A DNA stretch of 64,000 nucleotides from positions 53,712 through 117,711 of the forward strand of contig JBAVQU010000015.1 in the NCBI GenBank assembly GCA_049694315.1, given 5' to 3'. Positions 1 through 64,000 of the stretch are shown here, piece after piece; positions within the stretch are counted from its first letter, which is position 1, and every line of letters starts with the position of its first letter. A program made the translations under genes and the position numbers. The notes under the pieces are model-generated. The model searched no databases. It saw only the letters and a program-made list of their open reading frames with translations, and was not told where the DNA came from. Origin of the DNA: Candidatus Zixiibacteriota bacterium. GTDB taxonomy: Bacteria; Zixibacteria; MSB-5A5; SM1-73.

Positions 1-834
1 TTTCAAAAACTGTCTTATCCCCTCAAAAAGGGTGGAGTCTAAGACCTGGTAGCTTTTTTCTTTTCGGTCCAAAAGCTGGATCAGATGGTATCCCCTCTGG
101 TCCCTTACCGGCCTGGAGACCTGTTTTGTCTCTTTCAGCGAGAACGCCGCTGAATCAAACTCCGGGGAATACTGACCTCTCTGGATGAAGCCTAGGTTTC
201 CGGATGCATCCGGCACCACTCCCTGAGAATAGTGCCTGCAAAGATCCGCAAAGTCCTCTCCGGCCACCGCCCTCGGGTAAAGCTCTTCGATTTTTCTCTT
301 AGCCTCCTTGTCCGCTCTTTTAAGATTTTTCTTGTAGTTTTTCTGGGTGGAATCGGCCCATACCCGGATCAAGAGGTCTCTTACCTGCACCTTCTCCGGA
401 ATCACGAAATCCTGGTCTTTGACCTCTTGGTAGTGAGATCTCACCTCCTCGTCCCCCACCACTATCTTGTCCGCGATGTCCTTCTGATGCATCTGGTCTA
501 AGATATAGCCTTGCATGTGCAGGTTTCTGCTTTTGACAAACACGGAATCGGAGTCCAGATCCAACCGTGCGGCTTTTTGACTAATCAGGATTCTGCGAAT
601 CAGCTCGTGGAGTGCATCCTCTTTGGTCTTCTGATTCTCCTCCGGCTTTCCAGAGGTGGTCTTCGACTCCTTCATGAAGTCCAAGAATCTCCCGACGGTG
701 ACCGGGTCGCCGTTGACCTTGGCCAACACCTCCTCCCGGCTTACCGCCTTAGCAGGAGGTGCACTTGCGGCTAGGTTTGTCCGGAGAAGAATCATGAGAA
801 TGGAAAGGAAAACGGCCCACAGCGTTTTTCTCAT
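1..834 (-). CDS. PpiC/parvulin-type peptidyl-prolyl cis-trans isomerase (SurA/PrsA-like). Partial: the gene continues past the window start (3' end missing).
   Basis: Minus-strand translation from the ATG at 834-832 gives MRKTLWAVFLSILMILL (signal peptide), then ..VNGDPVTV.., ..HYSQGVVPDASGNLGFIQRGQYSPEFDSAAFSL... The ORF stays open to position 1. It is absent from the track because it is open-ended. Confidence 0.6.
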   Translation of the reverse strand, partial: MRKTLWAVFLSILMILLRTNLAASAPPAKAVSREEVLAKVNGDPVTVGRFLDFMKESKTTSGKPEENQKTKEDALHELIRRILISQKAARLDLDSDSVFVKSRNLHMQGYILDQMHQKDIADKIVVGDEEVRSHYQEVKDQDFVIPEKVQVRDLLIRVWADSTQKNYKKNLKRADKEAKRKIEELYPRAVAGEDFADLCRHYSQGVVPDASGNLGFIQRGQYSPEFDSAAFSLKETKQVSRPVRDQRGYHLIQLLDRKEKSYQVLDSTLFEGIRQFLK

Positions 835-947
835 CTTTGTTCCTTCCTTTCGGGTCAAAACTTAAGTTAGCAGGTCCTTTCTATGCAGCGCACATCCTGG
901 TGGTACGGTACCTATTGTCTAGACCACCATTTCCTTGAGTCCGCGTC

Positions 948-1919
948 TCAAAGTTTCAGAAGAAGCGAAACCCGGTACGTGTTATCCAGTTCCTGATGCG
1001 ACAGAAAAGCCACATCCAGGCTCAACTGCTTGATCCATAGTCCGGCACCGGCGGTGAAATTTCCCTGGTCGAAACCTATTCTGCCGGCTAACTTCCGCTT
1101 GTATGACACCTCCGCCCCATAGTGAGTATCCGCCGAGATATTTCCCATCCAGAACTGGGCGGCGGACTTCCTTCCCTCGTATCGAATGTCCGCATCCGAG
1201 GCCAAGGTCAAATCGAAATCCTGAACCTGATGATTCAAAGAGAAACCCAGCTTGGTGGTGGGATTGATGGTTTCGGTAGTGCCGTTATCGTAGAACAGAG
1301 GGCTGGAAGTCAGATCCATCAGATTCACGCCCACGCTCAGAAATGAATAGGGCTTTGCCAGAAAAGAAAAATCCGCCCCGATGCCAAAAGCAGAAGTGCT
1401 CACCACGTCTCGATAGATCAGCTTGAGATTCCCTCCCCAGAAAAGCTGGTGGCGCATCTGGCGTGAGTAAGAGAAAAACAGCGCATAGTCTGCGTGACTC
1501 TCTTCTCTTAGCAACAGCACCCGATTGGTATCGCTGATATCCAGACCTCTGTTCTCCAGATCGGTGATCTTCACTCCGCCGCCTCCCAAACGCTGAATGC
1601 TGAAAGCGATAGCGGAATTGTGAGCGTCTTCGGCTAATGGAAACGCAAATGCAATGAAATCCTGATCCAGAAGCGACCCGAAGGTCTCGGCATGCATTAA
1701 AGACAACTCCTTCCGGTCCAGCAAAGAAAGCCCGGATGGATTCCAGAAACAGGCGGTCGCATCATCCGCCACCCCCACAAAGGCCCCTCCCATTCCCAAC
1801 GCCCTCGCCCCCACCCCCAGGCTCAGGAATTCTCCTGCATATTTGGCGCCAAAAGCCGGAACTGAGAGGGCCAGCCAGAATCCCAGAATGTACAGAGATT
1901 TTCTATTCATAAGCTGCAA
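948..1919 (-). CDS. Outer-membrane beta-barrel protein, PorV/PorQ-like (type IX secretion-associated UPF0164 family)
   Basis: Signal peptide, then the motif LSLGVGARALGMGGAFVGVADDATACFWNPSGL that I recall as typical of PorV/PorQ-like barrels. Beta-strand-like alternating pattern. C-terminal aromatic residue. Confidence 0.5.
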   Translation of the reverse strand: MQLMNRKSLYILGFWLALSVPAFGAKYAGEFLSLGVGARALGMGGAFVGVADDATACFWNPSGLSLLDRKELSLMHAETFGSLLDQDFIAFAFPLAEDAHNSAIAFSIQRLGGGGVKITDLENRGLDISDTNRVLLLREESHADYALFFSYSRQMRHQLFWGGNLKLIYRDVVSTSAFGIGADFSFLAKPYSFLSVGVNLMDLTSSPLFYDNGTTETINPTTKLGFSLNHQVQDFDLTLASDADIRYEGRKSAAQFWMGNISADTHYGAEVSYKRKLAGRIGFDQGNFTAGAGLWIKQLSLDVAFLSHQELDNTYRVSLLLKL

Positions 1920-2414
1920 ACTAATATACGAGAAAAACGCTTCCGATCAAGCAGAAAACAGAATCACGTGCACCGGGACCAGGTGCTTACGGGAAGCAAG
2001 ATAACGTTCCCTGTTCGTTTTTTCAACAATGATTTCCAGTTCAATCTTTGGCCTCTCACTCAAGAGAAGAAACGACCGAGACCTGTTTCCTTCTAAGGAG
2101 TCTAATCTTGTCGTCCCGAGCAGGAACGAATTACTCAGATAGTTTCGAACGGAAAGTCTGGCACGTCCGTGCCGGTTATCCTAATGCGGACCGTGAAGCT
2201 GTTTTTGAAGAAACGGTAAATTTCGACTCTAAAATGAACGATAATAATTCATAGGGGCCTTAGGTGAACTGAGACTTGATGGGAGAGGGCTAAAGAAGTC
2301 TCCTATTCGGCCAGCTTGGGTTGATGGAGAGAATTCTCTACCGGAGGATCCTGCCAACGGCTGTTTTCCGCACCCGACCCTAAGGTGTAGGCGGGAGGAA
2401 GCAGGAACAGAGCC

Positions 2415-3095
2415 GTGACCCGAGAATTCTACTCCGAGAGGCACAAACTCATGGCATCGAGGACAGGCAAGATGATGATTCCTGGCGGTTTGTCGAGCGA
2501 AGCCAACTTTGGCGATGAGAAGTTTTTCGTCCAGACGGAGTTCGCTTTTCGGCCTAAACCGAGAGTCACTACCACCATCTCCGTAAACGGAGCCGTGGTC
2601 GAAAAGGTGGAAAACGTCTGGAAATGGTTGCCCCAAACCGAGGAGGACCAGGGGAAAATCGAGGAATTCGTCAAGAAACAACACCGACAGGTGATGAAAG
2701 ACATAGAAGAGAGAAAAGAATCCTTGGTTTTCGTCGAGCCGGTGAAGGAGGAAGCTTCTCCCGCGGGGCATGACCTGGTCTTGAAGGTGAGGGCGGAACT
2801 CTCTGCCACGGAGGAGGTTTTCGGCTGGGTCTTCCTCTCCAACGAACAGGGGCTGGTAACTCGCCCGGTTTCCGAGCCGGAGGACAAGAATGCTGAGGAT
2901 TTGCTCATTCGAATCCGAGACATTTGCAGCCACTTGAGCACGGACGCGGCCTTAGGAGAGTTTGCCGGAGGGATTCTTCGATTGCCACAACTTTCTGTGG
3001 CCTTCCTGCCGCTCCTCAAGCATCTTTTGGCCATTAAGTTCGACCCCAAGCTCGACGTGAAGAAACTGGTCCAGAGGGTAAGATCGATAACTTAG
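2415..3095 (+). CDS. Hypothetical protein, possibly with a Roadblock-like C-terminal part
   Basis: 226-aa ORF with charged K/E-rich composition, directly upstream of a Roadblock-domain gene on the same strand. The overlapping minus-strand ORFs look like junk. Confidence 0.35.
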   Translation: MTREFYSERHKLMASRTGKMMIPGGLSSEANFGDEKFFVQTEFAFRPKPRVTTTISVNGAVVEKVENVWKWLPQTEEDQGKIEEFVKKQHRQVMKDIEERKESLVFVEPVKEEASPAGHDLVLKVRAELSATEEVFGWVFLSNEQGLVTRPVSEPEDKNAEDLLIRIRDICSHLSTDAALGEFAGGILRLPQLSVAFLPLLKHLLAIKFDPKLDVKKLVQRVRSIT

Positions 3096-3107
3096 GACGG
3101 GATCGGT

Positions 3108-3863
3108 ATGGAGAAAATACTAACTGACATAAGGGCTGTTCCTGGGGTTACCGGAGCATTGGTGGTGGCAAAGAGATCCCGGGTGTGTTACCACCTTCTT
3201 CCCCCGGGTTTCACTGCCGGTTCAACTCAAGAAGTAACCACCAGGCTGCTGAAGCTGTCTGAGAAAATGCCACCCTCCAGCCGATTGGACTTGAAGTTTG
3301 ATAACGGCATCGGCTTGGTCTACAACCTGGAACGAAGCGTGGTCTTGATCTTCGGAGGAGCCAATCTGGACACTTCGCTTTTGGGGCTGGTTCTAAAATC
3401 AGCCCTGCAATCGATAGAGAGGAAACTGGAAGAGCTAATCCCCGAAGTCGACCAGGTGCCACAGGTGTCGACGATAACGGTTGACAAGGAGAGTCTCAGT
3501 TTGTTAATTGAGGCGATAAACCTAGTAGCTAAAGGCTACGTTAAGGAGCAGGGGACTTACCGGGTTACCAGAAATCTACGTAAGACCAAGGAAGACGTGA
3601 TCGTCGAATTCCCGCAGGTGTCAAGCTTCTATGTGGACAACGATGGTCGGGTTTCTGTGATGAAGGCCAAAGAAGACGCGCTTGATTCCAAAATCCCCAT
3701 AGCTTTGATCAAATGGATTGATCTTTTCGTCAGGAAGACTTCTCCTCCTTCCCGGCGCGATCGGGCGGCTGACGTCCGAAAACTGACCGCCCACATCAGC
3801 AAGCCTCTGGAGGGAATGGGATTTTATGACCTCTACAACAAGGTGACCAAGAAACTGCTTTGA
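3108..3863 (+). CDS. Roadblock/LC7 (MglB-like) domain protein
   Basis: The N-terminal ~100 aa (IRAVPGVTGALVVAKRSRVCYHLLPP...LVYNLERSVVLIFGGANLDTSLLGLVLKS) fit the Roadblock/LC7 fold pattern. A further 150 aa follow at the C-terminus. Confidence 0.45.
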   Translation: MEKILTDIRAVPGVTGALVVAKRSRVCYHLLPPGFTAGSTQEVTTRLLKLSEKMPPSSRLDLKFDNGIGLVYNLERSVVLIFGGANLDTSLLGLVLKSALQSIERKLEELIPEVDQVPQVSTITVDKESLSLLIEAINLVAKGYVKEQGTYRVTRNLRKTKEDVIVEFPQVSSFYVDNDGRVSVMKAKEDALDSKIPIALIKWIDLFVRKTSPPSRRDRAADVRKLTAHISKPLEGMGFYDLYNKVTKKLL

Positions 3864-4224
3864 CGGTTCTGAACTCAAAATAAAAGAGTCTCCCCGCTGT
3901 TAGCAGGGGGACCCTGCGGAAAGGGCTTTGATTTGAAAGGACTCTCTCTGCTACCAACAATAAAGGGCTTTTACAACCGCCTTCGGTATTTCGCTTTCGC
4001 TATCCGTCCGCCTTCGGCGGGGGGGTCACGGCGTACGCTCAACTTCAGGGGGTGACCTTCATCAGTTGATTGTTAAAGGTCTTTCAAATGCACCCTTTCC
4101 TTTCATATGGTACAACCAAACCTCACAAAAAGCAAGCACTTTTTGAACGCAGCAGAAAATAATCGACCCGGTCTATCTCGGTGGACAAACGCATTTTGAT
4201 GGTTCGATAGCGGAGAGTCCCGTT

Positions 4225-4602
4225 ATGTTAGCAGGTGTGGGAGTGGACATAATTGAGGTGCCCAGAATCAATCTGGCCATAAGAAGATGGGGAGATCGCT
4301 TTCTTAAGCGGGTCTTTACCACTGCGGAAAGAGACTACTGCATGAGAAAAGCCTTCCCGGAGCAATCTCTGGCGGCTCGTTTCGCCGCCAAAGAGGCGGT
4401 CCTGAAGGCAATGGGAACGGGTCTTTCGAGTGGGATAGGTTGGACCGAAGTGGAAATTGTAAACAGGGAAAGCGGAAAACCGGAGGTGAAGTTAGGGAAA
4501 AAGACCCTGGAACGAATCGGCAGCAAGAGAATCCTGATAAGCATTTCCCACACCAAGGGATTCGCCATCGCTTCTGCGATATTGTTGGAAGGACCAGATT
4601 GA
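4225..4602 (+). CDS. acpS: Holo-[acyl-carrier-protein] synthase (4'-phosphopantetheinyl transferase)
   Basis: 125 aa with GVDIIEV...RFLKRVFT..E......QSLAARFAAKEAVLKAMG...ISISHTKGFAIASA, the characteristic AcpS pattern. Confidence 0.8.
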   Translation: MLAGVGVDIIEVPRINLAIRRWGDRFLKRVFTTAERDYCMRKAFPEQSLAARFAAKEAVLKAMGTGLSSGIGWTEVEIVNRESGKPEVKLGKKTLERIGSKRILISISHTKGFAIASAILLEGPD

Positions 4603-5004
4603 AAAACCATCATCTGATTTGAGTTAGGTGCTGGTTTGAACTCTGGTCAACCTTCGACTTCTACCGTCCTAAACCAACCGAGAACATCCCATCCAGTGCC
4701 CATGCTCTGGTGCTGTCTAGGAGCGCAGCCGGGCAGGGCTGAACGCCATAGCTTCTAAGGGGTGACTTATTTCCCTCATAGCGGCGGGAATTTATCCCGC
4801 CTCGAAGTCTGACCCCTTTTCCACGGACCCCTCAGGTTTACCAAACAGAGAAGCTTTAGTCGGCTTCTCATCCTCAGAAATTCAAACGGCCTTCAAAAAA
4901 CTTCTTGACTGGACCAATGCCAGTTCAGAAATTAGGGTTCATTATGAACCAAGGGACGGAAATCAATTCGACCCTTGGGTTTCTAACATGTCAAAGGAGT
5001 GTTT

Positions 5005-5577
5005 ATGTCGAACCAGAAGGAGATTTTTGATATCTTCGAAAAAGCGGGCGCTCTTTTGAGAGGACACTTTCTCTTGAGCTCCGGACTTCATTCGGATCTG
5101 TATTTCGAGAAATTCCAGGTGCTGCAGTACCCGGAATACGTGCAGAGTCTGTGCCAAAAGCTCGCAGTCTTCTTCAAAGATGAAAAGGTGGAAGTGGTGG
5201 TCGGTCCCACTACCGGAGGAATCATCATCGCCTACGAGGTGGCCAAGAACCTAAAGGTTAAGTCCATTTTTGCAGAATCCGGCCAGGAAGGTCGGATCTT
5301 CAAAAGAGGATTTGCGCTGAACAAGGGTGATAGGGTCTTGATCGTAGACGACATTCTCACCACTGGAGGATCAGTCAGAGAGGTGATTCAACTGGTCGAA
5401 AGCTATGGCGCCCACATCCTGGGCATTGGAGTTCTTCTGGATCGAAGCGGAGGAAATGTGAAGTTTGATTATCCTCTGAAACCCCTGGCTGTGACTGCGG
5501 TCACCAATTACCGCCCTGAAGATTGCCCTTTGTGCAAAAAAGGTGCGCCACTGATCAAGCCCGGAAGCAGAAGATAA
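5005..5577 (+). CDS. pyrE: Orotate phosphoribosyltransferase
   Basis: LLRGHFLLSSGLHSDLYFEKFQVLQYPE...VVGPTTGGIIIAYEV...VLIVDDILTTGGSV. RBS AAGGAG at 4994-4999 and ATG at 5005. The track ORF begins at an upstream GTG. Confidence 0.8.
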   Translation: MSNQKEIFDIFEKAGALLRGHFLLSSGLHSDLYFEKFQVLQYPEYVQSLCQKLAVFFKDEKVEVVVGPTTGGIIIAYEVAKNLKVKSIFAESGQEGRIFKRGFALNKGDRVLIVDDILTTGGSVREVIQLVESYGAHILGIGVLLDRSGGNVKFDYPLKPLAVTAVTNYRPEDCPLCKKGAPLIKPGSRR

Positions 5578-5669
5578 ATCCGGATGACGAATGACGAAAA
5601 CCTCACACCCTGTCTCCTCCTCTCTATGAAGTGCAGAGTGGGATGGGGGGAGAGGTAGAAGGAGGACGT

Positions 5670-6014
5670 GTGAAGGTAACAAATTTCAAGAACATGGAAG
5701 CCAGAGAGGTCAAAGAGCCGGGAGCCACTGGAGTCACCATTAGATGGCTGATTTCGGAAAAGGATGGTGCTCCCAATTTTGCCATGCGCTTATTTGAAGT
5801 ACAGCCGGGCGGGTGCACTCCTTATCACAAGCACAAATGGGAGCACGAGGCATTCATCCTCGAAGGCAAAGGAAATCTGACCCTCGAGGAGAAAACCACT
5901 CCTCTTAATAAAGGTGATGCAGTATTTGTTCCGGGCGAGGAAAACCATCAATTCAAGAATGCGTCGCAGGAGAACTTGGTCTTTCTGTGCCTGGTTCCCA
6001 ACAAAATGCTGTGA
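5670..6014 (+). CDS. Cupin-domain protein
   Basis: The two-His/one-Glu cupin pattern (PYHKHKWEHEAFILEG...VFVPGEENHQFKN). The track ORF N-terminus overlaps an intergenic repeat, so the start is more likely the GTG at 5670 after AGGAGG. Confidence 0.55.
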   Translation: MKVTNFKNMEAREVKEPGATGVTIRWLISEKDGAPNFAMRLFEVQPGGCTPYHKHKWEHEAFILEGKGNLTLEEKTTPLNKGDAVFVPGEENHQFKNASQENLVFLCLVPNKML

Positions 6015-6080
6015 TTTCGCCCGCCTTATTATCGGGATAATTTTCTGTTGAAGTCGGACAAGACGAATTCGCTCTTTTGA

Positions 6081-6140
6081 CCTCACCCTCTATTCCCCCT
6101 CTCCATCTTATGGAGAGGGGGACAAAAGGGGGAGAGGTAG
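6081..6140. repeat. Intergenic nested-palindrome repeat, copy A
   Basis: CCTCACCC...TTCCCCCTCTCCAT-ctt-ATGGAGAGGGGGA...GGGGGAGAGG. Confidence 0.7.
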
Positions 6141-6151
6141 AGAAAGTCGAA

Positions 6152-6703
6152 ATGCTGACAGACATCCAAAGAAAATATGGCACGCCGCGTGCACTGAACA
6201 TGTCTTTTTCCATGAACCAAGAGGAATTCGACATGCTCAAAGATAGCATGAAGGACGGTCGCAATTCCGACGTCACCCTGTTCATTCTCAAGGATAATAA
6301 GGTTATCCTAATCGCCAAGCCCTGGTATCCCCAAGGGCTTTATCGTGCCCCCTCAGGCGGGATCAAACCGGATGAAGACACAGAAGCCACCGCAAAAAGG
6401 GAAGCGTATGAAGAGACCGGAACCAGAATCGAACTGGTCAGATATATATTGAGAATTCAAGTCACTTTTACGTGTGGACAGGAGAGCATAAACTGGACCA
6501 GCCACGTGTTCACCGCACGCCATCTTTCCGGCGAGCTGCGACCTATCGACACGAGAGAGATAAAAGAAGCGACTTGGCTGAGCCTGGAGGAGCTTTCTTC
6601 TATGAAGTCAAAGCTTCTGGGGCAAAATTCTGGTGGGCTTGCCTATCGCGCCGCACTAACCGAGGCGGCGATAAATGAGATTCTATCCGCACAAAAGAAG
6701 TAG
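6152..6703 (+). CDS. NUDIX hydrolase
   Basis: Nudix box GGIKPDEDTEATAKREAYEETG. The track ORF N-terminus overlaps the repeat element, and an ATG at 6152 follows a GGAGAGG RBS. Confidence 0.7.
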   Translation: MLTDIQRKYGTPRALNMSFSMNQEEFDMLKDSMKDGRNSDVTLFILKDNKVILIAKPWYPQGLYRAPSGGIKPDEDTEATAKREAYEETGTRIELVRYILRIQVTFTCGQESINWTSHVFTARHLSGELRPIDTREIKEATWLSLEELSSMKSKLLGQNSGGLAYRAALTEAAINEILSAQKK

Positions 6704-6752
6704 GGGCGTATAGCCATATGCCCCTACTCATGACACCATAGTTTATCTGATT

Positions 6753-8825
6753 TCACAAATCCTCTTTTCTGTCCTGATCTTCAGCTTCATCTATTTCTTG
6801 TGTTTCTTCTGTTGGTTCTTCCGGCTGATAATCTGCAAGCTCTCCCCGGGCAATCATCTTTTCGTAGTCCAACGGATGTCTTTTCATGTAATCTTCTTCG
6901 GTCATGGTCCCGGTGAGGAAGGAAAAGTTGACCGGATAGGTTTCGGGATCGACGATCATGTAAAAGAAGTGCCAGACCACGATGGCCAAAGTTGCCAGGC
7001 AGGCTTCGTAAAAATGAATTGCCTTGCAAACGTCCAAAAGCCATTTGGGCATAAACCCCAGAAAGAACGTCTCAAACCACAAAGGTATGCCGGTCAGCAC
7101 CATCACCACACCACCCCATACTAAAGCCCAGTATTCCGCCTTTTCGGCGTAGTTATATCGATCAAAAAGCGGCTCCCGAGGAGAGAAGCCTAAGCTCCAA
7201 ATCATGTTCTGAATGACGTTTCTTATGTCTGAGAGAACAGGGAATTTGGCTTTCATCTCCCCCCGGCCACGTCTGGTGAAAACGGAATGCCCGAAAGAGA
7301 ATACGAAAAGCCCGATGAACACTACTGCGGCCACCCTATGAGCCACCGCTCGCGCCGCAAAGGCAGCGGGTGAATGAGTCATCCATGAAGACCACCACGA
7401 GTCGGGGTATCTGAAGGCGAACCCGGTAATGGCCAAAGTGGTGAAGGAGACCATCAGAAGGAAATGCCATATGACCTCCACGATGGTGAATCTTACGACC
7501 GTTCCTCCCTTTGCTTGTCTGTATCTATCCCTTGCGTGCTTTATCATAAGCACTGCGTTATGGGCCAGCATCCCGCCGATCACTATGACGATGAGGCTCA
7601 AGTAAAGCCTTCTGATCCAGTATACCCCTATGTCTGTCTTGCGCGAAGGGATGATGTGGATCGACCCTTTGGCGAAGTTCGGTCCTGCCCCATGATGACA
7701 CTTTCCGCAAGTGTGTGGCAGATTGGCTTTGTTTATGGAAGAGAGTGGGTCCTCTTGAGGTCTGATGCTGTGGCTGGTGTGGCAACTGGCGCAGCTGGCG
7801 GTAGTGGTATCTCCCGCCATGCTTCCCACTCCGTGATAGCTATCCAAGTAAGTGGTGAACCTCTGAGAAACCAGTCCATATTTCTCTATGATCCTCTCCT
7901 GAGAGTGGCAGCGGGTGCAAGTTATTTTGGAAAGGTTCGCTGTAAAGGTGGAAGAAGTTTTGTCCCTCGAGGACTTAATGGCGTGTTCGGTATGGCAATC
8001 GGTGCAGACCGGTGCATCCGTCACTCCCCTCTTAACTCCGCTTCCGTGCGCATCCTGGGCATATTCCTCTTGCTCACTGGGATGGCACTGACCACAGGTG
8101 GCAGATATGTTAGTACGATAGGTTAAGGAACTGGGATCGGAAGCAGGCTTAATATCATGGCTTTTGTGGCAATCCGAGCAGACCGCCACACCGGGATTTC
8201 CGTCTTTCAACGACTTGCCGTGCACGCTTTCCATATAGGCTTGATATGGGGCGGGAAGCGGGATTTGGTATTTGCTTAGGCTTATGGGAGCGTCATGGCA
8301 CTTGGCGCACATCTTGGGCTGATTGGCTCGATAGGTGTCCGCTTCCGGGTCATCCGCCTTGTGGATGCTATGATAGGAATGACAATCGTTGCAGGCAGGA
8401 GCACGGGCTACCCCTTCGCGTTTTCTCTGACCATGAATACCCTCTTGGTAAAGTTTCGTCGCATCCTGGTGACAACTGCCGCAGTCCACAGGTACAGGTG
8501 GGGTGGCGTGTGGCTCAGGCAATACTCCTTGATGACAGCCAGTGCAACCTAAATCTTTGTGAATCGATTTGACAAAAACGGATTGATCCACAAAGAGTGA
8601 TTTTTCCTTTCCAGTCGAATCAGTCTTAGAAAGACCCTTATCTCCGTGGCACACCAAACATTCTTCGTCAGTAGCAGCGTACCCCCCATTTACCCAAAAG
8701 AGAGCCAAGGACAAAATCAGAAGCAGTACCGACAGACTCAGGCGATATTGTTTCATCAAACGATTTTTCTGTCTGGGCAACTCGATTCCCTCAGGTTTGT
8801 TAGGTGAAGATAAGCACACTTCCAC
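6753..8825 (-). CDS. Multiheme c-type cytochrome (11 CXXCH) fused to a HydC/FdnI-family diheme cytochrome b membrane domain (CbcL-like)
   Basis: Signal/TM anchor, then 11 CXXCH motifs (CLVCH, CTGCH, CGSCH, CNDCH, CAKCH, CSDCH, CGQCH, CTDCH, CTRCH, CASCH, CGKCH). The C-terminal ~300 aa carry 4-5 TM helices with conserved His (WHFLLM, FGHSVF, IHFYEA, VWHFFYM), typical of b-type hydrogenase/formate dehydrogenase cytochrome subunits. Confidence 0.75.
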   Translation of the reverse strand: MEVCLSSPNKPEGIELPRQKNRLMKQYRLSLSVLLLILSLALFWVNGGYAATDEECLVCHGDKGLSKTDSTGKEKSLFVDQSVFVKSIHKDLGCTGCHQGVLPEPHATPPVPVDCGSCHQDATKLYQEGIHGQRKREGVARAPACNDCHSYHSIHKADDPEADTYRANQPKMCAKCHDAPISLSKYQIPLPAPYQAYMESVHGKSLKDGNPGVAVCSDCHKSHDIKPASDPSSLTYRTNISATCGQCHPSEQEEYAQDAHGSGVKRGVTDAPVCTDCHTEHAIKSSRDKTSSTFTANLSKITCTRCHSQERIIEKYGLVSQRFTTYLDSYHGVGSMAGDTTTASCASCHTSHSIRPQEDPLSSINKANLPHTCGKCHHGAGPNFAKGSIHIIPSRKTDIGVYWIRRLYLSLIVIVIGGMLAHNAVLMIKHARDRYRQAKGGTVVRFTIVEVIWHFLLMVSFTTLAITGFAFRYPDSWWSSWMTHSPAAFAARAVAHRVAAVVFIGLFVFSFGHSVFTRRGRGEMKAKFPVLSDIRNVIQNMIWSLGFSPREPLFDRYNYAEKAEYWALVWGGVVMVLTGIPLWFETFFLGFMPKWLLDVCKAIHFYEACLATLAIVVWHFFYMIVDPETYPVNFSFLTGTMTEEDYMKRHPLDYEKMIARGELADYQPEEPTEETQEIDEAEDQDRKEDL

Positions 8826-9510
8826 ACTCTGTCAAGTTTTCACGGAACCATTTCCCAAAAGTGTCGAAATTATCAACACAAAAGGACCTGTTGCGTGATG
8901 GAATAGTCTACACCATTCTAAGAAAAGCCACGAGTGCCTAGCCTGCAGTCATCAACTGAACAAATTGACAAACCAGGAGGTCTGCGGCCAACAAAGAAGC
9001 TTGTAGGGGAGTCGCTTGTTGGCTCCCACTTCAGAACAATAACGGGAGGGGACAAGCACCTCCCCCACAGACATCTTACCCGTTTGTCGCAATAGGCTAG
9101 TTGCTGACTCCATATGCCAGGTCTTGGTCTTGCAAGCAAAAGCCTTTGCAAAAGACACTGCTCTCAATTAACACAAGATCAGCAACGGGGTTACAAAATC
9201 CCGTTGCAACAAGCGAAGAGAGCAAGGTAAGCCGGGAAACCCGCTTATAGACTTCTTGGATTACCGCCTTAAACATGATTATGCCGGGTTCAAAGAAAAC
9301 AGTTGTAAAAGATGATGAAGTCGTTCCTTAAGAAATCAATCCCAGACAGGTGACTTTAGAGGACTAGTGAACAGAAAACGGAGAGGCTGACCCCTCTTCC
9401 GTTCTTTTGTGCTCGCTCAGAAATCCCTACCCACCCTTATTGATCAATATCCTAACTTTCAAAAGAGATTCCTTTTCTTAACTAAATATTGAAAGAAATT
9501 GAAAGTTAAT

Positions 9511-9545
9511 AGAGAGGAAAGAGGCATGTAAGCCTCTTTCCTCAT
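9511..9545 (-). terminator. 12-bp perfect hairpin directly downstream of the lipoprotein gene
   Basis: GAGGAAAGAGGC-atgtaa-GCCTCTTTCCTC, followed on the minus strand by a T-rich stretch. Confidence 0.4.
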
Positions 9546-9562
9546 TGTCAGATTTCGGAAAA

Positions 9563-10189
9563 TTATGGCCTAGTCACCCATAGTCCACCAACCCAAGATT
9601 GGTTTAAGCAAAAGCCTCCGTAAACTGACATATAATAACATAAGTATGCACTAATGGCTCCGGCTACCCATCCAAAAGGGGGAATAAAATAACTTCCTGC
9701 GCTTCCTGCCACTGCTAAAATTGTTACAATCCGCCATCCCTCTGCGCTCCAGTAGCAGCAACGTTTCCCCCACCAGTACCACCAGCAAGCTGACCCTTGG
9801 GTTTCACATACCTTGCCTAAAGTCATGCCTTTTGATAAAGAATCATTGGCAGTGGGTATGCCATCTCTGAGTTCCTCAATTATCCTTGTCAGTTCAGAAG
9901 GTTGGCCATTCCCCTGGAAATACCTGGCCACTTCAGGATAAGACCCTTGGATTGAGTCGAGGAATTTACTCCAATCGATTGAGAAAGTGCCATTCTTGCT
10001 TTCAGTCACATACGGCTCCATACGCTCAATCCAGTCGACATACAGGTGGGCTTTGGCCTCAAAGTTTCCCAAGTCATCATTTGCTTTTTTAGGTGCGACT
10101 ATCTCTTTCTCTCTGCTACAGCCACTAATCAATATCACAGTAACTAGGAGAATAGCCGTTACCCTTGTCAGTCTATTTGTTCTTAGCAT
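9563..10189 (-). CDS. Hypothetical lipoprotein with a Trp/Cys-rich C-terminus
   Basis: Probable start at MLRTNRLTRVTAILLVTVILISGC (lipobox). C-terminal CWWYWWGKRCCYW. Lies in an AT-rich segment. Confidence 0.45.
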   Translation of the reverse strand: MLRTNRLTRVTAILLVTVILISGCSREKEIVAPKKANDDLGNFEAKAHLYVDWIERMEPYVTESKNGTFSIDWSKFLDSIQGSYPEVARYFQGNGQPSELTRIIEELRDGIPTANDSLSKGMTLGKVCETQGSACWWYWWGKRCCYWSAEGWRIVTILAVAGSAGSYFIPPFGWVAGAISAYLCYYMSVYGGFCLNQSWVGGLWVTRP

Positions 10190-10498
10190 TTTTCTCCTTT
10201 TTGAGAAAACTGGTTTAGTTTTCTCTTGGTTTTTTTGTGTGTCTTTGCTATATTGAGTTTGACGCACTTTAATAGCTTTTGATACTAGCTAACAAATGTG
10301 CGTTTTGGTTCTTTATGGGCTCGGTGGAGCTCGACAAGAGTGTGCGGAAAAATAGTCCGGTGGGAATGTGAAAATTCCCTTTCGTCGCCTGACGATCTCA
10401 GAGTATTTTTTCGCCTGACCCCGATAGTTGCAGCTACCGGGGTCTCTTTGTTTTAACTTTGTTTTTCTCTTCATCTTCGTCTCATGTCTTCCCGACAA

Positions 10499-10531
10499 GG
10501 AAAAAACCGCTCACGCCGATTTGAGCGGTTT
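10499..10531. terminator. Intrinsic terminator-like hairpin flanked by T/A runs (could act bidirectionally)
   Basis: AAAAAACCGCTCACGCCGATTTGAGCGGTTTTATT: a 10-bp stem with a T-run on the plus strand and an A-run upstream. Confidence 0.45.
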
Positions 10532-11083
10532 TATTCTCTAAAATCGATAGTTAGCCAGACCGCTCAAACGGTCTCGTCTGAGTTGTAGCTCATACTACTG
10601 TCCTGCCGATTCGCTTCCATGCCTAAGCGCAAGCAGATTCCCCTCACCTTCTTGGCAGGACTCGTAAGCTACACGTCCGTCTAACTTATATTACGTCCTG
10701 CTTGCGCTGCTTTCCTTCCATTCCAATAACAGCCCTTTACTTTGTAATTTAGACTAATATCGCAAAAAGTCAAGAAGAATTTTTTACGTGCCAGCCCCTC
10801 CTCTAGGGGGTAAAATCAACCCTGAAGTGAAATTGATCCTGTTTCTAATGGAAAAAGGGAAATATGGTGATGATATCCCAGCTTAATAAGTTGGATACAC
10901 CCTCAAGCCAGCGGAGATTAAGAAGATCATTTAGGCTTGCGGAAACTTCGGGGATACATGCATCCTGAAGGCTTTTGCCTAGACTTGTATCCAGACAGAC
11001 GAAATTTCCAACACGGATATCCATGACCTTAATTTTGACAAGAACCCCTTCCAGGTGAAGGAAAGAATGGGAAACAGTCCCAT

Positions 11084-13099
11084 TTAGTCTGTCATCTCCA
11101 GTTTTATTCCGGCTAAGACTTTTCTGCCGGGGTTGGGGTAATCCAAATCCGAGATCGAGTTTCCAAACTGGGTGGGAGTGTTATCATCAAAAAGATTATT
11201 CACTTTCAAGAAGAGGGTTAGCCTTTTGATCTTCTGATTAAGATTGACGTCAAGGTTAGCGAAAGACCTGATCTTCTTGGTCACATACCTTATTTCCGGA
11301 TAGAAGGAATAATCCGGATAATAGTTCAGTTTTTCACTGCGGCAATTGAATGCCAGTTGAGCGGAAAACGATGAGAAGATTTTTAGATTCAAATTCACAT
11401 TGAGGCTATTTTCAGGCAGAAAACGTGCCTTTTTTTTCAACTCTTCAAATCTCGTCTCCCCGGAAAAGAAGTCGTCATAGACCAATTCCTTTTTAGTCTC
11501 CTCTCCCCTGTTATAGGAGTAGTTCACCGCAAAATCGAAACGCTTGGAGATTCTGTAGTCCAATTCCAATTCTGCTCCCGAGGAGCTGAACCGATCCAGA
11601 TTGAAAGGCTGCCATAATCCGTTTTGACCTAATGGCTGCCAGGAGATCATGTCTTTCACCTCTCGATAAAAGAAGAAGACCTGAGAAGAGATTTTCCTGC
11701 CGGCAAAAACCAAACCACTTTCAAGACTTCCCCCCTTTTCCGGTCTTAAGTCCTTATTCCCCCCTTCAGGCCAGTAAAGGTCGTTGAAGGTCGGGGCGCG
11801 ATAGGCTTTTCCGTAGTTCAGTTTTAGCGAAAAACCATCGCTCAGATGATAGATCCAGCCTAAGTTCGGAGAGAGCATTTTTTCGAAATTACTGGGCAGG
11901 TCATATCTGGAGCCAAGCTGAAAGGTGAATTTCCCTAAATTCAATGAGAAATTTCCCCAGAGTCCTAAAGTATTGGAATTCGGATTCCAGGAAAAACTCG
12001 AACTGGTCTGTGAGGTCACATAAGAGGATTTCCTTTGGGCTTCAAGGTGGTCTATCGAGAAATCCAGGCCGAAAGTGATTCGGCTTCTCTCCTTGAGCAC
12101 AGAGGAATACTGCATGAATCCGCCCAGGCTCTTGGTCAGGTAAGAGTACACTTCGTCTACTTCTCCGGAGAAATCGTATCTGGTCGAATAGTCCATCCTC
12201 CTTCGGTCAAAGAAAAGTCGGGTTAAGACCTCCCGGGATTTTTCCGCAGATTGGAGATGGAAAGCCAAATCTAGGGAATAGTTCTTATCCTTCTGATGGT
12301 CGAAGAGGGAAGAGACCGAAGAGCTGCCAAACTTCGGGATATTCAAAGGGTCAGGCGCAGGTCCGGGTAGACCTAAATCATCCTTCTGTGTCGACAAGTA
12401 GAGTTTCAGATCGGCGTTGGAAGTGAAGCGATAAAGAAGGGTCGAATGAGAGAATAAGGCTGAATAATCCGAGTTTTCTCTGTTGCCGCCAGTCTGCTTT
12501 CTTTCCAGACCCGAGTCAAACCTGAGATTCTTGATTCCTGAGGCAAAATCCAGAGTGGAGATTACAGTTTTCTCATCCCCATATAGAATGGAAGAGGAGA
12601 GGCTGTTTCTCAAGGGAAGAGTGGGAATCAGGTTGACCACCCCACCCAAGGCATTGGCTCCGTACAGAGAGGAAAGAGGACCACGGACGATCTCCACTTT
12701 TTCCAGATTACCCAACGAGAAGTCGCTTAAGTTGAAAATGCCGTTGGTGAGGTAGTTCAACCTTCTCCCGTCTAACAAGAACAACACCTGTGAAGAGGAG
12801 CAACCTCTCAGACTGAGAGTCTGCACCTGGCCTAAGGAGCCGGAAGAGTTCATTTCTGCGCAGGAGAAATTCCGTAGAGCCTCACCCAAAGAGAGAGAAT
12901 TGAAGCTCTTTAGCTTGGAGTAAGCCAGTAGAGTGGAATGCGTGGGAATATTCTTAAGATGCTCCGGATACCGGGTAGCAGTCACAAAGACGGGCTCACC
13001 CAAATAGATTCTTCCGGTGGTGGAGAGTTCAGATGTTTCCTCCGCCCGTGCTCCAATCGCGAGAAGCAAACCGAGACACAGAACAAAGACCTGTCTCAT
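11084..13099 (-). CDS. TonB-dependent outer-membrane receptor
   Basis: Signal peptide, plug-domain motifs (VEIVRGPLSSLYGANALGGVVNLI) and a long beta-barrel region, 671 aa. Confidence 0.8.
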   Translation of the reverse strand: MRQVFVLCLGLLLAIGARAEETSELSTTGRIYLGEPVFVTATRYPEHLKNIPTHSTLLAYSKLKSFNSLSLGEALRNFSCAEMNSSGSLGQVQTLSLRGCSSSQVLFLLDGRRLNYLTNGIFNLSDFSLGNLEKVEIVRGPLSSLYGANALGGVVNLIPTLPLRNSLSSSILYGDEKTVISTLDFASGIKNLRFDSGLERKQTGGNRENSDYSALFSHSTLLYRFTSNADLKLYLSTQKDDLGLPGPAPDPLNIPKFGSSSVSSLFDHQKDKNYSLDLAFHLQSAEKSREVLTRLFFDRRRMDYSTRYDFSGEVDEVYSYLTKSLGGFMQYSSVLKERSRITFGLDFSIDHLEAQRKSSYVTSQTSSSFSWNPNSNTLGLWGNFSLNLGKFTFQLGSRYDLPSNFEKMLSPNLGWIYHLSDGFSLKLNYGKAYRAPTFNDLYWPEGGNKDLRPEKGGSLESGLVFAGRKISSQVFFFYREVKDMISWQPLGQNGLWQPFNLDRFSSSGAELELDYRISKRFDFAVNYSYNRGEETKKELVYDDFFSGETRFEELKKKARFLPENSLNVNLNLKIFSSFSAQLAFNCRSEKLNYYPDYSFYPEIRYVTKKIRSFANLDVNLNQKIKRLTLFLKVNNLFDDNTPTQFGNSISDLDYPNPGRKVLAGIKLEMTD

Positions 13100-13873
13100 T
13101 TCTCACTCCTTAGTTTTAAGGGTTCAAAGACTCAGAAGTTCAAATGCCATAAGAACAATACTGCGCGAAAAAAACAAAACCCAGCTTCACGGCGAAGCTG
13201 GGTGAAATGCTATTTCCCAAAGACCTCTTCCCGCGAAGAGCAATGGAATATGAGTGTTAGGGCAATTCACGAATTGCCCCACCGTTAGACCTAATTCCTA
13301 AATCAAGCCTAACTTACACGAATTCGATTTGATCGGTCTCCTGACTTTATGGCTTCGAACCTACTCGCTTCCCTTCCCGTCCCCCGGTTGGTTATTGGTT
13401 CGTGGTTCATGGTTCGTGGTTAAAAGCTTTCACCACGAACTACGAACTCCGAGCCACCAACCATCCCGCCTTCGGCGGAATAGAACAGTGGTTATTGAAG
13501 CTTTCGTAGCCACTTACAGTAGCGGGGCTGTGGCGGATTTTCACCGCCTTCCCTTTACCCCATTTGGGGCATCAAATCGCTGTTGGTTTTGTCAGAGATC
13601 AAATTCAACTACATTATGTCTGATCCAATATTTGAAGTCAAGAGAAAAACCATTTTCTTCTCAGGTCGTGGCGTCTTTTTCTGTCATCCTGAGGGAATCC
13701 CGCCTTTTGCAGGACCAAAGGTGAAACGTAAACCGTCCCTTCTTGGTCAAGCTGAAGCTTGACACTCCAAAAACCTTTCCTTGTTTACCTCTGAGAGCTC
13801 CTTTTGTAGTTGCCCAATTCATTGGGCGATTTTCCACTCGATAAGCAGACGCTCCCGTCCGGGAATCGAACAA

Positions 13874-14866
13874 CTACAACCAGCCTTTTTCTTTATACCA
13901 TTTCACTGTCTCCACCGCGCCCCTCTGCAGATCGTATCTTGGAGCAAATCCCAAGTCGGTCTTGGCTTTGGAGACGTCCAACCCCCAGTATCTTGAGGTG
14001 ATCTCTTTTGCTTTTTGCGTGTTGAATACGGCTGTCCTTCCCAGAAGGCGAGAAAGGCTCTCTGATAAGAAAGCAAGGGCGAACACCAGGCTTTTCGGGA
14101 TTCTCAAAGGCACAGTTCTTTTCTCCAGAGACTTGGCGATGATTTCGAATGCTCGTTTCCAGGTGTAAACTCTGTCGTCTGCAATGAAGTAAGTCTGACC
14201 TGAGGCTATAGGATTCTCAGCCACCAGGATAATCCCATCTACCAGGTCATTAACGCAGACGAGACTCAGGAGGCTTTCGCCACGCCCAAACGAAATCCGG
14301 AATCCCTTATTCACCACCTGAAAAAAAGCCAACACATCCGTGTCCCTGGGTCCATATACTGCTGGAGGACGGATGATGGTTATGGGAAGTTGGGCTGAGT
14401 AGTTTGAGACTATCTTTTCTCCTTCCATCTTGCTTTCGCCGTAATGGGTGATCGGCCGACAAGGCGCAGTCTCATTCAGCGGTCGCTCAGAATGACCAGG
14501 CCCCACTGCCGCCTGGCTGCTTATGTATATGAACCTTTGCAGCCGCGGATTTTCTTCTAAACATGCCTCCACCAAATTCCTGGTTCCACCTGCATTGGCT
14601 CTGAAATACTCTTCTCTGCTTTTGGCTTTCGTAAGGCCGGCAGTGTGAAAGACCAAGTCCACATTCCTGACGGCGCTTATTAGAGAAGCTTTCTCTGCAA
14701 TGTCGCCGTAGACGTATTCCACTTCAAGACCAGAGAGCCACTGCAGGTTGCTGGTTCTTCTGACCAGGCATCTAACCCGGTAGCCTTTGTGCAGAAGCCC
14801 CTCCACCAGATGGCTTCCCACAAATCCATTTGCGCCTGTTACCAAAGCTCTTGGTTTCTCGTTCAT
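13874..14866 (-). CDS. NAD-dependent epimerase/dehydratase (extended SDR family)
   Basis: ALVTGANGFVGSHLVEGLL Rossmann motif and a YxxxK-type catalytic region, 330 aa. Confidence 0.8.
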   Translation of the reverse strand: MNEKPRALVTGANGFVGSHLVEGLLHKGYRVRCLVRRTSNLQWLSGLEVEYVYGDIAEKASLISAVRNVDLVFHTAGLTKAKSREEYFRANAGGTRNLVEACLEENPRLQRFIYISSQAAVGPGHSERPLNETAPCRPITHYGESKMEGEKIVSNYSAQLPITIIRPPAVYGPRDTDVLAFFQVVNKGFRISFGRGESLLSLVCVNDLVDGIILVAENPIASGQTYFIADDRVYTWKRAFEIIAKSLEKRTVPLRIPKSLVFALAFLSESLSRLLGRTAVFNTQKAKEITSRYWGLDVSKAKTDLGFAPRYDLQRGAVETVKWYKEKGWL

Positions 14867-15080
14867 TGGACAATCCCGGCCGGATGAATCCGGCGATTTG
14901 AGTCATCAAGGACCCGTTCAATATAACGGAAGACTGTTTCAAAGCCAATACAAACTCTTGGTCAATTCGTTCAAGTCCATCACAAGAAAAAACCTTTGGT
15001 GCGTTTACACCAAAGGTCAAACAAAAAGAAAATCGCCATAGAGGACTATGGCCGTCTCCAGGAAATTCAGAAATCAACGC

Positions 15081-15224
15081 CTATTTCTTCTCTTCCTTCA
15101 TCCTTCTGACGCTATTGGACAGGCATTTGGGGCAGGCGCGCTCGATTAAAGGTGCTTTGGGATCAAAGGGCATCTTGAATTCATGTCCACAACGTAGGCA
15201 TTTAAAATTCGCTTCTTCTGGCAT
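15081..15224 (-). CDS. FmdB-family zinc-ribbon protein
   Basis: MPEEANFKCLRCGHEF...CPKCLS: two CxxC pairs. The start is taken at the internal Met of the track ORF. Confidence 0.45.
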   Translation of the reverse strand: MPEEANFKCLRCGHEFKMPFDPKAPLIERACPKCLSNSVRRMKEEKK

Positions 15225-15394
15225 ATAACTCTCTCCAATTATCACACGTAGCCAAGCCTTCACGGCCTGGGATCGAGCCGAGGGATGAACCCTCGGCTAC
15301 GCGCTACATTATTATGATGTTAAACTCTCCCCCTCACCCTATCCCTCTCCCCCAAGGGGAGAGGGTAACAAATCCTCGCTTGTCTATATTATAC

Positions 15395-17923
15395 TCACAC
15401 CACTGCCTTTTCCAACTTCGCTTTGTCCGCTTCCAGCTTGGCTCTTCTTTTTTCTCCTTTGAATTTGAGATCCGCCAGCGCTTTCTTGGTAAACTCTACC
15501 TCCTCTTTTGTGACTCTCTTCCTCATCTCCTCAACTTCTTTCATCACCTTAGCGAACTTCTGTCCTTCTGCCGCGCTGATCCACTCCAGTTGAAGTCTTT
15601 CCGGTCTTATTCCCATCTTCTCTAATTTATCCCACAGCTTCTCTACTCTTTTCACTGTCCAGCGATTCGCATCGATATAATGGCAATCCGCAAAATGACA
15701 GCCGGAAACCAAAACTATGGGAGCTCCCAGCTTGAAAGCATAGAGCACGAATTCCTCATCCACCCTGCCGGAACACATGGTTTTGATGATCCTCTGATTG
15801 GGAGGATACTGCAAACGGGATATTCCAGCCATGTCCCCTCCTGCATAGGAGCACCAGTTGCAGGCAAACACCACCGTCTTATCCTGAGGATTCTCGTCTA
15901 AGATGGCCTCTATCTGAGCGAGGATTTGGCTGTCCTTGAAGTGTCGCATGGTGACCGCGCCAAAAGGACACTCTGCTCCGCAAGTGCCGCATCCGGCACA
16001 CGCGGCTTCGATGATCTCCGCCGGTGTCTTCTTCTCCCGATCCACCAGGATACACTTGTAGGGACAGGCCCGATAACAGATCTCACAGGCAGTGCACATC
16101 TCCTTGTCCACCATTGAGGTTATCGCCTCTACCTTGATTCGATCTGCATTCAGGATGATCTCCGATCGGGCGGCAGCAGCGCCCGCTTGGGTAACGCTGT
16201 CCTTAACGTCCTTGGGGAATTCTGCACAACCCGCGTAGAAAACCCCTTTGGTGGGTGCATCCACCGGCTTTAGCTTGGGATGAGACTCCATGTAAAATCC
16301 ATCCGGGGTGCGAGAGAGGGTCAAAAGCTTCTGGATGGTGCTCCCGTCCAGTCGGGGCAAGACGCCTACGGAGAGCACCAGCATCTCCAATTCATGCTGT
16401 TCCACCTCACCGGTGGTGGTGTTCTCCACGGTGACGATCAGGTTTTTGGTCTTCGGATCCTCCATCACCTCTCCGGGCAAGCCGCGGATGTACTTGACTC
16501 CCTCCTCTTTGCTTCTCCGGTAGAGATCCTCAAACGCTTTCCCGAAGGCCCGGATATCCATGTAGAAAACTTTGATTTCGGTATCAGGATAATGGTCTTT
16601 CAAAAGGACTGAGTCCTTTATGGTGTTCATGCAGCAGATATTGCTGCAATAGCGATTGCCCCTTTTTTCGGACCTGGATCCCACACACTGAATGAACCCA
16701 ATGGTCTTGGGCGTTTTTTGATCAGCCGGACGGATGAAATGCCCCTGTGTGGCACCGCTGGCACAAATCAGGCGCTCAAATTCCATGGAGGTGATCACAT
16801 TCTCGAAGCTCCGATAGCCGTATTCATCCAGCTCCGTGGGATCATAAACATCCATTCCTGTCGCTACAATGATAGCTCCTACCTTCAGATCAATCATCTC
16901 ATCTTGCATGTCGTAGTCGATGCACTTTTTCTCACACACCTCCGAGCATTTGCCACAGGCAATGGGGTTGTTTCCTAGACAGGCATTCATGTCGATCAAA
17001 TAGGCAGAAGGGACCGCTTGAGGAAGCTGCAAGTAAATGGCTTTCCGAGAGGAAAAACCCTGTTGGAAACCATCTGGAACCGCCACCGGGCAGACCTTAG
17101 CGCATTCTCCACAGGAATTACAGTCCTTCTCCCTCACGTAGCGTGCTTTCCTTCTGACCTTCACTTCGAAATTGCCGACATAACCTTTAACCTCTTCCAC
17201 CTCGCTATAAGCCAAGAGCTTTACTCTGGGATGTCGACCGACATCCATCATTTTCGGTCCCAGAATTCATATGCTGCAATCCATGGTGGGATAGGTCTTG
17301 TCCAAAGCCGCCATGATGCCGCCGATGGATGGTTCCTTCTCCACCAGATAGACCTGAATGCCAGCATCCGCTAAGTCTAAAGAGGCTTGAATTCCCGCCA
17401 CTCCCCCACCAACGACTAATGCTGCTTTTGTAACAGGAACCGTCTTTTCGATCTGCGGCTCCAAGTATCTGACCCTGGCTACTCCCACCTTCACCATGTC
17501 CTTGGCCTTTTCTGTAGCACCCTTGCGGTCATGCAAATGTACCCAGCTGCAGTGCTCTCTTAGGTTCACCATCTCCAAGAGGTAGGGATTCACTCCCACG
17601 TCGGCCACACACGCTCGGAAGGTCGGCTCGTGCATACGAGGAGAGCAGGAAGCTACCACCACCCGATTGAGGTTGTGCTCCTTGATATACCGCTTGATCT
17701 CATTCTGTCCCGGATCAGCGCAGGTGTATTTGTTCAGAACCGACACCGCCACATCCGGCAGGGTCTCGGCGTACTTACGCACCGCCTCGCAGTCCAGCGA
17801 TCCGGCGATGTTCAAGCCGCATTCGCAGACAAACACCCCGATTCTTAGATCATTTTCCTTTCCTGGTGTTTTCTTGTCAGCCACCACATTCACCTCCTGG
17901 GCTTTGATACAAGAGCAAGTCAA
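15395..17923 (-). CDS. hdrA: Heterodisulfide reductase subunit A fused to a C-terminal MvhD domain. Selenoprotein with an in-frame TGA at 17267-17269.
   Basis: The track ORFs 17267..17923 and 15395..17251 share one frame and are separated only by the TGA. Read-through gives ...DKTYPTMDCSI-U-ILGPKMMDVGRHPRV..., the HdrA C-S-x-C/U motif. FAD motif [16 protein letters not shown]. Ferredoxin-type Cys clusters. The C-terminus [14 protein letters not shown]...SGCHFADCHY is an MvhD domain. Confidence 0.8.
17226..17263 (-). promoter_or_regulatory. Candidate bacterial SECIS hairpin downstream of the hdrA UGA
   Basis: mRNA CUGGGACCGAAAAUGAUGGAUGUCGGUCGACAUCCCAG, with apical hairpin GGAUGUC-GGUC-GACAUCC starting about 23 nt after the UGA. 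Confidence 0.55.
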
Positions 17924-18049
17924 ATTCAGAGATTCATTCAGTTCTCCGATCCAAACTTCCGAGGATAAATTGGAGTGTTCACCTTCAGGTGAACCAAGTC
18001 AAGCTGAAGCTTGACACTCCGGTAAATTCCTCTTGTGTATCTTCTAATG

Positions 18050-18481
18050 CTATGGCTCGAAAATTCTCCTTCCACCTTCCCAGCTATCCCACCATTCAAT
18101 TCTCTTTGGGTTAATCTTCAATAAGCAGAACTCCTCAGATTCGGGACCTTTCGGAAAGTGCTGGGAAATATCATAAGGAGCTAGCCCCCAGACTCTTTTC
18201 TTATGTTCCAAGTCTTTCGTAATCTCAGCTTCGCCGACTATGATGGCGGATTTGTCGCCAGACGGATGCTGGACAAAACTCAGGCAGATTTTGGGATTCT
18301 GTTTTATCTGTTTCACCTTCCTGGAGCTGGCGGAAGTCGCCACCCACACAGACATGTCATCTTCGACAATCGGAGAAACCGGGCGGACTTGCGGCTGATC
18401 GCCATCCGAAGTTGCCAAGAATGCAAAGAGACAACACTCTTTCATTATGTCGACCATTTTCTGTTTGTCAGAGGAACTCAT
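18050..18481 (-). CDS. Pyridoxamine 5'-phosphate oxidase-like FMN-binding protein
   Basis: 143 aa. The pattern (LATSDGDQPQVRPVS...VWVATSASSRKVKQIKQNPKICLSF) fits the PNPOx-like split-barrel family. Confidence 0.55.
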   Translation of the reverse strand: MSSSDKQKMVDIMKECCLFAFLATSDGDQPQVRPVSPIVEDDMSVWVATSASSRKVKQIKQNPKICLSFVQHPSGDKSAIIVGEAEITKDLEHKKRVWGLAPYDISQHFPKGPESEEFCLLKINPKRIEWWDSWEGGRRIFEP

Positions 18482-18575
18482 TCCTCACTCCTTCATTATA
18501 TTCATTATGAAAGTACCCGATTGCAACTTCTTGCGGTGACGGAGAAGTCATCCATTGTCACCAAACACTTCATGT

Positions 18576-18704
18576 CATCGCCCCAGCAAACAACGTGCTC
18601 AAATCGACAATTCTTAGTCTTAACTCCTCTGAATAGCCCTCGGCGTTCTGGGTGCAGGAGAAATGAATCTGGCATTTTGGACAGGCGGTGACCCAAACCA
18701 CTGC
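18576..18704. repeat. Direct repeat copy 1 (pseudo 3' end of the hdrD-like gene)
   Basis: About 129 bp at roughly 94% identity to 19276-19404, which are the last ~43 codons of the CDS at 19270..20400. Confidence 0.7.
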
Positions 18705-18724
18705 AACCTTTGACTTAATTGACG

Positions 18725-18934
18725 TTATTTGTGTGCAGTTGTAGATTGGTAATGAGCCACAAGCTCTCGAACTTTAGAGATAAGTTTGTTGGGAACCTCA
18801 ATGAAGGTTTGTCCCTTCTCCTCGAAAGCCGCTTCGTCTTCTGCCACCGCCTCTTCTTCAGTTTGTTGCTCGTAATGAGCTATCACCCGTCGAACGCGCT
18901 CTTCATCCCAACCTGGTGGAAATTTGCTCTTCAT
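18725..18934 (-). CDS. BrnA-like antitoxin (type II TA)
   Basis: 69 aa, acidic, downstream of and overlapping the DUF497-like toxin gene by 4 nt. That arrangement is typical of BrnT/BrnA. Confidence 0.45.
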   Translation of the reverse strand: MKSKFPPGWDEERVRRVIAHYEQQTEEEAVAEDEAAFEEKGQTFIEVPNKLISKVRELVAHYQSTTAHK

Positions 18935-19218
18935 CTCCTGAATCTCCTTCGTCTACGTCTTCTATACGCCATCAATGGTTTCCCTTTTAATTCGTACGCC
19001 GTTATGACGAATACGCTATCCGGCTCTGGATCTGGAACATAAACAACCCTAAGATATCGACCTGATTTAGTCTGCCCAATTGCTACACGTGAACCCTCAC
19101 GACCGGCCCGATCCTCACCCGACTTCATTAGGACTTCCTCAACTTCATTTTCTATGACTCCATGTTTATAAAAATGAGGCTGTCGTGTTTCTGGATCAAT
19201 ATAATAGCGTATTTGCAT
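18931..19218 (-). CDS. BrnT-like toxin (DUF497 family)
   Basis: 95 aa: MQIRYYIDPETRQPHFYKHGV..EVEEVL...RVAIGQTKSGRYLRVVYVPDPEPDSVFVITAYELKG, the DUF497 pattern. Confidence 0.5.
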   Translation of the reverse strand: MQIRYYIDPETRQPHFYKHGVIENEVEEVLMKSGEDRAGREGSRVAIGQTKSGRYLRVVYVPDPEPDSVFVITAYELKGKPLMAYRRRRRRRFRR

Positions 19219-19269
19219 AATCTTCCGTGATCAAGACGTCCTCGAAAACAACCTCAGTCATGCCCTTAT

Positions 19270-20400
19270 TTATGTTATCGCCCCGGCAAACAACGTGCTC
19301 AAGTCGACGATTCTTAGTTTTAAGTCCTCTGAATAGCCCTCGGCGTTCTGGGTGCAGGAGAAATGAATCTGGCATTTTGGACAGGCGGTGACCAAAACCT
19401 CTGCTTGGGTATTCTTTGCCTCCTTCAGCCGATTCGTCTGAATCATCTTGGAATAGACATCACAGTTCACCCAGGAAGAGGTTCCGCAGCAGGTGGCATT
19501 CTTTCTGTTTCTGGGCATCTCCACCAGCTCCGCCCCGGAAGCCTTGATCACTTCTCTGGGTGCGTCAAACACGCCACTGAACCGCCCCAACCTACAAGGG
19601 TCTTGATACGTAACCTTGGTATCCAGTTTCTTCAGCTTGGTCCTGTCTTTTGGGATCTTCTCGGAGATCAGCTCCGATATGTGAAGGACTTCATAGTCTT
19701 GCTTTCCGAACATCTCCGGATAGTCGAATTTCAGGCTGACCAGGCATTCGGGACACGAGGTGACGATCTTTTTCGCCCCGGATTCTTTTATCAGCTTCAG
19801 ATTGTGTTCTGCCAGCTTTTTGAAGTTCTCCACGTCCCCCATCCACAGAAGATCATGCCCGCAACACCTTTCGTTGGCCAACACCTGTGGCTGGATGCCC
19901 AAGAAGTTCAGAATCTTCAGAGTCGACTTTCCCGATTCGATGGAGTTTGCTTTGATGTCCGTGAAGAAAACGTCGAAATAAGGGAGGCATCCGACAAAAT
20001 AAAGATATTCGGACTTCTCTGACGTCTTCAGATCCGGGGTGATCCATCCTAATCTATTTTGTTTCAGCTCAGGTGCGGTCATGATTTTCATCAATGACTG
20101 CAGGGCCCCGCCATGAGAGCACTTGGCGTCTTGCCCGTTGTTACTGGCTTCAGCTCTGACTAACCGGGTGAACTGGATGTAATCAATGTCGGAAGGGCAT
20201 TTCTGCTGGCACTGCATGCAGGTCAAGCAGGTCCAGACCGTATTATCTTTCAGCAGATTTTCATTGGAGCCGGTCACCGCCTTGGTCATAAGTCTTCGCG
20301 GAGAATAGCCCTTATTAACTCTGGAGATAGGGCAGATGGCAGTACATTTGCCGCAGTCTAAACAGAGATAAGCTTTGGTGTTCTTGATGGATTCTTTCAT
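19270..20400 (-). CDS. HdrD/GlcF-like iron-sulfur oxidoreductase (two 4Fe-4S motifs plus two CCG domains)
   Basis: CLDCGKCTAICP and CLTCMQCQQKCP, then CCGHD...C and ...CCGTSSW cysteine-rich CCG-type motifs. Confidence 0.7.
   Translation of the reverse strand: MKESIKNTKAYLCLDCGKCTAICPISRVNKGYSPRRLMTKAVTGSNENLLKDNTVWTCLTCMQCQQKCPSDIDYIQFTRLVRAEASNNGQDAKCSHGGALQSLMKIMTAPELKQNRLGWITPDLKTSEKSEYLYFVGCLPYFDVFFTDIKANSIESGKSTLKILNFLGIQPQVLANERCCGHDLLWMGDVENFKKLAEHNLKLIKESGAKKIVTSCPECLVSLKFDYPEMFGKQDYEVLHISELISEKIPKDRTKLKKLDTKVTYQDPCRLGRFSGVFDAPREVIKASGAELVEMPRNRKNATCCGTSSWVNCDVYSKMIQTNRLKEAKNTQAEVLVTACPKCQIHFSCTQNAEGYSEDLKLRIVDLSTLFAGAIT
19276..19404. repeat. Direct repeat copy 2 (authentic 3' end of the hdrD-like gene)
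   Basis: Partner of 18576-18704. The two copies bracket the 571-bp segment that carries the BrnT/BrnA pair. Confidence 0.7.
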
Positions 20401-20508
20401 ATCATGTTAGCCTTTGCAAGTTCCAGAAGCGAAATTCAAAAATGTCGTCTGGGTCATCCCGGAAATAGTCTGCCCTTCTTTTCTTTTCGAATTTTGAATT
20501 GTACTTTT

Positions 20509-20952
20509 TCATTTTGCATTTTGAATTTTGAATTGTCTCAACGGGCTTGGTCCCACTTTCTTCACATCCTCTATGAATTGCGTGATCACCTGGGCAAATC
20601 TTTGACCTTCAGCGGCTGAAAACCACTCCAATCTCAACCGCTCCTTTTCTAAACCCAGAAGCTCGAAGAGCTTTTTGGTGATTTCGAACTGCTCCGCAGC
20701 TCGATGATTGCCAAAGGTGTAATGGCAATCGCCGAAATGTCACCCCGACCACATCACGCCGTCTGCACCTTTTTCAAATGCTCGGAATACGTGGGCTGGG
20801 CTGATCCTGCCGGAACACATCACGCGGATGAGCCTTACATTTGGTGGATATTGCATCCGGCCCACCCCGGCAGTATCTGCTCCTGCGTACGAGCACCAGT
20901 TGCAAGCGAAGACGACGACTCGGGGATCAAAATCATTCGATTGTTTTGTCAT
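20509..20952 (-). CDS. mvhD: Methyl-viologen-reducing hydrogenase delta subunit homologue (MvhD). Selenoprotein with an in-frame TGA at 20740-20742.
   Basis: Read-through of the track ORF 20740..20952 gives [17 protein letters not shown]...[18 protein letters not shown]...[13 protein letters not shown]. This aligns residue for residue with the MvhD domain of the hdrA fusion in this window (VLVSG-C-HFADCHY), with the UGA at the Cys position. Stop TGA at 20509-20511. Confidence 0.7.
20706..20730 (-). promoter_or_regulatory. Candidate SECIS hairpin downstream of the mvhD UGA
   Basis: mRNA GAUUGCCA-uuacaccuu-UGGCAAUC, an 8-bp stem starting about 11 nt after the UGA. Confidence 0.45.
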
Positions 20953-21066
20953 ATTACTATTTCCTTAATGGACATAATCTGTGTGATACATCGGCATTAG
21001 GAAATGTCGATGCCATAAAAAGCTTCAGCAATTTCCATTGTCGAAACATCGGGAATACTCGCTTCA

Positions 21067-22050
21067 TTATAAGAAGGCAACCGTTTTATTCAAACCTAAA
21101 TAGTTAAGTTCGTCTTGTGTAAAGGAATCCAAATTACTGAAGACTAATTCAACGAATTCATCACCATCTACAAAAGATATCTTCTTACACTCTTCCCTAT
21201 AGTATTTCTCAGCTAACTTCTTTGCGTCATCCGAAATACTACCCGACGTTACGATAATCCCCGTATCCCCTTCATCCATTGAATTTGCTAATTGCTCCAC
21301 TACCCAACTATCAAGGGCTCCATGCTCGGGATAAAAATGCTTAACTTGTATTCTAACAACAAGGTTCCCAGGTAGAGTTGTTTTTAGATCAGTGTCTCCT
21401 TGCTGGCTGTTTGTAGTTGCCAACCTTGTGAGACCAGGAAAGTACCTATTGAGAACAGTTCTTACGCTTTCCTCAAACCTGGATGAGTTGACGCCCGACA
21501 GTATCCCCTTTTGTAACTTGTCAAGATACTCTATTTTCAGATCTAGATAGTTTTGACAGCTGAACAAGTGCTTTTGGGTTTTGACAATATCGCTTATATC
21601 TTGATGATAAGTGGCAAAAAGCGTTTGTTGTCCTTTCAAAGAATCAAAAACTCGTCCAGTTAAGACCGACCGGGGAATGGCGCGTTTTTCATTCAGCCAT
21701 TCAACTTCTCGTTGATGTGGATAACCATCCGTATCATTGTCTTTGGAATTATCGTATCGATAATCGCTTTGTACATATCCAACAAATACAACTGGCCCAT
21801 CAGGAACCACAACATAATCTTCAATTTGCATTTCATTTACAAAGCGGTTAATAATGCCAACAGCTTGCCCTAAGGATTGATTAGAAGAATACGAATAAAA
21901 CGTTTGCAAAGCCTGTTTGATTTGCTCTCTGTTTTTTCCTACTAGATTCCCTATGTAGGGCCAACCAATTGCCACCAAGTTCCCCACCAAGAATTCTTTC
22001 ATTCTATATTTATCGTGTGGATAAGATCGTAATACCCAAGCATTACTCAT
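21067..22050 (-). CDS. Mrr-like restriction endonuclease-domain protein (type IV restriction-like) with an uncharacterised N-terminal domain
   Basis: The C-terminal region GDTDLKTT...VVRIQVKHF...DTGIIVTSGSISDDAKKLAE matches the Mrr catalytic-domain pattern (D...(Q/E)xK, IvTts.fs..A). The gene sits in a clearly AT-rich island. Confidence 0.5.
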   Translation of the reverse strand: MSNAWVLRSYPHDKYRMKEFLVGNLVAIGWPYIGNLVGKNREQIKQALQTFYSYSSNQSLGQAVGIINRFVNEMQIEDYVVVPDGPVVFVGYVQSDYRYDNSKDNDTDGYPHQREVEWLNEKRAIPRSVLTGRVFDSLKGQQTLFATYHQDISDIVKTQKHLFSCQNYLDLKIEYLDKLQKGILSGVNSSRFEESVRTVLNRYFPGLTRLATTNSQQGDTDLKTTLPGNLVVRIQVKHFYPEHGALDSWVVEQLANSMDEGDTGIIVTSGSISDDAKKLAEKYYREECKKISFVDGDEFVELVFSNLDSFTQDELNYLGLNKTVAFL

Positions 22051-22129
22051 TCCTTACCCTCGCTTCTAAGATAGAATTAAGGTGTAATTGATTAGCATGA
22101 CAATCTATCCCATGTTCGCTATTTGTTTA

Positions 22130-25100
22130 TTATTTATCCCAAACCAACAGCGTATCTATCATCACATCTATCTGCTCATCTGTGAAGTGGCGAGCTGTTA
22201 TTGCACCGGTGGGGCAGTATGCCGCGCAGGTGCCGCAGCCTTTGCACAAAGCTTCGTTAATCTCACAGACCAAAACGCCTTCTCCCTTATCTACCAATTG
22301 TGGCGCGTTAAATTGGCATATCTTCACACATATTCCGCAGGCTCGACACAGTTCTCTATTTACCACTTGACAGACCACCGGCTCAAGCTCGATGTGATCT
22401 CTGGACGTAAGGATAGCTGCTTTGCCCGCTGCTCCCTGGGCGGAGAACAGACTATCTGATATTCCCTTGGGGGAATGTGCACACCCACAGATGAATATCC
22501 CCGCGGTATTCGTCTCCACCGGTCCCAACTTGGAGTGCCTCTCCAAGAAAAATCCATCCAATCCCCTTGGAACCTTGAGAAGACTCTGAAGCTCGGCAAA
22601 ATCTTTCTCTTTCGGCACCATGCCCACGGAGAGTATCACCGCATCCACTGGCAGTTCCGTCTCGGCTTTGGAATGAGGCTGAAATAGCTTGATCTTGGTC
22701 GCTTTTCTGTCTCCAATTATCTCCGGCGGATGCTTCTCATCGTATCTTAAGAACAAAACCCCTGCACCTCGCGCCTCCCGATATGCCTCTTCCGCACCCT
22801 TGTCGAAAGTCCTGATGTCCCTGCAGTACACTATAACGTTGATTTCCTTTTTCTGAAGCTCGGTAGCTTGTTTGATGGCTACCTGACAGCAATATCGGGA
22901 GCAGTATTCGTTTCCGCCTTTCTCCCTTGATCCCACGCACTGGATGAAAGCAACGTTCTCCGGCTTCTGGTTGTTGATCTTCAACTCCTCCTGGTTCTCT
23001 GTCATCAGCTTTTCCAATTCCATGTTAGTGAGAACATTGGGGAATTGTCCATGGCCGAATCTGCCTTGGGGATCAAAAAGATCCGAGCCGACCGCCAGGA
23101 TGATGGCTCCGAACTTCAGCACCCCATTCTTGGTCTTCTTGCCCTTGGCGGATGCGGGCATCTCTAAAGTCACCTCAAAATTGCCGACAAACCCGCTTAC
23201 TTCCTTCACCTTAGAGGAAGTGAGCACCTTGACTTTTCTCTCCTTCAGCTCTTCTAATTTCTGTTTGATCAGCTGCTTACCCGTCAGCTCACTCCCCAAA
23301 AGACTACCCAGATCCTTTACCCTTCCACCCAACTCCTTGTCCTTATCGATCAAAGTCACTTTCTCGCCTTTGAGCGCCAAATCTAAGGCCGCCTGAATTC
23401 CCGCTATGCCGCCGCCGATTATCAAGATCTCTGGATTCATGGGGACCTGCCTTCTCTCCAAAGGCTCCAGATGATAAGCTCTGGCAACCGCCATGCGCAA
23501 AAGGTCTTTTGCCTTTGTAGTTGCCGCCTCTGGCTCCTGGGAGTGCACCCAGGAGCACTGGTCCCGGATGTTAGCCATCTCAAAGAGATATGGATTGAGG
23601 CCGGCTCTCTTGCAGGTTTCCTGAAAGATGGGCTCGTGCGTGCGGGGAGTGCAGGCCGCCACCACCACCCGGTTCAAGTTTTGTTCCTTGATCTTTTCCG
23701 CCATGAATCTCTGAGTTCCATCCGAGCACATAAAAAGGTCGCGACAGACATAGGTCACTCCGGGAAGCGACTTGGCATATTCCTCCACCTCTGCCACGTT
23801 CACCACTCCAGCGATGTTGATCCCGCAATGGCAGACGAATACTCCGATCCTCGGGTCTCCGCTTACGTCCAGAGGTTCGACTTTGATCGGCTCTTTCTTC
23901 AATTGCTGACCTTTCAGATGCTCTGAAACCTTCAACGCGGCGGCGGAACCCAAGGCTACTGAGTCGGTGATGTCTTTAAGTCCGGCAGCGCTGCCACAAA
24001 GATAAATCCCGTCTTTAGTCGACTCCATAAAGGAGGTGGAATCTCCCTGCTTGAAGAAGCCGGTTTTGTCCAGCTCGATTCCCAAAATCTGCGCCAGTTT
24101 GGCCGTCCCCTCAGCCGGGACTCCGGCAGACGACAGAATCACGATATCCGCTCTCACTTTCTCCACGGCCTTGGTATCCATGTTCTCAATGAAGAGCAAG
24201 AGGTCCTTGGTTTTTGGATCCTCTTCGATCTTGGCCGGCTTTCCCCTGTAAAATATGACATTCGGATCCTGCTGTGCCCGCAGGTACAACTCCTCGTATC
24301 CTTTGCCGAAAGCTCTTATGTCGTTGTAAAAGATGTAGATCTTCTCGATGTCCGGTTGATGCACTTTAGCTAAAAGCGAATTCTTGACGGTGTTCATGCA
24401 GCAGAAGTACGAGCAATAAGGATATCCTCTGTCGCCTACTGATCTGGAGCCGACGCACTGGACAAAAGCCAGAGTCTTGGGGGGTTTCATGTCGGCAGGA
24501 CGGACCAGGTGACCACCTGAAGGCCCGGAGGCATTCAGAATTCTTTCGAATTCGAGTCCGGTCAGAACGTTCTCGTAACGAGCGTAGCCAAAATTGGTCA
24601 GGCTTCGTGGATCGTACTCGTCGAAACCGGTGGCAACTACGATGGCACCGACGTCAACCGTCTCCTCCCTAGGCGGCATGTCGAAATCAATGCACTTGAG
24701 TTTGCAGGCCCGGTAGCAGTTTTCGCACACCAGGATGGTCTTGTTAAGGCAGGCTTCACGATCAATCACATAGGTTCGGGGGGATGCTTGAGGGAAAGGA
24801 GTATAGATGGCTTTTCTGGCTCCCATTCCTAAGTCGAAAGAGTTGGGAGCAATCACCGGACAAGCCTTGGCGCAATCACCGCATCCCACGCAGGCGTTCT
24901 CGTCCACAAAGCGGGGGTTTCGTCTAACCGTGGCCTTGAAATTCCCCTTTTCCCCTTCCACCCGGACCACTTCAGAATGGCTTAAAAGCTTTACATTGGG
25001 ATGTCGACCGACATCCAGCATGCGGGGACCCAGAATTCAGATGGCGCAATCCATGCTGGGAAAGGTTTTGTCGATCTGCGCCATCCTACCCCCCAGGGTG

Positions 25101-25207
25101 GAAGCCCTCTCCACCAAATAAACCTGAAAGTCGGCGTCGGCTAAATCGAGGGCCGCCTGAATTCCAGCCACCCCTCCTCCGATGACCAATGCACCTTTCT
25201 TTGTCAA
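22130..25207 (-). CDS. hdrA: Tandem-domain HdrA homologue (two HdrA-like modules). Selenoprotein with an in-frame TGA at 25037-25039.
   Basis: Extending the 963-aa track ORF upstream in frame gives (V/L)[74 protein letters not shown].... An AGGAGG RBS and a GTG/TTG start lie at about 25205-25210. There is a second FAD/ferredoxin module ([18 protein letters not shown]...) and a C-terminal ferredoxin motif. Confidence 0.75.
24999..25016 (-). promoter_or_regulatory. Candidate SECIS hairpin downstream of the second hdrA UGA
   Basis: The same 18 nt, GGAUGUCGGUCGACAUCC, as in the first hdrA, about 21 nt after the UGA. Confidence 0.55.
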
Positions 25208-25455
25208 CACAACCTCCTACAGGCAGTTCCGAGTTCAGAGTGTAGAGGAAGCAGTTCAAGGCCAAGAGCTTAGAGCAACAACCTTTGATCTCAAACTCGA
25301 AACTCTCTGCTCTTAACTCTATGCTATCGACTCTGGCTTGCCCATTTCAAAGCCTCTTCCCGAACTGTTGTCTTCGGTCGAAGGTTTGATGGTAGCCGCA
25401 CCCTTCAGGGTGCGCTTGCTTCGCAGGCTGAAGCCTGCGGCTGCGAATTCCTCCT

Positions 25456-26007
25456 CTAAGCGGTCTGCTTCAACAAACTCTTCCCGTATTGATAACCTTT
25501 GTCAAAGGCCTTTATATTGACGTCGATCAACTTTTCGCTAAAAGAATCCTGAATCGCCTTGCGCGCGGACTGCTCTGTGGTCAACTTGGTGACCGCGGTG
25601 AAGAAGCCAAACATCACGATGTTGGCCGCGATTCTTGCTCCCATCTCCTCGGCCAAGCGGGCGGATGGTATGGAAAAGAATTTGGCTCTCTTCTTCACCT
25701 GGTCCGGCTTGACCAAATCCTCATCGATGATTAAAGTTCCATCCTCTGTTATGTTGCTCGCATGTTTGGAATATCCTTCTTGCGACATGGCCACTACGAT
25801 ATGCGGTGTGGTCACATAGGGATACAGAACTCTATCGTCGGATATCACTACCTGGGAACTGCAGGCACTTCCTCTTGCCTCCGGTCCGAAGCTCTGGGTC
25901 ATGGTGGCGTGTTTGCCGTCGTATATGGACGCGGCCTTCCCCAAAAGATATCCGAAACGGATCACCCCCTGACCGCCGAATCCGGTGATCCTTATCTCTG
26001 TCAGCAT
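25456..26007 (-). CDS. 2-oxoacid:ferredoxin oxidoreductase, gamma subunit
   Basis: MLTEIRITGFGGQGVIRFGYLLGKAA..., typical of the Por/Vor/Kor gamma subunit. Confidence 0.8.
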   Translation of the reverse strand: MLTEIRITGFGGQGVIRFGYLLGKAASIYDGKHATMTQSFGPEARGSACSSQVVISDDRVLYPYVTTPHIVVAMSQEGYSKHASNITEDGTLIIDEDLVKPDQVKKRAKFFSIPSARLAEEMGARIAANIVMFGFFTAVTKLTTEQSARKAIQDSFSEKLIDVNIKAFDKGYQYGKSLLKQTA

Positions 26008-26888
26008 TGGGGACCTCCGTGTGCAATGAATTTCTCTTTAAGCTTGCCCTTCATCCAGTCGTTATGGGCATCCAAAAAGGTCGGTCTTTCCCGATCGATA
26101 AACTTGCCCACGATGATCTTTTTCTGAAACTCAATGTCCAGCTCCCGAGTGTCGGCCCCATGTTTGATCACGCTGTTGTCATGATAGAACTTCATCAGAT
26201 CCAGACCGGTGCCCAGCCTATTTCTCCTGGCGTAAATGGTGGAGCAGGGAGCGATGATCTCGATGAAAGAAAATCCCTTCTTGTTCATTGCCTCCGCCAT
26301 GGAGCGAGCCAGCCTTCGCACGTGCAGGCAGGTCCAGCGAGCCACGTACACCGCACCACAGGATGCGGCCAGATGAGGTAGATTGAAAGGCTGGTCGAAG
26401 TTCCCGTAGGGGGAAGTGGAAGTGTTGGCGCTGATCGGAGTAGTAGCTGCCACCTGTCCCCCGGTCATGGCGTATACGAAGTTATTGATGCATAATACTA
26501 CTAGGTCCATGTTTCTGCGCGCGGCGTGGATAAGATGATTGCCGCCGATTCCCACGATGTCACCGTCTCCGCTGAAAACCACCACTTTCAGCTCTGGATT
26601 GGCCAGCTTTAGCCCGGTGGCAAACGGTATTGCCCGTCCATGCGTGGAGTGAAAAGAATCCAGGTTGATGTAACCGGCGATTCTGCCTGAACAGCCAATT
26701 CCCGAGACCACACACACTTTTTCCAGGGGGGTCTCCACCTTCTTCAAAGCTTCGGCAAAGGAGGTGAGCGCCGTTCCTATTCCGCAGGTGGAACACCAGA
26801 TATGAGGAATCCGATCCATCCGGAGAATGTCCTTCATAGGATGTTCCATGAGCTCAGCCGGTTCGACTAACGTGTCCGTTGGCTTCAT
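26001..26888 (-). CDS. 2-oxoacid:ferredoxin oxidoreductase, beta subunit (TPP-binding)
   Basis: CSTCGIGT...GDGDIVGIGGNHLIHAARRNMD, a TPP-binding pattern. Confidence 0.8.
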   Translation of the reverse strand: MKPTDTLVEPAELMEHPMKDILRMDRIPHIWCSTCGIGTALTSFAEALKKVETPLEKVCVVSGIGCSGRIAGYINLDSFHSTHGRAIPFATGLKLANPELKVVVFSGDGDIVGIGGNHLIHAARRNMDLVVLCINNFVYAMTGGQVAATTPISANTSTSPYGNFDQPFNLPHLAASCGAVYVARWTCLHVRRLARSMAEAMNKKGFSFIEIIAPCSTIYARRNRLGTGLDLMKFYHDNSVIKHGADTRELDIEFQKKIIVGKFIDRERPTFLDAHNDWMKGKLKEKFIAHGGPQC

Positions 26889-28042
26889 TTCACTGCCTCC
26901 TTGATAGCTTTGTATATGTCTTCGGGATCATGTACCCACCCTCCTCCGTGCGGAACCAGAAGCACCTTGGCCTTGCCTCCCGCGCACCGCTCGACCTCAT
27001 AGAACATCTGCCCGTAATTCATCTCCACCACCACAAAGGCTTTCACCTTGGCAGCCAGTTGTCTTATCTTTTGCTCTGGGAAGGGCCAAACGATGATCGG
27101 TCGGAAAAGCCCCACCCTTATCCCCTCTTTCCGGGCCTTCTGAATGGCAGGTATGGAAACACGGGAACTTATCCCATAGGAGAAAATCACCACCTCCGCA
27201 TCCTGCATCTGCACTTCCTCTACGTCTACCAATTCGTCGGCATGCAGTCGGATCTTTTCCACCAACCGTCGGACCAGCTTCTCCTGGGCTTCCCAACTCA
27301 TGACCGGGTAGCCTTTCTGGTCATGGGTCAGGCCGGTAATGTGAATCTTGTATCCATCTCCGGCTTTGACCATCTCCGGCACTAAATCCGGACCAGGTTT
27401 GAATGGAAGGTACTCACTCGGAGGAAGCTTGGTATATCGACGGGGGTAAAGCTCGATCTCCTCGGCTTTGGGGATCACCACTTTTTCGGTCATGTGTCCC
27501 ACGCATTCATCCGCCATTACCAATACCGGTACTCTGTATTTTTCCGCTAGATTAAAAGCTTTTATCGTAACCTCGAAGCACTCCTGGGGAGAGTTGGGAC
27601 AGAGCGCAATGATCTCATAATCGCCGTGCGATCCCCAACGCGCCTGCATCATGTCGGCCTGCCCGGGAAGAGTGGGAAGCCCGGTGGAGGGTCCGCCTCG
27701 TTGGACGTTGATCACCACGCAGGGAGCCTCCATCATCGCGGCCAAGCCGATATTCTCCATCATCAAGGAAAACCCCGGGCCGGAGGTGACGGTCATCGCC
27801 TTAACTCCGCCCCAGGCCGCACCCACGACCGCGGCCATGGATGCCATCTCGTCCTCCATCTGGATGAAAATGCCTCCCACGTGGGGGAACCGCTCGGCTA
27901 TCCGCTCGGCTACCTCAGTAGATGGAGTGATGGGGTATCCGGCCAAAAAACGACAGCCTGCGGCAAGGGCCCCCTCCGAGCAGGCATGGTCGCCGTCCAG
28001 ATAGTGTTCTCCGGTCAAAACGCCTTTTGGATCAGCTTTCAA
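26885..28042 (-). CDS. 2-oxoacid:ferredoxin oxidoreductase, alpha subunit
   Basis: 385-aa pattern of the Por/Kor alpha subunit, overlapping its neighbours by 4 nt. Confidence 0.8.
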   Translation of the reverse strand: MKADPKGVLTGEHYLDGDHACSEGALAAGCRFLAGYPITPSTEVAERIAERFPHVGGIFIQMEDEMASMAAVVGAAWGGVKAMTVTSGPGFSLMMENIGLAAMMEAPCVVINVQRGGPSTGLPTLPGQADMMQARWGSHGDYEIIALCPNSPQECFEVTIKAFNLAEKYRVPVLVMADECVGHMTEKVVIPKAEEIELYPRRYTKLPPSEYLPFKPGPDLVPEMVKAGDGYKIHITGLTHDQKGYPVMSWEAQEKLVRRLVEKIRLHADELVDVEEVQMQDAEVVIFSYGISSRVSIPAIQKARKEGIRVGLFRPIIVWPFPEQKIRQLAAKVKAFVVVEMNYGQMFYEVERCAGGKAKVLLVPHGGGWVHDPEDIYKAIKEAVK

Positions 28043-28349
28043 CTTTGTCCACCTCCTGCTTGACTGGTTTTTCCGTTTTCTTCTCCGTCACAAATATGGC
28101 GAACTCCGGACAGAGCATCTCGCACAGGCCACAGAAGACGCAGGTGCCTTCTTTTGCCACCAGCGGAGGGTGATAGCCTTTGGTGTTGAATTCCGTGGAA
28201 AGCTCAAGCACGTCCAAGGGACAATATTCCACGCAGAATCCGCATCCCTTGCATCTTTCTTTTAGGATGTGCAGTTCGCCGTGTGGAATGTCCAATTTAT
28301 CATAATCCAAAGGCTTCCGCCAAAATTTCCCCATTGATTCAGGTGACAT
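28032..28349 (-). CDS. 2-oxoacid:ferredoxin oxidoreductase, delta subunit (2x[4Fe-4S] ferredoxin)
   Basis: CKGCGFCVEYCP ... CVFCGLCEMLCP. Confidence 0.8.
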   Translation of the reverse strand: MSPESMGKFWRKPLDYDKLDIPHGELHILKERCKGCGFCVEYCPLDVLELSTEFNTKGYHPPLVAKEGTCVFCGLCEMLCPEFAIFVTEKKTEKPVKQEVDKVES

Positions 28350-28740
28350 GGTTTCACCTCCGCAAGCTGGTAGGAAGAAGTGTGTTTTTGCTCGACATGT
28401 TCAGTGTAAACAAGATAAAGTTAATTCCCTTTAAGTCAAGGTCTATTTTCTACGAAATTCCGCCGGTTTTGAAGCATCGTGGGCTGTGTTCCACTATTGA
28501 GAATACGCAAAAACCGAATGGCTTTTAGCCTGAAGATGCCTACTTTTCTATATCCTTTGGCGAAGGGAAGTGACGGAGGAGTGCTCCAATCGGATAGAAC
28601 AGAAGAAACGGTGGCACCCATCGGAGTGTCATTTTCATCCCGAATGAGGCTGTCTTATGCTCCGACGTGCCCACCGCAGTGGACAAACTGACAGGAAGGA
28701 CTGCTGCTAAGGTTTGCAATATTTCCGGGATAGTGGGCTT

Positions 28741-29127
28741 TTACGCGTAAGCTACCGCTTCTATCTCGATTTTCACTCCCTTTGGTAGACGGGAAACCTC
28801 TAAGGTAGCCCTGGCCGGGGGATCGACCGTGAAATACTGGCTGTAGACTTCATTCATCACCCCAAAATCATCCATGCTCTGCAGGTAGACCGTGATCTTG
28901 ACCACCTTCTCCAGGCTGGACCTGGCAGCCTCCAGGATAGCCTTGAGATTTTCCAAGACTTGTCGAGTCTCTTGCACGATCCCGCCGTGGACCTTGTCAC
29001 CCGTTTTGGGGTCCAACGCGATCTGTCCGGAGACAAAGATCAGAGATTCCCCCTCCAGCCTGACTGCCTGCGAATAAGGCCCCACCGCCCGCGGAGCGTG
29101 CTCAGTTTGGATTATCGACTTGGGCAT
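28741..29127 (-). CDS. ridA: RidA/YjgF-family reactive-intermediate deaminase
   Basis: 128 aa, [12 protein letters not shown]...[10 protein letters not shown]...[22 protein letters not shown]. Confidence 0.85.
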
Positions 29128-29371
29128 ATCTCAGCCTCCTTGAAAATTGTAAGTTCAACGAATCATAAGCACTCATGACCCATCGATCTTAAGGGATTCT
29201 TATTTGCCCGTTGATCATCTAATAAAACAATATACCGCACCTATGTCAAACATTTTTAATGGCTTCTACCTATTTTGAATGTCCTACCTGTATCTCCTGG
29301 CGGTCATATAGGATGCATGCTTCGCGAAACGACGACAAGATTGACCCCATTTGTTATGTACTAAGACAATC

Positions 29372-30394
29372 CTAAGAACTGAAGTTCCGAGAGTCCGAAT
29401 GCAGAGATTCGGATGCCTCTTCTTTTTCTTCGTTGGGGGAAGCCATCTGAAGTTCGGTTTGGTGCGGAGTGGACTCTATTAAGCTCAGTTTGTCTTCAAA
29501 TTTCTGTAGCTTTCTGTCTGCGGAATCGTAACAGGTCACGGCATTCCGCAGATGGGTTCTGATCAGTTCAAAATCGCGGTTGAACTTACCGAAATCAATT
29601 CTTAGTCTATCCAGGGCGGAGATGATTTCCTGCGCATTTTTCTCTATTTCCAGCCCCTTCAACCCCAGAATGACGGTTTGCAGATAGGCATACAGCGTAT
29701 TCGGAGAGACCGGGATAACCTTTTTCTGCATGGCATGGCTGGCAATGCTTTTCTCGTCCTCCAAATCCTGATCTTTGATTATGGTCTCATAATATACATT
29801 TTCAGCCGGCACGTACATAAGCGCAAAAGGGAAGGTCCCTTCGTCAGGAAGGATGTATTTTCCGGCAATGGAGTCGATGTGTAGTTTGACGTCGGAGATG
29901 AACTTTCGCCGGCAGACCTTTCTTTCTTGTTCTGTGTGAACTTCCAGGAGCCTTCGGAAATTCTCCAAGGGAAACTTGGCATCCACTGGCACCAGCCTTT
30001 TCCCCAGATAGACAACCGCGTCCACCCTTTCCCCGCTTTTGAAGGTATAAGCCAGGCTGAAGTGCTTTGAAGGCAGAATCTGGCTTAAGAGATCGCCCAA
30101 GAGGAACTCGCCGATGCCTCCTCTGATTTTGGGAGCTTTCAATATCTCCTGAAGGCTGGAAATATCCTTGCCTACTTCGAATATTCTTTTGTTCGATTCC
30201 TCTAAGCGGGCCAAATTTACCTGCACGTCACTTACCGCTTTGCCGGTGGTTTCCAAGCGTTGAGAGATGGTCTGGTCCGAATTTTCCAGACTTCTGCGCA
30301 GTTGCTCACGCAAGCTGGACAATTGCTTTTGCATCAAGATGAGCAAAAGGATCAGGATAATGATTACACCACTACCGAAGACTAAATACTCCAT
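29372..30394 (-). CDS. rmuC: DNA recombination protein RmuC
   Basis: N-terminal TM helix, coiled coil, then IRGGIGEFLLGDLL...VDAKFPLENF, the RmuC pattern. Start set at MEYLVFG because the upstream part of the track ORF overlaps a repeat element. Confidence 0.7.
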   Translation of the reverse strand: MEYLVFGSGVIIILILLLILMQKQLSSLREQLRRSLENSDQTISQRLETTGKAVSDVQVNLARLEESNKRIFEVGKDISSLQEILKAPKIRGGIGEFLLGDLLSQILPSKHFSLAYTFKSGERVDAVVYLGKRLVPVDAKFPLENFRRLLEVHTEQERKVCRRKFISDVKLHIDSIAGKYILPDEGTFPFALMYVPAENVYYETIIKDQDLEDEKSIASHAMQKKVIPVSPNTLYAYLQTVILGLKGLEIEKNAQEIISALDRLRIDFGKFNRDFELIRTHLRNAVTCYDSADRKLQKFEDKLSLIESTPHQTELQMASPNEEKEEASESLHSDSRNFSS

Positions 30395-30412
30395 GAGAGT
30401 ATTTTCCGTTCT

Positions 30413-30475
30413 ACCTCTCCCTATGTTTCCCCCTCTCCACAAATGTGGAGACGGGGACTAAAAGGGGGAGAGGTT
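30413..30475. repeat. Intergenic nested-palindrome repeat, copy B
   Basis: CCTCTCCC...TTCCCCCTCTCCAC-aaat-GTGGAGACGGGGA...GGGGGAGAGG. Confidence 0.7.
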
Positions 30476-30522
30476 CTCTTTTTGTCTGTCAAGCAGGCTT
30501 CGCCATGCTTGACCTACGGCTT

Positions 30523-31485
30523 CTATGGATAGTTTTTCCCGTTGATCTTGGCACTTTTGAGAAGCCAGTGTCTATCTTCGCCGGGGCCTTCTGATTTGGC
30601 CAATCCTACATTCTTGGCATACCATTGATAGCTTGTCCCATTGTATTTTGCCATATTCCCTATCCATCCAGAAGCTACAGATTTAAACTTCAAACAGTCT
30701 TGGAAGGTTCCTGCAGGAGTGGTCAAATTTTCCACTGCTTCAAAAACTGAGAGCCAGCCATAAACACCCGAAGTGTCTATGTTGATTATAGTATCCCCCA
30801 CTTGAGTAATCGCATTGGCAATGGTAATAGGCATAAGTGTTGATAGAAGGTCGTTACTGCTCACTGGGTCAGTATGTCGATGCCAAAGAAGGCCGAGACT
30901 GTCATTGGAAAAACCATCCTCATCTCCCCATGTTCCTCCTGGATCACCGTCAGAGAAAATGCCTGTATACGAGCCCTCACGAATCATGACATGATTTTGT
31001 GGATACAGGATGCGACCATTCAGAGTAAGGGTAGTTGCCCTATTACAAATTCCGTTGCTATCAAGATCCAAGAAGAATTCACCTGGATCCCACTTCCCGT
31101 TGGGTGCATCGTATTGTCCATTAGAATTCCGATCTGTATAAGGTATCCCAGGTGTCCACGGATCATAAGGTCCATCGTATTCTCCGTTGAAGTTTAAGTC
31201 TTCATATGGCTCTCCAAAATCATACCGCCCGTTATGGTTTAGGTCAGTGAAAGGCTCACCCAAATTGACGTCCCCATCCGTAAATGGCTCTGCTATGGTA
31301 TCGCCAGCCACTTCCCAGGTCCATTCATCGCCTTCGTTCAATGGAAAGTAATCTCTCATAGGATATGCAGCTGGTTCAGTAGGTGTGGTACATTTTTTCT
31401 TGCCACAACTGCAAACCAGTATTAGTGGAATAATCATTCCAACCCAGACAGCCCCTCTCAAAAACCCGGTCCTCATTCTTATCAC
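30523..31485 (-). CDS. Secreted lipoprotein with repeated acidic Dx[DN]xNGxYD calcium-binding-like motifs
   Basis: Signal peptide and lipobox-like LVCSC. Repeats: DLNHNGRYDFGEPYEDLNFNGEYDGPYD...DRNSNGQYDAPNGKWD...DLDSNGICN. Confidence 0.4.
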   Translation of the reverse strand: MIRMRTGFLRGAVWVGMIIPLILVCSCGKKKCTTPTEPAAYPMRDYFPLNEGDEWTWEVAGDTIAEPFTDGDVNLGEPFTDLNHNGRYDFGEPYEDLNFNGEYDGPYDPWTPGIPYTDRNSNGQYDAPNGKWDPGEFFLDLDSNGICNRATTLTLNGRILYPQNHVMIREGSYTGIFSDGDPGGTWGDEDGFSNDSLGLLWHRHTDPVSSNDLLSTLMPITIANAITQVGDTIINIDTSGVYGWLSVFEAVENLTTPAGTFQDCLKFKSVASGWIGNMAKYNGTSYQWYAKNVGLAKSEGPGEDRHWLLKSAKINGKNYP

Positions 31486-31615
31486 CTTCCTTGCTTTCTG
31501 TTAATATACCTCACCAGGTGGAGGAAAAGGCGGGTGAAGCCTGCCAGCCATGGAACACCCGCCTTAAACAGAAAAGGTTTTTTCTTGACTCCTGCCCCTT
31601 GCTTTTCCAGTGTTG

Positions 31616-32386
31616 CTATTTGATCTCTTCAGCCTCCTTGGCCATCTTTTTTATAAACGGCATGAAGAGGTCTATGGGCACCGGGAAGATGATGGTGGAG
31701 TTCTTCTCCACTGCCACCTCCGCGAGGGTAGAGAGGAACCTCAACTGAATTCCCACCGGTGTTTTGCCGATCACTTCTGCGGCAGCCGCCAGCTTCTCCG
31801 ACGCCTGGTACTCTCCTTCCGCATGAATGACCTTGGCTCTTCTTTCTCTTTCCGCCTCTGCCTGGCGGGCGATGGCTCTCTGCATATTTTCTGGCAGATC
31901 TACGTTTTTCACCTCCACCACCGATACTTTGATTCCCCAAGGCTCGGTTTGTTGGTCAATGATGTGCTGAAGTTGCAGGTTGATCTTCTCCCGATTGGTC
32001 AAAAGATCATCCAGCTCCACCTGCCCCAGCACGCTTCTTAAAGTGGTTTGGGCAATCATAGAGGTGGCATACAGGAAATCCACCACCTCCACAATAGCTT
32101 TGTTCACATCTATCACCCGAAAATATACCACCGCATTGACCTTGACCGACACGTTATCGCGGGTGATAACGTCCTGGGGAGGCACATCCATAGTCACCAC
32201 TCTGAGACTGACCCGCACCATGCGGTCGACTATGGGAATCAAGAAGATCAAGCCAGGTCCTCTGGCACCCATCAACCTTCCCAGTCTGAATATTACGCCC
32301 CTTTCGTACTCTCTCAATATGCGGACCGCATTAGCTATGATAAAGAGTGCGATGATGATGATAGTTAACAATCCAGCACCAGCCAT
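31616..32386 (-). CDS. SPFH/band-7 (stomatin-like) protein
   Basis: [23 protein letters not shown]...[31 protein letters not shown]. Confidence 0.8.
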
Positions 32387-32420
32387 GACAACCTCCTTTG
32401 GTTGTTATTTGTTTATTGTC

Positions 32421-32600
32421 CGTGATTCATCATCCGTCATTGTGTCTTGCCTTTCGATTTTCCTTCTTCCATGTCCTTTCTTCCTTGTCATCTCATCCGT
32501 CATTCGTCATCGCCCATCTATCATTGCTTTTCCATCTTCCATCTTGTTTCTTCGTCGTGTCAACGTCCCCCTCACCCCGACCCTCTCCCCGGAGGGGTGT
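32421..32600. repeat. Composite repeat copy in reverse orientation, interrupted by the IS481-family element (left half)
   Basis: TCATCATCCGTCAT...TCATCCGTCATTCGTCATCG... then CCCCCTCACCCCGACCCTCTCCCCGGAGGGG. A near-identical arm (CCCCCTCACCCTGACCCTCTCCCCGGAGGGG) is the reverse complement of 42296-42326. The right half (CAAGGGGAGAGGG ... CCGTCATTTCTTATTTCTTCTTCGTCACC) resumes at 33887-33960. Confidence 0.6.
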
Positions 32601-32607
32601 ATAGACC

Positions 32608-33878
32608 GGAGACATGGGTAACGGGTGTTTGGGGACATGGGTAACACCATTATATTATACCCAAGGATCCTTTTTCTTTCAAGTTAATATGTGTAATCTT
32701 TTGTTTGCAGTAAAAGAGGTCCATAACTCCGTCCTCCTGTGGTCTGGGTCGGAGAGCCACGGGTTCTCCTCTAAAGGCTTTAGATATCTTATACTTGCCT
32801 CCCTTGAAAGAGATAAGTCCACCTGCCTGTACCTTACGCACTATATCATCTGGGGCATACTGTATCTCTTCAAGATTTTCTTTGAACGGACGCTGGCTGA
32901 CTTGATAAAGGCTGGCTGGTACCTCCATGTTCAGCGCTTCATGTGGCCTTTCACAGTTGTATACCATACGCCACTGGTCAAAACGACGCTGAGATTCTGC
33001 TCTCCTCCAGGGTATGCTTTCCCCCAAAAGCTCAGCTTTCAGTGTCTTATGGAAGCGCTCATCCTTGCCCAGAGTCTGAGGATGGTAGGGACGAGAATGA
33101 GAAATCAAGATGCCCACACGGATAAGCCATACGGTCAATGGGGTATAGATATGTTTTTCATCAGAACCCCAGGGGGAACCATTATCCATCAGCATCTGAT
33201 AAGGCAACCCATATTGTCGGAAAACCCCAATCAAGCACCCCTTCACCGTCTCTTTGGTTTCATCCTCACATGCTTTCAGAGCAATAACGTATCGGGAGTG
33301 ATCATCCAGCAGAGTAAGGGGATGACAGCGACCTTCGGGACAGGGAAGGTGTCCCTTAAAATCCATTTGCCAAAGCTCATTGGGAGCCGATCTTTGAAAT
33401 CGAACCAAGGGTTTGTGTTTCCCAGATTCCTCCGGAGTGATGCAATCCCCTCGCTTCAGGATGGCAGTGATGGTGCTGGGGAGGGGAACAGATTGGTAGC
33501 CCATATTCTCCAGACGACGTTTGATCTTGCGACCTCCCCAGGCGGGATGTTGTTGACGGACCATCAAAACTGCTTGCTCCATCTGCTGGGGCGTCTTGCT
33601 TGGGCTGTTGAGGGGTCGCCTAGATTGATCCAGCAGACCATCCTCACCATAATCAAGAAAACGTTTAATCCACTTATAACCCGTCTTGCGGCTGATGGCA
33701 AATCGGCGGCACAGACGACTAAAGTTACAGACATTACTTTTGGTTGCCAGAAAGACAAACTCTTTCTTAAGAGACATAACGCTTACCTCTTTCCAGGGTA
33801 TAATACCCTCCTTTCCAAGTTGGGTATTATACCTCAAAGTGTAACCTATGTCTCCGAACATGTGCTACCTATGTCCCC
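32608..33878 (-). mobile_element. IS481-family insertion sequence (~1.27 kb) with ~40-bp imperfect terminal inverted repeats
   Basis: Left end GGAGACATGGGTAACGGGTGTTTGGGGACATGGGTAACACC and right end (reverse complement) GGGGACATAGGTAGCACATGTTCGGAGACATAGGTTACACC. Inner TATAATACCC-type inverted repeats. A single DDE transposase ORF lies inside. Confidence 0.7.
32650..33861 (-). CDS. IS481-family transposase (rve integrase-core DDE)
   Basis: N-terminal HTH, then WQMDFKGHL...LLDDHSRY...MDNGSPW...HSRPYHPQTLGKDERFHKTLK, the integrase-core pattern of IS481-like transposases. Confidence 0.8.
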   Translation of the reverse strand: MFGDIGYTLRYNTQLGKEGIIPWKEVSVMSLKKEFVFLATKSNVCNFSRLCRRFAISRKTGYKWIKRFLDYGEDGLLDQSRRPLNSPSKTPQQMEQAVLMVRQQHPAWGGRKIKRRLENMGYQSVPLPSTITAILKRGDCITPEESGKHKPLVRFQRSAPNELWQMDFKGHLPCPEGRCHPLTLLDDHSRYVIALKACEDETKETVKGCLIGVFRQYGLPYQMLMDNGSPWGSDEKHIYTPLTVWLIRVGILISHSRPYHPQTLGKDERFHKTLKAELLGESIPWRRAESQRRFDQWRMVYNCERPHEALNMEVPASLYQVSQRPFKENLEEIQYAPDDIVRKVQAGGLISFKGGKYKISKAFRGEPVALRPRPQEDGVMDLFYCKQKITHINLKEKGSLGII

Positions 33879-33958
33879 AGTCTGTACAAGGGGAGAGGGA
33901 ATCTGTCGCTTCTCCCACTTTCTATTCTTCGTTCTTCCTTGTCCTTATCCGTCATTTC

Positions 33959-35239
33959 TTATTTCTTCTTCGTCACCTTCAAGGTCAGTTTTTCCACTCC
34001 GGTGACAATGACTTTTTCTCCCTTTTCAATGGGTTGATCTGCCTCCGCCTTCCAGATCTCACCGTGGATGAAAACATCCCCCTCCAGATTCAAGGGCGTG
34101 CGTGCCACTGCCACCTCGCCCACCAGGCCTTTGTCTCCGGTAGTGACTTTTCTCCTCTGCGCGCGGATAGCCATGGTCATGGCAAAGATGAAGAATGCAG
34201 CGGTAGCACCGACAACGGTGAGTATTACCACCAGGGAGGCCCGCATGTAGGGAACAGGAGATTCAAAAAGAAGCAAGGATCCTAAAACCATAGATATTAT
34301 TCCTCCAATGGTCAGTGCTCCGTGACTGACGATTTTTACTTCCAGAATGAACAAGATCAGCCCTAAGATCATCAAGAGCAAACCGGCATAGTTGATCGGC
34401 AGGCTCTGCAATGCAAAAAATGCCAAGATCAAGCAAATCCCTCCTACGATGCCGGGGAAAACCGCTCCCGGATTTGAGAGTTCAAAGAAAAGGCCCCACA
34501 TCCCCAGGGTGAGAAGGATGTAAGCGATGGTAGGATTGGTGATAACGTCCAAGATTCTGTCTCTGGCGCTTATCTGTGCTCTGTGGACCTCGATATTCTT
34601 GGTGTTCAGCGCCTTCTCGCCTGAAGGAAGGGCAACCTTCCTTCCGTCGCACGAATCCAAAAGCTCCCGGAGGCTAACGGATACGAAATCGATCACGTGA
34701 AGTCTCAAAGCTTCGGTCTCGGTGATGGACACGCTCTTTCTCACCGCCTCCTCCGCCCAAGCTTCATTTCTTCCTCTCTTGCTGGCGATGCTTTTGATGT
34801 ATGCCGCGGCATCATTGGCCACCTTTTCCGACATGGTGGAATCCAGCTGTCCCCCGATGGAAACCGGATGGGCCGCACCGATGTTGGTTCCCGGAGTCAT
34901 GGCGGCGATATGGGCGCTTAAGGTGACGAACACGCCGGCGGATGCCGCCCGTGATCCGCTGGGCGAGACATAGACGATCACCGGCACATCCGAGTTTAGA
35001 ATCTTCCTGGTTATTATCCGCATGGATTCATCCAGTCCACCCGGCGTATTCAGCTCGATAACCAAAGCTTCGGCGCTATCCTCTACCGAGGAATCAACGG
35101 CTTTGTCGATGATGCGAGCCGAGATTGGTCCGATCACTCCATCTATGGTGACTAAATTCACGTGGCGTTTAGAGGCGCAAAACGACCACGCCCCCAGAAA
35201 AAAGGCTAAGATCAAACAGATTAAGAAAGCTTTTTTCAT
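33959..35239 (-). CDS. NfeD-family membrane-bound serine protease
   Basis: Signal peptide, ClpP-like domain (VIVYVSPSGSRAASAGVFV), multiple TM helices and a C-terminal OB-fold-like domain. Normally co-operonic with stomatin. Confidence 0.75.
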   Translation of the reverse strand: MKKAFLICLILAFFLGAWSFCASKRHVNLVTIDGVIGPISARIIDKAVDSSVEDSAEALVIELNTPGGLDESMRIITRKILNSDVPVIVYVSPSGSRAASAGVFVTLSAHIAAMTPGTNIGAAHPVSIGGQLDSTMSEKVANDAAAYIKSIASKRGRNEAWAEEAVRKSVSITETEALRLHVIDFVSVSLRELLDSCDGRKVALPSGEKALNTKNIEVHRAQISARDRILDVITNPTIAYILLTLGMWGLFFELSNPGAVFPGIVGGICLILAFFALQSLPINYAGLLLMILGLILFILEVKIVSHGALTIGGIISMVLGSLLLFESPVPYMRASLVVILTVVGATAAFFIFAMTMAIRAQRRKVTTGDKGLVGEVAVARTPLNLEGDVFIHGEIWKAEADQPIEKGEKVIVTGVEKLTLKVTKKK

Positions 35240-35329
35240 GTTCCACCCGCTCTCAAAAGTGCTTCTCTTTTCTTTGCTACTAAGATACCTATCGGGCTTA
35301 ATAAAGCAACAAAAATGTGAAAAAAACCA

Positions 35330-35555
35330 TGAAGAATGGCGGATAAAGGATGACGAATGAAGAGGCGGGATGAATTGCCGCCCCCTTGGAGGTTGTGTAA
35401 CGGTCGCACGGACGTGCCCACCTCGGCATTTATGCGACCTACCTGTTCGATAAATCGAACCGTCACAAATAAGCTCGATGAATCGAGCAACTACGGATTC
35501 CCCCTCTCCATTTTATGGAGAGGGGGATCAAGGGGGTGAAGTCTACGGTTTTATC
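35330..35555. repeat. Composite repeat copy (GATGACGAATGA motif plus nested palindrome)
   Basis: GGATGACGAATGAAGAGG ... TTCCCCCTCTCCAT-ttt-ATGGAGAGGGGGA...GGGGGTGAAG. Confidence 0.6.
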
Positions 35556-36267
35556 CAAACAACGCCTTCATCTTCAACTTCGCAATAGCCAGCGTGGGGT
35601 CCAACGTCTTGGGGCATACTTTTTGACAGTTGAAGATGGTATGACATCGGAACACGCCAAAATCGGTGGCCACAAAGGCCAGTCTTTCCTTTTTCTTTCC
35701 GTCCCTTGAGTCGTCGATGAATCTCAATGCTTTCATCAGCGCGGCAGGCCCAAGATACTTGGGATCGGTGGCCTCGACCGGACAGGAACCGTAGCAGGCG
35801 GCGCAGAGAATGCAATCCACCCAGGGATCGATCTTTTTTCTTTCCTTCTCACTTTGGATGTATTCCTTCTTCGGAGGCTCCTGTTTAGGAATCAAGTACG
35901 GCATCACCCTCTTGTACTGGTCAAAGAATGGCTCCAAATCGACCACCAGATCTTTGATTATGGGCAGGTGGGCCAAGGGACGCAATACGATTTTGCCTCC
36001 GTACTTGTCGATCTGGGTTCGACAGGCCAAATTGTAAAGCCCGTTGATATGCACGGCGCAGGAGCCACACACTGCCGCCCGGCACATGGATCTGAAGGAT
36101 AAGGTGGGGTCGACGTTCTCAAAGATGTAAATCAATCCTTCCAGAACGGTCATTCCCTTGGGGCTATCAAAGGTGTAAGTCTGAAAATGAGGCTCTGCAT
36201 CCTTATCCGGATCGTATCGAAGTATTCTGAATTCAGTCATATCTATGTTCCCTTTCTTTAGATTCAT
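35551..36267 (-). CDS. sdhB: Succinate dehydrogenase/fumarate reductase iron-sulfur subunit
   Basis: 2Fe-2S motif (SMCRAAVCGSCAVHING) and 4Fe-4S/3Fe-4S motifs (CILCAACYGSCP, CHTIFNCQKVCP). True start may be the internal MTEF. Confidence 0.85.
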   Translation of the reverse strand: MNLKKGNIDMTEFRILRYDPDKDAEPHFQTYTFDSPKGMTVLEGLIYIFENVDPTLSFRSMCRAAVCGSCAVHINGLYNLACRTQIDKYGGKIVLRPLAHLPIIKDLVVDLEPFFDQYKRVMPYLIPKQEPPKKEYIQSEKERKKIDPWVDCILCAACYGSCPVEATDPKYLGPAALMKALRFIDDSRDGKKKERLAFVATDFGVFRCHTIFNCQKVCPKTLDPTLAIAKLKMKALFG

Positions 36268-36291
36268 CTCTCAGTGTCCGTCTCCGTCCGA

Positions 36292-37989
36292 CTAGTACTT
36301 CCTCTCCTCCGGTTGATACTTGGTGATGGAGGCCCCTTTGTAGGAGAGCTTTGGCCCCTCGGGAGAGTATGTAGCAACCGTATGCTTTAAGAAGTTGGCG
36401 TCGTCTCTGGTCGGAAAATCGTTGCGGAAGTGAGAGCCGCGGCTCTCCCTTCGAGCCAAAGCTCCAGCCACCACCACCTCGGCCACGTCTAAGTTACCCT
36501 TGATCTCCAAAAACCAAAGCTTATCAATGTTGAACTTCTTGCCGGGGGCTATGGGTCGAGACTTTTTGAACCTCTCCTTCAAGGTCTTGATCTGGGTCAA
36601 TCCTTCAGTTAACCGTTTTTCGTCGCGGAATATTCCGGCCTTGTCCGGCATGAGTTTTCTGAGCTCATTATTGATCTTGTGGGGATTCTCGTTGCCACTG
36701 GACTTGGCCATCTGATTGATGCCGTCGTCTTCTTTTCTTAGCGCTCGCTCCAACGCATTGGTTCTGGGCTGCTTGGGTTTGTCTTTGACGTATTCTGCGG
36801 CTTTGGCTCCGGCTCTTTTTCCGAAAACCAAAGTGTCTAAGAGCGAATTGCCACCCAGTCTGTTTGCCCCGTGCACGCTGACGCAGGCGCATTCTCCTGC
36901 TGCATAGAAGCCTTTAAGCATGGTCGCTCCGTCGATACCGGTGTCGATTCCTCCCATGCAGTAATGGGTGCCGGGTTGAATGGGGATAGGCTTTTCGATG
37001 GGATCTAAGCCAATGAAATCCAAGGTGATTTCTCTGATGCCGGGCAGCCGCTCCATGATCTTAGCTCTTCCCAGATGCGTTAAATCCAGATAAACGTACG
37101 ATTCCTCAAATCCACGCCCTTCAAGAATCTCCGTGGTTATGGCGCGGGCAACGATATCGCGTGGACCAAGCTCCATGGCTTTGGGAGCATACTTGGTCAT
37201 GAATCGCTCCCCATCTTTGTTGATCAGAGTCCCTCCCTCACCTCTACATCCTTCAGTCATCAGGATGTTGCTGGGATAAAGTGAAGTCGGATGGAACTGG
37301 ATGAATTCCATGTCTTTCAGAGGAACCCCGGCCCAATAGGGCATGGCTACTCCAAAGGCAGTGGAGGTGATACCGTTGGTGGAGTTGCCATAGATTCGGG
37401 CGGAGCCGCCCGTGGCAAACACCACCGCATTCGCCCCTATTGCCTGCAGCTCTCCGGAATGCATGTCCAAAGCGACCACTCCGCAGCAGGACTCACCATC
37501 CTTTGCCAGCCCGATCACCGTCCATTCATTGTAGACCTTCACGTTGTGTTTGACCGTCTGCTCATACAGGGTCTGCAGCATGTAATGGCCGGTTCTGTCG
37601 GAACCGTAACAGGTGCGAGGGTAGCCCGCTCCGCCGAACGGTCGCTGGGCGATCTTACCTTCCGGGGTGCGGCTAAAAGGACATCCCCAGTGTTCTATCT
37701 CGAAGATTATCTCGGGAGCCTGTTCGGTCATGAAAATGGAAGTCTCCTGATCGGCCAAAAAGTCGCTCCCTTTGATGGTATCAAATCCGTGTTTTTCGGG
37801 GGTGTCATCTGCCGCCTGGGGATTGTTGGCTAAGGCGGCGTTGACGCCACCCTGGGCCTGACCAGAGTGCGATCTGACGGGGTAAAGCCTGGAGACTATG
37901 GCGACGTCTGCCTTTTTCTCCGCGGCGGCGATGGCCGCCCTCAAACCCGCCAGGCCGCCTCCTATTATCAGTACATCATGAAATATCAT
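36292..37989 (-). CDS. sdhA: Succinate dehydrogenase/fumarate reductase flavoprotein subunit
   Basis: VLIIGGGLAGLRAAIAA...SHSGQAQGG...His-FAD region, 565 aa. Confidence 0.9.
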   Translation of the reverse strand: MIFHDVLIIGGGLAGLRAAIAAAEKKADVAIVSRLYPVRSHSGQAQGGVNAALANNPQAADDTPEKHGFDTIKGSDFLADQETSIFMTEQAPEIIFEIEHWGCPFSRTPEGKIAQRPFGGAGYPRTCYGSDRTGHYMLQTLYEQTVKHNVKVYNEWTVIGLAKDGESCCGVVALDMHSGELQAIGANAVVFATGGSARIYGNSTNGITSTAFGVAMPYWAGVPLKDMEFIQFHPTSLYPSNILMTEGCRGEGGTLINKDGERFMTKYAPKAMELGPRDIVARAITTEILEGRGFEESYVYLDLTHLGRAKIMERLPGIREITLDFIGLDPIEKPIPIQPGTHYCMGGIDTGIDGATMLKGFYAAGECACVSVHGANRLGGNSLLDTLVFGKRAGAKAAEYVKDKPKQPRTNALERALRKEDDGINQMAKSSGNENPHKINNELRKLMPDKAGIFRDEKRLTEGLTQIKTLKERFKKSRPIAPGKKFNIDKLWFLEIKGNLDVAEVVVAGALARRESRGSHFRNDFPTRDDANFLKHTVATYSPEGPKLSYKGASITKYQPEERKY

Positions 37990-38197
37990 GTTTTCTTCTC
38001 CTCTTTAGTAAGGCTGGAAGCTCGGTTGTGGGTTTCGATGCTCGCATCGAGTGTTGGGTTCCGAAGCTCGTGAATCGAGGTGAGAAAACGGACTTTCCAA
38101 CTTCGAATGACCGGCTTCGAGCATCGATGCGAGTTTCGACGCCGTTAAACGAGCTTCTAAAACCGATTTCCCTGTTGGGTTCATGTGGCGTCAAATC

Positions 38198-38599
38198 CTA
38201 ATGATGTGAAAACGCCCGCCCCAGGAAAACCACTAGAGTGATGGCCATTAGGATGACGAAAATGACCATAGCTATCCAGAAGATAGCCTTATGTGGCTTA
38301 GTCAAGAAAAAGAAGTCCGCGATGGTGATGCGCAGGCCATTCAAGAGATGAAAAGCTACCACCGCCGCCAGAGCAATCTCCAGAACGTGAGTAAGCGGGG
38401 TCTGAAGATGGGAAAGCCAGGCGTTGAAGGTCTGCGCTCCTCCGAGGGAGGAGCTTAAGACGAAGAGGTGCATAAAAAGATAAATCACCAAGATCACGCC
38501 GGTGATCCGATGCAAAAGCCAGGACCAGGTTCCCACATTCGGGTTTAGGCCGACCTCCTCTTGATACTTTCTGAAAAAACCTGACTTGGACTGATACAT
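38198..38599 (-). CDS. sdhD: Succinate dehydrogenase membrane anchor subunit (cytochrome b small subunit)
   Basis: 3 TM helices with conserved His. Start set at MYQSK immediately after the sdhC stop. Confidence 0.5.
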   Translation of the reverse strand: MYQSKSGFFRKYQEEVGLNPNVGTWSWLLHRITGVILVIYLFMHLFVLSSSLGGAQTFNAWLSHLQTPLTHVLEIALAAVVAFHLLNGLRITIADFFFLTKPHKAIFWIAMVIFVILMAITLVVFLGRAFSHH

Positions 38600-38601
38600 C
38601 T

Positions 38602-38958
38602 TTAGGCTCCTTTGGTAAACGTGATTATCAGATAGTATCCCCAGGCAGAGATGGCAATTCCCAGAATCCAGAGCAGGGCCTTGACCGCGCTCTGCATTCC
38701 CGGTCGGGGACGGTAGTCGTGGATAACTTGCCATGCTCCGTTGAAAGCATGGAACAGCCCCGCTGGCACGAAAATCAAGTAGAAGATCACCCATCCGGTG
38801 CTATCCATTCTTCGGGTCACCACACTAAAATCAATTCTCCACTCTTTAGTGAAGTGAAGCACCTGGAAGTGTAGGATTAGAAAAAAGGCCAAAAAGATGC
38901 CCGTGATCCTCTGCAGAAGCCAGCCGTATGCACTGCTTTTGCTGGTTTTCTCGTTCAT
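38602..38958 (-). CDS. sdhC: Succinate dehydrogenase cytochrome b subunit
   Basis: 118 aa, 3 TM helices, WLLQRITGIFLAFFLILH pattern. Confidence 0.6.
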   Translation of the reverse strand: MNEKTSKSSAYGWLLQRITGIFLAFFLILHFQVLHFTKEWRIDFSVVTRRMDSTGWVIFYLIFVPAGLFHAFNGAWQVIHDYRPRPGMQSAVKALLWILGIAISAWGYYLIITFTKGA

Positions 38959-39228
38959 GCCGGTCGCTCCTTGAAAGAGGTTTTAGGTTCTCTGGTTTGA
39001 GCTCTATAGCCGGAAAAGCAAGAAAGCTTTTGCGTTGGAGTCAGTTTTCGTTTGTGTCACAGAGCCGAAATTTAAGTACTTGTTCCACCGAAGTCAACAA
39101 CAAAATGCAAGATTCTGCGACGCTGACTGCTGAGCGGGAAACCGCCATCCCTCCTAAGACCGTGGCGATTCCAGCCTACAATGACTCATTCTGACTTTTA
39201 ATCATAAAGATCCAGCGAATTCTCTCCA

Positions 39229-40020
39229 ATGGAGATAAAGAACCACTCAGTTTTGCCGACAAAAGTAGTGCAGACTTGGACTGAACTGAACCTTTTGACC
39301 CAAATTCGCTTGCCCTTGAAAGATATTTTGCAAATAAAAGAGATTTCCTATGGGGTGTTTCCCGAAATCTGTGGCTTAAACCCAAGATTCAACCCTAACA
39401 GCAAGAAAGTCAAGGTGGTCTTGGACGTTCGGCTTCCCAAAGCCGCGGGCAATGGAAACCTCCCTTTGATTTTCAAGCAACTTACCAGGCTTTTGCCTTC
39501 TTTAGAAAAACATCAGTGCGGAGAGCACCTGCTGGATGAATTGAAATCGGGGAAGAGCACTCCACACCTACACGATTCTGGAAGCGCAACGGACATAGCC
39601 CATCTCATGGAACACGTGATGATCGATCTCCAGTCCAGACTTACCGGAATGAATTCCTGCAGCGGGATCACCTGTGCATACCGAAGTCCCCAGTCTCGTT
39701 TCGACATGTTCGTGGAATGCAGAGACCAGAAAGTCGGGCTGTTTACGGCCTTCTTTGCTGCCGAGCTGTTGAGCCGGTTGGTGAAAAGCAAGAGCCTCAG
39801 CCGAAGATATTCTGCTCTAATAGACTTGGCCAAATATCTCTATGCCAAGGAATCGTGCCCGCCCCGCAACGGCAGGCAGCAGATGGGAATGGAGCTTGAT
39901 CCTCTGGCGACTCAGATAAGTTCGACCTTCAACTGGAAGAAAAGTTTTGTTCTCCCGCTTCTGAGAACACTGAAAGACTTCGGTTTTCTCAATGGCAGGT
40001 TACCTGTGACCAGTCGATAA
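39229..40020 (+). CDS. Hypothetical protein
   Basis: 263-aa ORF. No family confidently recognised. Confidence 0.4.
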   Translation: MEIKNHSVLPTKVVQTWTELNLLTQIRLPLKDILQIKEISYGVFPEICGLNPRFNPNSKKVKVVLDVRLPKAAGNGNLPLIFKQLTRLLPSLEKHQCGEHLLDELKSGKSTPHLHDSGSATDIAHLMEHVMIDLQSRLTGMNSCSGITCAYRSPQSRFDMFVECRDQKVGLFTAFFAAELLSRLVKSKSLSRRYSALIDLAKYLYAKESCPPRNGRQQMGMELDPLATQISSTFNWKKSFVLPLLRTLKDFGFLNGRLPVTSR

Positions 40021-40044
40021 CCTTTCGAGTGAGGTGACGATAGC

Positions 40045-40293
40045 ATGACCGACAAATCCTGCTTCGATGACCCCAAGAATCTAAAGGCGAAGATCCGGAA
40101 ACTGATCTCTTTCGAAGAGGACACAGATTCCCGGAAGCCACGACAGAAACGGTCTCAAAGCAATCCGGAGTCCCCGGCATCGGTCTCAAAATATGCCAAA
40201 GTTCTAAGTTGTACTTTCATCGGCCAAACCGAGGAAACCCGATGGACCAGGGATACCCGCGAACAGAAGGAAGGGCTTTTGCAGGCCACTTGA
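40045..40293 (+). CDS. Small hypothetical protein
   Basis: 82-aa ORF, basic and low-complexity. Weak coding evidence. Confidence 0.25.
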   Translation: MTDKSCFDDPKNLKAKIRKLISFEEDTDSRKPRQKRSQSNPESPASVSKYAKVLSCTFIGQTEETRWTRDTREQKEGLLQAT

Positions 40294-40382
40294 GGCAGCA
40301 ATTCACCAGAAAAGCCATGTCGTAAAACGCATCCATTCAGTAAGGGAGCATGAGAAACAAAAATGAAAGGAGGTGAAAAAAC

Positions 40383-40595
40383 ATGACCAAATTCAACTTC
40401 CATGATTTCAAGAACATCGAGAGACCGACCATGTCTCCGTTCTATTTGCAGGCCAAGATCTGTGATTTGGTCTCTTGCTCTGTTTGCACCAAGGTGAAGG
40501 TGGATTCGATGAATCCGGAGACCGGTGAGTACCGGGTGGTTCTTCACGGCACCCTGGATTGGGATACCCCGGAAACCTGGTGGACCAATCACTAA
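40383..40595 (+). CDS. Small paralogous protein 1 (70 aa): conserved N-terminal part, divergent C-terminal 11 residues
   Basis: AAAGGAGGTG RBS 5 nt upstream. Shares IERPTxSP...LQ...DL....C..KVxSxNPxTGEYRxVLxGTLD with the next ORF. Confidence 0.45.
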   Translation: MTKFNFHDFKNIERPTMSPFYLQAKICDLVSCSVCTKVKVDSMNPETGEYRVVLHGTLDWDTPETWWTNH

Positions 40596-40698
40596 GATCA
40601 CTTGATCGTGTGTACGTTTGGAAGACATCCCCTTACTGAAAGATGGCACGTAATCTCAACCAGAACCAAAAACATGCAATAGGAGGAGGTGAAAAGAA

Positions 40699-40911
40699 GT
40701 GGTGAAATTCAGATGCCAAAACCTCCCGGTCATAGAGAGGACTCCAACTTCACCGGCGGCATTGCAGTACAGATTGAGTGACCTTCTATACAACTCAACC
40801 ACCTGCCGGGCAAAGGTGGAGTCGGTGAATCCGACCACGGGAGAGTACCGGATAGTGCTACAGGGCACACTCGATTGCTGGGATGAGACCAATACAACCA
40901 CCAATCAGTAA
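40699..40911 (+). CDS. Small paralogous protein 2 (70 aa)
   Basis: AGGAGGAGGTG RBS. Paralogue of 40383..40595 with a different C-terminal tail (CWDETNTTTNQ versus WDTPETWWTNH). Confidence 0.45.
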   Translation: MVKFRCQNLPVIERTPTSPAALQYRLSDLLYNSTTCRAKVESVNPTTGEYRIVLQGTLDCWDETNTTTNQ

Positions 40912-40942
40912 CACAGAAGGTCAAAGAGGATTAACCTTTTGG

Positions 40943-40970
40943 AAAGAGCCCCGCTTGTGGCGGGGCTCTT
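40943..40970 (+). terminator. Strong hairpin after the small-ORF pair
   Basis: AAAGAGCCCCGC-ttgtg-GCGGGGCTCTTT, a 12-bp stem. Confidence 0.4.
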
Positions 40971-41467
40971 TCAACTAATGTATCGGAGGGGCAAAGAGAT
41001 GAGAAGACGAAAAGTAGGTTCACCCGTCAAGAAAACTAGTTCTCACCGAACGGTCTCGCACACGACCGGAAACCAGGAGGCTTTTTGGACGGATCCGACG
41101 GCACCCATAACCAAGGTGTCAAAGCAGCGAAAGTTAAAACCGAACAAAAACCGGATGAAGAAAAACAGTTGTTGGTGGTTTGGTTAAAATCCAATTAGTC
41201 TCTTCCGAAAAGATTCGACTGAGGTGCCATATTTCAGAGGATAACTACGCCCGAAATGAACGTGAAATGGATTTCACGGTTGCCCAATCGTGCTGGACGT
41301 TTTTCCAATGCCTCCTCTGGGGCTGAGATCGTTTGTCGGCCTCCCATCTCTCAGATATAATACTTCTTACAAAATTCTTGCTCTTCGGTTTGATCTTTCT
41401 ATATTTCCTTCACAAGTAGAATATCTGTCCGACGCGAAAATCTCTTCGCGCAAGAAAGGAGTCCCCT

Positions 41468-42175
41468 ATGAGCGAAAGAATCAAGCTGCTTATCTTTCCT
41501 GCAATAATCTTCTTAGCTGGAGTACTATTATTCCTCTGGCTGAATGATCTGTCTCTGAGGGCAGACGAAACAAAACCTATGAATGGAGAAAACATGAAGC
41601 TACCACAGCCAAAATTCAAAAGCCAAACCAGCGTGGAAGAGGCACTGGTCAATCGTCGCTCGGTCAGAGAATACAAACAAGATTCTCTTTCTCTTGAGGA
41701 GGTCTCTCGGCTTCTCTGGGCGGCGCAGGGTGTGACGGCGAAATGGGGAGGCAGAACCGCTCCTTCGGCTGGGGCTCTATATCCCCTGGAAGTGTACTTG
41801 TTGGCTGGAAAAGTGAGGGGTTTGAAACCGGGATTATATCATTATGATCCGGAAAAGCACACCATTACTAAGAAGAAAGAAGGCGATCTCCGGGAAGAGC
41901 TGATCCAAGCCTCGTTGGGACAGGGACAGATCCTCAGCGCTCCGGCCACTCTCGTCATCACCGCGGTCTACGAAAGGACCACGAAAAAGTATGGTCAGCG
42001 CGGCGTGCGGTACGTCCACATGGAAGTTGGCTTAGCAGCCGAGAATGTATACCTGCAGGCCGAAAGTCTGGGTTTAGGTACGGTGTTCCTCGGGGCCTTT
42101 GAGGATGAGGAGGTAAAGAAGGCTCTGGGAATTGAGGAGGAGCCTTTGGCAATCATGCCGGTGGGCAAGAATTGA
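41468..42175 (+). CDS. SagB-type dehydrogenase domain protein (nitroreductase superfamily, FMN) with an N-terminal TM helix
   Basis: NRRSVREY...LSLEEVSRLLWAAQGVT...GRTAPSAGALYPLEVYLL...GLKPGLYHYDPEKH matches the SagB-type dehydrogenase domain signature. Confidence 0.6.
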   Translation: MSERIKLLIFPAIIFLAGVLLFLWLNDLSLRADETKPMNGENMKLPQPKFKSQTSVEEALVNRRSVREYKQDSLSLEEVSRLLWAAQGVTAKWGGRTAPSAGALYPLEVYLLAGKVRGLKPGLYHYDPEKHTITKKKEGDLREELIQASLGQGQILSAPATLVITAVYERTTKKYGQRGVRYVHMEVGLAAENVYLQAESLGLGTVFLGAFEDEEVKKALGIEEEPLAIMPVGKN

Positions 42176-42199
42176 ATGGAACAAAGAAAAGGGAAGAAG

Positions 42200-42410
42200 G
42201 AAAATGCAACAAACGATGACGAATGACTGATGATGGATCAAGGATGAAGACAGGGGAGAACCGAGAGTGGAAAATGGGAGAAGCGAAAGACCCCCTCTCC
42301 CCTCCGGGGAGAGGGTCAGGGTGAGGGGGGTTAACACAAGGAACATGGAAGGAGGAAAAAGGAGAACGTGAAATATCATGACGAATGATGAATGACGAAT
42401 CAAGGCAAAA
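42200..42410. repeat. Composite repeat copy (short ATGACGAATGA repeats on both sides of a CCCCTCTCCCC-tcc-GGGGAGAGGG palindrome)
   Basis: CGATGACGAATGACTGATGATGG ... CCCCCTCTCCCCTCCGGGGAGAGGGTCAGGGTGAGGGGGG ... CATGACGAATGATGAATGACGAAT. Confidence 0.6.
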
Positions 42411-42600
42411 ATCTTTTCCTTGCGGAAAGAGAAAGGGATAGATACTTACCAGGCAAAAGGCACGGGGAACAGTCAACACAGTCCGAGGAAGTGACAACTG
42501 GATGTCATTGCGAGAACCGCTCAGACGACCGCTCGCCCGGGCGAAGTGACGAAGCAATCGTTTTGCAGCCCTCAACTTTAACCTGCCTGACGAGCACTCA

Positions 42601-42660
42601 ACCTCTCCCCATCTGTCCCCCTCTCCATTTCATGGAGAGGGGGATATCGGGGGTGAGGTT
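42601..42660. repeat. Intergenic nested-palindrome repeat, copy D
   Basis: CCTCTCCCC...TGTCCCCCTCTCCAT-ttc-ATGGAGAGGGGGA...GGGGGTGAGG. Confidence 0.7.
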
Positions 42661-42671
42661 TCTACAGAGAG

Positions 42672-43418
42672 GTGGAGATGAATTTAGCAGATAAGATCGC
42701 ATTGGTAACCGGCAGCTCCCGGGGAATCGGTAGAGCCATCGCCCTGAAGTTGGCGAAAGACGGATGTGATCTGGCCGTCAACTACAAATCGAACCACTCG
42801 GCGGCAGATCAGGTCGTGGATCAGATAAGAAAGATGGGAAGAAAAGCCATTTCTTTCCAATGTGACGTTTCCAACTTTGCGGATGTGGAAGAAATGATAG
42901 GCAAAGTAAGATCGGAATTCGGCAGGATCGATATTCTGGTCAACAACGTCGGGCCGTTCCTTTACAAGACACTTTTCGACACCGCGATTGCGGAGTGGCA
43001 CGAAATTCTGAACTCGGATTTGAATTCAGTCTTCTACTGCTGCAAATCGGTGGTGCCGACAATGCGGGAGCAGAAATCCGGAGTGATCATAAACATCGGC
43101 GGGCCCAATGCGGAGAGAACACAGGGCTTCCTTCGCACGTGCGCCTATGCCACGGCTAAGACTGGGGTGGTGGTTCTCTCCAAGAGCTTGGCAAAGGAGG
43201 AAGCGAGCAATGGTATACGGGTGAGCGTAGTGAACCCGGGATTCATCGAGACGGAGAACTATACTGAAGAGATGAAAGAAAGCTGGTCAAAACAGGTGCC
43301 GCTCAAAAGACTGGGGAAGCCGGAGGAGATAGCCGACGCAGTTGCATTTTTGTGCTCGAATGAAGCCGGCTACGTCACCGGAGTTGTGCTTAACGTGCAC
43401 GGAGGTTTGTGGTGTTAG
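42672..43418 (+). CDS. SDR-family oxidoreductase, 3-oxoacyl-ACP reductase-like
   Basis: ALVTGSSRGIGRAIA...NNVG...YxxxK pattern (CAYATAKTG). Confidence 0.8.
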   Translation: MEMNLADKIALVTGSSRGIGRAIALKLAKDGCDLAVNYKSNHSAADQVVDQIRKMGRKAISFQCDVSNFADVEEMIGKVRSEFGRIDILVNNVGPFLYKTLFDTAIAEWHEILNSDLNSVFYCCKSVVPTMREQKSGVIINIGGPNAERTQGFLRTCAYATAKTGVVVLSKSLAKEEASNGIRVSVVNPGFIETENYTEEMKESWSKQVPLKRLGKPEEIADAVAFLCSNEAGYVTGVVLNVHGGLWC

Positions 43419-43420
43419 TC

Positions 43421-43480
43421 TGTAGGGACAACTCATGTGGAACATCCCGCCGAGGCGGGGAGTTGTCCCTACATTGCCGG
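43421..43480. terminator. Long palindrome between convergent genes
   Basis: TGTAGGGACAACTC...GAGTTGTCCCTACA (14-bp arms) with an inner CCCGCCGAGGCGGGG hairpin. Confidence 0.4.
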
Positions 43481-43515
43481 GCGGGGGTTGAACTCCCGGC
43501 CGGGCGAGGAAGGTA

Positions 43516-44727
43516 TCAGTGTGAGAGGCAGCAGCGATGGTGTCTGTGGTGCCGGTGGACACGGAAGGAATGAACGCGGCGAAACCCGTAGTGTCCGCTT
43601 GACCGGAATCCGAAATGATCTCGACGTCGGTGGAAATGTTGTCCCGGCCGAGACGGTCTGACGCGACCAAGCCAGGTGTGCTGGGATGACCTTGCTCCTT
43701 CTTGACCCGAGATGTCACCGTGACCGGGGAGTTGGGAATACCGCTTCGGCTTGGCCTTAAGCTCAACACAACCACTACCCAGCGCACCTACATCGGTGCC
43801 TCCTTGACCGGCACCCAGACAAGGCGATGACGGATTGAGGCGGTAGTCATCGTTTTCCGGGTCACAGAAAATCGGGTCTGTTGACATATTACTTTCCCCG
43901 GCAGAACATCCATTGCAGTTGGTTACATTCCCCCACACGTCGTTATGAGAAAACTCGGTCAGTGTGCCGCTCCGATTCTCAATGCCAACACCACCATCGG
44001 CCATTATGTTATTTTCCACCAATGCTTGCCCGTATAGCTCGACATTGAAACGGGGGTGTGAGCTGAAGGTATTGTAAACGATGCGGTCATGGCCGTGGCT
44101 ATCGATCCCGACCCAGTTTCGCAATATGAGATTCCTCGATACGCTAATTCTGCACGAATTGTCAAAACATAGTATACCGATTGCATGGGTGTTGTCTCTT
44201 ATCTGGTTGTTGGTGATGTTTGCGTAGGAGTTTTCAAGCCACACTACCGCGCCTTCAGAGCCAACATCTCCCCCGTTCCGAGTGAGAATATTGTTTCGAA
44301 TGGTGCACGAGGAATTCTGACATCGCACCGCCCCGTTTGATAGAGTGAAGATCTTGGCACCCTGAATGGTAAAGCCTTGAAGTATCGACGTGGTATCCTC
44401 GCCAGAGTCAAAAGTCACCAGCGGAACTCCGTCAGTAACCTCACTAATAATGGTGTTCCCAGGCTCATCCTCACTCTCAAGTAATATAGCTTTGCCATAG
44501 AAGCTGATGTGTTCACAGTAAGTCCCCGGTGCAACTAGGACGGTGTCGCCGCTTGCCGATGCATTAATTCCTTCTTGGATGGTGGATTGACCGCCCGGAA
44601 CGTGGATTATCCTTGCTTGCGTCTGTTGGAGACGAAAGAAAACGAGAACAACACAAAAAGCTGTGGCTAAGAAACGCACGAAACCTCCCGGGTTTGGAAC
44701 TCCACCACAGAAGACCAAGCCGTACAA
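43516..44727 (-). CDS. Right-handed parallel beta-helix repeat protein (secreted), with a His-rich C-terminal tail
   Basis: N-terminal hydrophobic segment. Repeated NNI/NNQ beta-helix-type repeats (ITNNQIRDN, ENNIMADGGVGIEN). C-terminal HRHHRHHR. Confidence 0.55.
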   Translation of the reverse strand: MYGLVFCGGVPNPGGFVRFLATAFCVVLVFFRLQQTQARIIHVPGGQSTIQEGINASASGDTVLVAPGTYCEHISFYGKAILLESEDEPGNTIISEVTDGVPLVTFDSGEDTTSILQGFTIQGAKIFTLSNGAVRCQNSSCTIRNNILTRNGGDVGSEGAVVWLENSYANITNNQIRDNTHAIGILCFDNSCRISVSRNLILRNWVGIDSHGHDRIVYNTFSSHPRFNVELYGQALVENNIMADGGVGIENRSGTLTEFSHNDVWGNVTNCNGCSAGESNMSTDPIFCDPENDDYRLNPSSPCLGAGQGGTDVGALGSGCVELKAKPKRYSQLPGHGDISGQEGARSSQHTWLGRVRPSRPGQHFHRRRDHFGFRSSGHYGFRRVHSFRVHRHHRHHRCCLSH

Positions 44728-45111
44728 AATAGCTTTGATGACGGATCTACTCTTTTACCTTCAATATATCCATTTTCCCTGGTTAGACAAGAGGATTTTA
44801 TCCCAAAAGGCCGGAAATACTGAAGGAATCGGCTCTATCCCTGGTTCCTGAGCCGATGCCCCGAATCTATCAGCGTCAGTAGGCCGCGCCACCGATGGAG
44901 ATAAAGACGACTATCGAGAGAGACTCATCCCGTCTAGGCAAGAGGATTCACCGCGGATGAGGCAGATCAAAGTAGCCGATACTAGCTTAACCCGATTGAT
45001 CTGCTGTGCAACACACTTCCCCCTCGCCTCAATCCTCTTTCCCGAGGGGAGAAGAAGAAAAAATCCCTTTCCTCTTGTGGGAGAGGGTCAAGTGTGAAGG
45101 GGATGTTTCGA

Positions 45112-45732
45112 TTAATGCAGGATGCCCAGCCAAGCAGTCATAAGAAAGAGTATCCTTCCGATAAGAAGGGACATACGAGACATCACCGTGTAACCGAAGG
45201 ATGCGCCAAAGGAGATCATCAAAAACCAGGTGCCGATTTTCGCTCCTGCACCGAGAGCTCCCTTGTGCTCCTTGGAGAAGAAAAAGTAAATCAGCCCGGT
45301 GATGACCCCCACGATCAGAAGGATGTTGTTCAACGATTCAAGCCACTTCCCCGTCCACAAGGGGAGCAGGTTGGCGTGAATCTGCAGGATCAGATCCCCT
45401 GAGCCATAGCCTACGATGGTAATTCCGGCGTAGATTCCGATTATCAGAGCCATGGACCAGCGGGAGAGCCAGCTGATTCTTGTGAAAAAGCGGCTGAAAA
45501 GCAGAATCCCGAAGATGAAGGGAACCAACAGAATCAGCTTTCCCTGCTGGGTCAGCGGTCTCCACAGATTAGGCAAAAAGACGTTGTAGATTTCCAAAGT
45601 CACGCCGTAACCGGCAGATATGCCTACGAACAGGTGCTCGGCGAATTTATAGAAGGGATTGTCTTTGTATAGAAATGAAAATGCGCACAGGGTCAACAAA
45701 GCGGCCACCCAGATTCCGAGTAGATCCCACAT
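45112..45732 (-). CDS. Cassette A, gene 4: polytopic membrane protein (paralogue family 4)
   Basis: About 6 TM helices. Conserved FSFLYKDNPFYKFAEHLFVGISAGY and LIYFFFSKEHKGA.GGAA.IG.W.LMI.FGA.FGYTVMSRMSLLIGR, shared with 48446..49072 and 52016..52675. Confidence 0.55.
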   Translation of the reverse strand: MWDLLGIWVAALLTLCAFSFLYKDNPFYKFAEHLFVGISAGYGVTLEIYNVFLPNLWRPLTQQGKLILLVPFIFGILLFSRFFTRISWLSRWSMALIIGIYAGITIVGYGSGDLILQIHANLLPLWTGKWLESLNNILLIVGVITGLIYFFFSKEHKGALGAGAKIGTWFLMISFGASFGYTVMSRMSLLIGRILFLMTAWLGILH

Positions 45733-45772
45733 TGAATTTGATCTCTTCTGTTGCCTACGTTTACCTCTCCCC

Positions 45773-45830
45773 TTTAGTCCCCCTCTCCTTGTCAAGGAGA
45801 GGGGGATACAGGGAATGAGGTTTAAACCTT
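45773..45830. repeat. Intergenic nested-palindrome repeat, copy E
   Basis: CCTCTCCCC...GTCCCCCTCTCCTT-gtca-AGGAGAGGGGGA...GGGAATGAGG. Confidence 0.7.
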
Positions 45831-46694
45831 CAATCTCTTTTTCGACTTCTTTAATACAAAGAAGGCGATATTGCCAATCACAATAAACAAAAACACGACT
45901 ATATGCGAAACGGATTGAGCGTCCATTCCCCTTGCGGCGGTTCCTGGTCTTTTCAGCAGCTTCTCATATTCCGCTGCTCCCTTCATTCCTCCCAAAAGCC
46001 CCACTAATTGACCAGACTGAACGTAAGGGTAGAACTCCGGAGCGCTCACCGCCGTGCATCCGGAGCCGAGCTTCACGTGATATCGGGACTGCACCTGAAG
46101 CACCCATTCTTTTGTTCCCGGCAGACCGCCGGAAATGTTCATCAATAACGCTAAGTCGTCAAAGGTGTTTACGCCTTGCATGATCGGCAGGGTTTCAACT
46201 CTGTTTCCCCGATAGTCCGTCGGAAAGGTCTTGGGTATGCTGGTCCCCATGGAGACCATCACCACCTCTCTTCCCTCCTTAAAGCCCAAATTGACGTAAT
46301 CCACACCATATTTCTTGTCCGGGAACTCTTTTAGAACCTCGGTCATGGCACGTTCCACCAGGAGTGTGCCGGTGGCCCACAGCTGGATGGTGATGATCTT
46401 GTCATTATTCTTTAGGAGATGATAAAAGACTGCTATGTTCATCGGATAAAGCTCCGGCATGGAGGCGGGGTCATAATCACATGAGACCAACACTTTGGAG
46501 CCGGGAGGAAGATTCTCTATGGCATCATAGAAGCTCTGCACCGGCGGAGTGATCGAGAAATCGAGATTCACTGGCAGAAGCAGAGAGACGACGATGGACA
46601 ACCCGACAAAGACGAATATAATCCTGCGATCTAAGCTCTCCAGTTTTTCCAGTAGCTTTTTCATGATATAGACCGTCCGCAGTCCGCGGTCCAC
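45822..46694 (-). CDS. Cassette A, gene 3: bitopic membrane protein with a central soluble domain (paralogue family 3)
   Basis: N- and C-terminal TM helices. Conserved ...DYDPASMPEL.PM......YGVDYVNLG...LPIMQGV.N.DD....PY.QS.QLVGLLGGMKGAAEYE shared with 49099..49926 and 52691..53587. Confidence 0.55.
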   Translation of the reverse strand: MDRGLRTVYIMKKLLEKLESLDRRIIFVFVGLSIVVSLLLPVNLDFSITPPVQSFYDAIENLPPGSKVLVSCDYDPASMPELYPMNIAVFYHLLKNNDKIITIQLWATGTLLVERAMTEVLKEFPDKKYGVDYVNLGFKEGREVVMVSMGTSIPKTFPTDYRGNRVETLPIMQGVNTFDDLALLMNISGGLPGTKEWVLQVQSRYHVKLGSGCTAVSAPEFYPYVQSGQLVGLLGGMKGAAEYEKLLKRPGTAARGMDAQSVSHIVVFLFIVIGNIAFFVLKKSKKRLKV

Positions 46695-46865
46695 AGTCCG
46701 CCGCTTTTAACCCTAACCTTCACCACTGTTCGCCTAAAGGCGAACACTCCGGCTTTTTCTTGACCCATGACCCTATTTTTCGCTCCACCGTACGCAGTTC
46801 ACTGTCCATAGCAACAGCACTTAATCTCGAAACCCAGTTCTCAGTTTTCAAATCTCAATCTTGGT

Positions 46866-47489
46866 CTACTCACCTCCTAAGTACGTTCTTTCCAATCCGA
46901 CCAGAACCTTGAGCGCGGTGGAGATCGCTCCCAGTGCCGCTCCGATCATTATGGCCCTTTTGCCTGCCAACTGGGGAACGTTCATGATCCATTCGGTGAA
47001 GCCGGGAAAACCGCTCCACAGTTTTTCACCCGCCGGCACCCTTCCGATCATCACCAAGATAGCCGTGACCGCCAGAAGCGATGCCTGGAACGTCCTCACC
47101 CGGAAAGCACGAAATGCAGCTGAGGCGATGAAGAAAGCCAAAAGCGCGAACATGGTGGACTGCAGAGGAGAATAAGCATTGTTGTACATCCAGAAGAAGG
47201 TAGTTCCCTCCCCAATCCCTCCGAAGAAAAGCCCCACTATGATCATGAAAAACAGACCCAGCACCAAAACAATCTTGTAGAGCCAATCTCTCCCTTTCCT
47301 TTGGATCACGTGATAGTTGACCCTCACGATATTGGCGATACCCAAAACGTAGGCAAAGGTCATGACGATGATGGCCCACTGCCGAAAGTTCTCGAAGATC
47401 GGTCGGACACTCTGATGCGGGATGAAATACTCGAGAATAAAAGACAAACCCGCCAGAAAGCAGATTACTATGGGTATCTCACGTCGCAT
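46866..47489 (-). CDS. Cassette A, gene 2: polytopic membrane protein (paralogue family 2)
   Basis: About 6 TM helices. Conserved MRREIP... and ..STMFALLAFFIASAAFRAFRVR......LKV.LG.ER.Y.GGE shared with 50008..50625 and 53616..54257. Confidence 0.55.
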   Translation of the reverse strand: MRREIPIVICFLAGLSFILEYFIPHQSVRPIFENFRQWAIIVMTFAYVLGIANIVRVNYHVIQRKGRDWLYKIVLVLGLFFMIIVGLFFGGIGEGTTFFWMYNNAYSPLQSTMFALLAFFIASAAFRAFRVRTFQASLLAVTAILVMIGRVPAGEKLWSGFPGFTEWIMNVPQLAGKRAIMIGAALGAISTALKVLVGLERTYLGGE

Positions 47490-47514
47490 AATACGCTTAC
47501 CATAGAAAAGTTGA

Positions 47515-48426
47515 TCACTCTATGTAGAACCAGCTTACAAAATGAGTTATTCCTGCTGTCTCTAGAATCGCTCCCAATGCTAAGATTATCATGATGACCG
47601 CCTTGGCTAAGTCGGAGCCTTTCAGGCTGCCCAGAAGCTTAGGCTCTTTGGAAAGATAGGCACTGGTGGCAAAAAGCTCCTCGCCGATGATGGTATAATC
47701 ACAGGCTACCACAAAGAAGGGCAGTTGGTGTATGTTGGCCGTGCCGGCCACCTGTATGGCGCCGGTGGAAAGCCCGGTCTCCGCCATCAACAGCGACTCG
47801 GCGTAAAATGAGCCGAACATCAGATTGGCAGCGGGCTGCTCTCTGAGCATTATTCCGTTCACTCCGGCGGCATAGGCAAACTGTTCGGAAGAGATAAAAC
47901 GGATGTTGTCCCGGTTATATGCATCCGGTTTGCCGGCTGCGGCATATCCTTCTTTTACTCTCTCCTCCGCTATGGGAACCACAAATGGCATGCATATGGG
48001 AACGTACAATGGTGTTTCGTAGATCGCCACCATCTTGGCCACGTTCCCCAAGATGATCATGGAAGCCACCGTCTGGATGTTGTCCACGTCCTCAATTCCG
48101 GAGATATAGAGCACCGGCTTGCCCATCTCCGTCGCTCTCCCTACCGCCTCCTCGATGGCGTCCAACCCGGCGATTCTTCGGATGAACAGGCTTTTGCCTA
48201 CCTTGGCCCGCTCGATGAAGACGACTATCGCGATGAAGAAGAGAATCAGAAACACCAGCATGTTCGCCCGGTGAGGATTAAACCAGGTGTGGGATAAGTC
48301 CTCCTGGGCATAGGAGAGGGAGGTGAAAAAAAGAAGGAATGAAACAGAAAAAAGCAGCCGCTTCGCGAGAGTGGAGGATTTCATCTGCCAACCAGTGATA
48401 AGAACCCTTATTATGTTCAGCGTCAC
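47515..48426 (-). CDS. Cassette A, gene 1: membrane protein (paralogue family 1, short form without the N-terminal beta-sandwich domain)
   Basis: Signal/TM, then RIAGLDAIEEAVGRATEMGKPVLYI...PDAYNRDNI...FAYAAGVNGIMLR...YAESLLMAETG...LPFFVVACDYTIIGEELFATSAYL, conserved in 50641..51888 and 54271..55521. Confidence 0.55.
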   Translation of the reverse strand: MTLNIIRVLITGWQMKSSTLAKRLLFSVSFLLFFTSLSYAQEDLSHTWFNPHRANMLVFLILFFIAIVVFIERAKVGKSLFIRRIAGLDAIEEAVGRATEMGKPVLYISGIEDVDNIQTVASMIILGNVAKMVAIYETPLYVPICMPFVVPIAEERVKEGYAAAGKPDAYNRDNIRFISSEQFAYAAGVNGIMLREQPAANLMFGSFYAESLLMAETGLSTGAIQVAGTANIHQLPFFVVACDYTIIGEELFATSAYLSKEPKLLGSLKGSDLAKAVIMIILALGAILETAGITHFVSWFYIE

Positions 48427-48445
48427 GGCGCCCTAAGTACGACGT

Positions 48446-49072
48446 TTAAAAGCCAAACAAGTGCTGAAAATAATCCTTGAGGAACGTGAGCCTTTCTATC
48501 AGAAGAGAAACCCGGCCCATCACCGTCATGCCGAAACCCGCGCCAAAGCCTATCATTATAGTCCAAATCCCGATTCTGGCCGCTCCCCCGAAAACGCCGA
48601 TATGCTCCTTGGAGAAGAAGAAATAGATCAAGGCGCACAGGACTCCGAGAGCCACCAAAAGACTGTTAAAAAGCGCGAAACTGGCGAAACCCGCTGGCTG
48701 CATGGTGGCGTACAGAGGCACCAAAATCATAGCCTGCATGGTCACAGGAATCGCCACCCCCATCCCGATTCCCATGTAAGCCGCAATGGGATAACGCGAA
48801 ACCCAGGACCATTTTCTGGAAAATCTGGTCCACATCATGAACCCCAGAATCGTGGGCACCAGATAAGAGAACTGGTGTTCGTGAATCACCGGCTGCCAGA
48901 CTTTGGGTATGAATGATGTGTAATAGAGGAGGATTGCAAAATAGCCGGCCGAGACTCCGACCACCAGGTGTTCTGCGAATTTGTAAAAAGGGTTGTCTTT
49001 GTACAAGATGGAGAATATGCTTAATGTCAAAAACGCCGCCAGACCGTTCCAGAGTATCGAACCCAAATCCAT
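48446..49072 (-). CDS. Cassette B, gene 4 (family 4 paralogue)
   Basis: See 45112..45732. Has SIFSILYKDNPFYKFAEHLVVGVSAGY...LIYFFFSKEHIGVFGGAARIGIW. Confidence 0.55.
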   Translation of the reverse strand: MDLGSILWNGLAAFLTLSIFSILYKDNPFYKFAEHLVVGVSAGYFAILLYYTSFIPKVWQPVIHEHQFSYLVPTILGFMMWTRFSRKWSWVSRYPIAAYMGIGMGVAIPVTMQAMILVPLYATMQPAGFASFALFNSLLVALGVLCALIYFFFSKEHIGVFGGAARIGIWTIMIGFGAGFGMTVMGRVSLLIERLTFLKDYFQHLFGF

Positions 49073-49098
49073 TTCACTTCCTCCGTTTCTGCGTTCCT

Positions 49099-49926
49099 TT
49101 ATATCTTCTGTTTCTTCTTTGACATGAAGAATCCCACATTCCCCACTATGATAAACAGAATCACCACCGCGTGGGTGATGGTCTGCACTTTCATCCCCTG
49201 GCTGGCGGTCCTCTCTTTGGCGTTGGCTAAAGTCTCATACTTGGCTGCCCCTTCCAGCCCTCCCATCAGGCCGAAGATCTGCTTGGATTGAACGTATGGG
49301 AAATAGTCCGCCGCCATCACTCCGGTTACTCCCAGAGCCACGGGGAGTTTATAACGACCGTTGCCGTCGGCTATCCAGGCGTCTGCCACCCACCCGGCCT
49401 CAAAGGCAATCACCGCCTTCATGTCATCGTAGTTGCGCACCCCTTGCATTATGGGCATGGAATCTACGGGGGTTCCGTAATAATCCATGGGAAAGGATAT
49501 CCGGAAATTCTGCCCCATGGACAAAATCACCAGACCAGGATAAGGCTTAAATCCCAAATAAACGTAGTCCACTCCGTTCTTCTTGTTAAACTCCTTGGAT
49601 ATTTTGGCTACTAATTGCTCCGCCATGCCCGGCGCGTTCTGAGACAGAGTAACAAAAAACAGCCTTATTCCTCTGGCGAAACACTGTCGGCTGATGGTCA
49701 ACGCCATGGGGTGAAGCTCAGCCATGGCTTGAGGATCATAATCTATGGCCAAGAGAAGTCGATCCCCCGGTTTCAGACTCTCTATGAAATCGTAGACGCT
49801 CTTCACCTCCGGAGTCACGTATACCGGAACCTGAAAAGGGATGAAAAGAGGAATGGCCACTGCCAGAGCCATGGTCAGATAGACTACCCTGCGGTCTATG
49901 GTCATCAGTTTTTCATAGAAACCCAT
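49099..49926 (-). CDS. Cassette B, gene 3 (family 3 paralogue)
   Basis: Paralogue of 45822..46694. Confidence 0.55.
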   Translation of the reverse strand: MGFYEKLMTIDRRVVYLTMALAVAIPLFIPFQVPVYVTPEVKSVYDFIESLKPGDRLLLAIDYDPQAMAELHPMALTISRQCFARGIRLFFVTLSQNAPGMAEQLVAKISKEFNKKNGVDYVYLGFKPYPGLVILSMGQNFRISFPMDYYGTPVDSMPIMQGVRNYDDMKAVIAFEAGWVADAWIADGNGRYKLPVALGVTGVMAADYFPYVQSKQIFGLMGGLEGAAKYETLANAKERTASQGMKVQTITHAVVILFIIVGNVGFFMSKKKQKI

Positions 49927-50007
49927 CTTCTTCTCCTCACTTTCGGCATGCTGAATCCGTTAAGTCAGCGAAAACACACATCATCACCATGCGCGGCTTG
50001 ACCGGAT

Positions 50008-50625
50008 TTAATCCTTGCCCATATATGATCTTTCTATTCCTAACACCACCTTCAAGGCTGTGGCTATTCCGCCCAACCCCACTCCCATAGCGATGGCTCT
50101 TTTTGCCGCCATGTTGGGGACGGTCAAAATCCACCGGGAAGCAGCCTGCATCGGGAGCGAGAGGAAACCCAAAGGAATCAACCTAAGCATGATGATCACA
50201 GCGGTAAGCAGAAGGATCGTCGCTATCAGCGTTCGCGCCCTAAAAGCCCGGTAGGCGGCAGAGGCAATGTAGAATGCTAAGAGGGCAAACATGGAAGCCT
50301 GAATCGGAGTGTAGATATACCAGAACAGCTTCATGAAGGGCTTCCCTTCCTCTATTCCCCAGATCAGCCCCAGAATGATCATGGCGAAAAGCCCGGCCAA
50401 AAGAATGAGATTATATCCCCAACTGGGGGCTTTAGTCTGGATTTTCGACACGCTGACTCTGAAGAGACTCCACAGTGCTAAACCCATGGCGAAAACGCCG
50501 ACGATTATGATCCAATCCAAAGCATACTCATAAATCCGCTCCGAAATCTCCAGCGGAACAAAATACTGAACTGCCATGAACACTCCACCCAAGAGAACGA
50601 TAAGCAAAGGAATCTGCCAGCGCAT
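50008..50625 (-). CDS. Cassette B, gene 2 (family 2 paralogue)
   Basis: Paralogue of 46866..47489. Confidence 0.55.
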   Translation of the reverse strand: MRWQIPLLIVLLGGVFMAVQYFVPLEISERIYEYALDWIIIVGVFAMGLALWSLFRVSVSKIQTKAPSWGYNLILLAGLFAMIILGLIWGIEEGKPFMKLFWYIYTPIQASMFALLAFYIASAAYRAFRARTLIATILLLTAVIIMLRLIPLGFLSLPMQAASRWILTVPNMAAKRAIAMGVGLGGIATALKVVLGIERSYMGKD

Positions 50626-50640
50626 GTATTTGCTCCTGAT

Positions 50641-51888
50641 CTATAGTTTGATGCGGAAAAGATTCACAATGAAGTCCAGATGGAAACTCGCGGCCAATGT
50701 CCCTAGAATCAAGGAGATCATGATCAAAATCTTCCCCCAATCCTGGGCTTTGATGGCGCCCAAAAGCAGAGGTTCTTTCCCCAAATATGCGGACGCGGCG
50801 TAAAGCTCCTCACCTATCAAGGTGTAATCCGTAGCCGCCACGAAGAAGGGAATTTGAGCTACTTGATCGGTTCCCGAAATCTGAATGGATCCGGCGACGT
50901 TTCCGGTCTCGGCCAAAAGCAGGGATTCGGCATAGAAGACCCCCATATAGATATTGGTGGCCGTTTTTTGTCGGAGCATCAACCCATTGACCGCAGAGAC
51001 GTAGGCAAATTGCATGGAGGTTAGATAAAAGACCGAATCCTCCTTGTAGGCATCGGGTCGGCCAGCCTCGAAATATCCCGTTCTGACCGCTTCCTGTGCC
51101 ACGGTCAACACCACTGGGTCCGACACCGGAACCAAAAGAGGAGTCTGATATTCCGCGGTTTTCTTGGCCACCCGACTTAAGATGGTCAGCGAGGCGATAG
51201 TCCCCAGATCTCCAGCGCTCCCCATACCCAGGATGTAGAGGATGGGTCTTCCCATCTCAGTCGCCCGGCCGATGGCATCGTCTATCGCATCTATTCCGGC
51301 GATGGGTCGAACATAGAGTTCTTTCCCCTTTTTGGCGTGCCGGATGAAGACCAGCACAAAGAGGGTGAATAAGAAGGTGGATATGAAAATAGAGGTCTTG
51401 CCGGTATGAAACCACTGGCCAAATGCATAAGCTGGGGCGGAGACATTCGATTCGGATAAAGAGATTGCACTTTTTGCTTTGATCTTGTAATAGAAGTTTT
51501 TGTGGCTGGGGAAATAGTTTTTGTCCTCCTTTTCCCTTGCACCTCGATCTAAGTACTGGTTGGTTCCCGCCGCTACCACCCCGCGAGATACAAAACCGGT
51601 ATCGGGATTGTCTGACCTCAGTATTTCATAAGAGAGTACATTATTCTTTCCTGCTCCATCATCCGCCGACAGTTTCCACCTGACCATGATAGCATGCCCA
51701 TTATCATTGGGAGCATCTTTTGCCACCACATCCATGGCAGGAGCAGGAGCTTGAGCAAAAGAATCGGGTATAGCTATAGCGTGTCCTAGTTCTTGAGCCG
51801 ATGAGATTTGCAACCCAATAAGGAAAAAGGAAAACAAAAGAAGGAAAATCAGAGAGATCTTGTTTCGAAAAACAAATCTGTCTTTCAT
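50641..51888 (-). CDS. Cassette B, gene 1 (family 1 paralogue, long form with an N-terminal FN3/Ig-like domain)
   Basis: Signal peptide, then a beta-sandwich-like segment (IMVRWKLSADDGAGKNNVLSYEILRSDNPDTGF...YYKIKAKS), then the conserved family-1 core. Confidence 0.55.
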   Translation of the reverse strand: MKDRFVFRNKISLIFLLLFSFFLIGLQISSAQELGHAIAIPDSFAQAPAPAMDVVAKDAPNDNGHAIMVRWKLSADDGAGKNNVLSYEILRSDNPDTGFVSRGVVAAGTNQYLDRGAREKEDKNYFPSHKNFYYKIKAKSAISLSESNVSAPAYAFGQWFHTGKTSIFISTFLFTLFVLVFIRHAKKGKELYVRPIAGIDAIDDAIGRATEMGRPILYILGMGSAGDLGTIASLTILSRVAKKTAEYQTPLLVPVSDPVVLTVAQEAVRTGYFEAGRPDAYKEDSVFYLTSMQFAYVSAVNGLMLRQKTATNIYMGVFYAESLLLAETGNVAGSIQISGTDQVAQIPFFVAATDYTLIGEELYAASAYLGKEPLLLGAIKAQDWGKILIMISLILGTLAASFHLDFIVNLFRIKL

Positions 51889-52015
51889 CGTGACTCCTCG
51901 AAAAAGCTGTCCAAGTATCTGTCAACGGATTAAGCGCCCAGACGGGCTCGGAAGAGTTCCCGGACGGACGGATGGAACGGATGTTATTCGCTTGATCCGT
52001 CACATCCGTTGACCG

Positions 52016-52675
52016 CTATCTTATCAACCTTAGCCATTCCCTGAAAAGATAGTCCATCCTCCCGATCAAAAGGGACATACGGCTCATCACCGTGTAGCCG
52101 AACATCGCTCCGAAGTTGATCATCAAAAACCAGATTCCCACTCGAGCTGCACCTCCAAAAGCGCCTTTGTGCTCTTTGGAGAAGAAAAAGTAAATCAAGC
52201 CGCAGAACGTCCCCACCACGATTATTATGTTGCCGACAGAAGCATGCACGTTCCCGCCTACTATCAAAGGCTTGATGGCTCCCACCACCTGTTTGATTCC
52301 GTTGCTTTCCAGATAGCGAGTAAACTGCAGGCCGGCGGTGGTTCCCACTATGAAAGCCAATGACCATCGAGACAACCACCCTATTTTGGGCACAAGCCTT
52401 AACAACATTAAAACTCCGAATAGGCCCCCCAAGAGGTATATCCAGTGATAGTCTATTCTTCCTTTGGTCGAAAGCTCGCTGTAAGCCAAAGCTAAGTTGT
52501 CCCAAAACTTTGGCAAAAAATACTGCCAGAAAGTGACCACAAACCAATAGCCGGCGGAAATTCCCACAAACAGAGCCTCGGAGAATTTGTAAAAGGGATT
52601 GTCTTTATACAGAAAGCTGAAGATGCCCAAAGTCAGTAGAGCACCAATCCACACTCCGATAACTTCACCACTCAT
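52016..52675 (-). CDS. Cassette C, gene 4 (family 4 paralogue)
   Basis: Paralogue of 45112..45732. Confidence 0.55.
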   Translation of the reverse strand: MSGEVIGVWIGALLTLGIFSFLYKDNPFYKFSEALFVGISAGYWFVVTFWQYFLPKFWDNLALAYSELSTKGRIDYHWIYLLGGLFGVLMLLRLVPKIGWLSRWSLAFIVGTTAGLQFTRYLESNGIKQVVGAIKPLIVGGNVHASVGNIIIVVGTFCGLIYFFFSKEHKGAFGGAARVGIWFLMINFGAMFGYTVMSRMSLLIGRMDYLFREWLRLIR

Positions 52676-52690
52676 TTTTCCTGTCTCCAG

Positions 52691-53587
52691 CTAGGCAGTC
52701 TTCTTTTTTCTCAGTGAGAAGAAAGCTACATTGCCTATGATGATGAAAACGCAGATCACCGCGTGCGATACGGCTTGGGAGAACATGTATCCCACGGCTT
52801 TATCCGGTTTACCAATAGCCATCTCATATTCGGCTCCACCCTTCATTCCCCCCAAAACCCCAACCAGTTGTTTGGACTGAATGTAGGGATACATAGAGGG
52901 GGCTTGAACCGCCGTGTTGCCCGCGGCTAATTTGACATGAAACACGTCCACCGCATACTGCACCCATTCCATGGTTCCGGGATAGCCGGCTGATAGATTG
53001 AATATCAAATCAATGTTGTCGTAGTTTTTGACCCCCTGCATCAGAGGAAGCTCAGCCAGTGGTGTGCCGTGGCTATCTTTGGGATAGGACTCCTCAAAAC
53101 TGTGTCCCATACGATCGATCACCACCTCGTTTCCGGCGGTGTATCCCAAATTGACGTAATCTATGCCATATTGCAAGTTTTTTGCCTTTATCTCCGGATC
53201 TCTAAGGACTTTCTCCAAAGATATGTTTGCCTGGAGCGGACCCTGTGGCCATAAGCCCATGATGATTACCTTCAGACCCTTCCGGAAACATTGCCTGAGG
53301 AACGCATCCGCCATGGGCTGGAGTTCGGGCATTGAGGCGGGATCAAAATCAAGGGAGACCAGCACCTTGGACCCGGCCGGAAGGTTGTCGATAGAGTCGT
53401 ATACCGCCTGGACCACCGGGGTGACCGGTATAGGCATGGATACGGTGAAAAACAAAGGGACGACGATAGCCGCGGTGACGAAAAGGAATATTATCCTTCG
53501 ATCAATGCTTAACAGCTTTTCCCAGAAGGACTTTCTTACTTGGTTTGACGTTTCATTCATCTTTAGATGATTCCCAATATGTGCCAA
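52691..53587 (-). CDS. Cassette C, gene 3 (family 3 paralogue)
   Basis: Paralogue of 45822..46694. Confidence 0.55.
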   Translation of the reverse strand: MAHIGNHLKMNETSNQVRKSFWEKLLSIDRRIIFLFVTAAIVVPLFFTVSMPIPVTPVVQAVYDSIDNLPAGSKVLVSLDFDPASMPELQPMADAFLRQCFRKGLKVIIMGLWPQGPLQANISLEKVLRDPEIKAKNLQYGIDYVNLGYTAGNEVVIDRMGHSFEESYPKDSHGTPLAELPLMQGVKNYDNIDLIFNLSAGYPGTMEWVQYAVDVFHVKLAAGNTAVQAPSMYPYIQSKQLVGVLGGMKGGAEYEMAIGKPDKAVGYMFSQAVSHAVICVFIIIGNVAFFSLRKKKTA

Positions 53588-53615
53588 GATTAGCTTTTGT
53601 CTGCCTACTGTCTAC

Positions 53616-54257
53616 TTACTCTCCTCCGGTATAAGTTCTCTCCAGACCGAGAATCACTCTTAATGCCGAAGAGACGACCCCCAAAGCGATACCTATCATA
53701 ATGGCCTTTTGTCCGGCGGTTTGAGGATAGTCCATGATCCAGTCTGCGGCATTTCCCAATCCATTTCCCAGCCAGGAGGAAATCCAGTATCCGATGGGAA
53801 CCCGGCCCAACATCAATATAAAAGCGGCACTCAAAAGCATGGTGGCTTCCACATTCCTTGCCCGGAAAGCCCGATATGATGCCGAAGCCACAAAGAAAGC
53901 CAAAAGAGCAAACATAGTGGCAGAAAGAGGATAATATATATGCGTGTAAAGATAATAGAAAGCCGTCCCCGGATCTTGAAAAGACCTCCCCTTAGAGAAA
54001 AACATCCCGATTATGGTCATCACCAGAAATCCAATAATCACCACCACGCCGAAGGGCCAACCCTTCTGCTTTTTATAGACCTTGTCTCCGTTAACCACAA
54101 TCAGGTTCAAAATCCCGAGATAGATGGCAAATGCAGCTATGATGAAAAACCAGTCTTCAAACAGATCCTTTAGAGCGTTGAGAGGGGGGATAAAGTGGGT
54201 AATTATCATGGTAAGCCCCACCAGGGCGGTCAAAATCAAAGGGACTTCTCTTCGCAT
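53616..54257 (-). CDS. Cassette C, gene 2 (family 2 paralogue)
   Basis: Paralogue of 46866..47489. Confidence 0.55.
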   Translation of the reverse strand: MRREVPLILTALVGLTMIITHFIPPLNALKDLFEDWFFIIAAFAIYLGILNLIVVNGDKVYKKQKGWPFGVVVIIGFLVMTIIGMFFSKGRSFQDPGTAFYYLYTHIYYPLSATMFALLAFFVASASYRAFRARNVEATMLLSAAFILMLGRVPIGYWISSWLGNGLGNAADWIMDYPQTAGQKAIMIGIALGVVSSALRVILGLERTYTGGE

Positions 54258-54270
54258 ATTCTGTCTCCGG

Positions 54271-55521
54271 TCATATTCCTTTGAAAAGCTCCCTTACGTC
54301 GGGAAGGTTCAATCCCAAAACCGAATTGAGCGTAAGCAAGATTGCGCCAACCAAGATCGCCAAAAGAAAGATAAACTTCCCTACGTCTTGTCCTTTTAGG
54401 CTTCCCAAAAGCTTAGGATCCTTGGAAAGATAGGCGGAAGCAGCAAAAAGCTCCTCTCCGATCAATGTATAATCGCAGGCGGCAACGAAAAAGGGAAGCT
54501 GGGTGACCATGGCAGTCCCGGCGATTTGGATGGCTCCTACGGAGTTGGCGGTTTCAGCCAAGATTAGGGACTCGGCGTAAAACTGTCCTTGTAGAAATAC
54601 CGCCGCCGGTCTTTCTCTTAAGAAAAGCCCATCTAAAGCCGCAGCGTAAGCAAACTGATCATTGGTGACGTAATAAACCATGTTATCATTGTAAGCATCC
54701 GGTCTTCCGGCGTTAAGGTATGCTTCTTTCACTACTTCTCTACAGGTGACCATCACCAATGACGTACAGACCGGAACTTCCAGCTTCGCCTCATACTCCG
54801 CCGCCAGCTTCGCCACCCTTCCTAAGATGGTAACACCAGCGATGGTCTGTATGCTGTCCATATCCATGATGCCAGGCACGAAGATTATTTTTCTGCCCAT
54901 CTCGGTCGCCCGTCCCACCGCATCATCCACTGCCTCCAGACCAGCGATCTTGCGGATAAAAACTCCCTTGCCCGATTTGGCTTTCTCTATGAAGTAAAAA
55001 ATGGCAAGCCCGATCACCAAGGAGAGGATAAAAAGGCTTAATCGGCTGAAATCGAACCACTGTCTCTTGGCAAAGGCGGGAGCGCTGGAGAGTGACTCGG
55101 ATGCGCCAGTTGGGGAAATCGCTCTGATCTTGTAAAAATATAGCACCTTGTTCTTAGCCGCGTTATCCGAGAAGGAAGTGGCGCCTGGTGCCGCGTTTCC
55201 TATGACTTCGTAGCCCTCATCTTTTCTGGTGGATCGGAGGATTTCGTACTTGGTAACGTTCTTCGTCCCCCCTCCGTCGTCGGCTGATTTTCCCCAACTC
55301 ACGGAGATCGCTCCGCCCTTGTCGTTGGGAATGTCCTTGGCCACCACATTGGTGGCCGGAGCAGGCGGAGCCTGAATCACCGCCGGGCTTTCAGCTTGAG
55401 CCACAGGATTTTGTTCTGCCCCTGAGGCAAGGGGGACAAAGAGAAAGAGGATGCTGGGGAAAAGGACCCACAGGAGCAATCTGGCTTTTAATCGAGCTGA
55501 ACAGCGATGCGTTCTGATCAC
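54271..55521 (-). CDS. Cassette C, gene 1 (family 1 paralogue, long form with an FN3/Ig-like domain)
   Basis: ISVSWGKSADDGGGTKNVTKYEILRSTRKDEGYEV...FYKIRAIS, then the family-1 core (FIRKIAGLEAVDDAVGRATEMGRKIIFV...). Confidence 0.55.
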   Translation of the reverse strand: MIRTHRCSARLKARLLLWVLFPSILFLFVPLASGAEQNPVAQAESPAVIQAPPAPATNVVAKDIPNDKGGAISVSWGKSADDGGGTKNVTKYEILRSTRKDEGYEVIGNAAPGATSFSDNAAKNKVLYFYKIRAISPTGASESLSSAPAFAKRQWFDFSRLSLFILSLVIGLAIFYFIEKAKSGKGVFIRKIAGLEAVDDAVGRATEMGRKIIFVPGIMDMDSIQTIAGVTILGRVAKLAAEYEAKLEVPVCTSLVMVTCREVVKEAYLNAGRPDAYNDNMVYYVTNDQFAYAAALDGLFLRERPAAVFLQGQFYAESLILAETANSVGAIQIAGTAMVTQLPFFVAACDYTLIGEELFAASAYLSKDPKLLGSLKGQDVGKFIFLLAILVGAILLTLNSVLGLNLPDVRELFKGI

Positions 55522-55925
55522 ACTTTTTCCCAGAAAAGAAAAACCTTCTTAAGGACTCTTCGTCCCAGAAGGTCTTGTTACGGCAGATCCTGTTCAGGTC
55601 TGGAGAGCAGACGGTTGATCAACGCCGATGCTTTCTTGATCCTCACTTGTTCCCACCGAAGGCAGGAGACGATCTCCAGGGTCATGTGGTTCCCAGAAAC
55701 AGATTCCAACCTCATACTTCGTTCATAACCACTCCTCAGCTTTTGTCAATTTACCAAACAGCCTCAGTTAAGTCAAGCGAAAACTATGTCGACCAGCCAT
55801 ATTCTTTGAAGAATTCTCGGGTCTGCGGGAGTTCGCATAAATCTGCGAACCTGCGGGTTAGGGATTCGCGCGGCGTGAGGGAATTTGGAGGAGTGAGGGC
55901 GATTCATGAATCGCCCCTACTTGAG

Positions 55926-57053
55926 CTATTCTTCCAGCATCTCCACGTTTGCTCGTGGAATCATGGCTCTGGTTCCGTCTTCGAATTCCACTTCCAGCAC
56001 TCGTGCGGATGACTCCGATTCGAGTTTTTGCAGGGCTGAAGGCAAGTCGCTCACCTTTCCCAGCCGCCCGAAATAAGGCTGGCGGATCACTCGCACCGGA
56101 TAACCGATAGTGATCCCGATGTTTTCCAATTCCTCTTTGTCTTCTCTCTTGTTCACGTCACCAGCGAACGGTATCACGACTTCCGGGCGAATCACTCCGG
56201 CACGAATCTGAGTGGCGCCGTTGAAGCAGGCCATCTCACCTTCTTTTGATTTCAAAAGCGCGAAGGTCTTCTCTGCCATGTTTATTTGTCCAAAGCCTTC
56301 GGTAACCACCAGGGTTATTCCCAACTCCTCCGATCCGGTGATCGCCACCCCCAGATCGTATCCCAAGAAATCTCTTAGGTCCTTGTCGCCGAATCCGCCC
56401 ACCACAATTCCTCTGGCTCCCAGGCTTATAGCTTTTTTCATCGCATCTGCGGTGACCAAGCTTCCCCCTACGATCACCTTGTCTCTGCAGTCCTTCTCGA
56501 TCAGACTGTCGGTCAAGACTTCGGCATTGTCCTTTACCACGACTTTGATCTCCCCGTGCGTCTCGCCACCGATGCCGAAGATCCCCTGAATAAAAGACCC
56601 CCAGGTGGAGACGGCTACTCCCTCTTTCTCGTATACCTCTACTACTTCGCCTTCGAGATATGCTTTGACCTCCACTGGGATCGGATTTCCTCTTATCAAC
56701 ACCTGCCCGGTGACCGAGGAGATGCTTTCCACCGTTCCCTCAGCCTTGGATTTGCACTCTGAGCTGAAGAGTCCAAAGAAGCTTTTGCTGCTGGCGACGA
56801 CTTCTCCTTCTTTGACCCTCTCTCCTTCCTTTCTAAGCATGTGGTGCATTATGTCTTCAGGTGGAATACCCAAGACGTTGGCCACGTTGAACGGCTCCAC
56901 GTTCCCCGGAAGCAAAGTTCGAGCCACCACCGTATCCGGCTTCACCTTGTCTCCCACCTTCACCAAAACCTCCCCTTTTAGCGGAAGTATCCTCTTTTTG
57001 GTCACCCGTATCTTTTCCGTTACCTTCAATCCGGGCGTATATGCATGACCCAT
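55926..57053 (-). CDS. Hypothetical protein (375 aa), co-directional with the GlmL/MutL-like gene and the cassettes
   Basis: ORF with good coding composition. No family recognised. Confidence 0.5.
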   Translation of the reverse strand: MGHAYTPGLKVTEKIRVTKKRILPLKGEVLVKVGDKVKPDTVVARTLLPGNVEPFNVANVLGIPPEDIMHHMLRKEGERVKEGEVVASSKSFFGLFSSECKSKAEGTVESISSVTGQVLIRGNPIPVEVKAYLEGEVVEVYEKEGVAVSTWGSFIQGIFGIGGETHGEIKVVVKDNAEVLTDSLIEKDCRDKVIVGGSLVTADAMKKAISLGARGIVVGGFGDKDLRDFLGYDLGVAITGSEELGITLVVTEGFGQINMAEKTFALLKSKEGEMACFNGATQIRAGVIRPEVVIPFAGDVNKREDKEELENIGITIGYPVRVIRQPYFGRLGKVSDLPSALQKLESESSARVLEVEFEDGTRAMIPRANVEMLEE

Positions 57054-57172
57054 AGTCCTACTCCTGTCATTTACAGATATTCACAATCCGCCGGCCTTAG
57101 CCTGCGCAATCATATTGGCCTAACCTGAAGGTCTCGGCTACGAATGAACACATCAGGCTCCACGAAAATGCA

Positions 57173-59017
57173 TTAGAGTCTCTCCAGACTCTCCTTGGTA
57201 TAAATATCCAGGGTCAACATCCATTCCTTCAGCTTTGCCACTCTGACTTTGGGGTCGGTGGGCAGGTTAAAAGGTCTTCCCCGGCAATCCATGATTATTC
57301 CGGTCACCCCTCCATGAATGGTGGTTTCCACTTTGTTCCCCTTTCCTCCCCCCACATCAAAACCACGATGGGGGTTTAATTCTGCTTTGCAGGTCAAGGG
57401 AATCCCGGTCTTTTCATCCAATCCCAGAGGAATCCTTCTCATCTCTCCATATTTTACCGAGCCCTCCAGGGTCTTGCCGTCAGGCATGGTAAACTTGTAA
57501 CTAAGGATATCTTTCTCATCTTTGGATTCGCCCACCGGAGCGATACAGGTGCCCAGATGGATTAGACAGTCCTTATCAAACACCTGGGTGGCTGCTTTGG
57601 GATGGACAGTAGAGAGAACCCCCAGTTGAGGCATCATGAAGATGGAATCGACTGCCAGACGGGTGATCGCTTCGGGCATGAAACCGTCTATCAGCATCAA
57701 AGCCGCCTGCTGTCTTCGGGGAGCATGAGAGAGCACCCCTCCGGAACCGATGAGCATGTTCAAAGTCATCATATTAACCAGAGTCAACCCGCCCATGGAC
57801 TGATCAAACGCATCGGCAATGGTTCTCTGCTGCTGGATGCCTTTCAAAGCAGTGGCGAATGACTTATGCTGGATGAACGCCAATCTCAACGCCTCTTTGG
57901 CTATGGCCTGTTCGAAGATCAGCTCTTCCATCATCTGGGGAATGGTAGTCGGACGGATCATCTTGTTTTTCACTCTATTCCGCAAGTCTCTTTCGTCCAT
58001 ATGAAAGGGAACCCATCTCATCACGTTATCCAAGCCCGCTTCCGCGAAAACGTTGGAGACCGAATAGCTCATGCCTAAATTAGCACTCACCGTGCGGTTG
58101 AAGACCCCCTGAAATACCGAGAAGATATCCGTAGTGGCCCCGCCGATGTCCACGCCCACCGCCTCGATCCCTTCCTGATCGGCAATGGTTTTGATGATAA
58201 GTCCCACTGCGCCAGGTGTGGGCATGATGGGAGCATCCGTCCAGCTCATCAGTTTTTTGTAACCGGGAGCCTGGGCCATCACGTGCTCCATGAACAGATC
58301 GTGGATCTTCTCCCGTGCGGGAAGGAGATTTTCCCGCTCCAACACCGGTCTTAGATTATCCACAATGTCCAGCGATACCTTATCTTTGAGCGTCTCCTTG
58401 ACGGCATCTCGGGCGTTTACGTTCCCCGCATAGATAACGGGAAGCTTATAGCCAATTCCCAAGCGGGGTTTTGGATCCGCCGCCGAGATCAACTCGGCAA
58501 TCTCCACCACATGGGTAGTGGTCCCTCCGTCGATCCCGCCGGAGAGCAGAATCATGTCCGGTCGCAGATGCCTGATCCTCTGAATCTGCTGATGCGGAAG
58601 TCTTTTGTCGTTGGAAGCGATGACGTCCATCACGATGGCCCCTGCTCCCAAGGCGGCACGCTCAGCAGATTCTGCGGTCATGCTTCTGACCACGCCTGCC
58701 ACCATCATCTGCAAACCGCCTCCGGCAGAGGAGGTGGAGATGTAAATGTCCGTTCCCACGTTGCCTTTGGCCGGCGAAATGATTCTTCCGTTTTCATCCA
58801 ACAGCTTCTTTCCGGTTAGTTCCTCCACCTCACCCACGGCATTCAAGACTCCCATGGTGACGTCCTCAAAAGGGGCCTCCACCGTAGTAGGCGCCTCGCC
58901 CCGGACGATCAGTCGATATTCCTCTCCTCGCTTCTCAATCAAAATCGCTTTAGTGGTCGTGCTACCGCAATCGGTAGCTAAAATCACGCTGATGTCTTCG
59001 GGCTTTAAATCTTTCAT
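57173..59017 (-). CDS. GlmL/MutL-family actin-fold (ASKHA) protein with a ~200-aa C-terminal extension
   Basis: N-terminal ILATDCGSTTTKAILIE, phosphate-1-like. A second ATPase-fold segment LLSGGIDGGTTTHVVEIAE. The overall pattern resembles the glutamate mutase accessory protein MutL family. This is a family-level call only. Confidence 0.45.
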   Translation of the reverse strand: MKDLKPEDISVILATDCGSTTTKAILIEKRGEEYRLIVRGEAPTTVEAPFEDVTMGVLNAVGEVEELTGKKLLDENGRIISPAKGNVGTDIYISTSSAGGGLQMMVAGVVRSMTAESAERAALGAGAIVMDVIASNDKRLPHQQIQRIRHLRPDMILLSGGIDGGTTTHVVEIAELISAADPKPRLGIGYKLPVIYAGNVNARDAVKETLKDKVSLDIVDNLRPVLERENLLPAREKIHDLFMEHVMAQAPGYKKLMSWTDAPIMPTPGAVGLIIKTIADQEGIEAVGVDIGGATTDIFSVFQGVFNRTVSANLGMSYSVSNVFAEAGLDNVMRWVPFHMDERDLRNRVKNKMIRPTTIPQMMEELIFEQAIAKEALRLAFIQHKSFATALKGIQQQRTIADAFDQSMGGLTLVNMMTLNMLIGSGGVLSHAPRRQQAALMLIDGFMPEAITRLAVDSIFMMPQLGVLSTVHPKAATQVFDKDCLIHLGTCIAPVGESKDEKDILSYKFTMPDGKTLEGSVKYGEMRRIPLGLDEKTGIPLTCKAELNPHRGFDVGGGKGNKVETTIHGGVTGIIMDCRGRPFNLPTDPKVRVAKLKEWMLTLDIYTKESLERL

Positions 59018-59101
59018 AAAACTCCTCTGTTATTGTGCAATTGAATATACTCGAAATAACTATCAATTGTAAAAAGCCAGATAAAAAATGAGCTTAAGAA
59101 A

Positions 59102-60749
<1,648 letters not shown>

Positions 60750-60830
60750 GGCTTTCCTCAGAACAGGACTTGCCGTGCACGTCGAATATGGTCGAAGACC
60801 TATTCGACATAAGGGTGGTTAAATTGCCTC

Positions 60831-61466
60831 TTACTCCTTCAGCGCCTGGGCGATGGCCTCCCCAAACTCCCGGGCGACCGGCGGACCGCTGGCCGTAATG
60901 ATTTTGCCGTCTCTTTGAACACCCTGACCGGTATATTGGGCCCCTTTGTCTTTGAGCTTTTGAGCCTCCGACTCAGATACGGTGGCCTTCTTTCCCGCCA
61001 GGATTCCGGCATTGGCACAGGTGACCGGAGCGATGCAGATGGCGCCCACTATTTTGTTTTGCTTGACCGCTTCGATCAACAGCAAGTGAACCGAAGGGTC
61101 GTTCCAATATCGGCTTGCCCCCGTGCCGCCTACTAAGATGATGGCATCCCACTGGTCCGGCTTTATGTCACTTATGAGCAGATCAGGCTTCACCTGGACG
61201 TTCAGCATTCCCTTGGCCGTCTCCAAGGATACGCTGGCGACCTTAACCTCGGCTCCTTTTCCGGTCAAGACGTCTTGAGGCTCAATCAATTCCTCGTCGC
61301 GGAAACCTTCCGGCGCGATGATCATCACCACTTTCTTTCCGAGTAGCTCCTTCTTTGAAACAATCTCTTCTTTGGCCAGCGGAGCTTCCTCTTTTTCACT
61401 CCTGCATCCGCCTAACAGCAAGCTCATCCATACCATCAAGCTAATGGTCAGAAGAACTCTCTTCAT
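60831..61466 (-). CDS. DJ-1/PfpI-family protein, lipoprotein
   Basis: Lipobox LLGGC. Then KKVVMIIAPEGFRDEEL...AIILVGGTGA...IVGAICIAPV (the nucleophile-elbow Cys). Confidence 0.7.
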   Translation of the reverse strand: MKRVLLTISLMVWMSLLLGGCRSEKEEAPLAKEEIVSKKELLGKKVVMIIAPEGFRDEELIEPQDVLTGKGAEVKVASVSLETAKGMLNVQVKPDLLISDIKPDQWDAIILVGGTGASRYWNDPSVHLLLIEAVKQNKIVGAICIAPVTCANAGILAGKKATVSESEAQKLKDKGAQYTGQGVQRDGKIITASGPPVAREFGEAIAQALKE

Positions 61467-61555
61467 CTTTTCCTCCTGCTTTGCTCCCCGCGCCAGCAAA
61501 TGACCTGACACTTTGGGCATAGCCCGTCCGGTACATGCTTTGAATTTCAGCGGTT

Positions 61556-61978
61556 CTACTTGCCTATCAGAAGATATCTTATCTTCTTCCTGATGTTCTT
61601 ACTTTTCCACTCGCTTTTCTTCTGTAATCTTCTCTCCTGCTTCAGCGCTTTCTCCTTGACCTGTGCTTCCGAATCGAGTTGTTCGATCTTTTGCAGGAGC
61701 TTTTCCACCGTGTCCCTCTCCTCCATCATCTTTCTGAACTCATCATAATCCTTCCATGAAAACAGAGTTTGAACAAAAGGCTCGAAGAAGGCCATCATCT
61801 GGCTCCCGATGTAATTCAAAGGCTTCACCGATTCCAGGAACAGGATGGCCGGAACCGACATCCTCCAGTAGATCACTTTCTGGGCAATCTTGATCAAAAT
61901 CTCCTCCTGTTGAGGAGTAAGCTCCTTTGTCCCACCCTCCGTCTTTCCCCATTGAAACATCTCGCGGAAGCTAACCAA
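61556..61978 (-). CDS. Hypothetical protein
   Basis: 140-aa ORF with a K/E-rich C-terminal half. Confidence 0.4.
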   Translation of the reverse strand: MVSFREMFQWGKTEGGTKELTPQQEEILIKIAQKVIYWRMSVPAILFLESVKPLNYIGSQMMAFFEPFVQTLFSWKDYDEFRKMMEERDTVEKLLQKIEQLDSEAQVKEKALKQERRLQKKSEWKSKNIRKKIRYLLIGK

Positions 61979-62028
61979 AAATCACCTCTTGTTCGAAATC
62001 CTAACCGGGCTATTCGACCAGACCTCTC

Positions 62029-62481
62029 TCATTTCCCTATCTTTGATCTGACGAAATCCACCACCTCATCTTTGTTTTGATCAAATCTTAAGTAAAGCCC
62101 GCGGAAATTCTCCAATCGGGATGGCTTTTCGAACGGGGACAGCAAGATCCCATTCTTGTCCACGTAGAACGATCGAAACAAGCTCCATTCTTTCTCCCGC
62201 GTGGAAAAAAAGTACTTAATCTTTACCTTCGTTTCGTCCAACTCATAATAAGTGGGCAGAAAGAAAGATGACAAAGACCCCAGCAGGATCACCACGGACA
62301 AGCCGGTAAAGAAAACGCTCAAAGTGGTCACATATACCAGTATCCAGATGACGAGCAAGAACACCAACACCGAGATCGAGACTAAAGTCCTCTTCTTCGC
62401 TGGATGCGCTGACCATTTGAGAATTCTTTCGTCACTCATTTGCTCATTCATTGACTCAAAACCGATTTCACTCCCCCTCAC
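62029..62481 (-). CDS. Hypothetical membrane protein
   Basis: 150 aa with two predicted TM helices (LVSISVLVFLLVIWILVYV, FFTGLSVVILLGSL). Confidence 0.4.
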   Translation of the reverse strand: MRGSEIGFESMNEQMSDERILKWSAHPAKKRTLVSISVLVFLLVIWILVYVTTLSVFFTGLSVVILLGSLSSFFLPTYYELDETKVKIKYFFSTREKEWSLFRSFYVDKNGILLSPFEKPSRLENFRGLYLRFDQNKDEVVDFVRSKIGK

Positions 62482-62530
62482 CCTTCATTCCCGGTCAATC
62501 CGCAGAGGAGGACCGCCCGCTGTCTGAGAC

Positions 62531-62758
62531 TCATTTGCCTGGGGGCAGATCTCCTGGTGACCGGTATCTTTCTTTTCTTACCTGCTCCATCTCCTGCAAC
62601 AGCTCTTCCGGCTTGAGAATCTGTTTCTTGACCAGAAGACGCACTAAAGCCTCCTGGGCCAGGTTGTTGGACAGGCACAGCTCATCGAACGTCACCTGTC
62701 TCTCCTGGTCACCGATTCTTATCCGCAGAGCTACTTTTCTGTCTTTATCGCTTTCCAC
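62531..62758 (-). CDS. Small hypothetical protein
   Basis: 75-aa ORF. Confidence 0.3.
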   Translation of the reverse strand: MESDKDRKVALRIRIGDQERQVTFDELCLSNNLAQEALVRLLVKKQILKPEELLQEMEQVRKERYRSPGDLPPGK

Positions 62759-62835
62759 ATTATCCCTTTGGATTATCGTCTAATTAAGAATCACGGTACT
62801 CAGATGACCTATCTTTACGTCCTTTCGGCGCCTTT

Positions 62836-64000
62836 TCACCATAACCTTTTGACCTGTCCATTCTCCATCTTGAAGATCGGGACGTAGATGTTTTCTCCCT
62901 CCGGATCAAAACCGATCTTTCCCCAGACTCCCTTGAAATCCCACGTGCCGACCAGAGCTACCTTTATCTTTTCCGGAGCGGAGGCGTTTTCAAGAACCGA
63001 CAGCAAAAGCCTCATGGAATCGTAACCCAGCATTCCGAGACGGTCCGGTTCTCGTCGGTAGCGATCATAATAAAGCTCTGAGAAGTCCTTTCTCTCAGGC
63101 GCATCGTTCTGTGGATAGTCCTCCGAGGCAAAAACCATGTCCTGGTGTAAGCTGTCGGCTAAAGCCGAAATGCTTGGGTCTTTCCACCAGTCTGTGCCGA
63201 TGATGGTGGTATAGATATGAAGGTTAACTATGCCGGTCAGAAGACTGAGCATGCTCTTGTCCTCTGCCAAGACCAAGAAACCATCCACCTTAGCCGGCAT
63301 CTGGTCAAAGAATGAGCCGGATGCGTCCTGAAGGGAGGACGGAGCCAGCTCCAGAAGCGCGCTTTTCAGCCTCCTTAGGTATGGCGAGAAATCGTCGGTT
63401 TCGGGTGGATAATGCTCCACCGCCAGAATTTTCCCTCCCAGTTTCTCTGCAGCTTGCTCAAAGCTCAAGACCTCTGCCTGGCTTTTCAACTCCTCCGGGA
63501 GCAGCATGACAAAATCCCTAAAACCCTGATTCCGCACCAAGACCTCTGCTATACTCCTTCCCTTTCTCTGGGTGGAGGACGAAAGCCGAAACACAAAACC
63601 CCCGGAACGGGTCAGGTTCTCTTCGGCAGCCGTCGGGGTAATAAGGGGAGTCTTAAGGCTCTCGGCCACTGTCTCCGCTTCCTTCAGACAGTCTCTTTTC
63701 AGCGGACCCAGTATGCAAATAACGTGGTTTCGCTCTATCAACTCCGCACAAAGAGGTCCGGTCTTCACCGGGTCTTCTTCGGTGTCCTTTACTACTAACT
63801 CCACGGTTGCTCGGGTTGCCGGTTGGGAGGAAAGAGCCAGCTGGATGCCATCTAAGAAGTCGCCGCCGTCAGGGGACGAATCCTCGCCTAAGGTGGCCAA
63901 CACTCCCACTTTGACGGTTTCAGTCGAGGACGCGGATGCGTTCTCTGAGAGAGATAAAACCTCCCGCAGGTCCTCCCCTTCAGGAAAATGATCCCGATAG
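62836..64000 (-). CDS. Periplasmic binding protein (type I / Peripla_BP_6-like; Liv/LpoA-like). Partial: the 5' end lies beyond the window end.
   Basis: The frame stays open upstream of the track start to position 64000 (...FPEGEDLREVLSLSENASASSTETVKVGVLATLGEDSSPDGGDF...). VKVGVLATLGE is typical of the start of type I PBP domains. Confidence 0.5.
   Translation of the reverse strand, partial: YRDHFPEGEDLREVLSLSENASASSTETVKVGVLATLGEDSSPDGGDFLDGIQLALSSQPATRATVELVVKDTEEDPVKTGPLCAELIERNHVICILGPLKRDCLKEAETVAESLKTPLITPTAAEENLTRSGGFVFRLSSSTQRKGRSIAEVLVRNQGFRDFVMLLPEELKSQAEVLSFEQAAEKLGGKILAVEHYPPETDDFSPYLRRLKSALLELAPSSLQDASGSFFDQMPAKVDGFLVLAEDKSMLSLLTGIVNLHIYTTIIGTDWWKDPSISALADSLHQDMVFASEDYPQNDAPERKDFSELYYDRYRREPDRLGMLGYDSMRLLLSVLENASAPEKIKVALVGTWDFKGVWGKIGFDPEGENIYVPIFKMENGQVKRLW

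Follow-up and report, generated by a model that had tools for sequence, protein, structure and literature searches.

The window analysed here is a 64,000-nucleotide stretch of contig JBAVQU010000015.1, from an uncultured bacterium related to Zixibacteria, and it carries 11 copies of a GC-rich repeat, six of a four-arm and five of a three-arm form. This number is far above chance: ATGGAGAGGGGGA with at most one mismatch has 9 matches against 0.23 expected, CCCCTCTCC has 10 against 1.34, and composite patterns have 4, 2 and 2 against 0.00. All 11 copies are recovered by profile HMMs built solely from copies in other genomes, and 100% are intergenic on the gene map, which bears out the count of at least 10 intergenic copies in the first-pass annotation. 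Its coordinates have been refined, as the third copy, placed at 35508-35555, lies at 35498-35542, and a degenerate copy at 5600-5656 had been missed. Its warning that the repeats seed false ORFs and false N-terminal extensions was justified: the mechanical ORFs of the cupin (5631), NUDIX (6077), RmuC (30442) and cassette-A gene 4 (45795) start within elements, and ORF 42153-42575 (minus strand), which has no Pfam match, is a repeat-derived false ORF.

The four-arm form consists of one longer hairpin (CCCCCTCTCC / GGAGAGGGGG) with a mirror-image arm on each side, so that both DNA strands read C-arm, G-arm, G-arm. The best copy, at 42601-42659 (plus strand; pattern and HMM), reads ACCTCTCCCC-ATCTG-TCCCCCTCTCCAT-TTC-ATGGAGAGGGGGA-TATC-GGGGGTGAGGT and ends 18 nt upstream of the start of an SDR gene (42678); it gives 10 and 9 legal triplets on its two strands and an RNA folding energy of -46.2 kcal/mol (z -6.65). 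Between the cupin and NUDIX genes, the copy at 6080-6138 (minus strand; HMM E 1.9e-15) reads CCTCACCC / CCCCCTCTCC / GGAGAGGGGG / GGGGGAGAGG, with a 13-bp stem, legal triplets numbering 11 on one strand and 8 on the other, and an RNA folding energy of -42.6 kcal/mol. The copy at 45763-45821 (plus strand; HMM E ~1e-12) lies directly against the stop codon (45822-45824) of the cassette-A gene upstream; this spacer measures 87 nt, as against 26 and 15 nt for the element-free paralogue spacers of cassettes B and C. One inner-stem base is mutated (GGAGACGGGG) in the copy at 30413-30474 (no strand assigned; HMM E 2.6e-9 and folding), which has the DUF3108-like and RmuC genes as neighbours. The degenerate copy at 5600-5656 (minus strand), ACCTCACACCC...GGGGGGAGAGGT, directly follows a heptamer run and was detected by a repeat-family search and by the foreign-copy HMM (E ~6e-8). 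The copy at 35498-35542 (plus strand; HMM E 8.8e-12), about 8 nt from the sdhB stop codon, has a type-A hairpin and three arms and is tallied among the six four-arm copies though its left outer arm is absent. A separate terminator-like hairpin adjoins it at 35473-35488 (minus strand).

These copies had been described as nested palindromes, and this is correct for the inner stem: of the six four-arm copies, five pair perfectly over 13 bp, as TCCCCCTCTCCAT / ATGGAGAGGGGGA in four of them and as ...CCTT / AAGG... in the copy at 45763. The outer palindrome did not stand, as it is imperfect, with an A.A or T.T mismatch in copies 6080 and 42601; such mismatches occur in the outer arms of 63 of 120 copies, and the spacers are complementary in only 16 of the 120. 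Even so, the outer arms provide unbroken runs of 8-11 legal purine-motif triplets on each of the two strands. In a set of 75 distinct central sequences, Watson-Crick pairing holds throughout at pair 1-7 (75 of 75, with all four pair types used) and in 65 at pair 2-6, where G.T occurs just once. Arms that mirror each other cannot be explained as one protein-binding site present twice.

In the three-arm form, the G arm of a hairpin (CCCTCTCC-loop-GGAGAGGG) is mirrored by a G-rich arm (GGGTGAGG) that comes after the hairpin. Two copies of this BoxC/TMECO type match the published E. coli pattern exactly and give 10 legal triplets each, namely 15325-15366 (minus strand; match at 15331-15365; HMM E 1.6e-8) and 42290-42331 (plus strand; match at 42293-42327), the latter reading CCCTCTCCCC-TCC-GGGGAGAGGG-TCA-GGGTGAGGGG. 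A third has its left two thirds, comprising both C arms (outer and inner) and the first part of the G arm, at 32566-32597 (minus strand; alignment and HMM), and its last arm is found at 33894-33899 because an IS481-family insertion sequence (32598-33888, minus strand) splits the copy. The insertion has terminal inverted repeats of about 50 bp and a transposase ORF at 32650-33861 (minus strand) with Pfam rve, HTH_32 and LZ_Tnp_IS481 matches. Alignment of its ends places at 33889-33899 (minus strand) the second copy of a 5-bp AGGGG target duplication (33889-33893), then the rest of the split G arm, AGAGGG. The remaining two copies form a degenerate inverted (head-to-head) pair, C-C-G at about 45018-45057 (minus strand) and then C-G-G at 45064-45100 (plus strand), identified by repeat families and by HMM matches that are weak (45033-45057 minus, 45065-45088 plus). 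The first reading had listed these copies as variants; the foreign-copy HMMs recover all of them, and they can now be specified as three-arm copies.

A second, separate repeat class, found essentially only in this lineage, is formed by ATGACGA arrays and modules of about 75 nt. The heptamer dimer GATGACGAATGA has 4 exact matches in the window and 15 with at most two mismatches against 6.6 expected, and Tandem Repeats Finder reports period-7 arrays at 5584, 32493, 42215 and 42378. An (ATGACGA)2 run at 5583-5598 (plus strand) starts 6 nt past a phosphoribosyltransferase stop codon and abuts copy 5600, and the motif count gives a single GATGACGAATGA dimer at 35349-35360 (plus strand). The purine-rich and heptamer module, of about 75 nt, occurs at 42174-42251 (plus strand; GGAAGAAGGAAAA...GATGACGAATGA...CAAGG; E 1.3e-14), again at 42335-42413 (plus strand; E 5.2e-16), and as two tandem units (32410-32479 and 32478-32550; E ~1e-13 and 4e-13) at 32410-32550 (minus strand), upstream of the SPFH gene. 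The heptamer runs reported earlier are thus real as arrays, except that the run at 33930-33960 is weak, with one TCCGTCAT only. The arrays resemble the STRR-type heptamers of cyanobacteria in being tandem, intergenic heptanucleotides with several unit types per genome, and differ from them in being very short (2-5 units), in unit sequence, in lying within a purine-rich module of 75 nt and in belonging to another phylum. Heptamer repeats are abundant in bacteria (PMC4692102). The idea of one composite element gives way to that of two repeat classes in common, permissive spacers, although direct abutment is seen in two genomes, the window (5583-5600) and L137.

The BoxC type of intergenic repeat was first noticed in E. 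coli in the 1990s. The BoxC/PIT/TMECO family is described in PMC4666352 and PMC5100583, the name PIT being credited to Maher et al. 2000 in the text of the former. On sequence comparison, the GC-rich elements are shown to belong to this class of homopurine-homopyrimidine intergenic repeats: copy 42286-42332 has 90-93% identity to unannotated chromosomal sites in 5419 of 5426 E. coli genomes, at a median of 17 places per genome. The E. coli elements (Holder et al. 2015, PMC4666352) have the same arm sequences in the same order (C-arm, loop, G-arm, 3-nt spacer, mirror G-arm), are always intergenic and in both orientations, are linked with local genome change, and include inverted TMECO pairs with the layout of the pair at 45018-45100. 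Unlike them, 6 of the 11 window copies are four-arm, with hairpins of 10-13 bp with G5 tracts, spacers of 4-6 nt and a mirror arm on both sides, and the host is neither a proteobacterium nor a cyanobacterium. The four-arm form does not fit the published pattern and is assigned to the family by its architecture and common arm sequence. No match to the four-arm form was obtained in E. coli, and no description of it was found in the papers searched.

The element had been regarded as species-specific, with the suggestion that relatives be checked for it. The E. coli BoxC/TMECO motif and the three-arm form are one and the same, and the three-arm pattern matched more than 120 IMG/VR stretches; a 36-base pattern of the four-arm form matched at least 119 stretches of metagenome-assembled genomes with GC contents of 33-71% and labels of more than 10 groups (Zixibacteria, Chloroflexi, Ignavibacteria, Gemmatimonadota, Planctomycetota, Acidobacteria and others), and the four-arm form is therefore not species-specific. 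The Rfam RF01762 Whalefall-1 RNA motif follows the same arm logic in alignment, with a UCUCUCC/GGAGAGA hairpin and then AGGGUGAGG, and has a 24-nt insert between hairpin and tail that the window elements lack; membership was rejected, the score of 14.8 bits being below the gathering threshold of 37.

With regard to position, 35 of 216 element sides have the stop codon of an ORF with 100 or more codons at a distance of 0-10 nt, compared with 44 of 2380 controls, and neighbouring genes are co-directional in 47 cases, convergent in 10 and divergent in 9. This strong enrichment and gene arrangement, together with very stable predicted RNA hairpins (-42 to -46 kcal/mol, z -5.8 to -6.9), would lead one to think of an RNA-level function, namely stabilisation of the upstream mRNA, or transcription termination, by an intercistronic or 3'-end hairpin that selection keeps in each genome. 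Such hairpins may have a transcript-stabilising effect. However, copies also lie within operons, 10-35 nt ahead of the next start codon, and occur in both orientations relative to transcription (18 versus 9, not significant). G.U accounts for just 1 of 150 pairs and is thus avoided by compensatory changes, which points to both DNA strands, and not a single RNA, as the level of constraint, and an RNA hairpin needs neither mirror-image outer arms nor the same sequence in every phylum. The possible terminator of the first-pass annotation is not supported, since there is no T-run (U-run in RNA) and 0 copies are flagged as terminator-like; the E. coli elements have neither terminator nor promoter activity in published tests (PMC4666352). 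We consider an RNA-level function unlikely as the explanation of the family. Regulation of neighbouring genes by a G-quadruplex/hairpin/duplex switch, as in the HPGQ model of Kaplan et al., is more doubtful still. Three-arm copies do have four tracts of three or more G separated by 3-nt loops (GGGG-AGA-GGG-TCA-GGG-TGA-GGGGGG at 42303-42331), and a cation-dependent switch was seen by CD in E. coli oligonucleotides (PMC5100583), but on each strand of the four-arm copies there are GG dinucleotides and just two G5 tracts, so that the majority form in the window fails the canonical G4 rule, and no functional class emerges among the genes beside the copies, in the window or in E. coli.

The elements could also be taken for mobile DNA of a known kind. 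A REP/BIME element, species-specific and moved by a RAYT (Y1 HUH transposase), would be short, intergenic and imperfectly palindromic, in both orientations and scattered, as these are, and the absence of target duplication is compatible with HUH-type mobilisation. The earlier REP/BIME-like label is apt at 42176-42671 and 32387-32597, where the elements and other short repeats form BIME-like mosaics, and is not supported in the sense of a strict REP: there is no conserved GTAG/CTAC foot beside the hairpin, the flank profile showing only an A...T extension, and no Y1 transposase was found in about 41 window ORFs scanned against Pfam. REP sequences are lineage-specific, whereas this sequence is common to E. 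coli and more than 10 labelled groups across phyla. In addition, the arms here are homopurine mirror repeats, and we know of no REP hairpins with mirror-repeat outer arms. A REP/RAYT origin is thus highly improbable. The least credible proposal is a MITE, which would derive from a DDE transposon by deletion and have terminal inverted repeats and target-site duplications. Inverted ends (ACCTC...GAGGT) are indeed present, and in some genomes the element lies inside larger conserved repeat units, as at Anaerolineae F20_72 loci; nevertheless, no target-site duplication of 2-6 bp exists at any boundary offset in 120 copies, and therefore the element is not a MITE. At 55-62 nt it is also below typical MITE length, and the sole DDE transposase of the window, that of the IS481-family element, has unrelated ends. 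No presence/absence polymorphism defining insertion junctions was found, the sole related contig being identical to the window.

Overall, the best explanation, which we hold to be probable, is that these are BoxC/PIT/TMECO-class elements, mostly four-arm, that form triplex-capable non-coding spacer DNA and whose spread is linked to DUF559 genes. The elements would be selfish or neutral DNA lodged in gene spacers, with a preference for sites just past stop codons. As single-stranded DNA, each strand may form a hairpin that carries a purine-motif triplex (G.G:C, A.A:T, T.A:T); triplex formation by the E. coli elements is documented for oligonucleotides in vitro only, DMS footprinting in vivo having seen none (PMC4666352). 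As RNA, the very stable hairpin without a U-run would be a 3'-exonuclease barrier and not a terminator. The elements may also be hot spots of local change, as where the IS481-family element landed in one.

Spread would most likely occur via the link to small DUF559 (Vsr-like) endonuclease genes, and four-arm copies could then be solo remnants left by recombination between two flanking hairpins. All nine DUF559 genes in the loci examined are flanked on either side by elements no more than 143 nt away, and among 80 metagenome DUF559 loci picked by protein alone, 45 have one at a distance of 200 nt or less, the background density being 0.12 per kb. Such bracketing of a small nuclease gene by repeats, as of RAYT by REP, suggests a similar partnership, with the difference that the putative partner DUF559 has a PD-(D/E)XK (Vsr-like) fold and RAYT a Y1 HUH fold. 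Against the link, 38% of complete E. coli genomes do not have the DUF559 gene ycjD and keep the repeats nonetheless, and the orientation of flanking elements varies (12 versus 10 upstream, 17 versus 7 downstream); no DUF559 gene or remnant was found in the window. In E. coli, TMECO no. 9 of Holder lies about 165 nt downstream of ycjD, and a degenerate hairpin lies across the ycjD stop codon.

The core of this finding is an element of a known kind, the BoxC element of Escherichia coli, which is also the PIT and the TMECO element and has been treated by Holder et al., 2015 (PMC4666352) and Kaplan et al., 2016 (PMC5100583). The GC-rich intergenic repeat family reported in the first-pass annotation, in at least 10 copies, is real; the window holds 11 copies, and motif counts lie far above the shuffle expectation. 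The inner arm ATGGAGAGGGGGA, allowing at most one mismatch, occurs nine times in the window versus 0.23 expected, CCCCTCTCC occurs 10 times versus 1.34 expected, and three composite patterns occur four, two, and two times versus 0.00 expected in shuffles. Reading of the sequence together with a repeat finder yields two architectures, with element lengths of 45-62 nt. Type A has four arms, one hairpin with a mirror arm on each side, in the order ACCTC(T/A)CCCC, a 5-6-nt spacer, TCCCCCTCTCCAT, a 3-nt loop, ATGGAGAGGGGGA, a 4-5-nt spacer, and GGGGG(T/A)GAGGT. Type B has three arms, namely CCCTCTCCCC, a 3-nt loop, GGGGAGAGGG, a 3-nt spacer, and GGGTGAGGGG.

Type A copies lie at 6080-6138, 30413-30474, 42601-42659, and 45763-45821, the last abutting a TAA stop codon; a further copy at 35498-35542 has no left arm, and a decayed one at 5600-5656 had been overlooked. 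Type B copies lie at 15325-15366 (minus strand), 42290-42331 (plus strand), and, truncated, 32566-32597 (minus strand), together with a decayed head-to-head pair at 45018-45100. Profile HMMs built exclusively from foreign-genome copies recovered all window copies and nothing else convincing. On the gene map of the window, 11 of 11 copies fall between genes, as had been stated, and both orientations are present. The suspicion that the elements seed false ORFs is likewise borne out, as mechanical ORFs begin inside copies, and translation of the elements gives recurring pseudo-peptides of the PLSP..GRG.GVRG types. Such false ORFs, false N-terminal extensions, and pseudo-peptides arise in assemblies with many different group labels. 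The elements should be masked in the way REPs are.

The published E. coli pattern is 5'-CCCTCNCCC N3-6 GGGNGAGGG N3 GGGNGAGGG, and E. coli MG1655 carries 23 copies that are always intergenic and without strand bias, with inverted pairs at five element sites and no promoter or terminator activity detected (PMC4666352; PMC5100583). In its exact form this pattern has two matches in the window, at 15331-15365 (minus strand) and 42293-42327 (plus strand), both within type B copies, versus 0.00 expected. Furthermore, of 5426 complete E. coli genomes, 5419 contain sites with 90-93% identity over 41 nt to the three-arm sequence at 42286-42332; these sites are unannotated and chromosomal, with a median of 17 per genome. 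The decayed pair at 45018-45100 shares its inverted layout with the E. coli pairs, and similar pairs also occur in other genomes. From the pattern fit, the identity to E. coli, and the inverted-pair layout, the type B copies are therefore assigned, by sequence, to the known BoxC / PIT / TMECO family. BoxC was first reported in the 1990s; the function of such repeats has been called unclear, and no agreed mechanism of spread has been assigned to BoxC-type elements (PMC4666352).

In vitro, the isolated E. coli strand adopts an intrastrand triplex of the purine motif; this triplex has not been seen in vivo, and the in vitro demonstration (CD, NMR) concerns E. coli oligonucleotides only (PMC4666352). 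Intact three-arm copies of the window allow 10 consecutive legal triplets (G.G:C, A.A:T, T.A:T), with the third arm mirroring the purine arm of the hairpin. Four G-tracts of at least three bases with short loops, the rule for the HPGQ G-quadruplex-hairpin switch of Kaplan et al., are found in three-arm but not in four-arm copies; the latter have two G5 tracts per strand.

E. coli elements have been tied to local genome variability (PMC4666352; PMC5100583), and the truncated type B copy offers an anecdote consistent with this link. Together with the nfeD-SPFH spacer, it is interrupted by an IS481-family element at 32598-33888 (ORF 32650-33861, minus strand), which encodes the sole transposase found among window ORFs scanned against Pfam and has inverted ends of about 50 bp and a 5-bp AGGGG duplication. 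In-silico removal of this element restores CCCCCTCACCCC-GA-CCCTCTCCCC-GGA-GGGGAGAGGG. A plus-strand 463-aa ORF at 32614-34005 is the antisense shadow of the IS481-family transposase.

The four-arm form, dominant in the window, is a widespread variant of which we found no description among searchable papers. No four-arm copy fits the strict published TMECO pattern, an E. coli search with the copy at 42600-42661 gave no match at E<=1, and the form is essentially absent from plasmids. A scan of one genome per species with a pattern of 36 specified bases, CCTCNCCC-N3-8-CCCCCTCTCC-N7-GGAGAGGGGG-N3-8-GGGNGAGG, returned at least 119 stretches from metagenome-assembled genomes labelled as more than ten groups. 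Labels among the matches listed include Chloroflexi and Anaerolineae, Dehalococcoidales, Ignavibacteria, Zixibacteria, Gemmatimonadota, Bacteroidota, Fibrobacteres, Planctomycetota, Holophagales, Patescibacteria, Moduliflexus, and delta- and other proteobacteria, and the GC content of the four-arm loci ranges from 0.33 to 0.71 among those matches. The repeat had been described as species-specific; with the three-arm form in E. coli and the four-arm form in genomes of more than ten labelled groups, this description has to be abandoned. In the Anaerolineae F20_72 genome (L175, L183, L211, L229, L132, L227, L145, and L149), four-arm elements sit within larger mosaic clusters of BIME-like organisation with conserved linkers such as TGAATCAGGGAGAAAACCAAACATG, which are unlike the linkers of the window.

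The nearest genomes by gene-level DNA similarity are the Zixibacteria stretch L204 (SM1_73), at 70-75%, and the Ignavibacteria-labelled stretch L153, at 78%. A check of relatives, as the first-pass annotation had proposed, found the same element in L204, as a decayed remnant, and in other labelled groups. The L204 remnant (3794-3850; ACCTCACCTTCCCCCCC...) corresponds to window positions 5578-5660 and lies at the same place, after an orthologous phosphoribosyltransferase gene, which suggests an old insertion decaying in both lineages. The only related contigs by exact protein are two short Logan contigs of run SRR28002918, both identical to the window, and these two hold no empty-site allele. 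In the comparison genomes, other copies of the four-arm hairpin have one mirror arm in 22 of 25 cases, both in 1 of 25, and none in 2 of 25. These copies are often arranged in split pairs, C-C-G, linker, C-G-G, and the four-arm element looks as if the two halves of such a pair had merged into a single hairpin. A fourth arm is not general to the family, since an upstream CCTCNCC accompanies 9 of 169 three-arm matches in IMG/VR versus 12 of 169 in a control window.

Central hairpin and outer arms of the four-arm form follow different rules. In a set of 75 different central heptamers, all 75 have a Watson-Crick first extra pair, with all four pair types used, and 65 have a Watson-Crick second pair; a single G.T is found among these extra pairs. 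Judged from such substitutions, the central hairpin is kept by compensatory change, and the avoidance of wobble pairs suggests that both DNA strands matter and not one transcript alone. Complementary spacers are seen in only 16 of 120 four-arm copies, and the two outer arms are mismatched (A.A or T.T) in 63 of 120. Each outer G arm is, however, an exact mirror image of the hairpin G arm, so that each strand of the intact copies allows an unbroken run of 8-11 legal triplets of the purine motif (G.G:C, A.A:T, T.A:T). The mirror arms cannot be two copies of one protein-binding site; they would not be needed by a simple long hairpin and would be required by an antiparallel third strand. Predicted DNA folds are long interrupted hairpins of -19 to -24 kcal/mol, and predicted RNA folds reach -42 to -46 kcal/mol (z about -5.8 to -6.9) for full four-arm copies and -25.7 kcal/mol (z -4.4) for the three-armed copy at 35490-35548. 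In addition, a left T and a right A at the variable base of the outer arms are combined in 0 of 120 copies (comparison loci L122-L240) versus about 13 expected under independence, so that GGGGGTGAGG is always present on at least one strand.

With regard to genes, 47 elements lie in a co-directional, 10 in a convergent, and 9 in a divergent context, and 35 of 216 element sides, versus 44 of 2380 random positions, have within 0-10 nt a stop codon that closes an ORF of 100 codons or more. Among paralogous spacers, the one with an element (copy 45763-45821) is 87 nt long versus 26 and 15 nt for those without. The three paralogous multi-gene cassettes themselves occupy 45112-55521 at 63-72% DNA identity and a spacing of about 3.1-3.6 kb, include DUF6754 proteins, and have repeat elements in the spacers of cassette A only.

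Several other identities were considered for the elements. A role as terminators, one of the functions suggested earlier, would agree with a hairpin placed close behind stop codons, but within 29000-46500 no terminator-like site coincides with an element, and no T-run directly follows the hairpin; a separate small hairpin with a T-run adjoins the copy at 35498-35542. Orientation relative to transcription is 18 against 9, which is not significant. The REP reading that had been proposed is not supported either, as the flank profile of 120 copies has no GTAG/CTAC tetranucleotide at the hairpin foot, consisting only of an A...T extension and AT-rich flanks, and the elements are restricted neither to a species nor to a genus; a Y1 transposase, the RAYT partner of REPs, is absent among window ORFs scanned against Pfam. 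A MITE was rejected because no target-site duplication was found, identical flanking 2-6-mers showing no excess at any offset in 120 copies. Among RNA families, the only Rfam match of the window at gathering level is a cobalamin riboswitch, and permissive scans of the spacer rich in repeats brought up nothing beyond chance matches to miRNA hairpins and sub-threshold ones to Whalefall-1 (RF01762), whose 14.8 and 14.4 bits are below the gathering threshold of 37. In our preferred account, the elements would be selfish or neutral DNA that is prone to unusual structures and settles just after stop codons, the single strands folding as hairpin plus triplex and the RNA as a strong hairpin, and they are perhaps tied to DUF559 endonuclease genes.

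This last tie emerged from a screen of the fetched loci for ORFs bracketed by two elements, in which one family recurs, a DUF559 protein of 110-120 residues with a Vsr-like PD-(D/E)XK fold (Pfam E 7.5e-39). All nine DUF559 genes in the fetched loci (L153:4418-4780, L134:211-615, L202, L240, L150, L215, L074, L103, and L104) are flanked on each side by an element no more than 143 nt away; six carry Ignavibacteria (two), Chloroflexota, Gemmatimonadetes, Labilithrix (Myxococcota), and Gemmatales (Planctomycetota) labels, and three are from IMG/VR contigs. The ORFs terminate in ..SPP or ..PSP, residues contributed by translation of the C arm. As this set was preselected for elements, 80 metagenome loci (L280-L359) were fetched by protein similarity alone, using three search sequences. 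An element lies within 200 nt upstream in 30 of 76, downstream in 36 of 75, and on at least one side in 45 of 80, versus a background density, at greater distance, of 0.12 elements per kb, which predicts about 0.02 in 200 nt. In E. coli MG1655, a degenerate hairpin covers the stop codon of the single DUF559 gene, ycjD (11408-11761 of the comparison stretch L279), and about 165 nt downstream comes TMECO no. 9 of Holder, next to a duplicated piece of the ycjD 3' end.

The elements are thus physically associated with DUF559 genes, and we infer that DUF559 may have a mobilising role. The Vsr/DUF559 group contains a group I intron homing endonuclease (PMC3424549). A more far-reaching proposal, which we regard as rather doubtful, is that BoxC-type elements are non-autonomous partners or recognition sites of free-standing DUF559 endonuclease genes, forming a REP/RAYT-like selfish system across many phyla, E. 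coli ycjD included, with four-arm elements as solo remnants of a hairpin-gene-hairpin cassette. Such remnants would result when the two hairpins that flank the gene recombine with each other. On the other side, a fixed orientation of elements around DUF559 genes is not supported, 38% of the E. coli genomes that retain the repeats have no ycjD, and the window contains no DUF559 gene or remnant. Among searchable papers, no link between DUF559 and BoxC-type repeats was found. Three observations bear on the question of how these elements spread and function: the symmetrical four-arm form keeps one sequence from 33% to 71% GC, its outer arms obey triplex and not Watson-Crick rules, and DUF559 genes are bracketed from E. 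coli to genomes with Ignavibacteria, Chloroflexota, Gemmatimonadetes, Gemmatales, and Labilithrix labels. The bracketing provides a concrete hypothesis that is testable in E. coli via ycjD; should the link fail, the repeat would be an unremarkable representative of a known class, from a new lineage.

The heptamer repeats that had been noted beside the palindromes are also real, with GATGACGAATGA occurring exactly four times and Tandem Repeats Finder reporting period-7 arrays. ATGACGA-type heptamers sit within a purine-rich module of about 75 nt, found at 42174-42251 and 42335-42413 and, on the minus strand, at 32410-32479 and 32478-32550, with short runs at 5583-5598 and 35349-35360. In other genomes the module has a single weak match, in the Zixibacteria locus L187, and heptamer dimers elsewhere are at background frequency apart from L187 and the comparison locus L137; the module thus appears essentially confined to the window lineage. 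Every heptamer site is within 150 nt of a GC-rich element, an association that is suggestive and not strong because only four independent spacers are involved, and heptamers directly abut the ACCTC end in the window (5583-5600) and in L137. Of the composite element proposed earlier, the sharing of spacers by heptamers and palindromes stands, but not their unity: we read the heptamers as a second repeat class in the same permissive spacers, the result being a BIME-like mosaic.

Period 7 is over-represented among window tandem repeats, and other short heptamer arrays with the units TTTTGCA, GTCCGCA, TTCCATC, and AAGGAAA lie at 20505-20534, 46675-46701, 32530-32545, and 51820-51834. The cobalamin riboswitch (13314-13591, minus strand, 85 bits), upstream of a TonB-dependent receptor gene at 11084-13099, contains at 13386-13466 a hairpin whose 39-nt arms consist of GGTTCGT / ACGAACY heptamers. 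The repeat-rich spacer further has one copy (42504-42560) of a second widespread intergenic hairpin repeat, GTCATTGCGAG...GACGAAGCAATC, which is also present in the comparison stretch L140 (6807-6844) and in 37 IMG/VR stretches (L242-L278), some with 3-4 copies each. In addition, a 136-nt direct repeat, 93% identical between 18569-18704 and 19269-19404, brackets a 107-aa ORF (18719-19042) without a Pfam match. Finally, a 45-nt motif common to two spacers (13746-13790 and 17998-18042) begins with the palindrome GTCAAGCTGAAGCTTGAC and may be a regulator-binding site.

Follow-up and report, generated by a model that had tools for sequence, protein, structure and literature searches.

The question raised by this locus is whether three genes for HdrA- and MvhD-type proteins, each interrupted by an in-frame TGA, are intact genes that carry selenocysteine (Sec) at that codon. 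The window, that is, the whole 64-kb stretch of DNA that was analysed, has one such TGA in each of three minus-strand genes encoding an HdrA-MvhD fusion, a free MvhD, and a tandem HdrA, and all features described below lie on the same strand. The TGAs are flanked by stop-free same-frame stretches of 243 and 623 codons in hdrA-mvhD, 74 and 76 codons in mvhD, and 59 and 968 codons in the tandem hdrA, which confirmed the three split genes reported in an earlier note on this DNA. Considering that about 150 pairs of same-frame stretches in the window are split by a single TGA, that only three of them are coding-like on both sides, and that all three have support at the protein level, a chance pattern was excluded. 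Protein recognisable by Pfam or NCBIfam was found on either side of all three TGAs. As judged from sequence comparison, the three TGAs very probably specify Sec, in genes that encode a soluble HdrA/MvhD-type flavin/iron-sulfur electron-transfer complex of a Zixibacteria-like bacterium.

The hdrA-mvhD fusion gene (15395..17887), read through one UGA, gave a translation with Pfam FlpD, Fer4, and FAD domains, and the likely start codon is the GTG at 17887 or 17884, which follows an AGGAGG. When U was replaced by C, the read-through product scored 1188.6 bits over the whole protein against NF040770 (HdrA2 family), for which the cut-off is 1100. The putative Sec codon (17267..17269) is located in a C-S-I-U motif, and read-through yields TMDCSI-U-ILGPKMMDVGRHP. 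Upon alignment with chain A of 5ODC, a crystallised HdrA (E=2e-62 over the FAD domain), the U site fell on Cys197, the residue that is Sec197 in the HdrA of Methanococcus maripaludis (PMC13518236). The MvhD domain fused to this HdrA has Cys at the aligned MvhD position (VLVSG-C-HFADCHY). The name HdrA denotes the family here, and CoB-CoM heterodisulfide reductase activity is not implied.

The tandem hdrA gene (22130..25207) encodes a two-module protein, as seen from its translation and Pfam matches, with the UGA read through in the first module; the TTG at 25207 probably serves as the start codon, with AGGAGG upstream. The putative Sec codon (25037..25039) lies in a C-A-I-U motif, and the CxxU motif is kept by the first module only. 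Full-length homologues of this protein are present in both bacteria and archaea. The free mvhD gene (20509..20952), also read through one UGA, encodes a protein that matched PF02662 (MvhD/FlpD) with 178.9 bits (E=4e-53; gathering score 22.3) and PDB structures of MvhD/VhuD with E~1e-50. With 131 bits over the whole protein, it did not reach the cut-off of 215 of the VhuD equivalog NF045873, indicating an MvhD-family protein rather than a VhuD orthologue. The putative Sec codon (20740..20742) is located in G-U-H-F-G-D-C-H-Y, within the read-through motif GVMWSG-U-HFGDCHY, and we infer that, in this [2Fe-2S] subunit, the Sec belongs to the cysteine motif G-C-H-x-G-D-C-H-Y. Among Cys forms of MvhD, the nearest was 78% identical. 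The motifs listed in the earlier note were themselves correct; their order was not, the second and third being swapped relative to the coordinates.

Every Zixibacteria MAG orthologue covering a site kept its TGA, namely 8/8 for hdrA-mvhD, 11/11 for mvhD, and 8/8 for the tandem hdrA, all from independent assemblies. Distant homologues carried either TGA or the Cys codons TGC/TGT at the aligned codon of truly homologous modules and never a codon for Trp or Gly, and those with TGA belonged to Desulfobacterales, Syntrophobacteraceae, Desulfotomaculum, and Anaerolineae. The claim that the UGA sits exactly on a Cys position was thus borne out by this alternation of Sec and Cys, by the Cys of the fused MvhD domain, and, for HdrA, by Cys197 of the solved structure. 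Upstream of the TGAs, the mean amino-acid identity to the orthologues was 0.90-0.98, and downstream it was 0.84-0.86. Across the 16 codons following each TGA, synonymous variation was suppressed: when measured at codons with invariant amino acids only, codon entropy at positions +1 to +16 compared with the rest of the gene was 0.30 versus 0.93 (p=9e-5), 0.60 versus 0.93 (p=0.03), and 0.30 versus 0.86 (p=5e-4) in the three genes.

Both HdrA genes carry the predicted SECIS hairpin GGAUGUC-GGUC-GACAUCC at nt 24-41 from the U of the UGA (17229..17246 in hdrA-mvhD and 24999..25016 in the tandem hdrA), with a 7-bp stem and a GGUC loop overlying the synonymously constrained codons for D-V-G-R-H-P. 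Besides the two window genes, 24 of 27 other Sec-type HdrA sites had the GGUC-loop hairpin, while it was found at none of 28 Cys-type sites (0/28); the three exceptional Sec-type sites had a shifted hairpin with an AGGU loop. The near-identical 18-nt element is common to Zixibacteria, Anaerolineae, and Desulfobacterota, and bacterial Sec-HdrA members in Syntrophobacteraceae, Desulfobacterales, and Anaerolineae MAGs share it. With sites treated without phylogenetic correction, the mean fold over the hairpin stretch was -12.3 kcal/mol for Sec-HdrA (n=13, non-Zixibacteria) and -8.2 kcal/mol for Cys-HdrA (n=28; Mann-Whitney p=2.6e-5). In the hairpin alignment, 96.8% of cells were paired, compared with at most 57% when the partner was slid. 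Because the helix is nearly invariant, covariation was weak, consisting of one pair changed from U-A to C-G in 3 sequences, with a score reached by 125 of 500 shuffles. The minimum free energy (MFE) fold of hdrA-mvhD contained a window-specific alternative pairing that competes with the conserved hairpin in that gene alone, and the overall folding of the tandem hdrA segment was unremarkable (z = -0.8).

The free mvhD differs from the HdrA genes in having two adjacent candidate hairpins, spanning nt 13-37 and 39-59 when counted from the U of the UGA, one or both of which may form the recoding element. Hairpin 1 (20706..20730) has an 8-bp stem, GAUUGCCA/UGGCAAUC, and a 9-nt loop, UUACACCUU; its z was -5.8 for a 43-nt segment, and its codons were invariant. 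It lies at the usual distance from the UGA, where distant Sec-MvhD genes also have a hairpin; its loop lacks G, and it is present also in one Cys-containing relative. Hairpin 2 (20684..20704; UCGAGCUGC-GGA-GCAGUUCGA) has a GGA loop, is absent from close Cys-containing relatives, and overlies Ala, Ala, Glu, and Phe codons that were invariant in 12 sequences. It starts 44 nt after the UGA, farther than the 16-37 nt of the bSECISearch model. The two-hairpin fold as a whole had z = -4.1. The whole-segment MFE did not separate Sec-MvhD (mean -14.6 kcal/mol) from Cys-MvhD (-14.5 kcal/mol), and only the position-specific hairpins differed between them.

Conservation of the TGAs, alternation of Sec and Cys, SECIS-like hairpins, and the role of TGA as a normal stop in other genes of the window together support the selenocysteine reading put forward earlier. 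Following the established bacterial mechanism, SelB carrying Sec-tRNA(Sec) would bind the mRNA stem-loop just 3' of the UGA and deliver Sec there in place of termination. In the HdrA genes, the element bound by SelB would be the predicted GGUC-loop hairpin described above. By alignment, the HdrA Sec would occupy, in a C-x-x-U motif, the counterpart of Cys197/Sec197 beside the bifurcating FAD, a position for which a Cys-Sec selenylsulfide relay has already been proposed in Methanococcus.

The alternative that survives best keeps the recoding via SelB and SECIS and holds that the inserted residue is Cys, or a mixture of Sec and Cys, supplied either by a tRNA-Sec-like tRNA charged with Cys or as Cys-tRNA(Sec) under selenium scarcity. 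The UGA, the hairpin, and the aligned Cys fit Cys insertion and Sec insertion equally well, and certain anaerobic bacteria have been described as possessing tRNA-Sec-like tRNAs that carry Cys identity. The sel genes, which would discriminate between the two, were not seen near these genes: when nearly every ORF of at least 120 aa in the 64-kb window and 12 related Zixibacteria loci was scanned with Pfam, no selA, selB, or selD was found, and tRNA scans of the same sequences found no tRNA-Sec (selC). Apart from a cobalamin riboswitch, Rfam gave no match at gathering thresholds, SECIS families included. However, Cys insertion is rare next to true Sec use, and these families, hairpin included, are found in lineages for which a complete Sec machinery is documented (PMC2702500). 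Moreover, the costly UGA and SECIS are kept in at least 11 MAGs although one TGA-to-TGY change would give Cys, which argues that Sec itself is selected. We therefore regard Cys insertion as improbable.

Still more improbable is that the TGAs are true stops, the genes being either split into separately translated pieces or pseudogenes. Standard ORF and gene callers do report fragments, and an ATG is located five codons past the TGA in both HdrA genes. Public gene calls of close relatives split HdrA-MvhD at the TGA into pieces of 200/203 aa and 610/592 aa, so that the annotation artefact predicted in the earlier note is found in practice. The note had expected six truncated fragments; the splitting holds, and the number is more likely five, as the mvhD stretch after the TGA has no start that gives an ORF of at least 40 aa. 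Against true stops, termination would interrupt the HdrA FAD domain halfway through a motif that solved structures show unbroken, would end MvhD within its cysteine motif, and would leave an mvhD tail lacking a usable start codon, and the codon aligns exactly with Cys. Pseudogenes and separate genes ending at TGA were rejected, since every orthologue keeps the TGA and the frame and selection is purifying on either side of the codon. The weakest alternative, that the TGAs are errors of sequencing or assembly or that TGA means Trp or Gly throughout the genome, is hardly credible: although the public call of one close relative translates the MvhD TGA as W, apparently under genetic code 4, read error is contradicted by the same TGA in at least 11 independent assemblies, and code 4 or 25 by the Cys, never Trp or Gly, at the aligned position of homologues and by TGA being the commonest true stop in the window (14/35 Pfam-supported genes), indicating a genetic code in which TGA is not reassigned.

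Sec in HdrA and in MvhD/VhuD is long established, as the earlier note had stated, and under the selenocysteine reading Zixibacteria are a new lineage for known selenoprotein families. A published list of selenoprotein families includes HdrA and MvhD, with a CxxU motif (PMC13188914), and Desulfobacterium autotrophicum has Sec-HdrA and Sec-MvhD together with complete sel machinery (PMC2702500). The window HdrA belongs to the same family as the Sec-HdrA of Methanococcales and of sulfate reducers and syntrophs, such as HdrA1/HdrA2 of D. autotrophicum HRM2, sharing with them the C-x-x-U at the Cys197 position and the co-location with mvhD (PMC13518236; PMC2702500). It differs from these systems in its Zixibacteria-like host and in the tandem two-module form of one of the HdrA genes; unlike archaeal Sec genes, in which the SECIS lies in the 3'-UTR, the hairpin is inside the coding sequence, in bacterial style. 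The free MvhD has the same domain (PF02662) as the Sec-MvhD/VhuD/FrhD of methanococci, Asgard archaea, and Deltaproteobacteria, for example mvhD1/2/3/5 of D. autotrophicum. In distant bacterial Sec-MvhD genes, the UGA occupies the same codon, replacing the conserved Cys of G-C-H-x-G-D-C-H-Y. Two Sec are listed for archaeal VhuD (PMC13188914), whereas the window MvhD has only one, and its C-N-W-C site remains Cys. Its RNA also has two hairpins, compared with the single AUUACC-UGGRA-GGUAAU hairpin of the deltaproteobacterial genes.

The HdrA hairpin resembles the E. coli fdhF SECIS in being directly 3' of the UGA, inside the ORF, with a G-C-rich stem and an identical apical loop, GGUC, which in fdhF holds G23 and U24. 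Counted from the U of the UGA, the loop begins at nt 31 in the window HdrA hairpin and at nt 22 in fdhF, and the HdrA stem lacks the bulged U of fdhF.

If the three codons specify Sec, a selenium dependence of the lineage is implied, and Zixibacteria join the lineages with Sec in both HdrA and MvhD; our search of the literature found no report of selenoproteins or selenocysteine in Zixibacteria. The finding is useful chiefly for annotation: standard gene calling splits the three genes, so that subunits of a probable flavin-based electron-bifurcating module, from a sediment phylum not yet cultured, are called as split or truncated proteins. The only new mechanistic question is which mvhD hairpin binds SelB. 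A broader proposal, that Zixibacteria are an unreported Sec-using phylum with a non-canonical bipartite mvhD element and that Sec-HdrA has spread laterally together with its SECIS, is, taken jointly, unlikely, and UGA read as Cys is even less likely than that. If a bipartite element were to operate, a hairpin with a G-less 9-nt loop at the normal distance would be combined with a GGA-loop hairpin 44 nt from the UGA, giving a SelB-mRNA geometry unlike the fdhF model.

The neighbouring genes bear on the role of the complex. An HdrD/GlpC-like subunit (19270..20400), with an HdrC-type 2x[4Fe-4S] region and two CCG domains (Pfam Fer4_8 and CCG), is encoded in the cluster and is syntenic in relatives; it is a Cys form with no in-frame TGA, and all its NCBIfam matches were below cut-off. 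Only this fusion subunit adjoins, and the absence of an HdrB/HdrC pair and of a CoM/CoB context makes the methanogen heterodisulfide an unlikely substrate. Genes for hydrogenase large or small subunits were not found near mvhD. Just upstream of the hdr cluster are genes for a 2-oxoacid:ferredoxin oxidoreductase (25456..28042), syntenic with the cluster in relatives, comprising the alpha subunit (26885-28042; 580.6 bits against NF006412, cut-off 411) and the beta (26001-26888) and gamma (25456-26007) subunits, whose NCBIfam matches were below cut-off. This synteny, together with the HdrD-like thiol/disulfide subunit, suggests that the cluster functions in ferredoxin-linked electron bifurcation or confurcation rather than in CoM-S-S-CoB reduction.

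Each of the three genes, all on the minus strand, consists of two long stop-free stretches in the same frame parted by a single TGA, as the earlier note had claimed. In the hdrA-mvhD fusion (15395-17887), the TGA lies at 17267-17269, and read-through gives TMDCSI-U-ILGPKMMDVGRHP (U, selenocysteine, Sec) in an HdrA of about 830 aa with a C-terminal MvhD domain. In the free mvhD gene (20509-20952), the TGA at 20740-20742 is read as GVMWSG-U-HFGDCHY within a 147-aa MvhD, and that of the tandem hdrA (22130-25207), at 25037-25039, lies in a product of about 1026 aa with two HdrA-like modules. The C-x-x-U motif is kept in both HdrA genes; in the tandem HdrA, the second module does not have it. A read-through product matched PF02662 (FlpD/MvhD) at 178.9 bits, and the read-through fusion matched NF040770 ('HdrA2') at 1188.6 bits, above the 1100-bit cut-off. 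The MvhD domain fused to HdrA carries Cys at the aligned site (VLVSG-C-HFADCHY), also as described before. The sole inaccuracy of that observation was that its order of motifs did not match its order of genes; its finding of three TGAs, which almost certainly encode Sec, is correct.

A homologue scan with the window MvhD as query, restricted to one genome per species, returned 49 loci, of which the closest 11 (79-89% identity) belonged to Candidatus Zixiibacteriota MAGs, some of which carry the label 'uncultured Ignavibacteria'. The mvhD site was TGA in all 11 Zixibacteria orthologues; among distant homologues, it was TGA in Desulfobacterales, Syntrophobacteraceae, Desulfotomaculum and Bacillota, and TGC or TGT in archaea, Chloroflexota and others. 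The HdrA site was TGA in 8/8 orthologues of the tandem hdrA and 8/8 of hdrA-mvhD, and homologous modules over all loci carried 28 TGA, 19 TGC and 11 TGT, any other codon being confined to cases in which the query had aligned with the second module, which is not homologous. The nearest Cys-form MvhD in the protein database was 78% identical (VMWSG-C-HLGDCHY). The UGA thus falls exactly on a Cys position, as had been proposed, and such alternation of TGA with TGC/TGT at aligned codons is the classical signature of a Sec/Cys pair. Since the TGA recurs in independent assemblies, read errors are ruled out as its source.

For two separate genes at mvhD, no start codon giving an ORF of at least 40 aa was found in the part after the TGA. 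A pseudogene reading is rejected, because mean amino-acid identity to orthologues was 0.90-0.98 upstream of the TGAs and still 0.84-0.86 downstream. A reassigned genetic code is rejected as well, since 14 of the 35 Pfam-supported genes in the window stop at TGA (11 at TAG and 10 at TAA).

Codon entropy at invariant-amino-acid codons of the Zixibacteria orthologues was lower at codons +1 to +16 after the TGA than in the rest of the gene: 0.30 versus 0.93 in mvhD (p = 9e-5), 0.60 versus 0.93 in the tandem hdrA (p = 0.03) and 0.30 versus 0.86 in hdrA-mvhD (p = 5e-4). The invariant codons of mvhD, two four-fold degenerate Ala codons among them, reached codon +18 and spanned both hairpins predicted there. 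This constraint independently supports a functional RNA structure that overlaps the coding sequence.

Both HdrA genes contain the hairpin GGAUGUC-GGUC-GACAUCC at nt 24-41 from the U of the UGA (17229-17246 in hdrA-mvhD and 24999-25016 in the tandem hdrA, both minus strand), overlapping the codons for D-V-G-R-H-P. The Zixibacteria orthologues share this hairpin, as do Sec-HdrA genes from MAGs of Anaerolineae, Chloroflexota, Syntrophobacteraceae and Desulfobacterales, except that three of the Desulfobacterales genes have an AGGU-loop hairpin moved by a few nucleotides. No consistent hairpin was found at 28 Cys-HdrA sites, and their mean folding energy over nt 9-52 was -8.2 kcal/mol versus -12.3 kcal/mol for 13 non-Zixibacteria Sec sites (Mann-Whitney p = 2.6e-5, a statistic that ignores phylogeny). 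When 27 Sec sites were aligned, 96.8% of helix cells could pair, compared with at most 57% with slid partners. Covariation was weak because the helix is nearly invariant; at one pair, U-A is replaced by C-G in three sequences, where Val becomes Ala and a synonymous change from CGA to CGG compensates, and by U-G in four. In the window hdrA-mvhD, an alternative pairing rivals the conserved hairpin in the minimum free energy fold. The GGUC loop is identical to the apical loop of the E. coli fdhF SECIS, the SelB-bound stem-loop, in which G23 and U24 have a role in SelB binding; the fdhF SECIS sequence used for this comparison matched fdhF at 100% in 5419 E. coli genomes. Across three phyla, the 18-nt hairpin is identical or nearly so in nucleotides, at five Anaerolineae/Chloroflexota loci (L013, L039, L041, L044 and L045) and four Desulfobacterota loci (L019, L021, L026 and L030), the proteins of which are only 38-69% identical to the window hdrA-mvhD product. 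This likeness suggests either very strong constraint on protein and RNA or lateral transfer of Sec-HdrA together with its SECIS.

The 63 nt 3' of the mvhD UGA form a two-hairpin fold (z = -4.1): hairpin 1 (GAUUGCCA-UUACACCUU-UGGCAAUC; nt 13-37, 20706-20730, minus strand) and hairpin 2 (UCGAGCUGC-GGA-GCAGUUCGA; nt 39-59, 20684-20704, minus strand). In distant Sec-MvhD genes, the place of hairpin 1 is taken by another hairpin (AUUACC-UGGRA-GGUAAU in deltaproteobacterial MAGs; GCCACUA-UGU-UAGUGGC in Desulfotomaculum and Bacillota), and the Cys-MvhD forms have none there. The loop of the window hairpin 1 lacks G, and this hairpin is also found in one Cys-containing relative; the loop of hairpin 2 is GGA, and this hairpin is missing in Cys relatives but lies farther from the UGA than usual. 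Either candidate hairpin could be the SelB-binding element. In that metagenomic relative (L052/L053), the mvhD gene (6001-6438) has Cys (TGT) in place of Sec, with hairpin 1 retained (GAUUGCCA...UGGCAAU) and hairpin 2 lost, and the HdrA-MvhD gene on the same contig retains its UGA and GGUC hairpin. Its mvhD may have converted recently from Sec to Cys, with the SECIS now in decay.

The residue of Methanothermococcus HdrA (5ODC chain A, E = 2e-62) that aligned with the HdrA U was Cys197. The corresponding residue in the M. maripaludis Hdr-Vhu-Fwd structure, Sec197, was seen bonded to a Cys and was proposed to act, close to the bifurcating FAD, as a selenylsulfide relay (PMC13518236). In 5ODC chain D, residue 67 is the counterpart of the MvhD U, which lies inside a G-C-H-x-G-D-C-H-Y motif and would be in or close to the [2Fe-2S] site. 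Sec-containing forms of HdrA and of MvhD/VhuD/FrhD are well-established selenoproteins in methanococci, Asgard archaea and numerous anaerobic bacteria. The genome of Desulfobacterium autotrophicum encodes selA, selB, selC and selD as well as Sec-containing hdrA1, hdrA2, hdrL1, hdrL3 and four mvhD genes (PMC2702500). Both families appear with a CxxU motif in a 2026 review, which also describes selenoprotein operons that include them (PMC13188914). The tRNA and Pfam scans found no selA, selB, selD or tRNA-Sec in the 64-kb window or the fetched Zixibacteria loci, and the literature searched contained no report of selenoproteins in Zixibacteria. Zixibacteria are a new, not surprising, lineage for these known families, and the main use of the finding is in annotation. 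The truncation by gene calling that had been anticipated was seen in public records, where the HdrA-MvhD of relatives is cut exactly at the TGA into 200/203 aa and 610/592 aa; the MvhD of one relative is given there with W as the translation of the TGA.

In close metagenomic relatives, the gene order is 2-oxoacid:ferredoxin oxidoreductase alpha/beta/gamma, large HdrA, MvhD, HdrD-like and HdrA-MvhD. No CoM/CoB context is evident, and the probable role of the module is to connect ferredoxin-linked 2-oxoacid metabolism with a thiol/disulfide or another acceptor. In the window, an Mrr_cat restriction-endonuclease-like gene (21067-22050, minus strand) separates the tandem hdrA from mvhD, and the hdrD-like gene is separated from hdrA-mvhD by a DUF4258 toxin-like ORF (18931-19218, minus strand) and a PNPOx/F420-type oxidoreductase-like gene (18050-18481, minus strand); the syntenic L052/L053 relatives are without these. 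The distances between the three Sec codons differ by 1-3 kb among Zixibacteria MAGs, so these intergenic positions within the cluster look like insertion hotspots.

Near the Hdr cluster are a 690-aa protein that joins a multihaem cytochrome c to a membrane domain of the cytochrome b561 type (6753-8825, minus strand) and a three-gene succinate dehydrogenase/fumarate reductase with flavoprotein, Fe-S and cytochrome b subunits (35551-38794, minus strand). A cobalamin riboswitch (RF00174, 85 bits; 13314-13591, minus strand) lies upstream of a TonB-dependent receptor gene (11084-13099, minus strand), presumably forming a B12 uptake system. The receptor, multihaem cytochromes and succinate dehydrogenase/fumarate reductase point to a Gram-negative anaerobe-type genome, here taken to be that of a Zixibacteria-like bacterium. 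A gene module is present in triplicate at 45112-59017 (minus strand), each copy with one DUF6754 protein (47515-48426, 50641-51888 and 54271-55521) accompanied by several ORFs of 200-300 aa without a Pfam match, and a PF13941 'MutL' protein of the glutamate-mutase-accessory type is encoded at 57173-59017.

Follow-up and report, generated by a model that had tools for sequence, protein, structure and literature searches.

Identical GGUC hairpins downstream of the in-frame UGA codons of two hdrA genes are very probably bacterial SECIS elements

Bacterial SECIS elements are generally described as a poorly conserved class (PMC1242214). In the consensus used in bSECISearch (Zhang & Gladyshev 2005), an upper stem of 4-16 bp carries an apical loop of 3-9 nt whose first two positions include one G or more (mostly as GG or GU); the loop is separated from the UGA by 16-37 nt, and the MFE is -7.5 kcal/mol or lower (PMC13188914). 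In the fdhF element of E. coli, G23, together with the bulged U17, was reported as the SelB-binding site, and G23 and U24 are the conserved bases of the apical loop (PMC8659212). HdrA, with its CxxU motif, is an established bacterial selenoprotein family (PMC1794560, Zhang et al. 2006; PMC13188914), and no remnants of bacterial-type SECIS elements are present in archaeal selenoprotein genes (PMC1794560).

In the 64,000-nt stretch of DNA analysed here (hereafter, the window), two hdrA genes with an in-frame UGA were found on the minus strand, and their features are collected in Table 1. HdrA is a long-known selenoprotein family, of which these genes are additional members. Copy 1, whose likely start is a GTG at 17887 preceded by AGGAGG, reached 1188.6 bits against the NCBIfam model NF040770, above the curated cutoff of 1100, and its C-terminal FlpD/MvhD domain was detected with an E value of 2e-45; it shares the family, the Sec position and the CxxU motif with the Sec-HdrA proteins of bacteria and methanogens that the model covers. 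Copy 2, with a likely TTG start at 25207 preceded by GGAGG, scored 1063.4 bits in three stretches, just under the same cutoff, and is therefore regarded as HdrA-like and not as a strict family member; it differs from the known Sec-HdrA proteins in its rearranged, double-HdrA form. The reading frame stays open for 623 (copy 1) and 968 (copy 2) codons past the UGA. Both UGA codons align with the TGY codon of 67 Cys-form homologues and with Cys197 of the solved HdrA 5ODC_A, the sequences C-S-I-U and C-A-I-U being aligned to the CSIC motif that ends at this cysteine. Several Sec-hdrA copies in one genome, in clusters with mvhD/frhD and glpC-like genes, have likewise been described for Syntrophobacter and Desulfotalea. 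In the archaeal Sec-HdrA members, the SECIS elements lie in untranslated regions, whereas those proposed here are in frame.

Table 1. Positions of the two hdrA genes, their Sec codons and the downstream hairpins in the window.
Feature	Position	Strand	Description
hdrA-mvhD fusion gene, HdrA2 type (copy 1)	15395..17887	-	Reads through UGA
In-frame UGA, Sec codon of copy 1	17267..17269	-	Residue 207 from GTG; U of CxxU in MDCSIU
Putative SECIS hairpin, hdrA copy 1	17229..17246	-	GGAUGUC stem, GGUC loop, GACAUCC stem
Large (~1025 aa) rearranged, duplicated HdrA-like gene (copy 2)	22130..25207	-	Sec in first FAD domain
In-frame UGA, Sec codon of copy 2	25037..25039	-	Residue 57 from TTG; motif MDCAIU
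Putative SECIS hairpin, hdrA copy 2	24999..25016	-	18 nt identical to copy 1

The original prediction had placed an identical 18-nt hairpin 21-23 nt after the UGA in both genes, with the sequence written in the RNA sense, both genes being on the minus strand. An exact search bears this out: the 18-mer GGATGTCGGTCGACATCC occurs exactly twice in the window, both times on the minus strand (17246..17229 and 25016..24999). In both genes 20 nt separate the UGA from the first base of the stem, which begins at +21, in agreement with the predicted distance, and the loop starts 27 nt past the UGA. The peptide contexts were also as noted, namely MDCSI-U-ILGPKMMDVGRHPRVK in copy 1 and likewise that of copy 2. 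When up to three mismatches were allowed on both strands, four matches were obtained against 0.06 expected, a number reached by none of 100 shuffles; the four matches are each site plus its own plus-strand match at two mismatches. In copy 1, the hairpin is formed by the last base of a Met codon followed by GAT GTC GGT CGA CAT CC (D-V-G-R-H-P). The paralogues show 64% nucleotide identity over 456 aligned nt and use the same codon at 45 of the 90 degenerate positions that encode the same amino acid, and their longest identical run, the 21 nt UGGAUGUCGGUCGACAUCCCA, lies exactly on the hairpin.

Folding of the isolated hairpin of either copy gave 7 bp with a GGUC tetraloop (-10.2 kcal/mol), as predicted. 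When the whole 60-66 nt after the UGA of copy 1 were folded, however, the MFE favoured an alternative pairing of AUUCUGGGA with UCCCAGAGU; the hairpin was the MFE structure when the first 12 nt past the UGA, which would be inside the ribosome while the UGA is decoded, were left out. The folding z-scores of the single sequences were modest (-1.5 and -2.9 for 26-mers, -1.8 and -0.6 for 60-mers).

Compared with the bSECIS consensus, the hdrA hairpin lies within all the ranges given above (4-nt loop, 7 bp, GG, 27 nt from UGA to loop, -10.2 kcal/mol) and shows no structural difference from it. The hairpin was also compared with that of E. coli fdhF, for which the 17-nt minimal SelB-binding hairpin GGUUGCAGGUCUGCACC was taken as the reference. 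The apical tetraloop GGUC is identical in the two systems, and in both of them the hairpin is in frame and downstream of the UGA. The GGUC loop of fdhF named in the original prediction was confirmed: a 46-mer of the fdhF element, which folds with a GGUC tetraloop, matched 5419 of the 5426 E. coli genomes at 95% identity or more and 5413 of 5420 records at 99% identity or more, and it lies under fdhF in the three matches listed. The differences concern the stem and its placement. The upper stem of fdhF contains the bulged U17, whereas the hdrA stem is a perfect 7-bp helix, unbulged in both copies and in all orthologues. The bulged U is essential for E. coli SelB. The base of the hairpin lies 20 nt after the UGA in hdrA and 11 nt in fdhF, and the loop accordingly starts at +27 and at +18, i.e., 9 nt further in hdrA. 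Moreover, the fdhF element is a stem-loop of about 40 nt that starts right at the UGA, whereas hdrA is without a conserved lower helix. A longer, fdhF-like stem reaching back to the UGA was considered and rejected, as RNAalifold gave only the 6-7-bp hairpin. The lower helix of the copy 1 MFE structure was likewise discarded, since among the orthologues only 65% of its cells are paired; the candidate lower helix has two invariant pairs, both fixed by Ile codons. A search of the whole window against Rfam release 15 at the gathering score gave no SECIS-type match, and at E <= 10 the two 121-nt hairpin regions gave only the chance matches RAGATH-26, WT1-AS_5 and GEBRO.

The codons of the hairpin were then compared between 93 UGA-containing homologues from many phyla, both window copies included (Sec forms), and 67 Cys-containing homologues (Cys forms). 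The Sec forms use GAT (92/93), GGT (93/93) and CAT (93/93), and they always encode Val by GTC (46/46) and Ala by GCC (47/47); 90 sequences have a GGTC loop and three a GGTA loop, GGU being invariant (93/93). The corresponding counts in the Cys forms are 33/66 for GAT, 8/66 for GGT and 28/67 for CAT (Fisher p for Sec vs Cys codons from 1e-14 to 4e-35, uncorrected for relatedness). The Cys forms share the peptide D-[V/A]-G-R-H-P, but their synonymous sites vary freely (GAC/GAT, all Val and Ala codons, GGC/GGA/GGT/GGG, AGA/AGG/CGN and CAC/CAT) and the hairpin is lost. As a control for relatedness and codon bias, we used the Gly codon at +3, seven codons upstream of the loop Gly. In the Sec forms this codon is GGT in 29, GGC in 23, GGG in 21 and GGA in 20 sequences (entropy 1.99 bits), whereas the loop Gly codon at +10 is GGT in every one of the same sequences. 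The structures differ as well: seven pairs are formed in 75 Sec forms and six in the other 18, with a mean MFE of -9.9 kcal/mol for the 18-mer, against 2-6 pairs and -1.9 kcal/mol in the Cys forms, and when 66 nt are folded, the MFE structure contains the hairpin in 83/93 Sec forms vs 1/67 Cys forms. The interval between the UGA and the hairpin contains no indel in any of the 93 Sec forms. The hairpin sequence is kept in 91 Sec-form genes other than those of the window, which carry more than a dozen phylum-level labels and belong to both paralogue clades, and all 21 metagenomic orthologues of copy 2 have the UGA and the hairpin (GTC..CGA or GCC..CGG). It had been proposed that Sec-containing orthologues varying the hairpin at synonymous sites would speak against the prediction; with near-zero variation, all 93 Sec forms keep the hairpin. 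By the standard of the bacterial SECIS class, the hdrA hairpin is unusually invariant.

One stem pair, 6:13, covaries; in the Sec forms it is C:G in 46, U:A in 39, U:G in seven and C:A in one. The U:A state combines Val GUC and Arg CGA, the C:G state Ala GCC and Arg CGG, and in both paralogue clades the Val/Ala replacement is coupled to a synonymous CGA/CGG change of Arg. On a neighbour-joining tree built from the flanks only, with the hairpin masked, about 12 switches between U:A and C:G are needed, and two loci with GTC..CGA (L039) and GCC..CGG (L048) differ at only one other base in the 66 nt compared. Four of the seven stem pairs show no variation at all, and these are therefore uninformative on structure when taken alone. 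That U:G (seven cases) is more frequent than C:A (one case) agrees with pairing in the sense-strand RNA and is at odds with a DNA palindrome or an antisense transcript. The suggestion that RNA structure, beyond the protein, constrains this segment is upheld by this compensatory pair and by the codons that are frozen in the Sec forms and free in the Cys forms.

We consider it very probable, on the basis of sequence comparison, that each hairpin is a bacterial SECIS element within the hdrA coding region, and the predicted SECIS reading is strongly supported by the Sec/Cys contrast, the covariation, the fixed spacing and the agreement with the published consensus. Other explanations were weighed against the same data. 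The identity of the two copies could merely reflect conservation of the DVGRHP peptide combined with codon-usage bias, the hairpin being accidental. DVGRHP or DAGRHP is in fact conserved in Sec and Cys forms alike (exactly so in 49 of the 67 Cys forms), and four of the seven stem pairs are invariant; however, Cys forms with the same peptide vary their codons and form only 2-6 pairs, the Gly +3 codon of the Sec forms uses four synonyms while Gly +10 uses a single one, and codon bias does not explain why GTC goes with CGA and GCC with CGG, so that we regard this explanation as extremely improbable. The same very low probability is given to a patch of recent gene conversion, or a remnant of a recent duplication, as the source of the 18-21 identical nucleotides. 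The position of the longest identical run, exactly on the hairpin, is what such a patch would look like, but the same sequence is found in the 91 other Sec genes of both paralogue clades, the flanks are only 64% identical, and conversion does not produce the link to the UGA.

A DNA-level or opposite-strand element, i.e., an imperfect palindrome to which a dimeric protein binds, or a hairpin in an antisense RNA, was also considered, as the near-palindromic sequence could form a hairpin on both strands and covariation would preserve a DNA palindrome as well. This appears very improbable, given that U:G is tolerated only in the sense RNA (its antisense counterpart being C:A; seven cases vs one), that the element occurs only together with an in-frame UGA, always at a distance of 20 nt, and that the invariant GGUC loop is asymmetric. 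Unlikely, finally, is an element that is linked to Sec yet acts without SelB, as a roadblock by which the ribosome is paused at the UGA or RF2 is hindered, with SelB recognising something else. The spacing and the missing bulged U, which depart from the E. coli paradigm, would fit such a role, as would the different-looking structure downstream of the UGA of mvhD in the same window. However, an element selected for stability would tolerate changes in its loop, whereas GGU is kept in 93/93 sequences, even at the third Gly codon position, which is free to vary, and the loop is that of fdhF, which carries the reported SelB determinant G23. Additionally, judging from ribosome footprint sizes, a hairpin that starts 20 nt beyond the codon in the A site would be outside the ribosome and poorly placed for pausing.

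Under the SECIS reading, the 18 nt encoding (M)-D-V-G-R-H-P would fold in the mRNA into a 7-bp stem with a GGUC tetraloop, and the loop would be bound by the C-terminal winged-helix domain of SelB carrying GTP and Sec-tRNA(Sec); this contact would depend mainly on the loop bases G and U, as in E. coli fdhF. The tethered complex would reach the A site as the ribosome meets the UGA, which precedes the loop by 27 nt, and the UGA would be read as selenocysteine at the position of Cys197 in the solved HdrA structures. The ribosome would then melt the hairpin and translate its bases as ordinary codons. SelB binding, the nucleotides contacted and the incorporation of selenium are what we infer from the sequences; the mechanism is a known one, of which these genes are a clean example, and the established picture of bacterial Sec decoding is unchanged. 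No selA, selB, selC or selD was found in the window: its 64 kb gave no tRNA, and a Pfam scan of the 29 window ORFs and of the mvhD read-through product revealed no Sel proteins. We infer Sec decoding in the host from the three UGA-interrupted genes within 10 kb. A TonB-dependent receptor is also encoded in the window, in keeping with a bacterial host.

The conservation of the loop suggests that recognition of GGUC by SelB may extend well beyond Enterobacteria. More tentatively, the hdrA elements could constitute one ultra-conserved SECIS class (GAUGYC-GGUC-GRCAUC at a fixed +21, in more than a dozen phyla and in both of the old paralogue clades), in which pairing dictates the Val/Ala and Arg codons and which is read by a common GGUC-reading SelB, with the mvhD SECIS lying beyond the 16-37-nt spacing; we regard this wider proposal as possible but doubtful. 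In the hdrA genes the RNA structure constrains the protein, a Val/Ala swap being tolerated only with a synonymous change two codons away. In practical terms, standard gene callers will split or truncate both hdrA genes and mvhD at the UGA. The invariant motif UGA-N20-GGAUGYCGGUCGRCAUCC could serve as a simple and highly specific marker of Sec-type hdrA in metagenomes and, as Rfam gave no matching family here, as the starting point of a covariance model.

The window was also scanned for other genes split by an in-frame UGA and for other hairpins that have a GGUN loop and a stem of at least 5 bp and are preceded by a UGA at 16-37 nt. The only other GGUN hairpin of at least 6 bp on a gene-sense strand has its TGA out of frame and was rejected, and the remaining matches were judged to be due to chance, their frames not having been checked one by one. 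The scan for split genes gave one further real case, mvhD, the third selenoprotein gene of the window, with an in-frame UGA at 20742. Its putative SECIS is less canonical than that of hdrA: a G-less hairpin is found where the SECIS normally lies, and another hairpin, with a GGA triloop, is located 44 nt from the UGA, an arrangement that may be non-canonical. The MvhD motifs found in the 160 hdrA loci were all Cys forms (128/128), and the comparison with Sec-type mvhD was based on one protein search and 12 contigs. The public protein collection contains many mvhD fragments of 65-75 aa that end at the Sec position. In unrelated contigs, a gene of the copy 2 type (~1009 aa) is located just upstream of a Sec-type mvhD, and several of these contigs also have a glpC-like (CCG-domain) gene downstream.

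The window has just two occurrences of the 18-mer GGATGTCGGTCGACATCC, each within a hdrA gene (copies 1 and 2) and downstream of an in-frame UGA. In both copies a 20-nt spacer lies between the UGA and the stem, and the loop starts 27 nt after the UGA. The isolated element folds into a GGUC tetraloop on a 7-bp stem (-10.2 kcal/mol). Across 456 aligned nucleotides the two copies are 64% identical, with the same codon in 45 of the 90 degenerate positions that encode the same amino acid, and the longest identical run, 21 nt, lies exactly on the hairpin. When up to 3 mismatches were allowed on both strands, four matches to the 18-mer were found where 0.06 would be expected, a count that was not attained in any of 100 shuffles; the plus strand at each hairpin site also matches, with 2 mismatches. 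The original prediction had therefore described the identical hairpin accurately in sequence and position, but had left unstated the strand, which is the minus strand for both genes.

Positions of the hdrA and mvhD elements and of neighbouring features in the window
Feature	Position	Strand	Details
Copy 1 gene	15395..17887	minus	GTG start after AGGAGG; HdrA-MvhD fusion
In-frame UGA, copy 1	17269..17267	minus
18-mer, copy 1	17229-17246	minus
Context, copy 1		minus	ATG GAT TGC AGC ATA TGA ATT CTG GGA CCG AAA ATG ATG GAT GTC GGT CGA CAT CCC AGA
Copy 2 gene	22130..25207	minus	TTG start after GGAGG; ~1025-aa rearranged double-HdrA protein
In-frame UGA, copy 2	25039..25037	minus
18-mer, copy 2	24999-25016	minus
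Context, copy 2		minus	ATG GAT TGC GCC ATC TGA ATT CTG GGT CCC CGC ATG CTG GAT GTC GGT CGA CAT CCC AAT
Standalone mvhD/flpD, third selenoprotein gene	about 20952..20509	minus	in-frame UGA 20742..20740
TonB-dependent receptor gene	11084..13099
Cobalamin riboswitch	13314-13591	minus	upstream of the receptor gene; Rfam RF00174, 85 bits, E 1e-19
136-nt direct repeat	18569-18704, 19269-19404		93% identical, 700 bp apart
Small ORFs between the repeats	18931..19218, 18725..18934	minus	DUF4258 (first ORF)
glpC/hdrD-like gene	19270..20400	minus	3' end duplicated as the direct repeat
Mrr_cat restriction-endonuclease-like ORF	21067-22050	minus	between the large hdrA-like gene and mvhD
IS481-type transposase ORF	32650-33861	minus	rve, HTH_32, LZ_Tnp_IS481 domains
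Two paralogous ~415-aa ORFs	50641-51888, 54271-55521	minus	DUF6754, E 8e-115 and 4e-122

The product of copy 1 scores 1188.6 bits against the NCBIfam model NF040770 (HdrA2), above the cutoff of 1100, and that of copy 2 scores 1063 bits, just below it. In each product the UGA falls on the final position of a CxxU motif, and in alignment its counterpart in the solved HdrA structure (5ODC) is Cys197. With one genome taken for each species, a search with the 152-aa segment around the selenocysteine (Sec) identified 80 homologous loci with many phylum-level labels, among them Zixibacteria, Calditrichota, Ignavibacteria, Chloroflexota classes, Planctomycetota, Acidobacteriota, Gemmatimonadota, KSB1, Armatimonadota and several deltaproteobacterial groups. 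The motif was located in 79 loci, with TGA at the Sec position in 70 (Sec forms) and TGY in 9 (Cys forms). The 21 close orthologues that a metagenome scan with the copy 2 sequence yielded all have TGA; its 58 more distant hits are Cys forms. The comparison set consisted of 93 Sec forms, both window copies included, and 67 Cys forms.

The codons that form the hairpin are nearly fixed in the Sec forms. The Asp codon is GAT in 92/93 Sec forms vs 33/66 Cys forms, the loop Gly codon (+10) is GGT in 93/93 vs 8/66, and the His codon is CAT in 93/93 vs 28/67; Val and Ala are always GTC (46/46) and GCC (47/47) in the Sec forms, whereas the Cys forms use every Val and every Ala codon. The loop is GGTC in 90 Sec forms and GGTA in 3, but it is variable in the Cys forms (GGTC in 2). 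Seven stem pairs are present in 75 Sec forms and six in 18, as opposed to 2-6 in the Cys forms, and the mean MFE of the 18-mer is -9.9 and -1.9 kcal/mol, respectively. When the 66 nt that begin at the UGA are folded, the MFE structure includes the hairpin in 83/93 Sec forms and 1/67 Cys forms. The exact peptide D-[V/A]-G-R-H-P is found in 49/67 Cys forms, so the peptide alone does not fix the hairpin codons. In the Sec forms, a Gly codon that precedes the loop Gly by seven codons (+3) varies freely (GGT 29, GGC 23, GGG 21, GGA 20); this internal control excludes both relatedness and codon bias as the cause of the fixed hairpin codons. The outcome favours the original prediction: free synonymous variation of the hairpin with Sec retained, which it had named as counting against RNA-structure constraint, was seen in none of the 93 Sec forms.

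One stem pair, 6:13, covaries; its two bases are the second of the Val/Ala codon and the third of the Arg codon, and its states in the 93 Sec forms are C:G (46), U:A (39), U:G (7) and C:A (1). Val (GUC) is coupled to Arg CGA and Ala (GCC) to Arg CGG; a synonymous change two codons on thus makes up for the exchange of one amino acid for the other. Each state is present in both paralogue clades, and at least about 12 U:A<->C:G switches were counted on a neighbour-joining tree of ~415 nt of flanking sequence (hairpin masked), a rough figure as the tree is short and noisy. Two hdrA loci, L039 (GTC..CGA) and L048 (GCC..CGG), differ in just one other base across 66 nt. The remaining six pairs are invariant or lose the terminal pair only, and therefore carry no information on structure; that they stay fixed even at codon positions free to vary is nevertheless evidence of constraint. 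RNAalifold predicted the hairpin alone. A lower helix that dominates the MFE fold of copy 1 was rejected as not conserved (paired in 65% of cells), its two invariant pairs being fixed by Ile codons. Once the first 12 nt after the UGA, which would be inside the ribosome while the UGA is in the A site, are left out, the MFE structure of each copy is the hairpin.

The hairpin agrees with all four structural requirements of the published bacterial SECIS consensus: a 4-16-bp stem capped by a loop of 3-9 nt, at least one G in the first two loop positions, a UGA-to-loop distance of 16-37 nt and an MFE <= -7.5 kcal/mol (PMC13188914, a 2026 review). No Rfam family matched it in searches of the whole window and of each site. 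The E. coli fdhF SECIS sequence is present at >=95% identity in 5419/5426 E. coli genomes (>=99% in 5413/5420 records; under fdhF in three hits listed), and it folds into a GGUC tetraloop with a bulged U, which confirms the loop type given in the original prediction. For fdhF, SelB is reported to bind at U17 and G23, with G23 and U24 as the bases conserved in the apical loop (PMC8659212). The hdrA hairpin has the same GGUC loop, but it lacks the bulged U and the extended lower stem and lies 9 nt further from the UGA. The common loop and these three differences suggest an element that would work like that of fdhF without belonging to the E. coli subtype.

In bacteria, the SECIS lies within the coding sequence, just after the UGA. 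This rule applies here since the window is bacterial; its bacterial markers include a TonB-dependent receptor with a cobalamin riboswitch and multihaem cytochromes. Given that the structure exists and is conserved strictly in step with UGA, that one of its pairs is compensatory, that the UGA spacing is fixed, that the published consensus fits and that the loop is that of fdhF, we consider it very probable that both hairpins are SelB-binding SECIS elements recoding the upstream UGA as selenocysteine, as originally interpreted. SelB would bind the hairpin, through nucleotide contacts that are likewise predicted, and selenium would be incorporated at the recoded UGA. The contrast between Sec and Cys forms and the Gly +3 control contradict constraint on protein or codons alone, and conservation of the hairpin across phyla contradicts gene conversion between the paralogues, which could make the two hairpins identical. 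The link to UGA speaks against a role at the DNA level or in antisense, as does the excess of U:G over C:A, which fits pairing in the sense-strand RNA rather than a DNA palindrome or antisense element. A roadblock acting independently of SelB is likewise disfavoured, given the invariant loop and because the hairpin would lie outside the ribosome.

The hairpin finding in hdrA is real, and such an element is to be expected in a selenoprotein family already known; clustering of Sec-containing HdrA, FrhD/MvhD and GlpC in bacteria has been known since at least 2006 (PMC1794560). Its interest is modest, save as a clean textbook case and a practical annotation marker. No Sec machinery was found within the 64-kb window by a tRNA search and Pfam scans of ORFs. 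L047, the Cys-form (TGT) hdrA of Desulfobulbus rhabdoformis DSM 8777 (2157-2222), reads GAT GTG GGA CGA CAT CC with 6/7 pairs, keeping GAT..CGA CAT CC but with GTG GGA where the Sec forms have GTC GGT or its Ala counterpart. This hairpin is probably the decaying remainder of a SECIS after a Sec-to-Cys conversion, similar to the SECIS remnants described in Cys-reverted genes of other families (PMC1794560).

The read-through product of mvhD matches Pfam FlpD end to end (1-123/123, E 4e-53). Its Sec-type orthologues, obtained through the many truncated proteins (65-75 aa) of the public collection, carry a hairpin across the codons C-H-Y-x-x-G-N, whose UGY or GGA loops, 20-23 nt after the UGA, are canonical. 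In the window, hairpin 1 (GAUUGCCA-UUACACCUU-UGGCAAUC) starts 9 nt after the UGA, and its 9-nt loop, UUACACCUU, lies 17 nt after the UGA and contains no G; the closest mvhD relative, L161, also has a 9-nt G-less loop. Hairpin 2 (9 bp, UCGAGCUGC-GGA-GCAGUUCGA) has a GGA triloop 44 nt after the UGA and is also present in L161. The slightly more distant L183 and L184 have the second hairpin and a first loop with G, hairpin 2 being common only to these close relatives. Neither hairpin is a clean fit to the bacterial SECIS consensus, and with few comparators each is a candidate for the mvhD SECIS.

In unrelated contigs, mvhD directly follows a ~1009-aa hdrA-like gene, and a glpC-like gene is next in several. 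As the two genes adjoin there, the Mrr_cat ORF is probably an insertion into the operon. The DUF4258 cassette looks like a toxin-antitoxin-type insertion with duplication of the end of the glpC/hdrD-like gene, and the pair of DUF6754 ORFs looks like part of a tandemly duplicated gene block.

Follow-up and report, generated by a model that had tools for sequence, protein, structure and literature searches.

Direct repeats of the 3' end of a gene that leave the gene itself intact are the classic footprint of integrase insertion. Single-crossover insertion-duplication and homology-facilitated illegitimate recombination (HFIR) are also known processes (Amarir-Bouhram et al. 2011, with de Vries and Wackernagel 2002 and Prudhomme et al. 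2002 as cited in that paper). In Escherichia coli, recircularised DNA that integrated by a single crossover gave locus duplications of 109-950 bp bracketing the insert, with single-crossover duplication found in 56 of 60 integration events versus 4 for HFIR (Amarir-Bouhram et al. 2011, PMC3240628). In T6SS effector-immunity, Rhs and CDI arrays, an arriving module uses a conserved gene upstream as its anchor and displaces the old gene end downstream as an orphan fragment, and an HFIR model has been proposed for these displacement arrays (Kirchberger et al. 2017, PMC5361080). Small toxin-antitoxin (TA) pairs are the cargo relevant here. DUF4258 is listed among the BECR type II toxin families (Gerdes 2025, PMC11980606) and has been placed in the colicin-like/Ntox49 branch of the BECR/RelE-ParE superfamily (bioRxiv 10.64898/2026.08.28.747851); none of its members is known to have been studied by experiment.

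We analysed a locus from an uncultured Zixibacterium in which a gene end brackets such a pair; the window is the whole 64-kb stretch of DNA examined, and loci in other genomes are given L numbers. The host gene (19270-20400, minus strand) belongs to energy metabolism, is intact and encodes a 376-aa iron-sulfur protein with an N-terminal 2x[4Fe-4S] ferredoxin domain and two CCG domains, as seen from the open reading frame (ORF) and Pfam (CCG, 9.9e-29; Fer4_8, 3e-10), so the HdrD-like label first given to this CDS holds. HdrD orthologues in Zixibacteria MAGs share 76-89% amino-acid identity and a conserved gene order. The operon reads hdrA2-mvhD-hdrD-PNPOx-hdrA, with the TA pair co-oriented and 50 nt behind the hdrD stop. 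The next gene downstream encodes a 143-aa PNPOx-like protein (18050-18481, minus strand; Pfam Pyrid_ox_like, 1.6e-16), and this conserved neighbour defines the hdrD-PNPOx adjacency as the ancestral junction. Scans of 17900-20600 for promoters and terminators gave signals at chance level, an Rfam search of 15000-26000 returned no family, and exact-protein look-ups of the window HdrD and toxin found no identical record.

The repeat is real and slightly longer than the 129 bp with about 8 mismatches first noted: 136 nt at 18569-18704 and 19269-19404, with 9 mismatches (93.4% identity) and a start-to-start spacing of exactly 700. On the minus strand it comprises the final 43 codons of hdrD together with the stop codon, and homology ceases 1 nt further on. 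Copy A (19269-19404, minus strand) is the functional hdrD 3' end with a TAA stop, whereas copy B (18569-18704, minus strand) is a displaced, non-functional fragment of 43 codons with a TGA stop and without any upstream hdrD sequence before its start. A core of 69 nt is 100% identical between 18625-18693 in copy B (minus strand) and 19325-19393 in copy A, a tract of concerted evolution. Not a single match arose in 100 shuffles, and no direct repeat in the 64-kb window other than that of the hdrD end exceeds 100 nt at 90% identity or more; a bracketing repeat was also looked for around an Mrr-like gene in the window, and none was found there. Copy B had been taken for a remnant and not a second intact gene, which is borne out by its 43-codon ORF here and by an early in-frame TGA in its L022 counterpart; the L045 counterpart is shortened to about 57-65 nt. 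The PNPOx-like gene lies 87 nt past copy B in the window, the hdrD-PNPOx gap being 29-97 nt in empty-site relatives, and the dead copy has thus kept the ancestral spacing to its downstream neighbour. With two copies of its end, hdrD stays whole.

Between the copies, 564 nt (18705-19268) consist of exactly two minus-strand ORFs overlapping by 4 nt, together with their spacers; the earlier note had described a segment with only these two small genes, and the ORF list confirms it. From the hdrD stop, a left spacer of 50 nt (19219-19268, minus strand) runs to the toxin ATG and is conserved with the cassette in relatives, being identical to L022 at 45 of 50 positions and also present in L083 and L026. 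It is followed by the gene for a 95-aa toxin of pI 10.1 (18931-19218, minus strand), assigned to DUF4258 with a predicted BECR/RelE-type fold, and by the overlapping gene for a 69-aa partner of pI 5.3 (18725-18934, minus strand), the presumed antitoxin. A right spacer of 20 nt (18705-18724, minus strand) then reaches the copy B junction, which reads CAATTAA.T.AAAGGT.GCAGTGGTTTG and is common to the window and L022-L025.

Comparison with relatives upheld the proposal that the pair is an insertion, because Zixibacteria with the same gene order have empty sites, hdrD and the PNPOx-like gene being only 29-42 nt apart in six of them (L005, L010, L020, L046, L051 and L053). The codon composition of the cassette is also foreign, with a GC3 of 0.32 for the toxin and 0.41 for the partner against 0.55-0.65 in core genes. 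A search for the cassette in relatives, as had been suggested, found it behind hdrD in at least two other lineages on independently assembled contigs: L022-L025, four assemblies from different samples, have the same left spacer and right junction as the window, and L083 has the same left spacer and cassette on a 972-nt contig that stops before the right junction. L045, the closest relative by hdrD, has lost the TA pair and carries a deletion scar in which the first 14 nt of the left spacer survive. The hdrD site is also reused by other cargo: L059 has ZnF plus HicBA there, and L022 and L045 have an aspartyl-protease-like gene.

Between lineages, the TA genes differ at synonymous sites by a pS of 0.25 (bootstrap 0.16-0.33) versus 0.62 (0.59-0.65) for six flanking genes, so the cassette would have moved between the lineages after their split. 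Identity is 88-98% over a tract that starts at window position 19265 and ends near 18660, while the flanks on either side have about 80-86%; the same contrast is seen in L083, where the TA genes are 91-93% identical and hdrD 79-80%. Slow evolution of the TA genes was considered as a cause and rejected, since against L026 the toxin gene has a pS of 0.68 and the partner gene one of 0.48, roughly as high as the 0.60-0.75 of two flanking genes. Judging from these divergences, the cassette is younger than the host lineages that carry it. The earlier description of a recent insertion agrees with the low pS of the cassette relative to the core genes, but in view of the same cassette in L022-L025 and L083 and the scar in L045, the event is neither recent in this genome nor confined to it.

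The similarity of the two repeats is no sign of recency. Copies A and B are only 81% alike in L022, and the window-specific states GGGGCG, TCCAAAATG and CAGAACGCCGAGGGCTATTCAGAGGA are found in copy A and copy B of the window but at none of the other hdrD ends. Since these derived bases are common to both window copies and absent elsewhere, the copies have evolved in concert, with those of the window homogenised. The 93% similarity reflects this concerted evolution and not recency, and gives no date for the insertion. Because the copies of such a bracket evolve in concert, the similarity of flanking repeats is unusable for dating insertions.

We consider the structure to be probably, though by no means surely, the scar of a homology-anchored integration, by single crossover of a circle or by HFIR, followed by spread and homogenisation. 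Two joining events, one homologous and the other not, would be involved, with the end of hdrD as their anchor. In one route, a fragment with the TA pair and a 3' piece of hdrD would have closed into a circle and entered through a single RecA-type crossover (Campbell-type insertion-duplication); in the other, a linear fragment would have entered via HFIR with its illegitimate joint 136 nt inside hdrD. Either route would necessarily duplicate the homologous segment, keep hdrD intact and leave the cargo co-oriented. Homologous recombination in the flanking sequence may later have passed the cassette between related lineages at this very site, and the copies in the window genome may have been homogenised by gene conversion or re-integration. 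The joint lies directly before GCAG at 18704/18705. No donor molecule, no circle and no microhomology at the illegitimate joint were seen, and the single-crossover and HFIR routes are therefore not separable. Like the products of Amarir-Bouhram et al. (2011, PMC3240628), the locus has an anchor duplicated around foreign DNA, an intact target gene and a duplication (136 nt) within the experimental range, and relatives have empty sites; unlike those laboratory plasmid events, it is a natural fixed allele common to several lineages whose repeats have since diverged and been re-homogenised. It also shares with displacement arrays an orphan gene-end fragment downstream, with an older toxin fragment behind the guaB end in L074 as a parallel, although here the end belongs to a housekeeping redox gene and not to a polymorphic toxin, and there is no immunity-gene array. 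Under this reading, the locus would be an ordinary but instructive case of the spread of a selfish gene pair, and a natural example of TA entry and movement between genomes without a transposase or integrase. The steps are directly readable because an empty site and a deletion scar are both present, along with filled sites whose junctions are identical although the lineages have diverged.

Neither comparison nor phylogeny of the 136 nt singled out one copy as resident or imported; nearest-neighbour identities, a split into the 5' 80 nt and 3' 56 nt, and the type of stop codon were tried, and hdrD stop codons vary freely among lineages and are no guide to the resident copy. A strict Campbell integration, with one and the same circle crossing in once per lineage, predicts that part of copy A has the low divergence of the cassette, which was not seen over the mere 28 synonymous sites of its codons: their pS between the window and L022 is 0.60, like the rest of hdrD, and the two copies A are 84.6% identical. 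As no more than about 17 nt separate the end of the young tract from the hdrD stop, either the crossovers fell right at its border or hdrD underwent allelic recombination afterwards.

Similar brackets were found elsewhere, and the Zixibacteria hdr/mvh operon turns out to be a hotspot at which several TA families and other small cargo sit at gene boundaries, often with gene-end duplication. A 3' end of hdrA2 is duplicated around HicBA in L022 (48 nt) and around a stretch with a different HicB-like gene in L048 (55 nt), the 5' end of hdrA around MNT/HEPN in L059 (112 nt), the 5' end of mvhD around MntP in L003 (113 nt), and the 3' end of hdrD around two unknown genes in L011 (71 nt). For DUF4258 pairs in other organisms, 45 nt of the end of an SLH-protein gene bracket the pair in L029, and 32 nt of the guaB end follow it in L074, where an older toxin gene fragment lies behind the guaB-end fragment. 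In L030, L031, L032 and L034, the SLH-end fragment accompanies the cassette into a different upstream context, and the shared unit, counted from the start of the toxin gene, covers -151 to +660-700. If the pattern is general, gene-end brackets could offer a simple way to spot by computation which accessory genes of uncultured bacteria were acquired through homology-anchored events.

These brackets also bear on an alternative in which the TA pair and its gene-end fragment would form a recombinase-free cassette that cycles between the integrated state and a 700-bp circle. Recombination between the repeats would excise it and a single crossover would re-integrate it in another cell, with the gene end serving as an address and the TA pair penalising loss. 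We find this unlikely for the window cassette. The same cassette and junction in several lineages at a pS of 0.25 versus 0.62 in the flanks would fit such cycling, as would the association of DUF4258 pairs with upstream-gene-end fragments at three unrelated host genes (hdrD, the SLH-protein gene and guaB), the travelling SLH-end fragment, and the old toxin fragment behind the guaB end, which is what sequential displacement would leave. However, scars also bracket cargo other than TA genes (MntP, unknown genes), so that a general by-product of recombination suffices as explanation, and no circle or excision product was seen. TA loss in L045 was by imprecise deletion, DUF4258 pairs in three contexts (L076, L080 and L037) have no bracketing repeat, and a tblastn search with the toxin gave no match among the plasmids of PLSDB or the phages of INPHARED that could point to a vehicle. 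The broader proposition is that small TA pairs spread without a recombinase of their own by using a host-gene end as an address, a circle of about 700 bp (one repeat plus the TA pair) re-inserting by a single RecA crossover behind the same gene in sufficiently related genomes and thereby regenerating the bracket. We regard it as possible but doubtful; if it were true, the Zixibacteria hdr operon would be an arena for DUF4258, HicBA and MNT/HEPN cassettes.

It would seem rather unlikely that the repeats are instead the attL and attR of a decayed or trans-mobilised CIME-like element that used the hdrD 3' end as its site, with the integrase encoded elsewhere. Like integrase islands and cis-mobilisable att-flanked elements, the locus has gene-end repeats, a regenerated intact target and a site reused by different cargo (L059; L022 and L045). 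Unlike them, the bracketed 564 nt carry two TA genes and no recombinase, even if one could be encoded elsewhere; the repeats vary from 32 to 136 nt and come from five different genes, in some cases from the 3' end and in others from the 5' end; no common core was apparent by eye among the hdrD, hdrA2, hdrA, mvhD, guaB and SLH brackets; and the extra cargo of L022, a 125-aa gene after copy B, brought no third repeat copy. An integron gene cassette was considered and rejected, as neither the 20-nt right spacer nor the 50-nt left spacer has an inverted repeat and the site is inside a metabolic operon. We judge it quite improbable that the duplication came first, as an in-situ hdrD duplicate or tandem paralogue mostly deleted down to 136 nt, with the TA pair captured independently. 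Copy B does group with the hdrD ends of its own clade (L026, L045 and L022; 82-84%), which is compatible with an origin in situ, but some 50 related loci include no tandem hdrD and no longer fragment, every carrier has the left edge of copy B joined to the TA spacer at one and the same nucleotide, and such brackets recur at other genes exactly around inserted cargo. Finally, two strain variants of the hdrD end could conceivably have been mis-joined in a MAG from an uncultured organism, yet this is hardly credible, as the same architecture with the 700-nt spacing was recovered from different samples in four assemblies made independently (JGI 3300056887, 3300060621 and 3300062553, and Logan SRR35817099).

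Beyond its probable origin as a homology-anchored insert, the gene pair itself is presumed to be a two-gene type II TA module, with the toxin as the presumed RNase and the partner as the presumed antitoxin. The two genes are small, translationally coupled and co-oriented, encode a basic and an acidic protein, are conserved as a pair and are under purifying selection (dN/dS between the window and L022 of about 0.09 for the toxin and about 0.05 for the partner), as is usual for type II systems in general. A homologous partner of 65-73 aa follows the toxin in every context examined (more than 10 different neighbourhoods), and the pairing is kept in a TA island of Nitrospinae as well as behind hdrD, guaB, the SLH-protein gene and a DUF3795 gene.

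The toxin had been labelled BrnT-like (DUF497), which is correct for the fold but not for the family. It passes Pfam DUF4258 (PF14076) at 28.2 bits against a cut-off of 25 and fails BrnT/DUF497 (PF04365) at 15.9 bits (E 0.017; gathering threshold 34.5); among its 5264 homologues, a precomputed PF14076 match is found in most of the best 120. Its AF2 model (pLDDT 91.6) has as top Foldseek match in the PDB, and best match to a solved fold, the Brucella abortus BrnT structure 3U97 (E 2.3e-3, probability 1.00, TM 0.60/0.72, rmsd 3.3 A, 20% identity over 81 columns). As in BrnT/BrnA, the toxin gene precedes the antitoxin gene, and several homologues are labelled 'DUF497 family' by JGI; unlike BrnT, the toxin has no sequence match in the PDB, where phmmer and a 25-member profile found no BrnT and, like a search with the partner, gave only noise. 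NCBIfam had no match for either protein. The partner is acidic, as had been noted, but the BrnA-like label finds no support: it matches no BrnA or RHH model, had no Pfam or PDB match and nothing at E<=10 beyond noise, and its single-sequence AF2 model, of low confidence (pLDDT 67.6), is all-helical with no N-terminal strand. The pair resembles described DUF4258 systems in its Pfam match above threshold and in a small basic protein tightly coupled to a small partner gene. It differs from them in that the toxin gene comes first, versus the A/T order in the review table (PMC11980606), and in that the partner belongs to an acidic family of 65-73 aa with no recognised DNA-binding domain. In L026, an MqsA-like zinc-finger gene, absent from the window, lies after the DUF4258 pair, matching reported DUF4258-MqsA fusions.

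The end of an hdrD-like gene occurs twice in the window, both times on the minus strand, with a two-gene module between the copies. Aligning the copies (18569-18704 and 19269-19404, 700 nt from start to start) confirmed the direct repeat described in the earlier note and gave it a length of 136 nt, 7 nt more than first reported, with 9 mismatches (93.4% identity). No other long direct repeat of high identity occurs in the 64-kb window, and the fully identical core of this one, 69 nt (18625-18693 and 19325-19393), had no match in dinucleotide-shuffled sequence. The repeat comprises the final 43 codons and stop codon of a 376-aa ORF (19270-20400), predicted from its ferredoxin and two CCG domains to be HdrD-like, and the homology ends one base past the hdrD stop. 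The 564 nt between the copies hold exactly two genes, as had been claimed: by ORF call, a 95-aa toxin ORF (18931-19218) and a 69-aa partner ORF (18725-18934) that overlap by 4 nt and share the orientation of hdrD. The gene end does appear to have been regenerated, hdrD being intact and the displaced copy lying behind the cargo. This displaced copy is a gene fragment and not part of an intact second gene, since the sequence preceding it bears no likeness to the rest of hdrD and its counterpart in one relative has an early in-frame stop.

The top HdrD matches came from Zixibacteria MAGs, in which the gene order hdrA2 - mvhD - hdrD - PNPOx-like - hdrA is kept. In six relatives with an empty site (L005, L010, L020, L046, L051 and L053) hdrD and the PNPOx-like gene are only 29-42 nt apart, and in the window 87 nt separate the displaced copy from the PNPOx-like gene. 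The toxin-antitoxin (TA) pair is therefore, as proposed, an insertion, which together with one repeat copy added 700 nt at the ancestral hdrD-PNPOx junction. The same cassette with its flanking repeat was found on four independent contigs from different samples (L022-L025), which encode a toxin (P0001) 96% identical to that of the window and have the layout hdrD, shared left spacer of 50 nt (19219-19268 in the window), toxin, partner, shared right junction (CAATTAA.T.AAAGGT.GCAGTGGTTTG) and displaced copy, again with a spacing of 700 nt. A third lineage (L083) has hdrD, spacer and TA pair as in the window, on a 972-nt contig that stops inside the partner gene, before the position of the displaced copy. 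In a more distant lineage (L026-L028) a pair with an 83% identical toxin lies behind hdrD and a homologous left spacer; an MqsA-like zinc-finger ORF follows it and the displaced copy is absent. L045, the nearest relative by HdrD (89% amino-acid identity), lacks the pair; what it retains, the left spacer's initial 14 nt and the displaced copy's final 57-65 nt, is a deletion scar. These states are patchy on the HdrD tree: the sister of the window, which has the pair, is the scar-bearing L045; that of L022, also with the pair, is the empty L046; and L027 (TA) clusters with the empty L051/L055. Immediately past the displaced copy, L022 (8700-9077) and L045 (6299-6673) carry a 125-aa retropepsin-like (Asp_protease_2) gene that is absent from the window.

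Between the window and L022, the synonymous difference (pS) was 0.55-0.68 in six flanking core genes (two por genes, hdrA2, hdrD, PNPOx and hdrA; pooled 0.62, bootstrap 0.59-0.65) and 0.22 and 0.29 in the two TA genes (pooled 0.25, bootstrap 0.16-0.33). Base by base, this alignment is 88-98% identical from ~19265 to ~18660, a tract of left spacer, both TA genes, right spacer and the initial ~45 nt of the displaced copy, against ~80-86% in the flanks; in L083 the TA sequence is 91-93% identical to the window and the 3' part of hdrD 79-80%. These data indicate that the cassette is younger than its host lineages, and we infer that one cassette allele, joined to the displaced copy, was exchanged among the lineages after their split. 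Intrinsically slow evolution of the TA genes was rejected, as their pS against L026 was 0.68 and 0.48, with 0.60-0.75 for hdrD and PNPOx, the only two flanks compared. GC3 is 0.32 in the toxin gene and 0.41 in the partner gene, versus 0.55-0.65 in core genes.

The two copies of the gene end are 93% alike in the window and 81% alike in L022. Both window copies have states seen in no other hdrD end (GGGGCG, TCCAAAATG and CAGAACGCCGAGGGCTATTCAGAGGA), and the displaced copies of the window and L022 have in common the junction-proximal bases (GTG, TGG), an ATT codon and the TGA stop. This pattern is one of concerted evolution within the window lineage, through either gene conversion (the repeats lie 700 nt apart) or fresh re-integration, and it makes repeat similarity uninformative on the age of the original event. 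With copies evolving in concert and the cassette shared with L022-L025 and L083, the suggestion that the insertion was recent in this genome is not upheld.

The toxin had been called BrnT-like (DUF497), which is correct for its fold and incorrect for its family, because it passed the Pfam threshold for DUF4258 (28.2 bits, threshold 25) and failed that for BrnT/DUF497 (15.9 bits, threshold 34.5), while its confident AlphaFold model (pLDDT 91.6; input of 25 homologues) best matched BrnT among solved structures (3U97, TM 0.60/0.72), with a Salmonella TA-complex chain, HigB2 and RelE next in rank. Its close homologues number >5000 in many phyla, and the best 120 of these are all 73-96% identical to it. 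In the literature DUF4258 is counted among the type II toxin families of BECR fold, its activity being unknown and fusions to MqsA being reported (PMC11980606), and a preprint assigns it to the colicin-like branch (bioRxiv 10.64898/2026.08.28.747851). The partner had been labeled BrnA-like, for which we found no support, the 69-aa protein having no family or structure match in Pfam, NCBIfam or PDB. It lies beside the toxin in every neighbourhood examined and is acidic (pI 5.3), the toxin being basic (pI 10.1). Purifying selection acts on both genes, with dN/dS between the window and L022 of 0.09 for the toxin and 0.05 for the partner. Given the toxin's family and fold, its most probable role is that of a BECR/RelE-type RNase restrained by the acidic partner. 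Transcription by read-through from the hdr operon is plausible, since the pair starts 50 nt past the hdrD stop and a promoter and terminator scan around it (17900-20600) gave signals at chance level.

Self-comparison of 50 related loci (458 kb) yielded about a dozen direct repeats that measured at least 40 nt and lay within 3.5 kb of each other, nearly all at the terminus of a conserved gene and enclosing accessory DNA. Enclosed in this way, with the duplicated terminus in parentheses, are a HicBA pair in L022 (hdrA2 3' end, 48 nt), a segment with a different HicB-like gene in L048 (hdrA2 3' end, 55 nt), an MNT/HEPN pair in L059 (hdrA 5' end, 112 nt), an MntP gene in L003 (mvhD 5' end, 113 nt) and two unknown genes in L011 (hdrD 3' end, 71 nt). 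Related scars accompany DUF4258 pairs in some contexts outside Zixibacteria. In L029 the pair is enclosed by 45 nt from the 3' end of an SLH/peptidase gene, and in a Desulfobaccales-like contig (L074, 2897-3602) it lies 32 nt behind guaB and is followed by a 32-nt guaB-end fragment and, after that, by 21 nt of an older toxin gene, an arrangement suggesting that one cassette displaced an earlier one at this gene end. The downstream fragment of the SLH/peptidase gene moves with the cassette into other contexts in L030, L031, L032 and L034; no bracket repeat was found in the DUF4258 contexts L076, L080 and L037. The same operon of relatives holds further TA modules (L059, 3441-5903; L022, 5058-6181 and 9570-10362), namely HicBA with a zinc-finger gene after hdrD, two HicBA pairs after hdrA2, and MNT/HEPN before hdrA; two of these are bracketed by the adjacent core-gene end (112 nt in L059, 48 nt in L022).

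At the hdrD locus an intact gene, cargo and a displaced gene-end copy follow one another in the same orientation, exactly the anatomy left by two joins, one homologous and the other not, that are anchored on the gene end. Homology-facilitated illegitimate recombination (HFIR) has been proposed to explain the orphan gene ends of T6SS, Rhs and CDI arrays (PMC5361080), and in E. coli single-crossover integration of recircularised DNA produced 109-950 bp duplications around the insert in 56 of 60 events, genuine HFIR accounting for 4 of the 60 (PMC3240628). Because the anatomy fits and such precedents exist, we favour homology-anchored integration, by a Campbell-type route (single crossover of a circular molecule) or by HFIR, and subsequent spread between lineages would have proceeded by ordinary homologous recombination. 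Repeated integration of one circle, lineage by lineage, would be expected to leave part of the working gene end (19269-19404) as young as the cassette, which is in tension with its divergence: on only 28 synonymous sites, it is not as young.

Site-specific integration by a recombinase acting in trans would also set a cassette between repeats, but it is less likely given a bracket without a recombinase, repeat lengths from 32 to 136 nt and no evident common core among the sites. Had duplication come first and the TA pair been captured later, intermediates might be expected, and none occurs among the 50 loci. Four independent assemblies with the same structure exclude an assembly artefact. A more interesting alternative is that these are recombinase-free cassettes addressed by homology, a reading that we consider rather unlikely and that is left open because brackets of gene ends recur around TA pairs and the hdrD cassette has moved laterally at a fixed site. 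The pair itself adds a new member to a TA family already catalogued but uncharacterised, and was probably inserted by a known kind of recombination.

The operon holds a second, different insertion, as a Mrr_cat restriction-endonuclease-like gene (327 aa, 21067-22050, minus strand) lies between hdrA2 and mvhD where relatives have 87 nt (L007) or other cargo: one or two HicBA pairs (L022, L046, L003), HicB-like ORFs (L048) or MntP (L003). No bracket repeat was found around this gene in the window. Compared with window 15395-20400, HdrD of L051/L055 is only 76-78% identical, PNPOx 86% and the HdrA N-terminus 96%, which indicates a mosaic hdr operon with internal recombination breakpoints. The mvhD/FlpD-like gene (20509-20952, minus strand) and hdrA (15395-17923, minus strand) have in-frame TGA codons (20740-20742 and 17267-17269) where paralogues have cysteine, and these are probable selenocysteine codons; one context is VMWSG-TGA-HFGDCHY (versus VSGCHFADCHY, HdrA C-terminus), the other PTMDCSI-TGA-ILGPKMMDV, and the mvhD TGA is kept in relatives such as L003. 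A short N-terminal piece of hdrA2 (22130-25021) likewise seems split off upstream. The inverted repeat GTCAAGCT-GA-AGCTTGAC, a possible shared operator, occurs at 17998-18015 and 13746-13763 with similar bases downstream, one site preceding hdrA and the other a TonB-receptor-like gene. Five intergenic REP-like hairpin elements (5600-5660, 6079-6139, 35484-35544, 42601-42661 and 45763-45823) share the family sequence CCCCCTCTCC...GGAGAGGGGGA.
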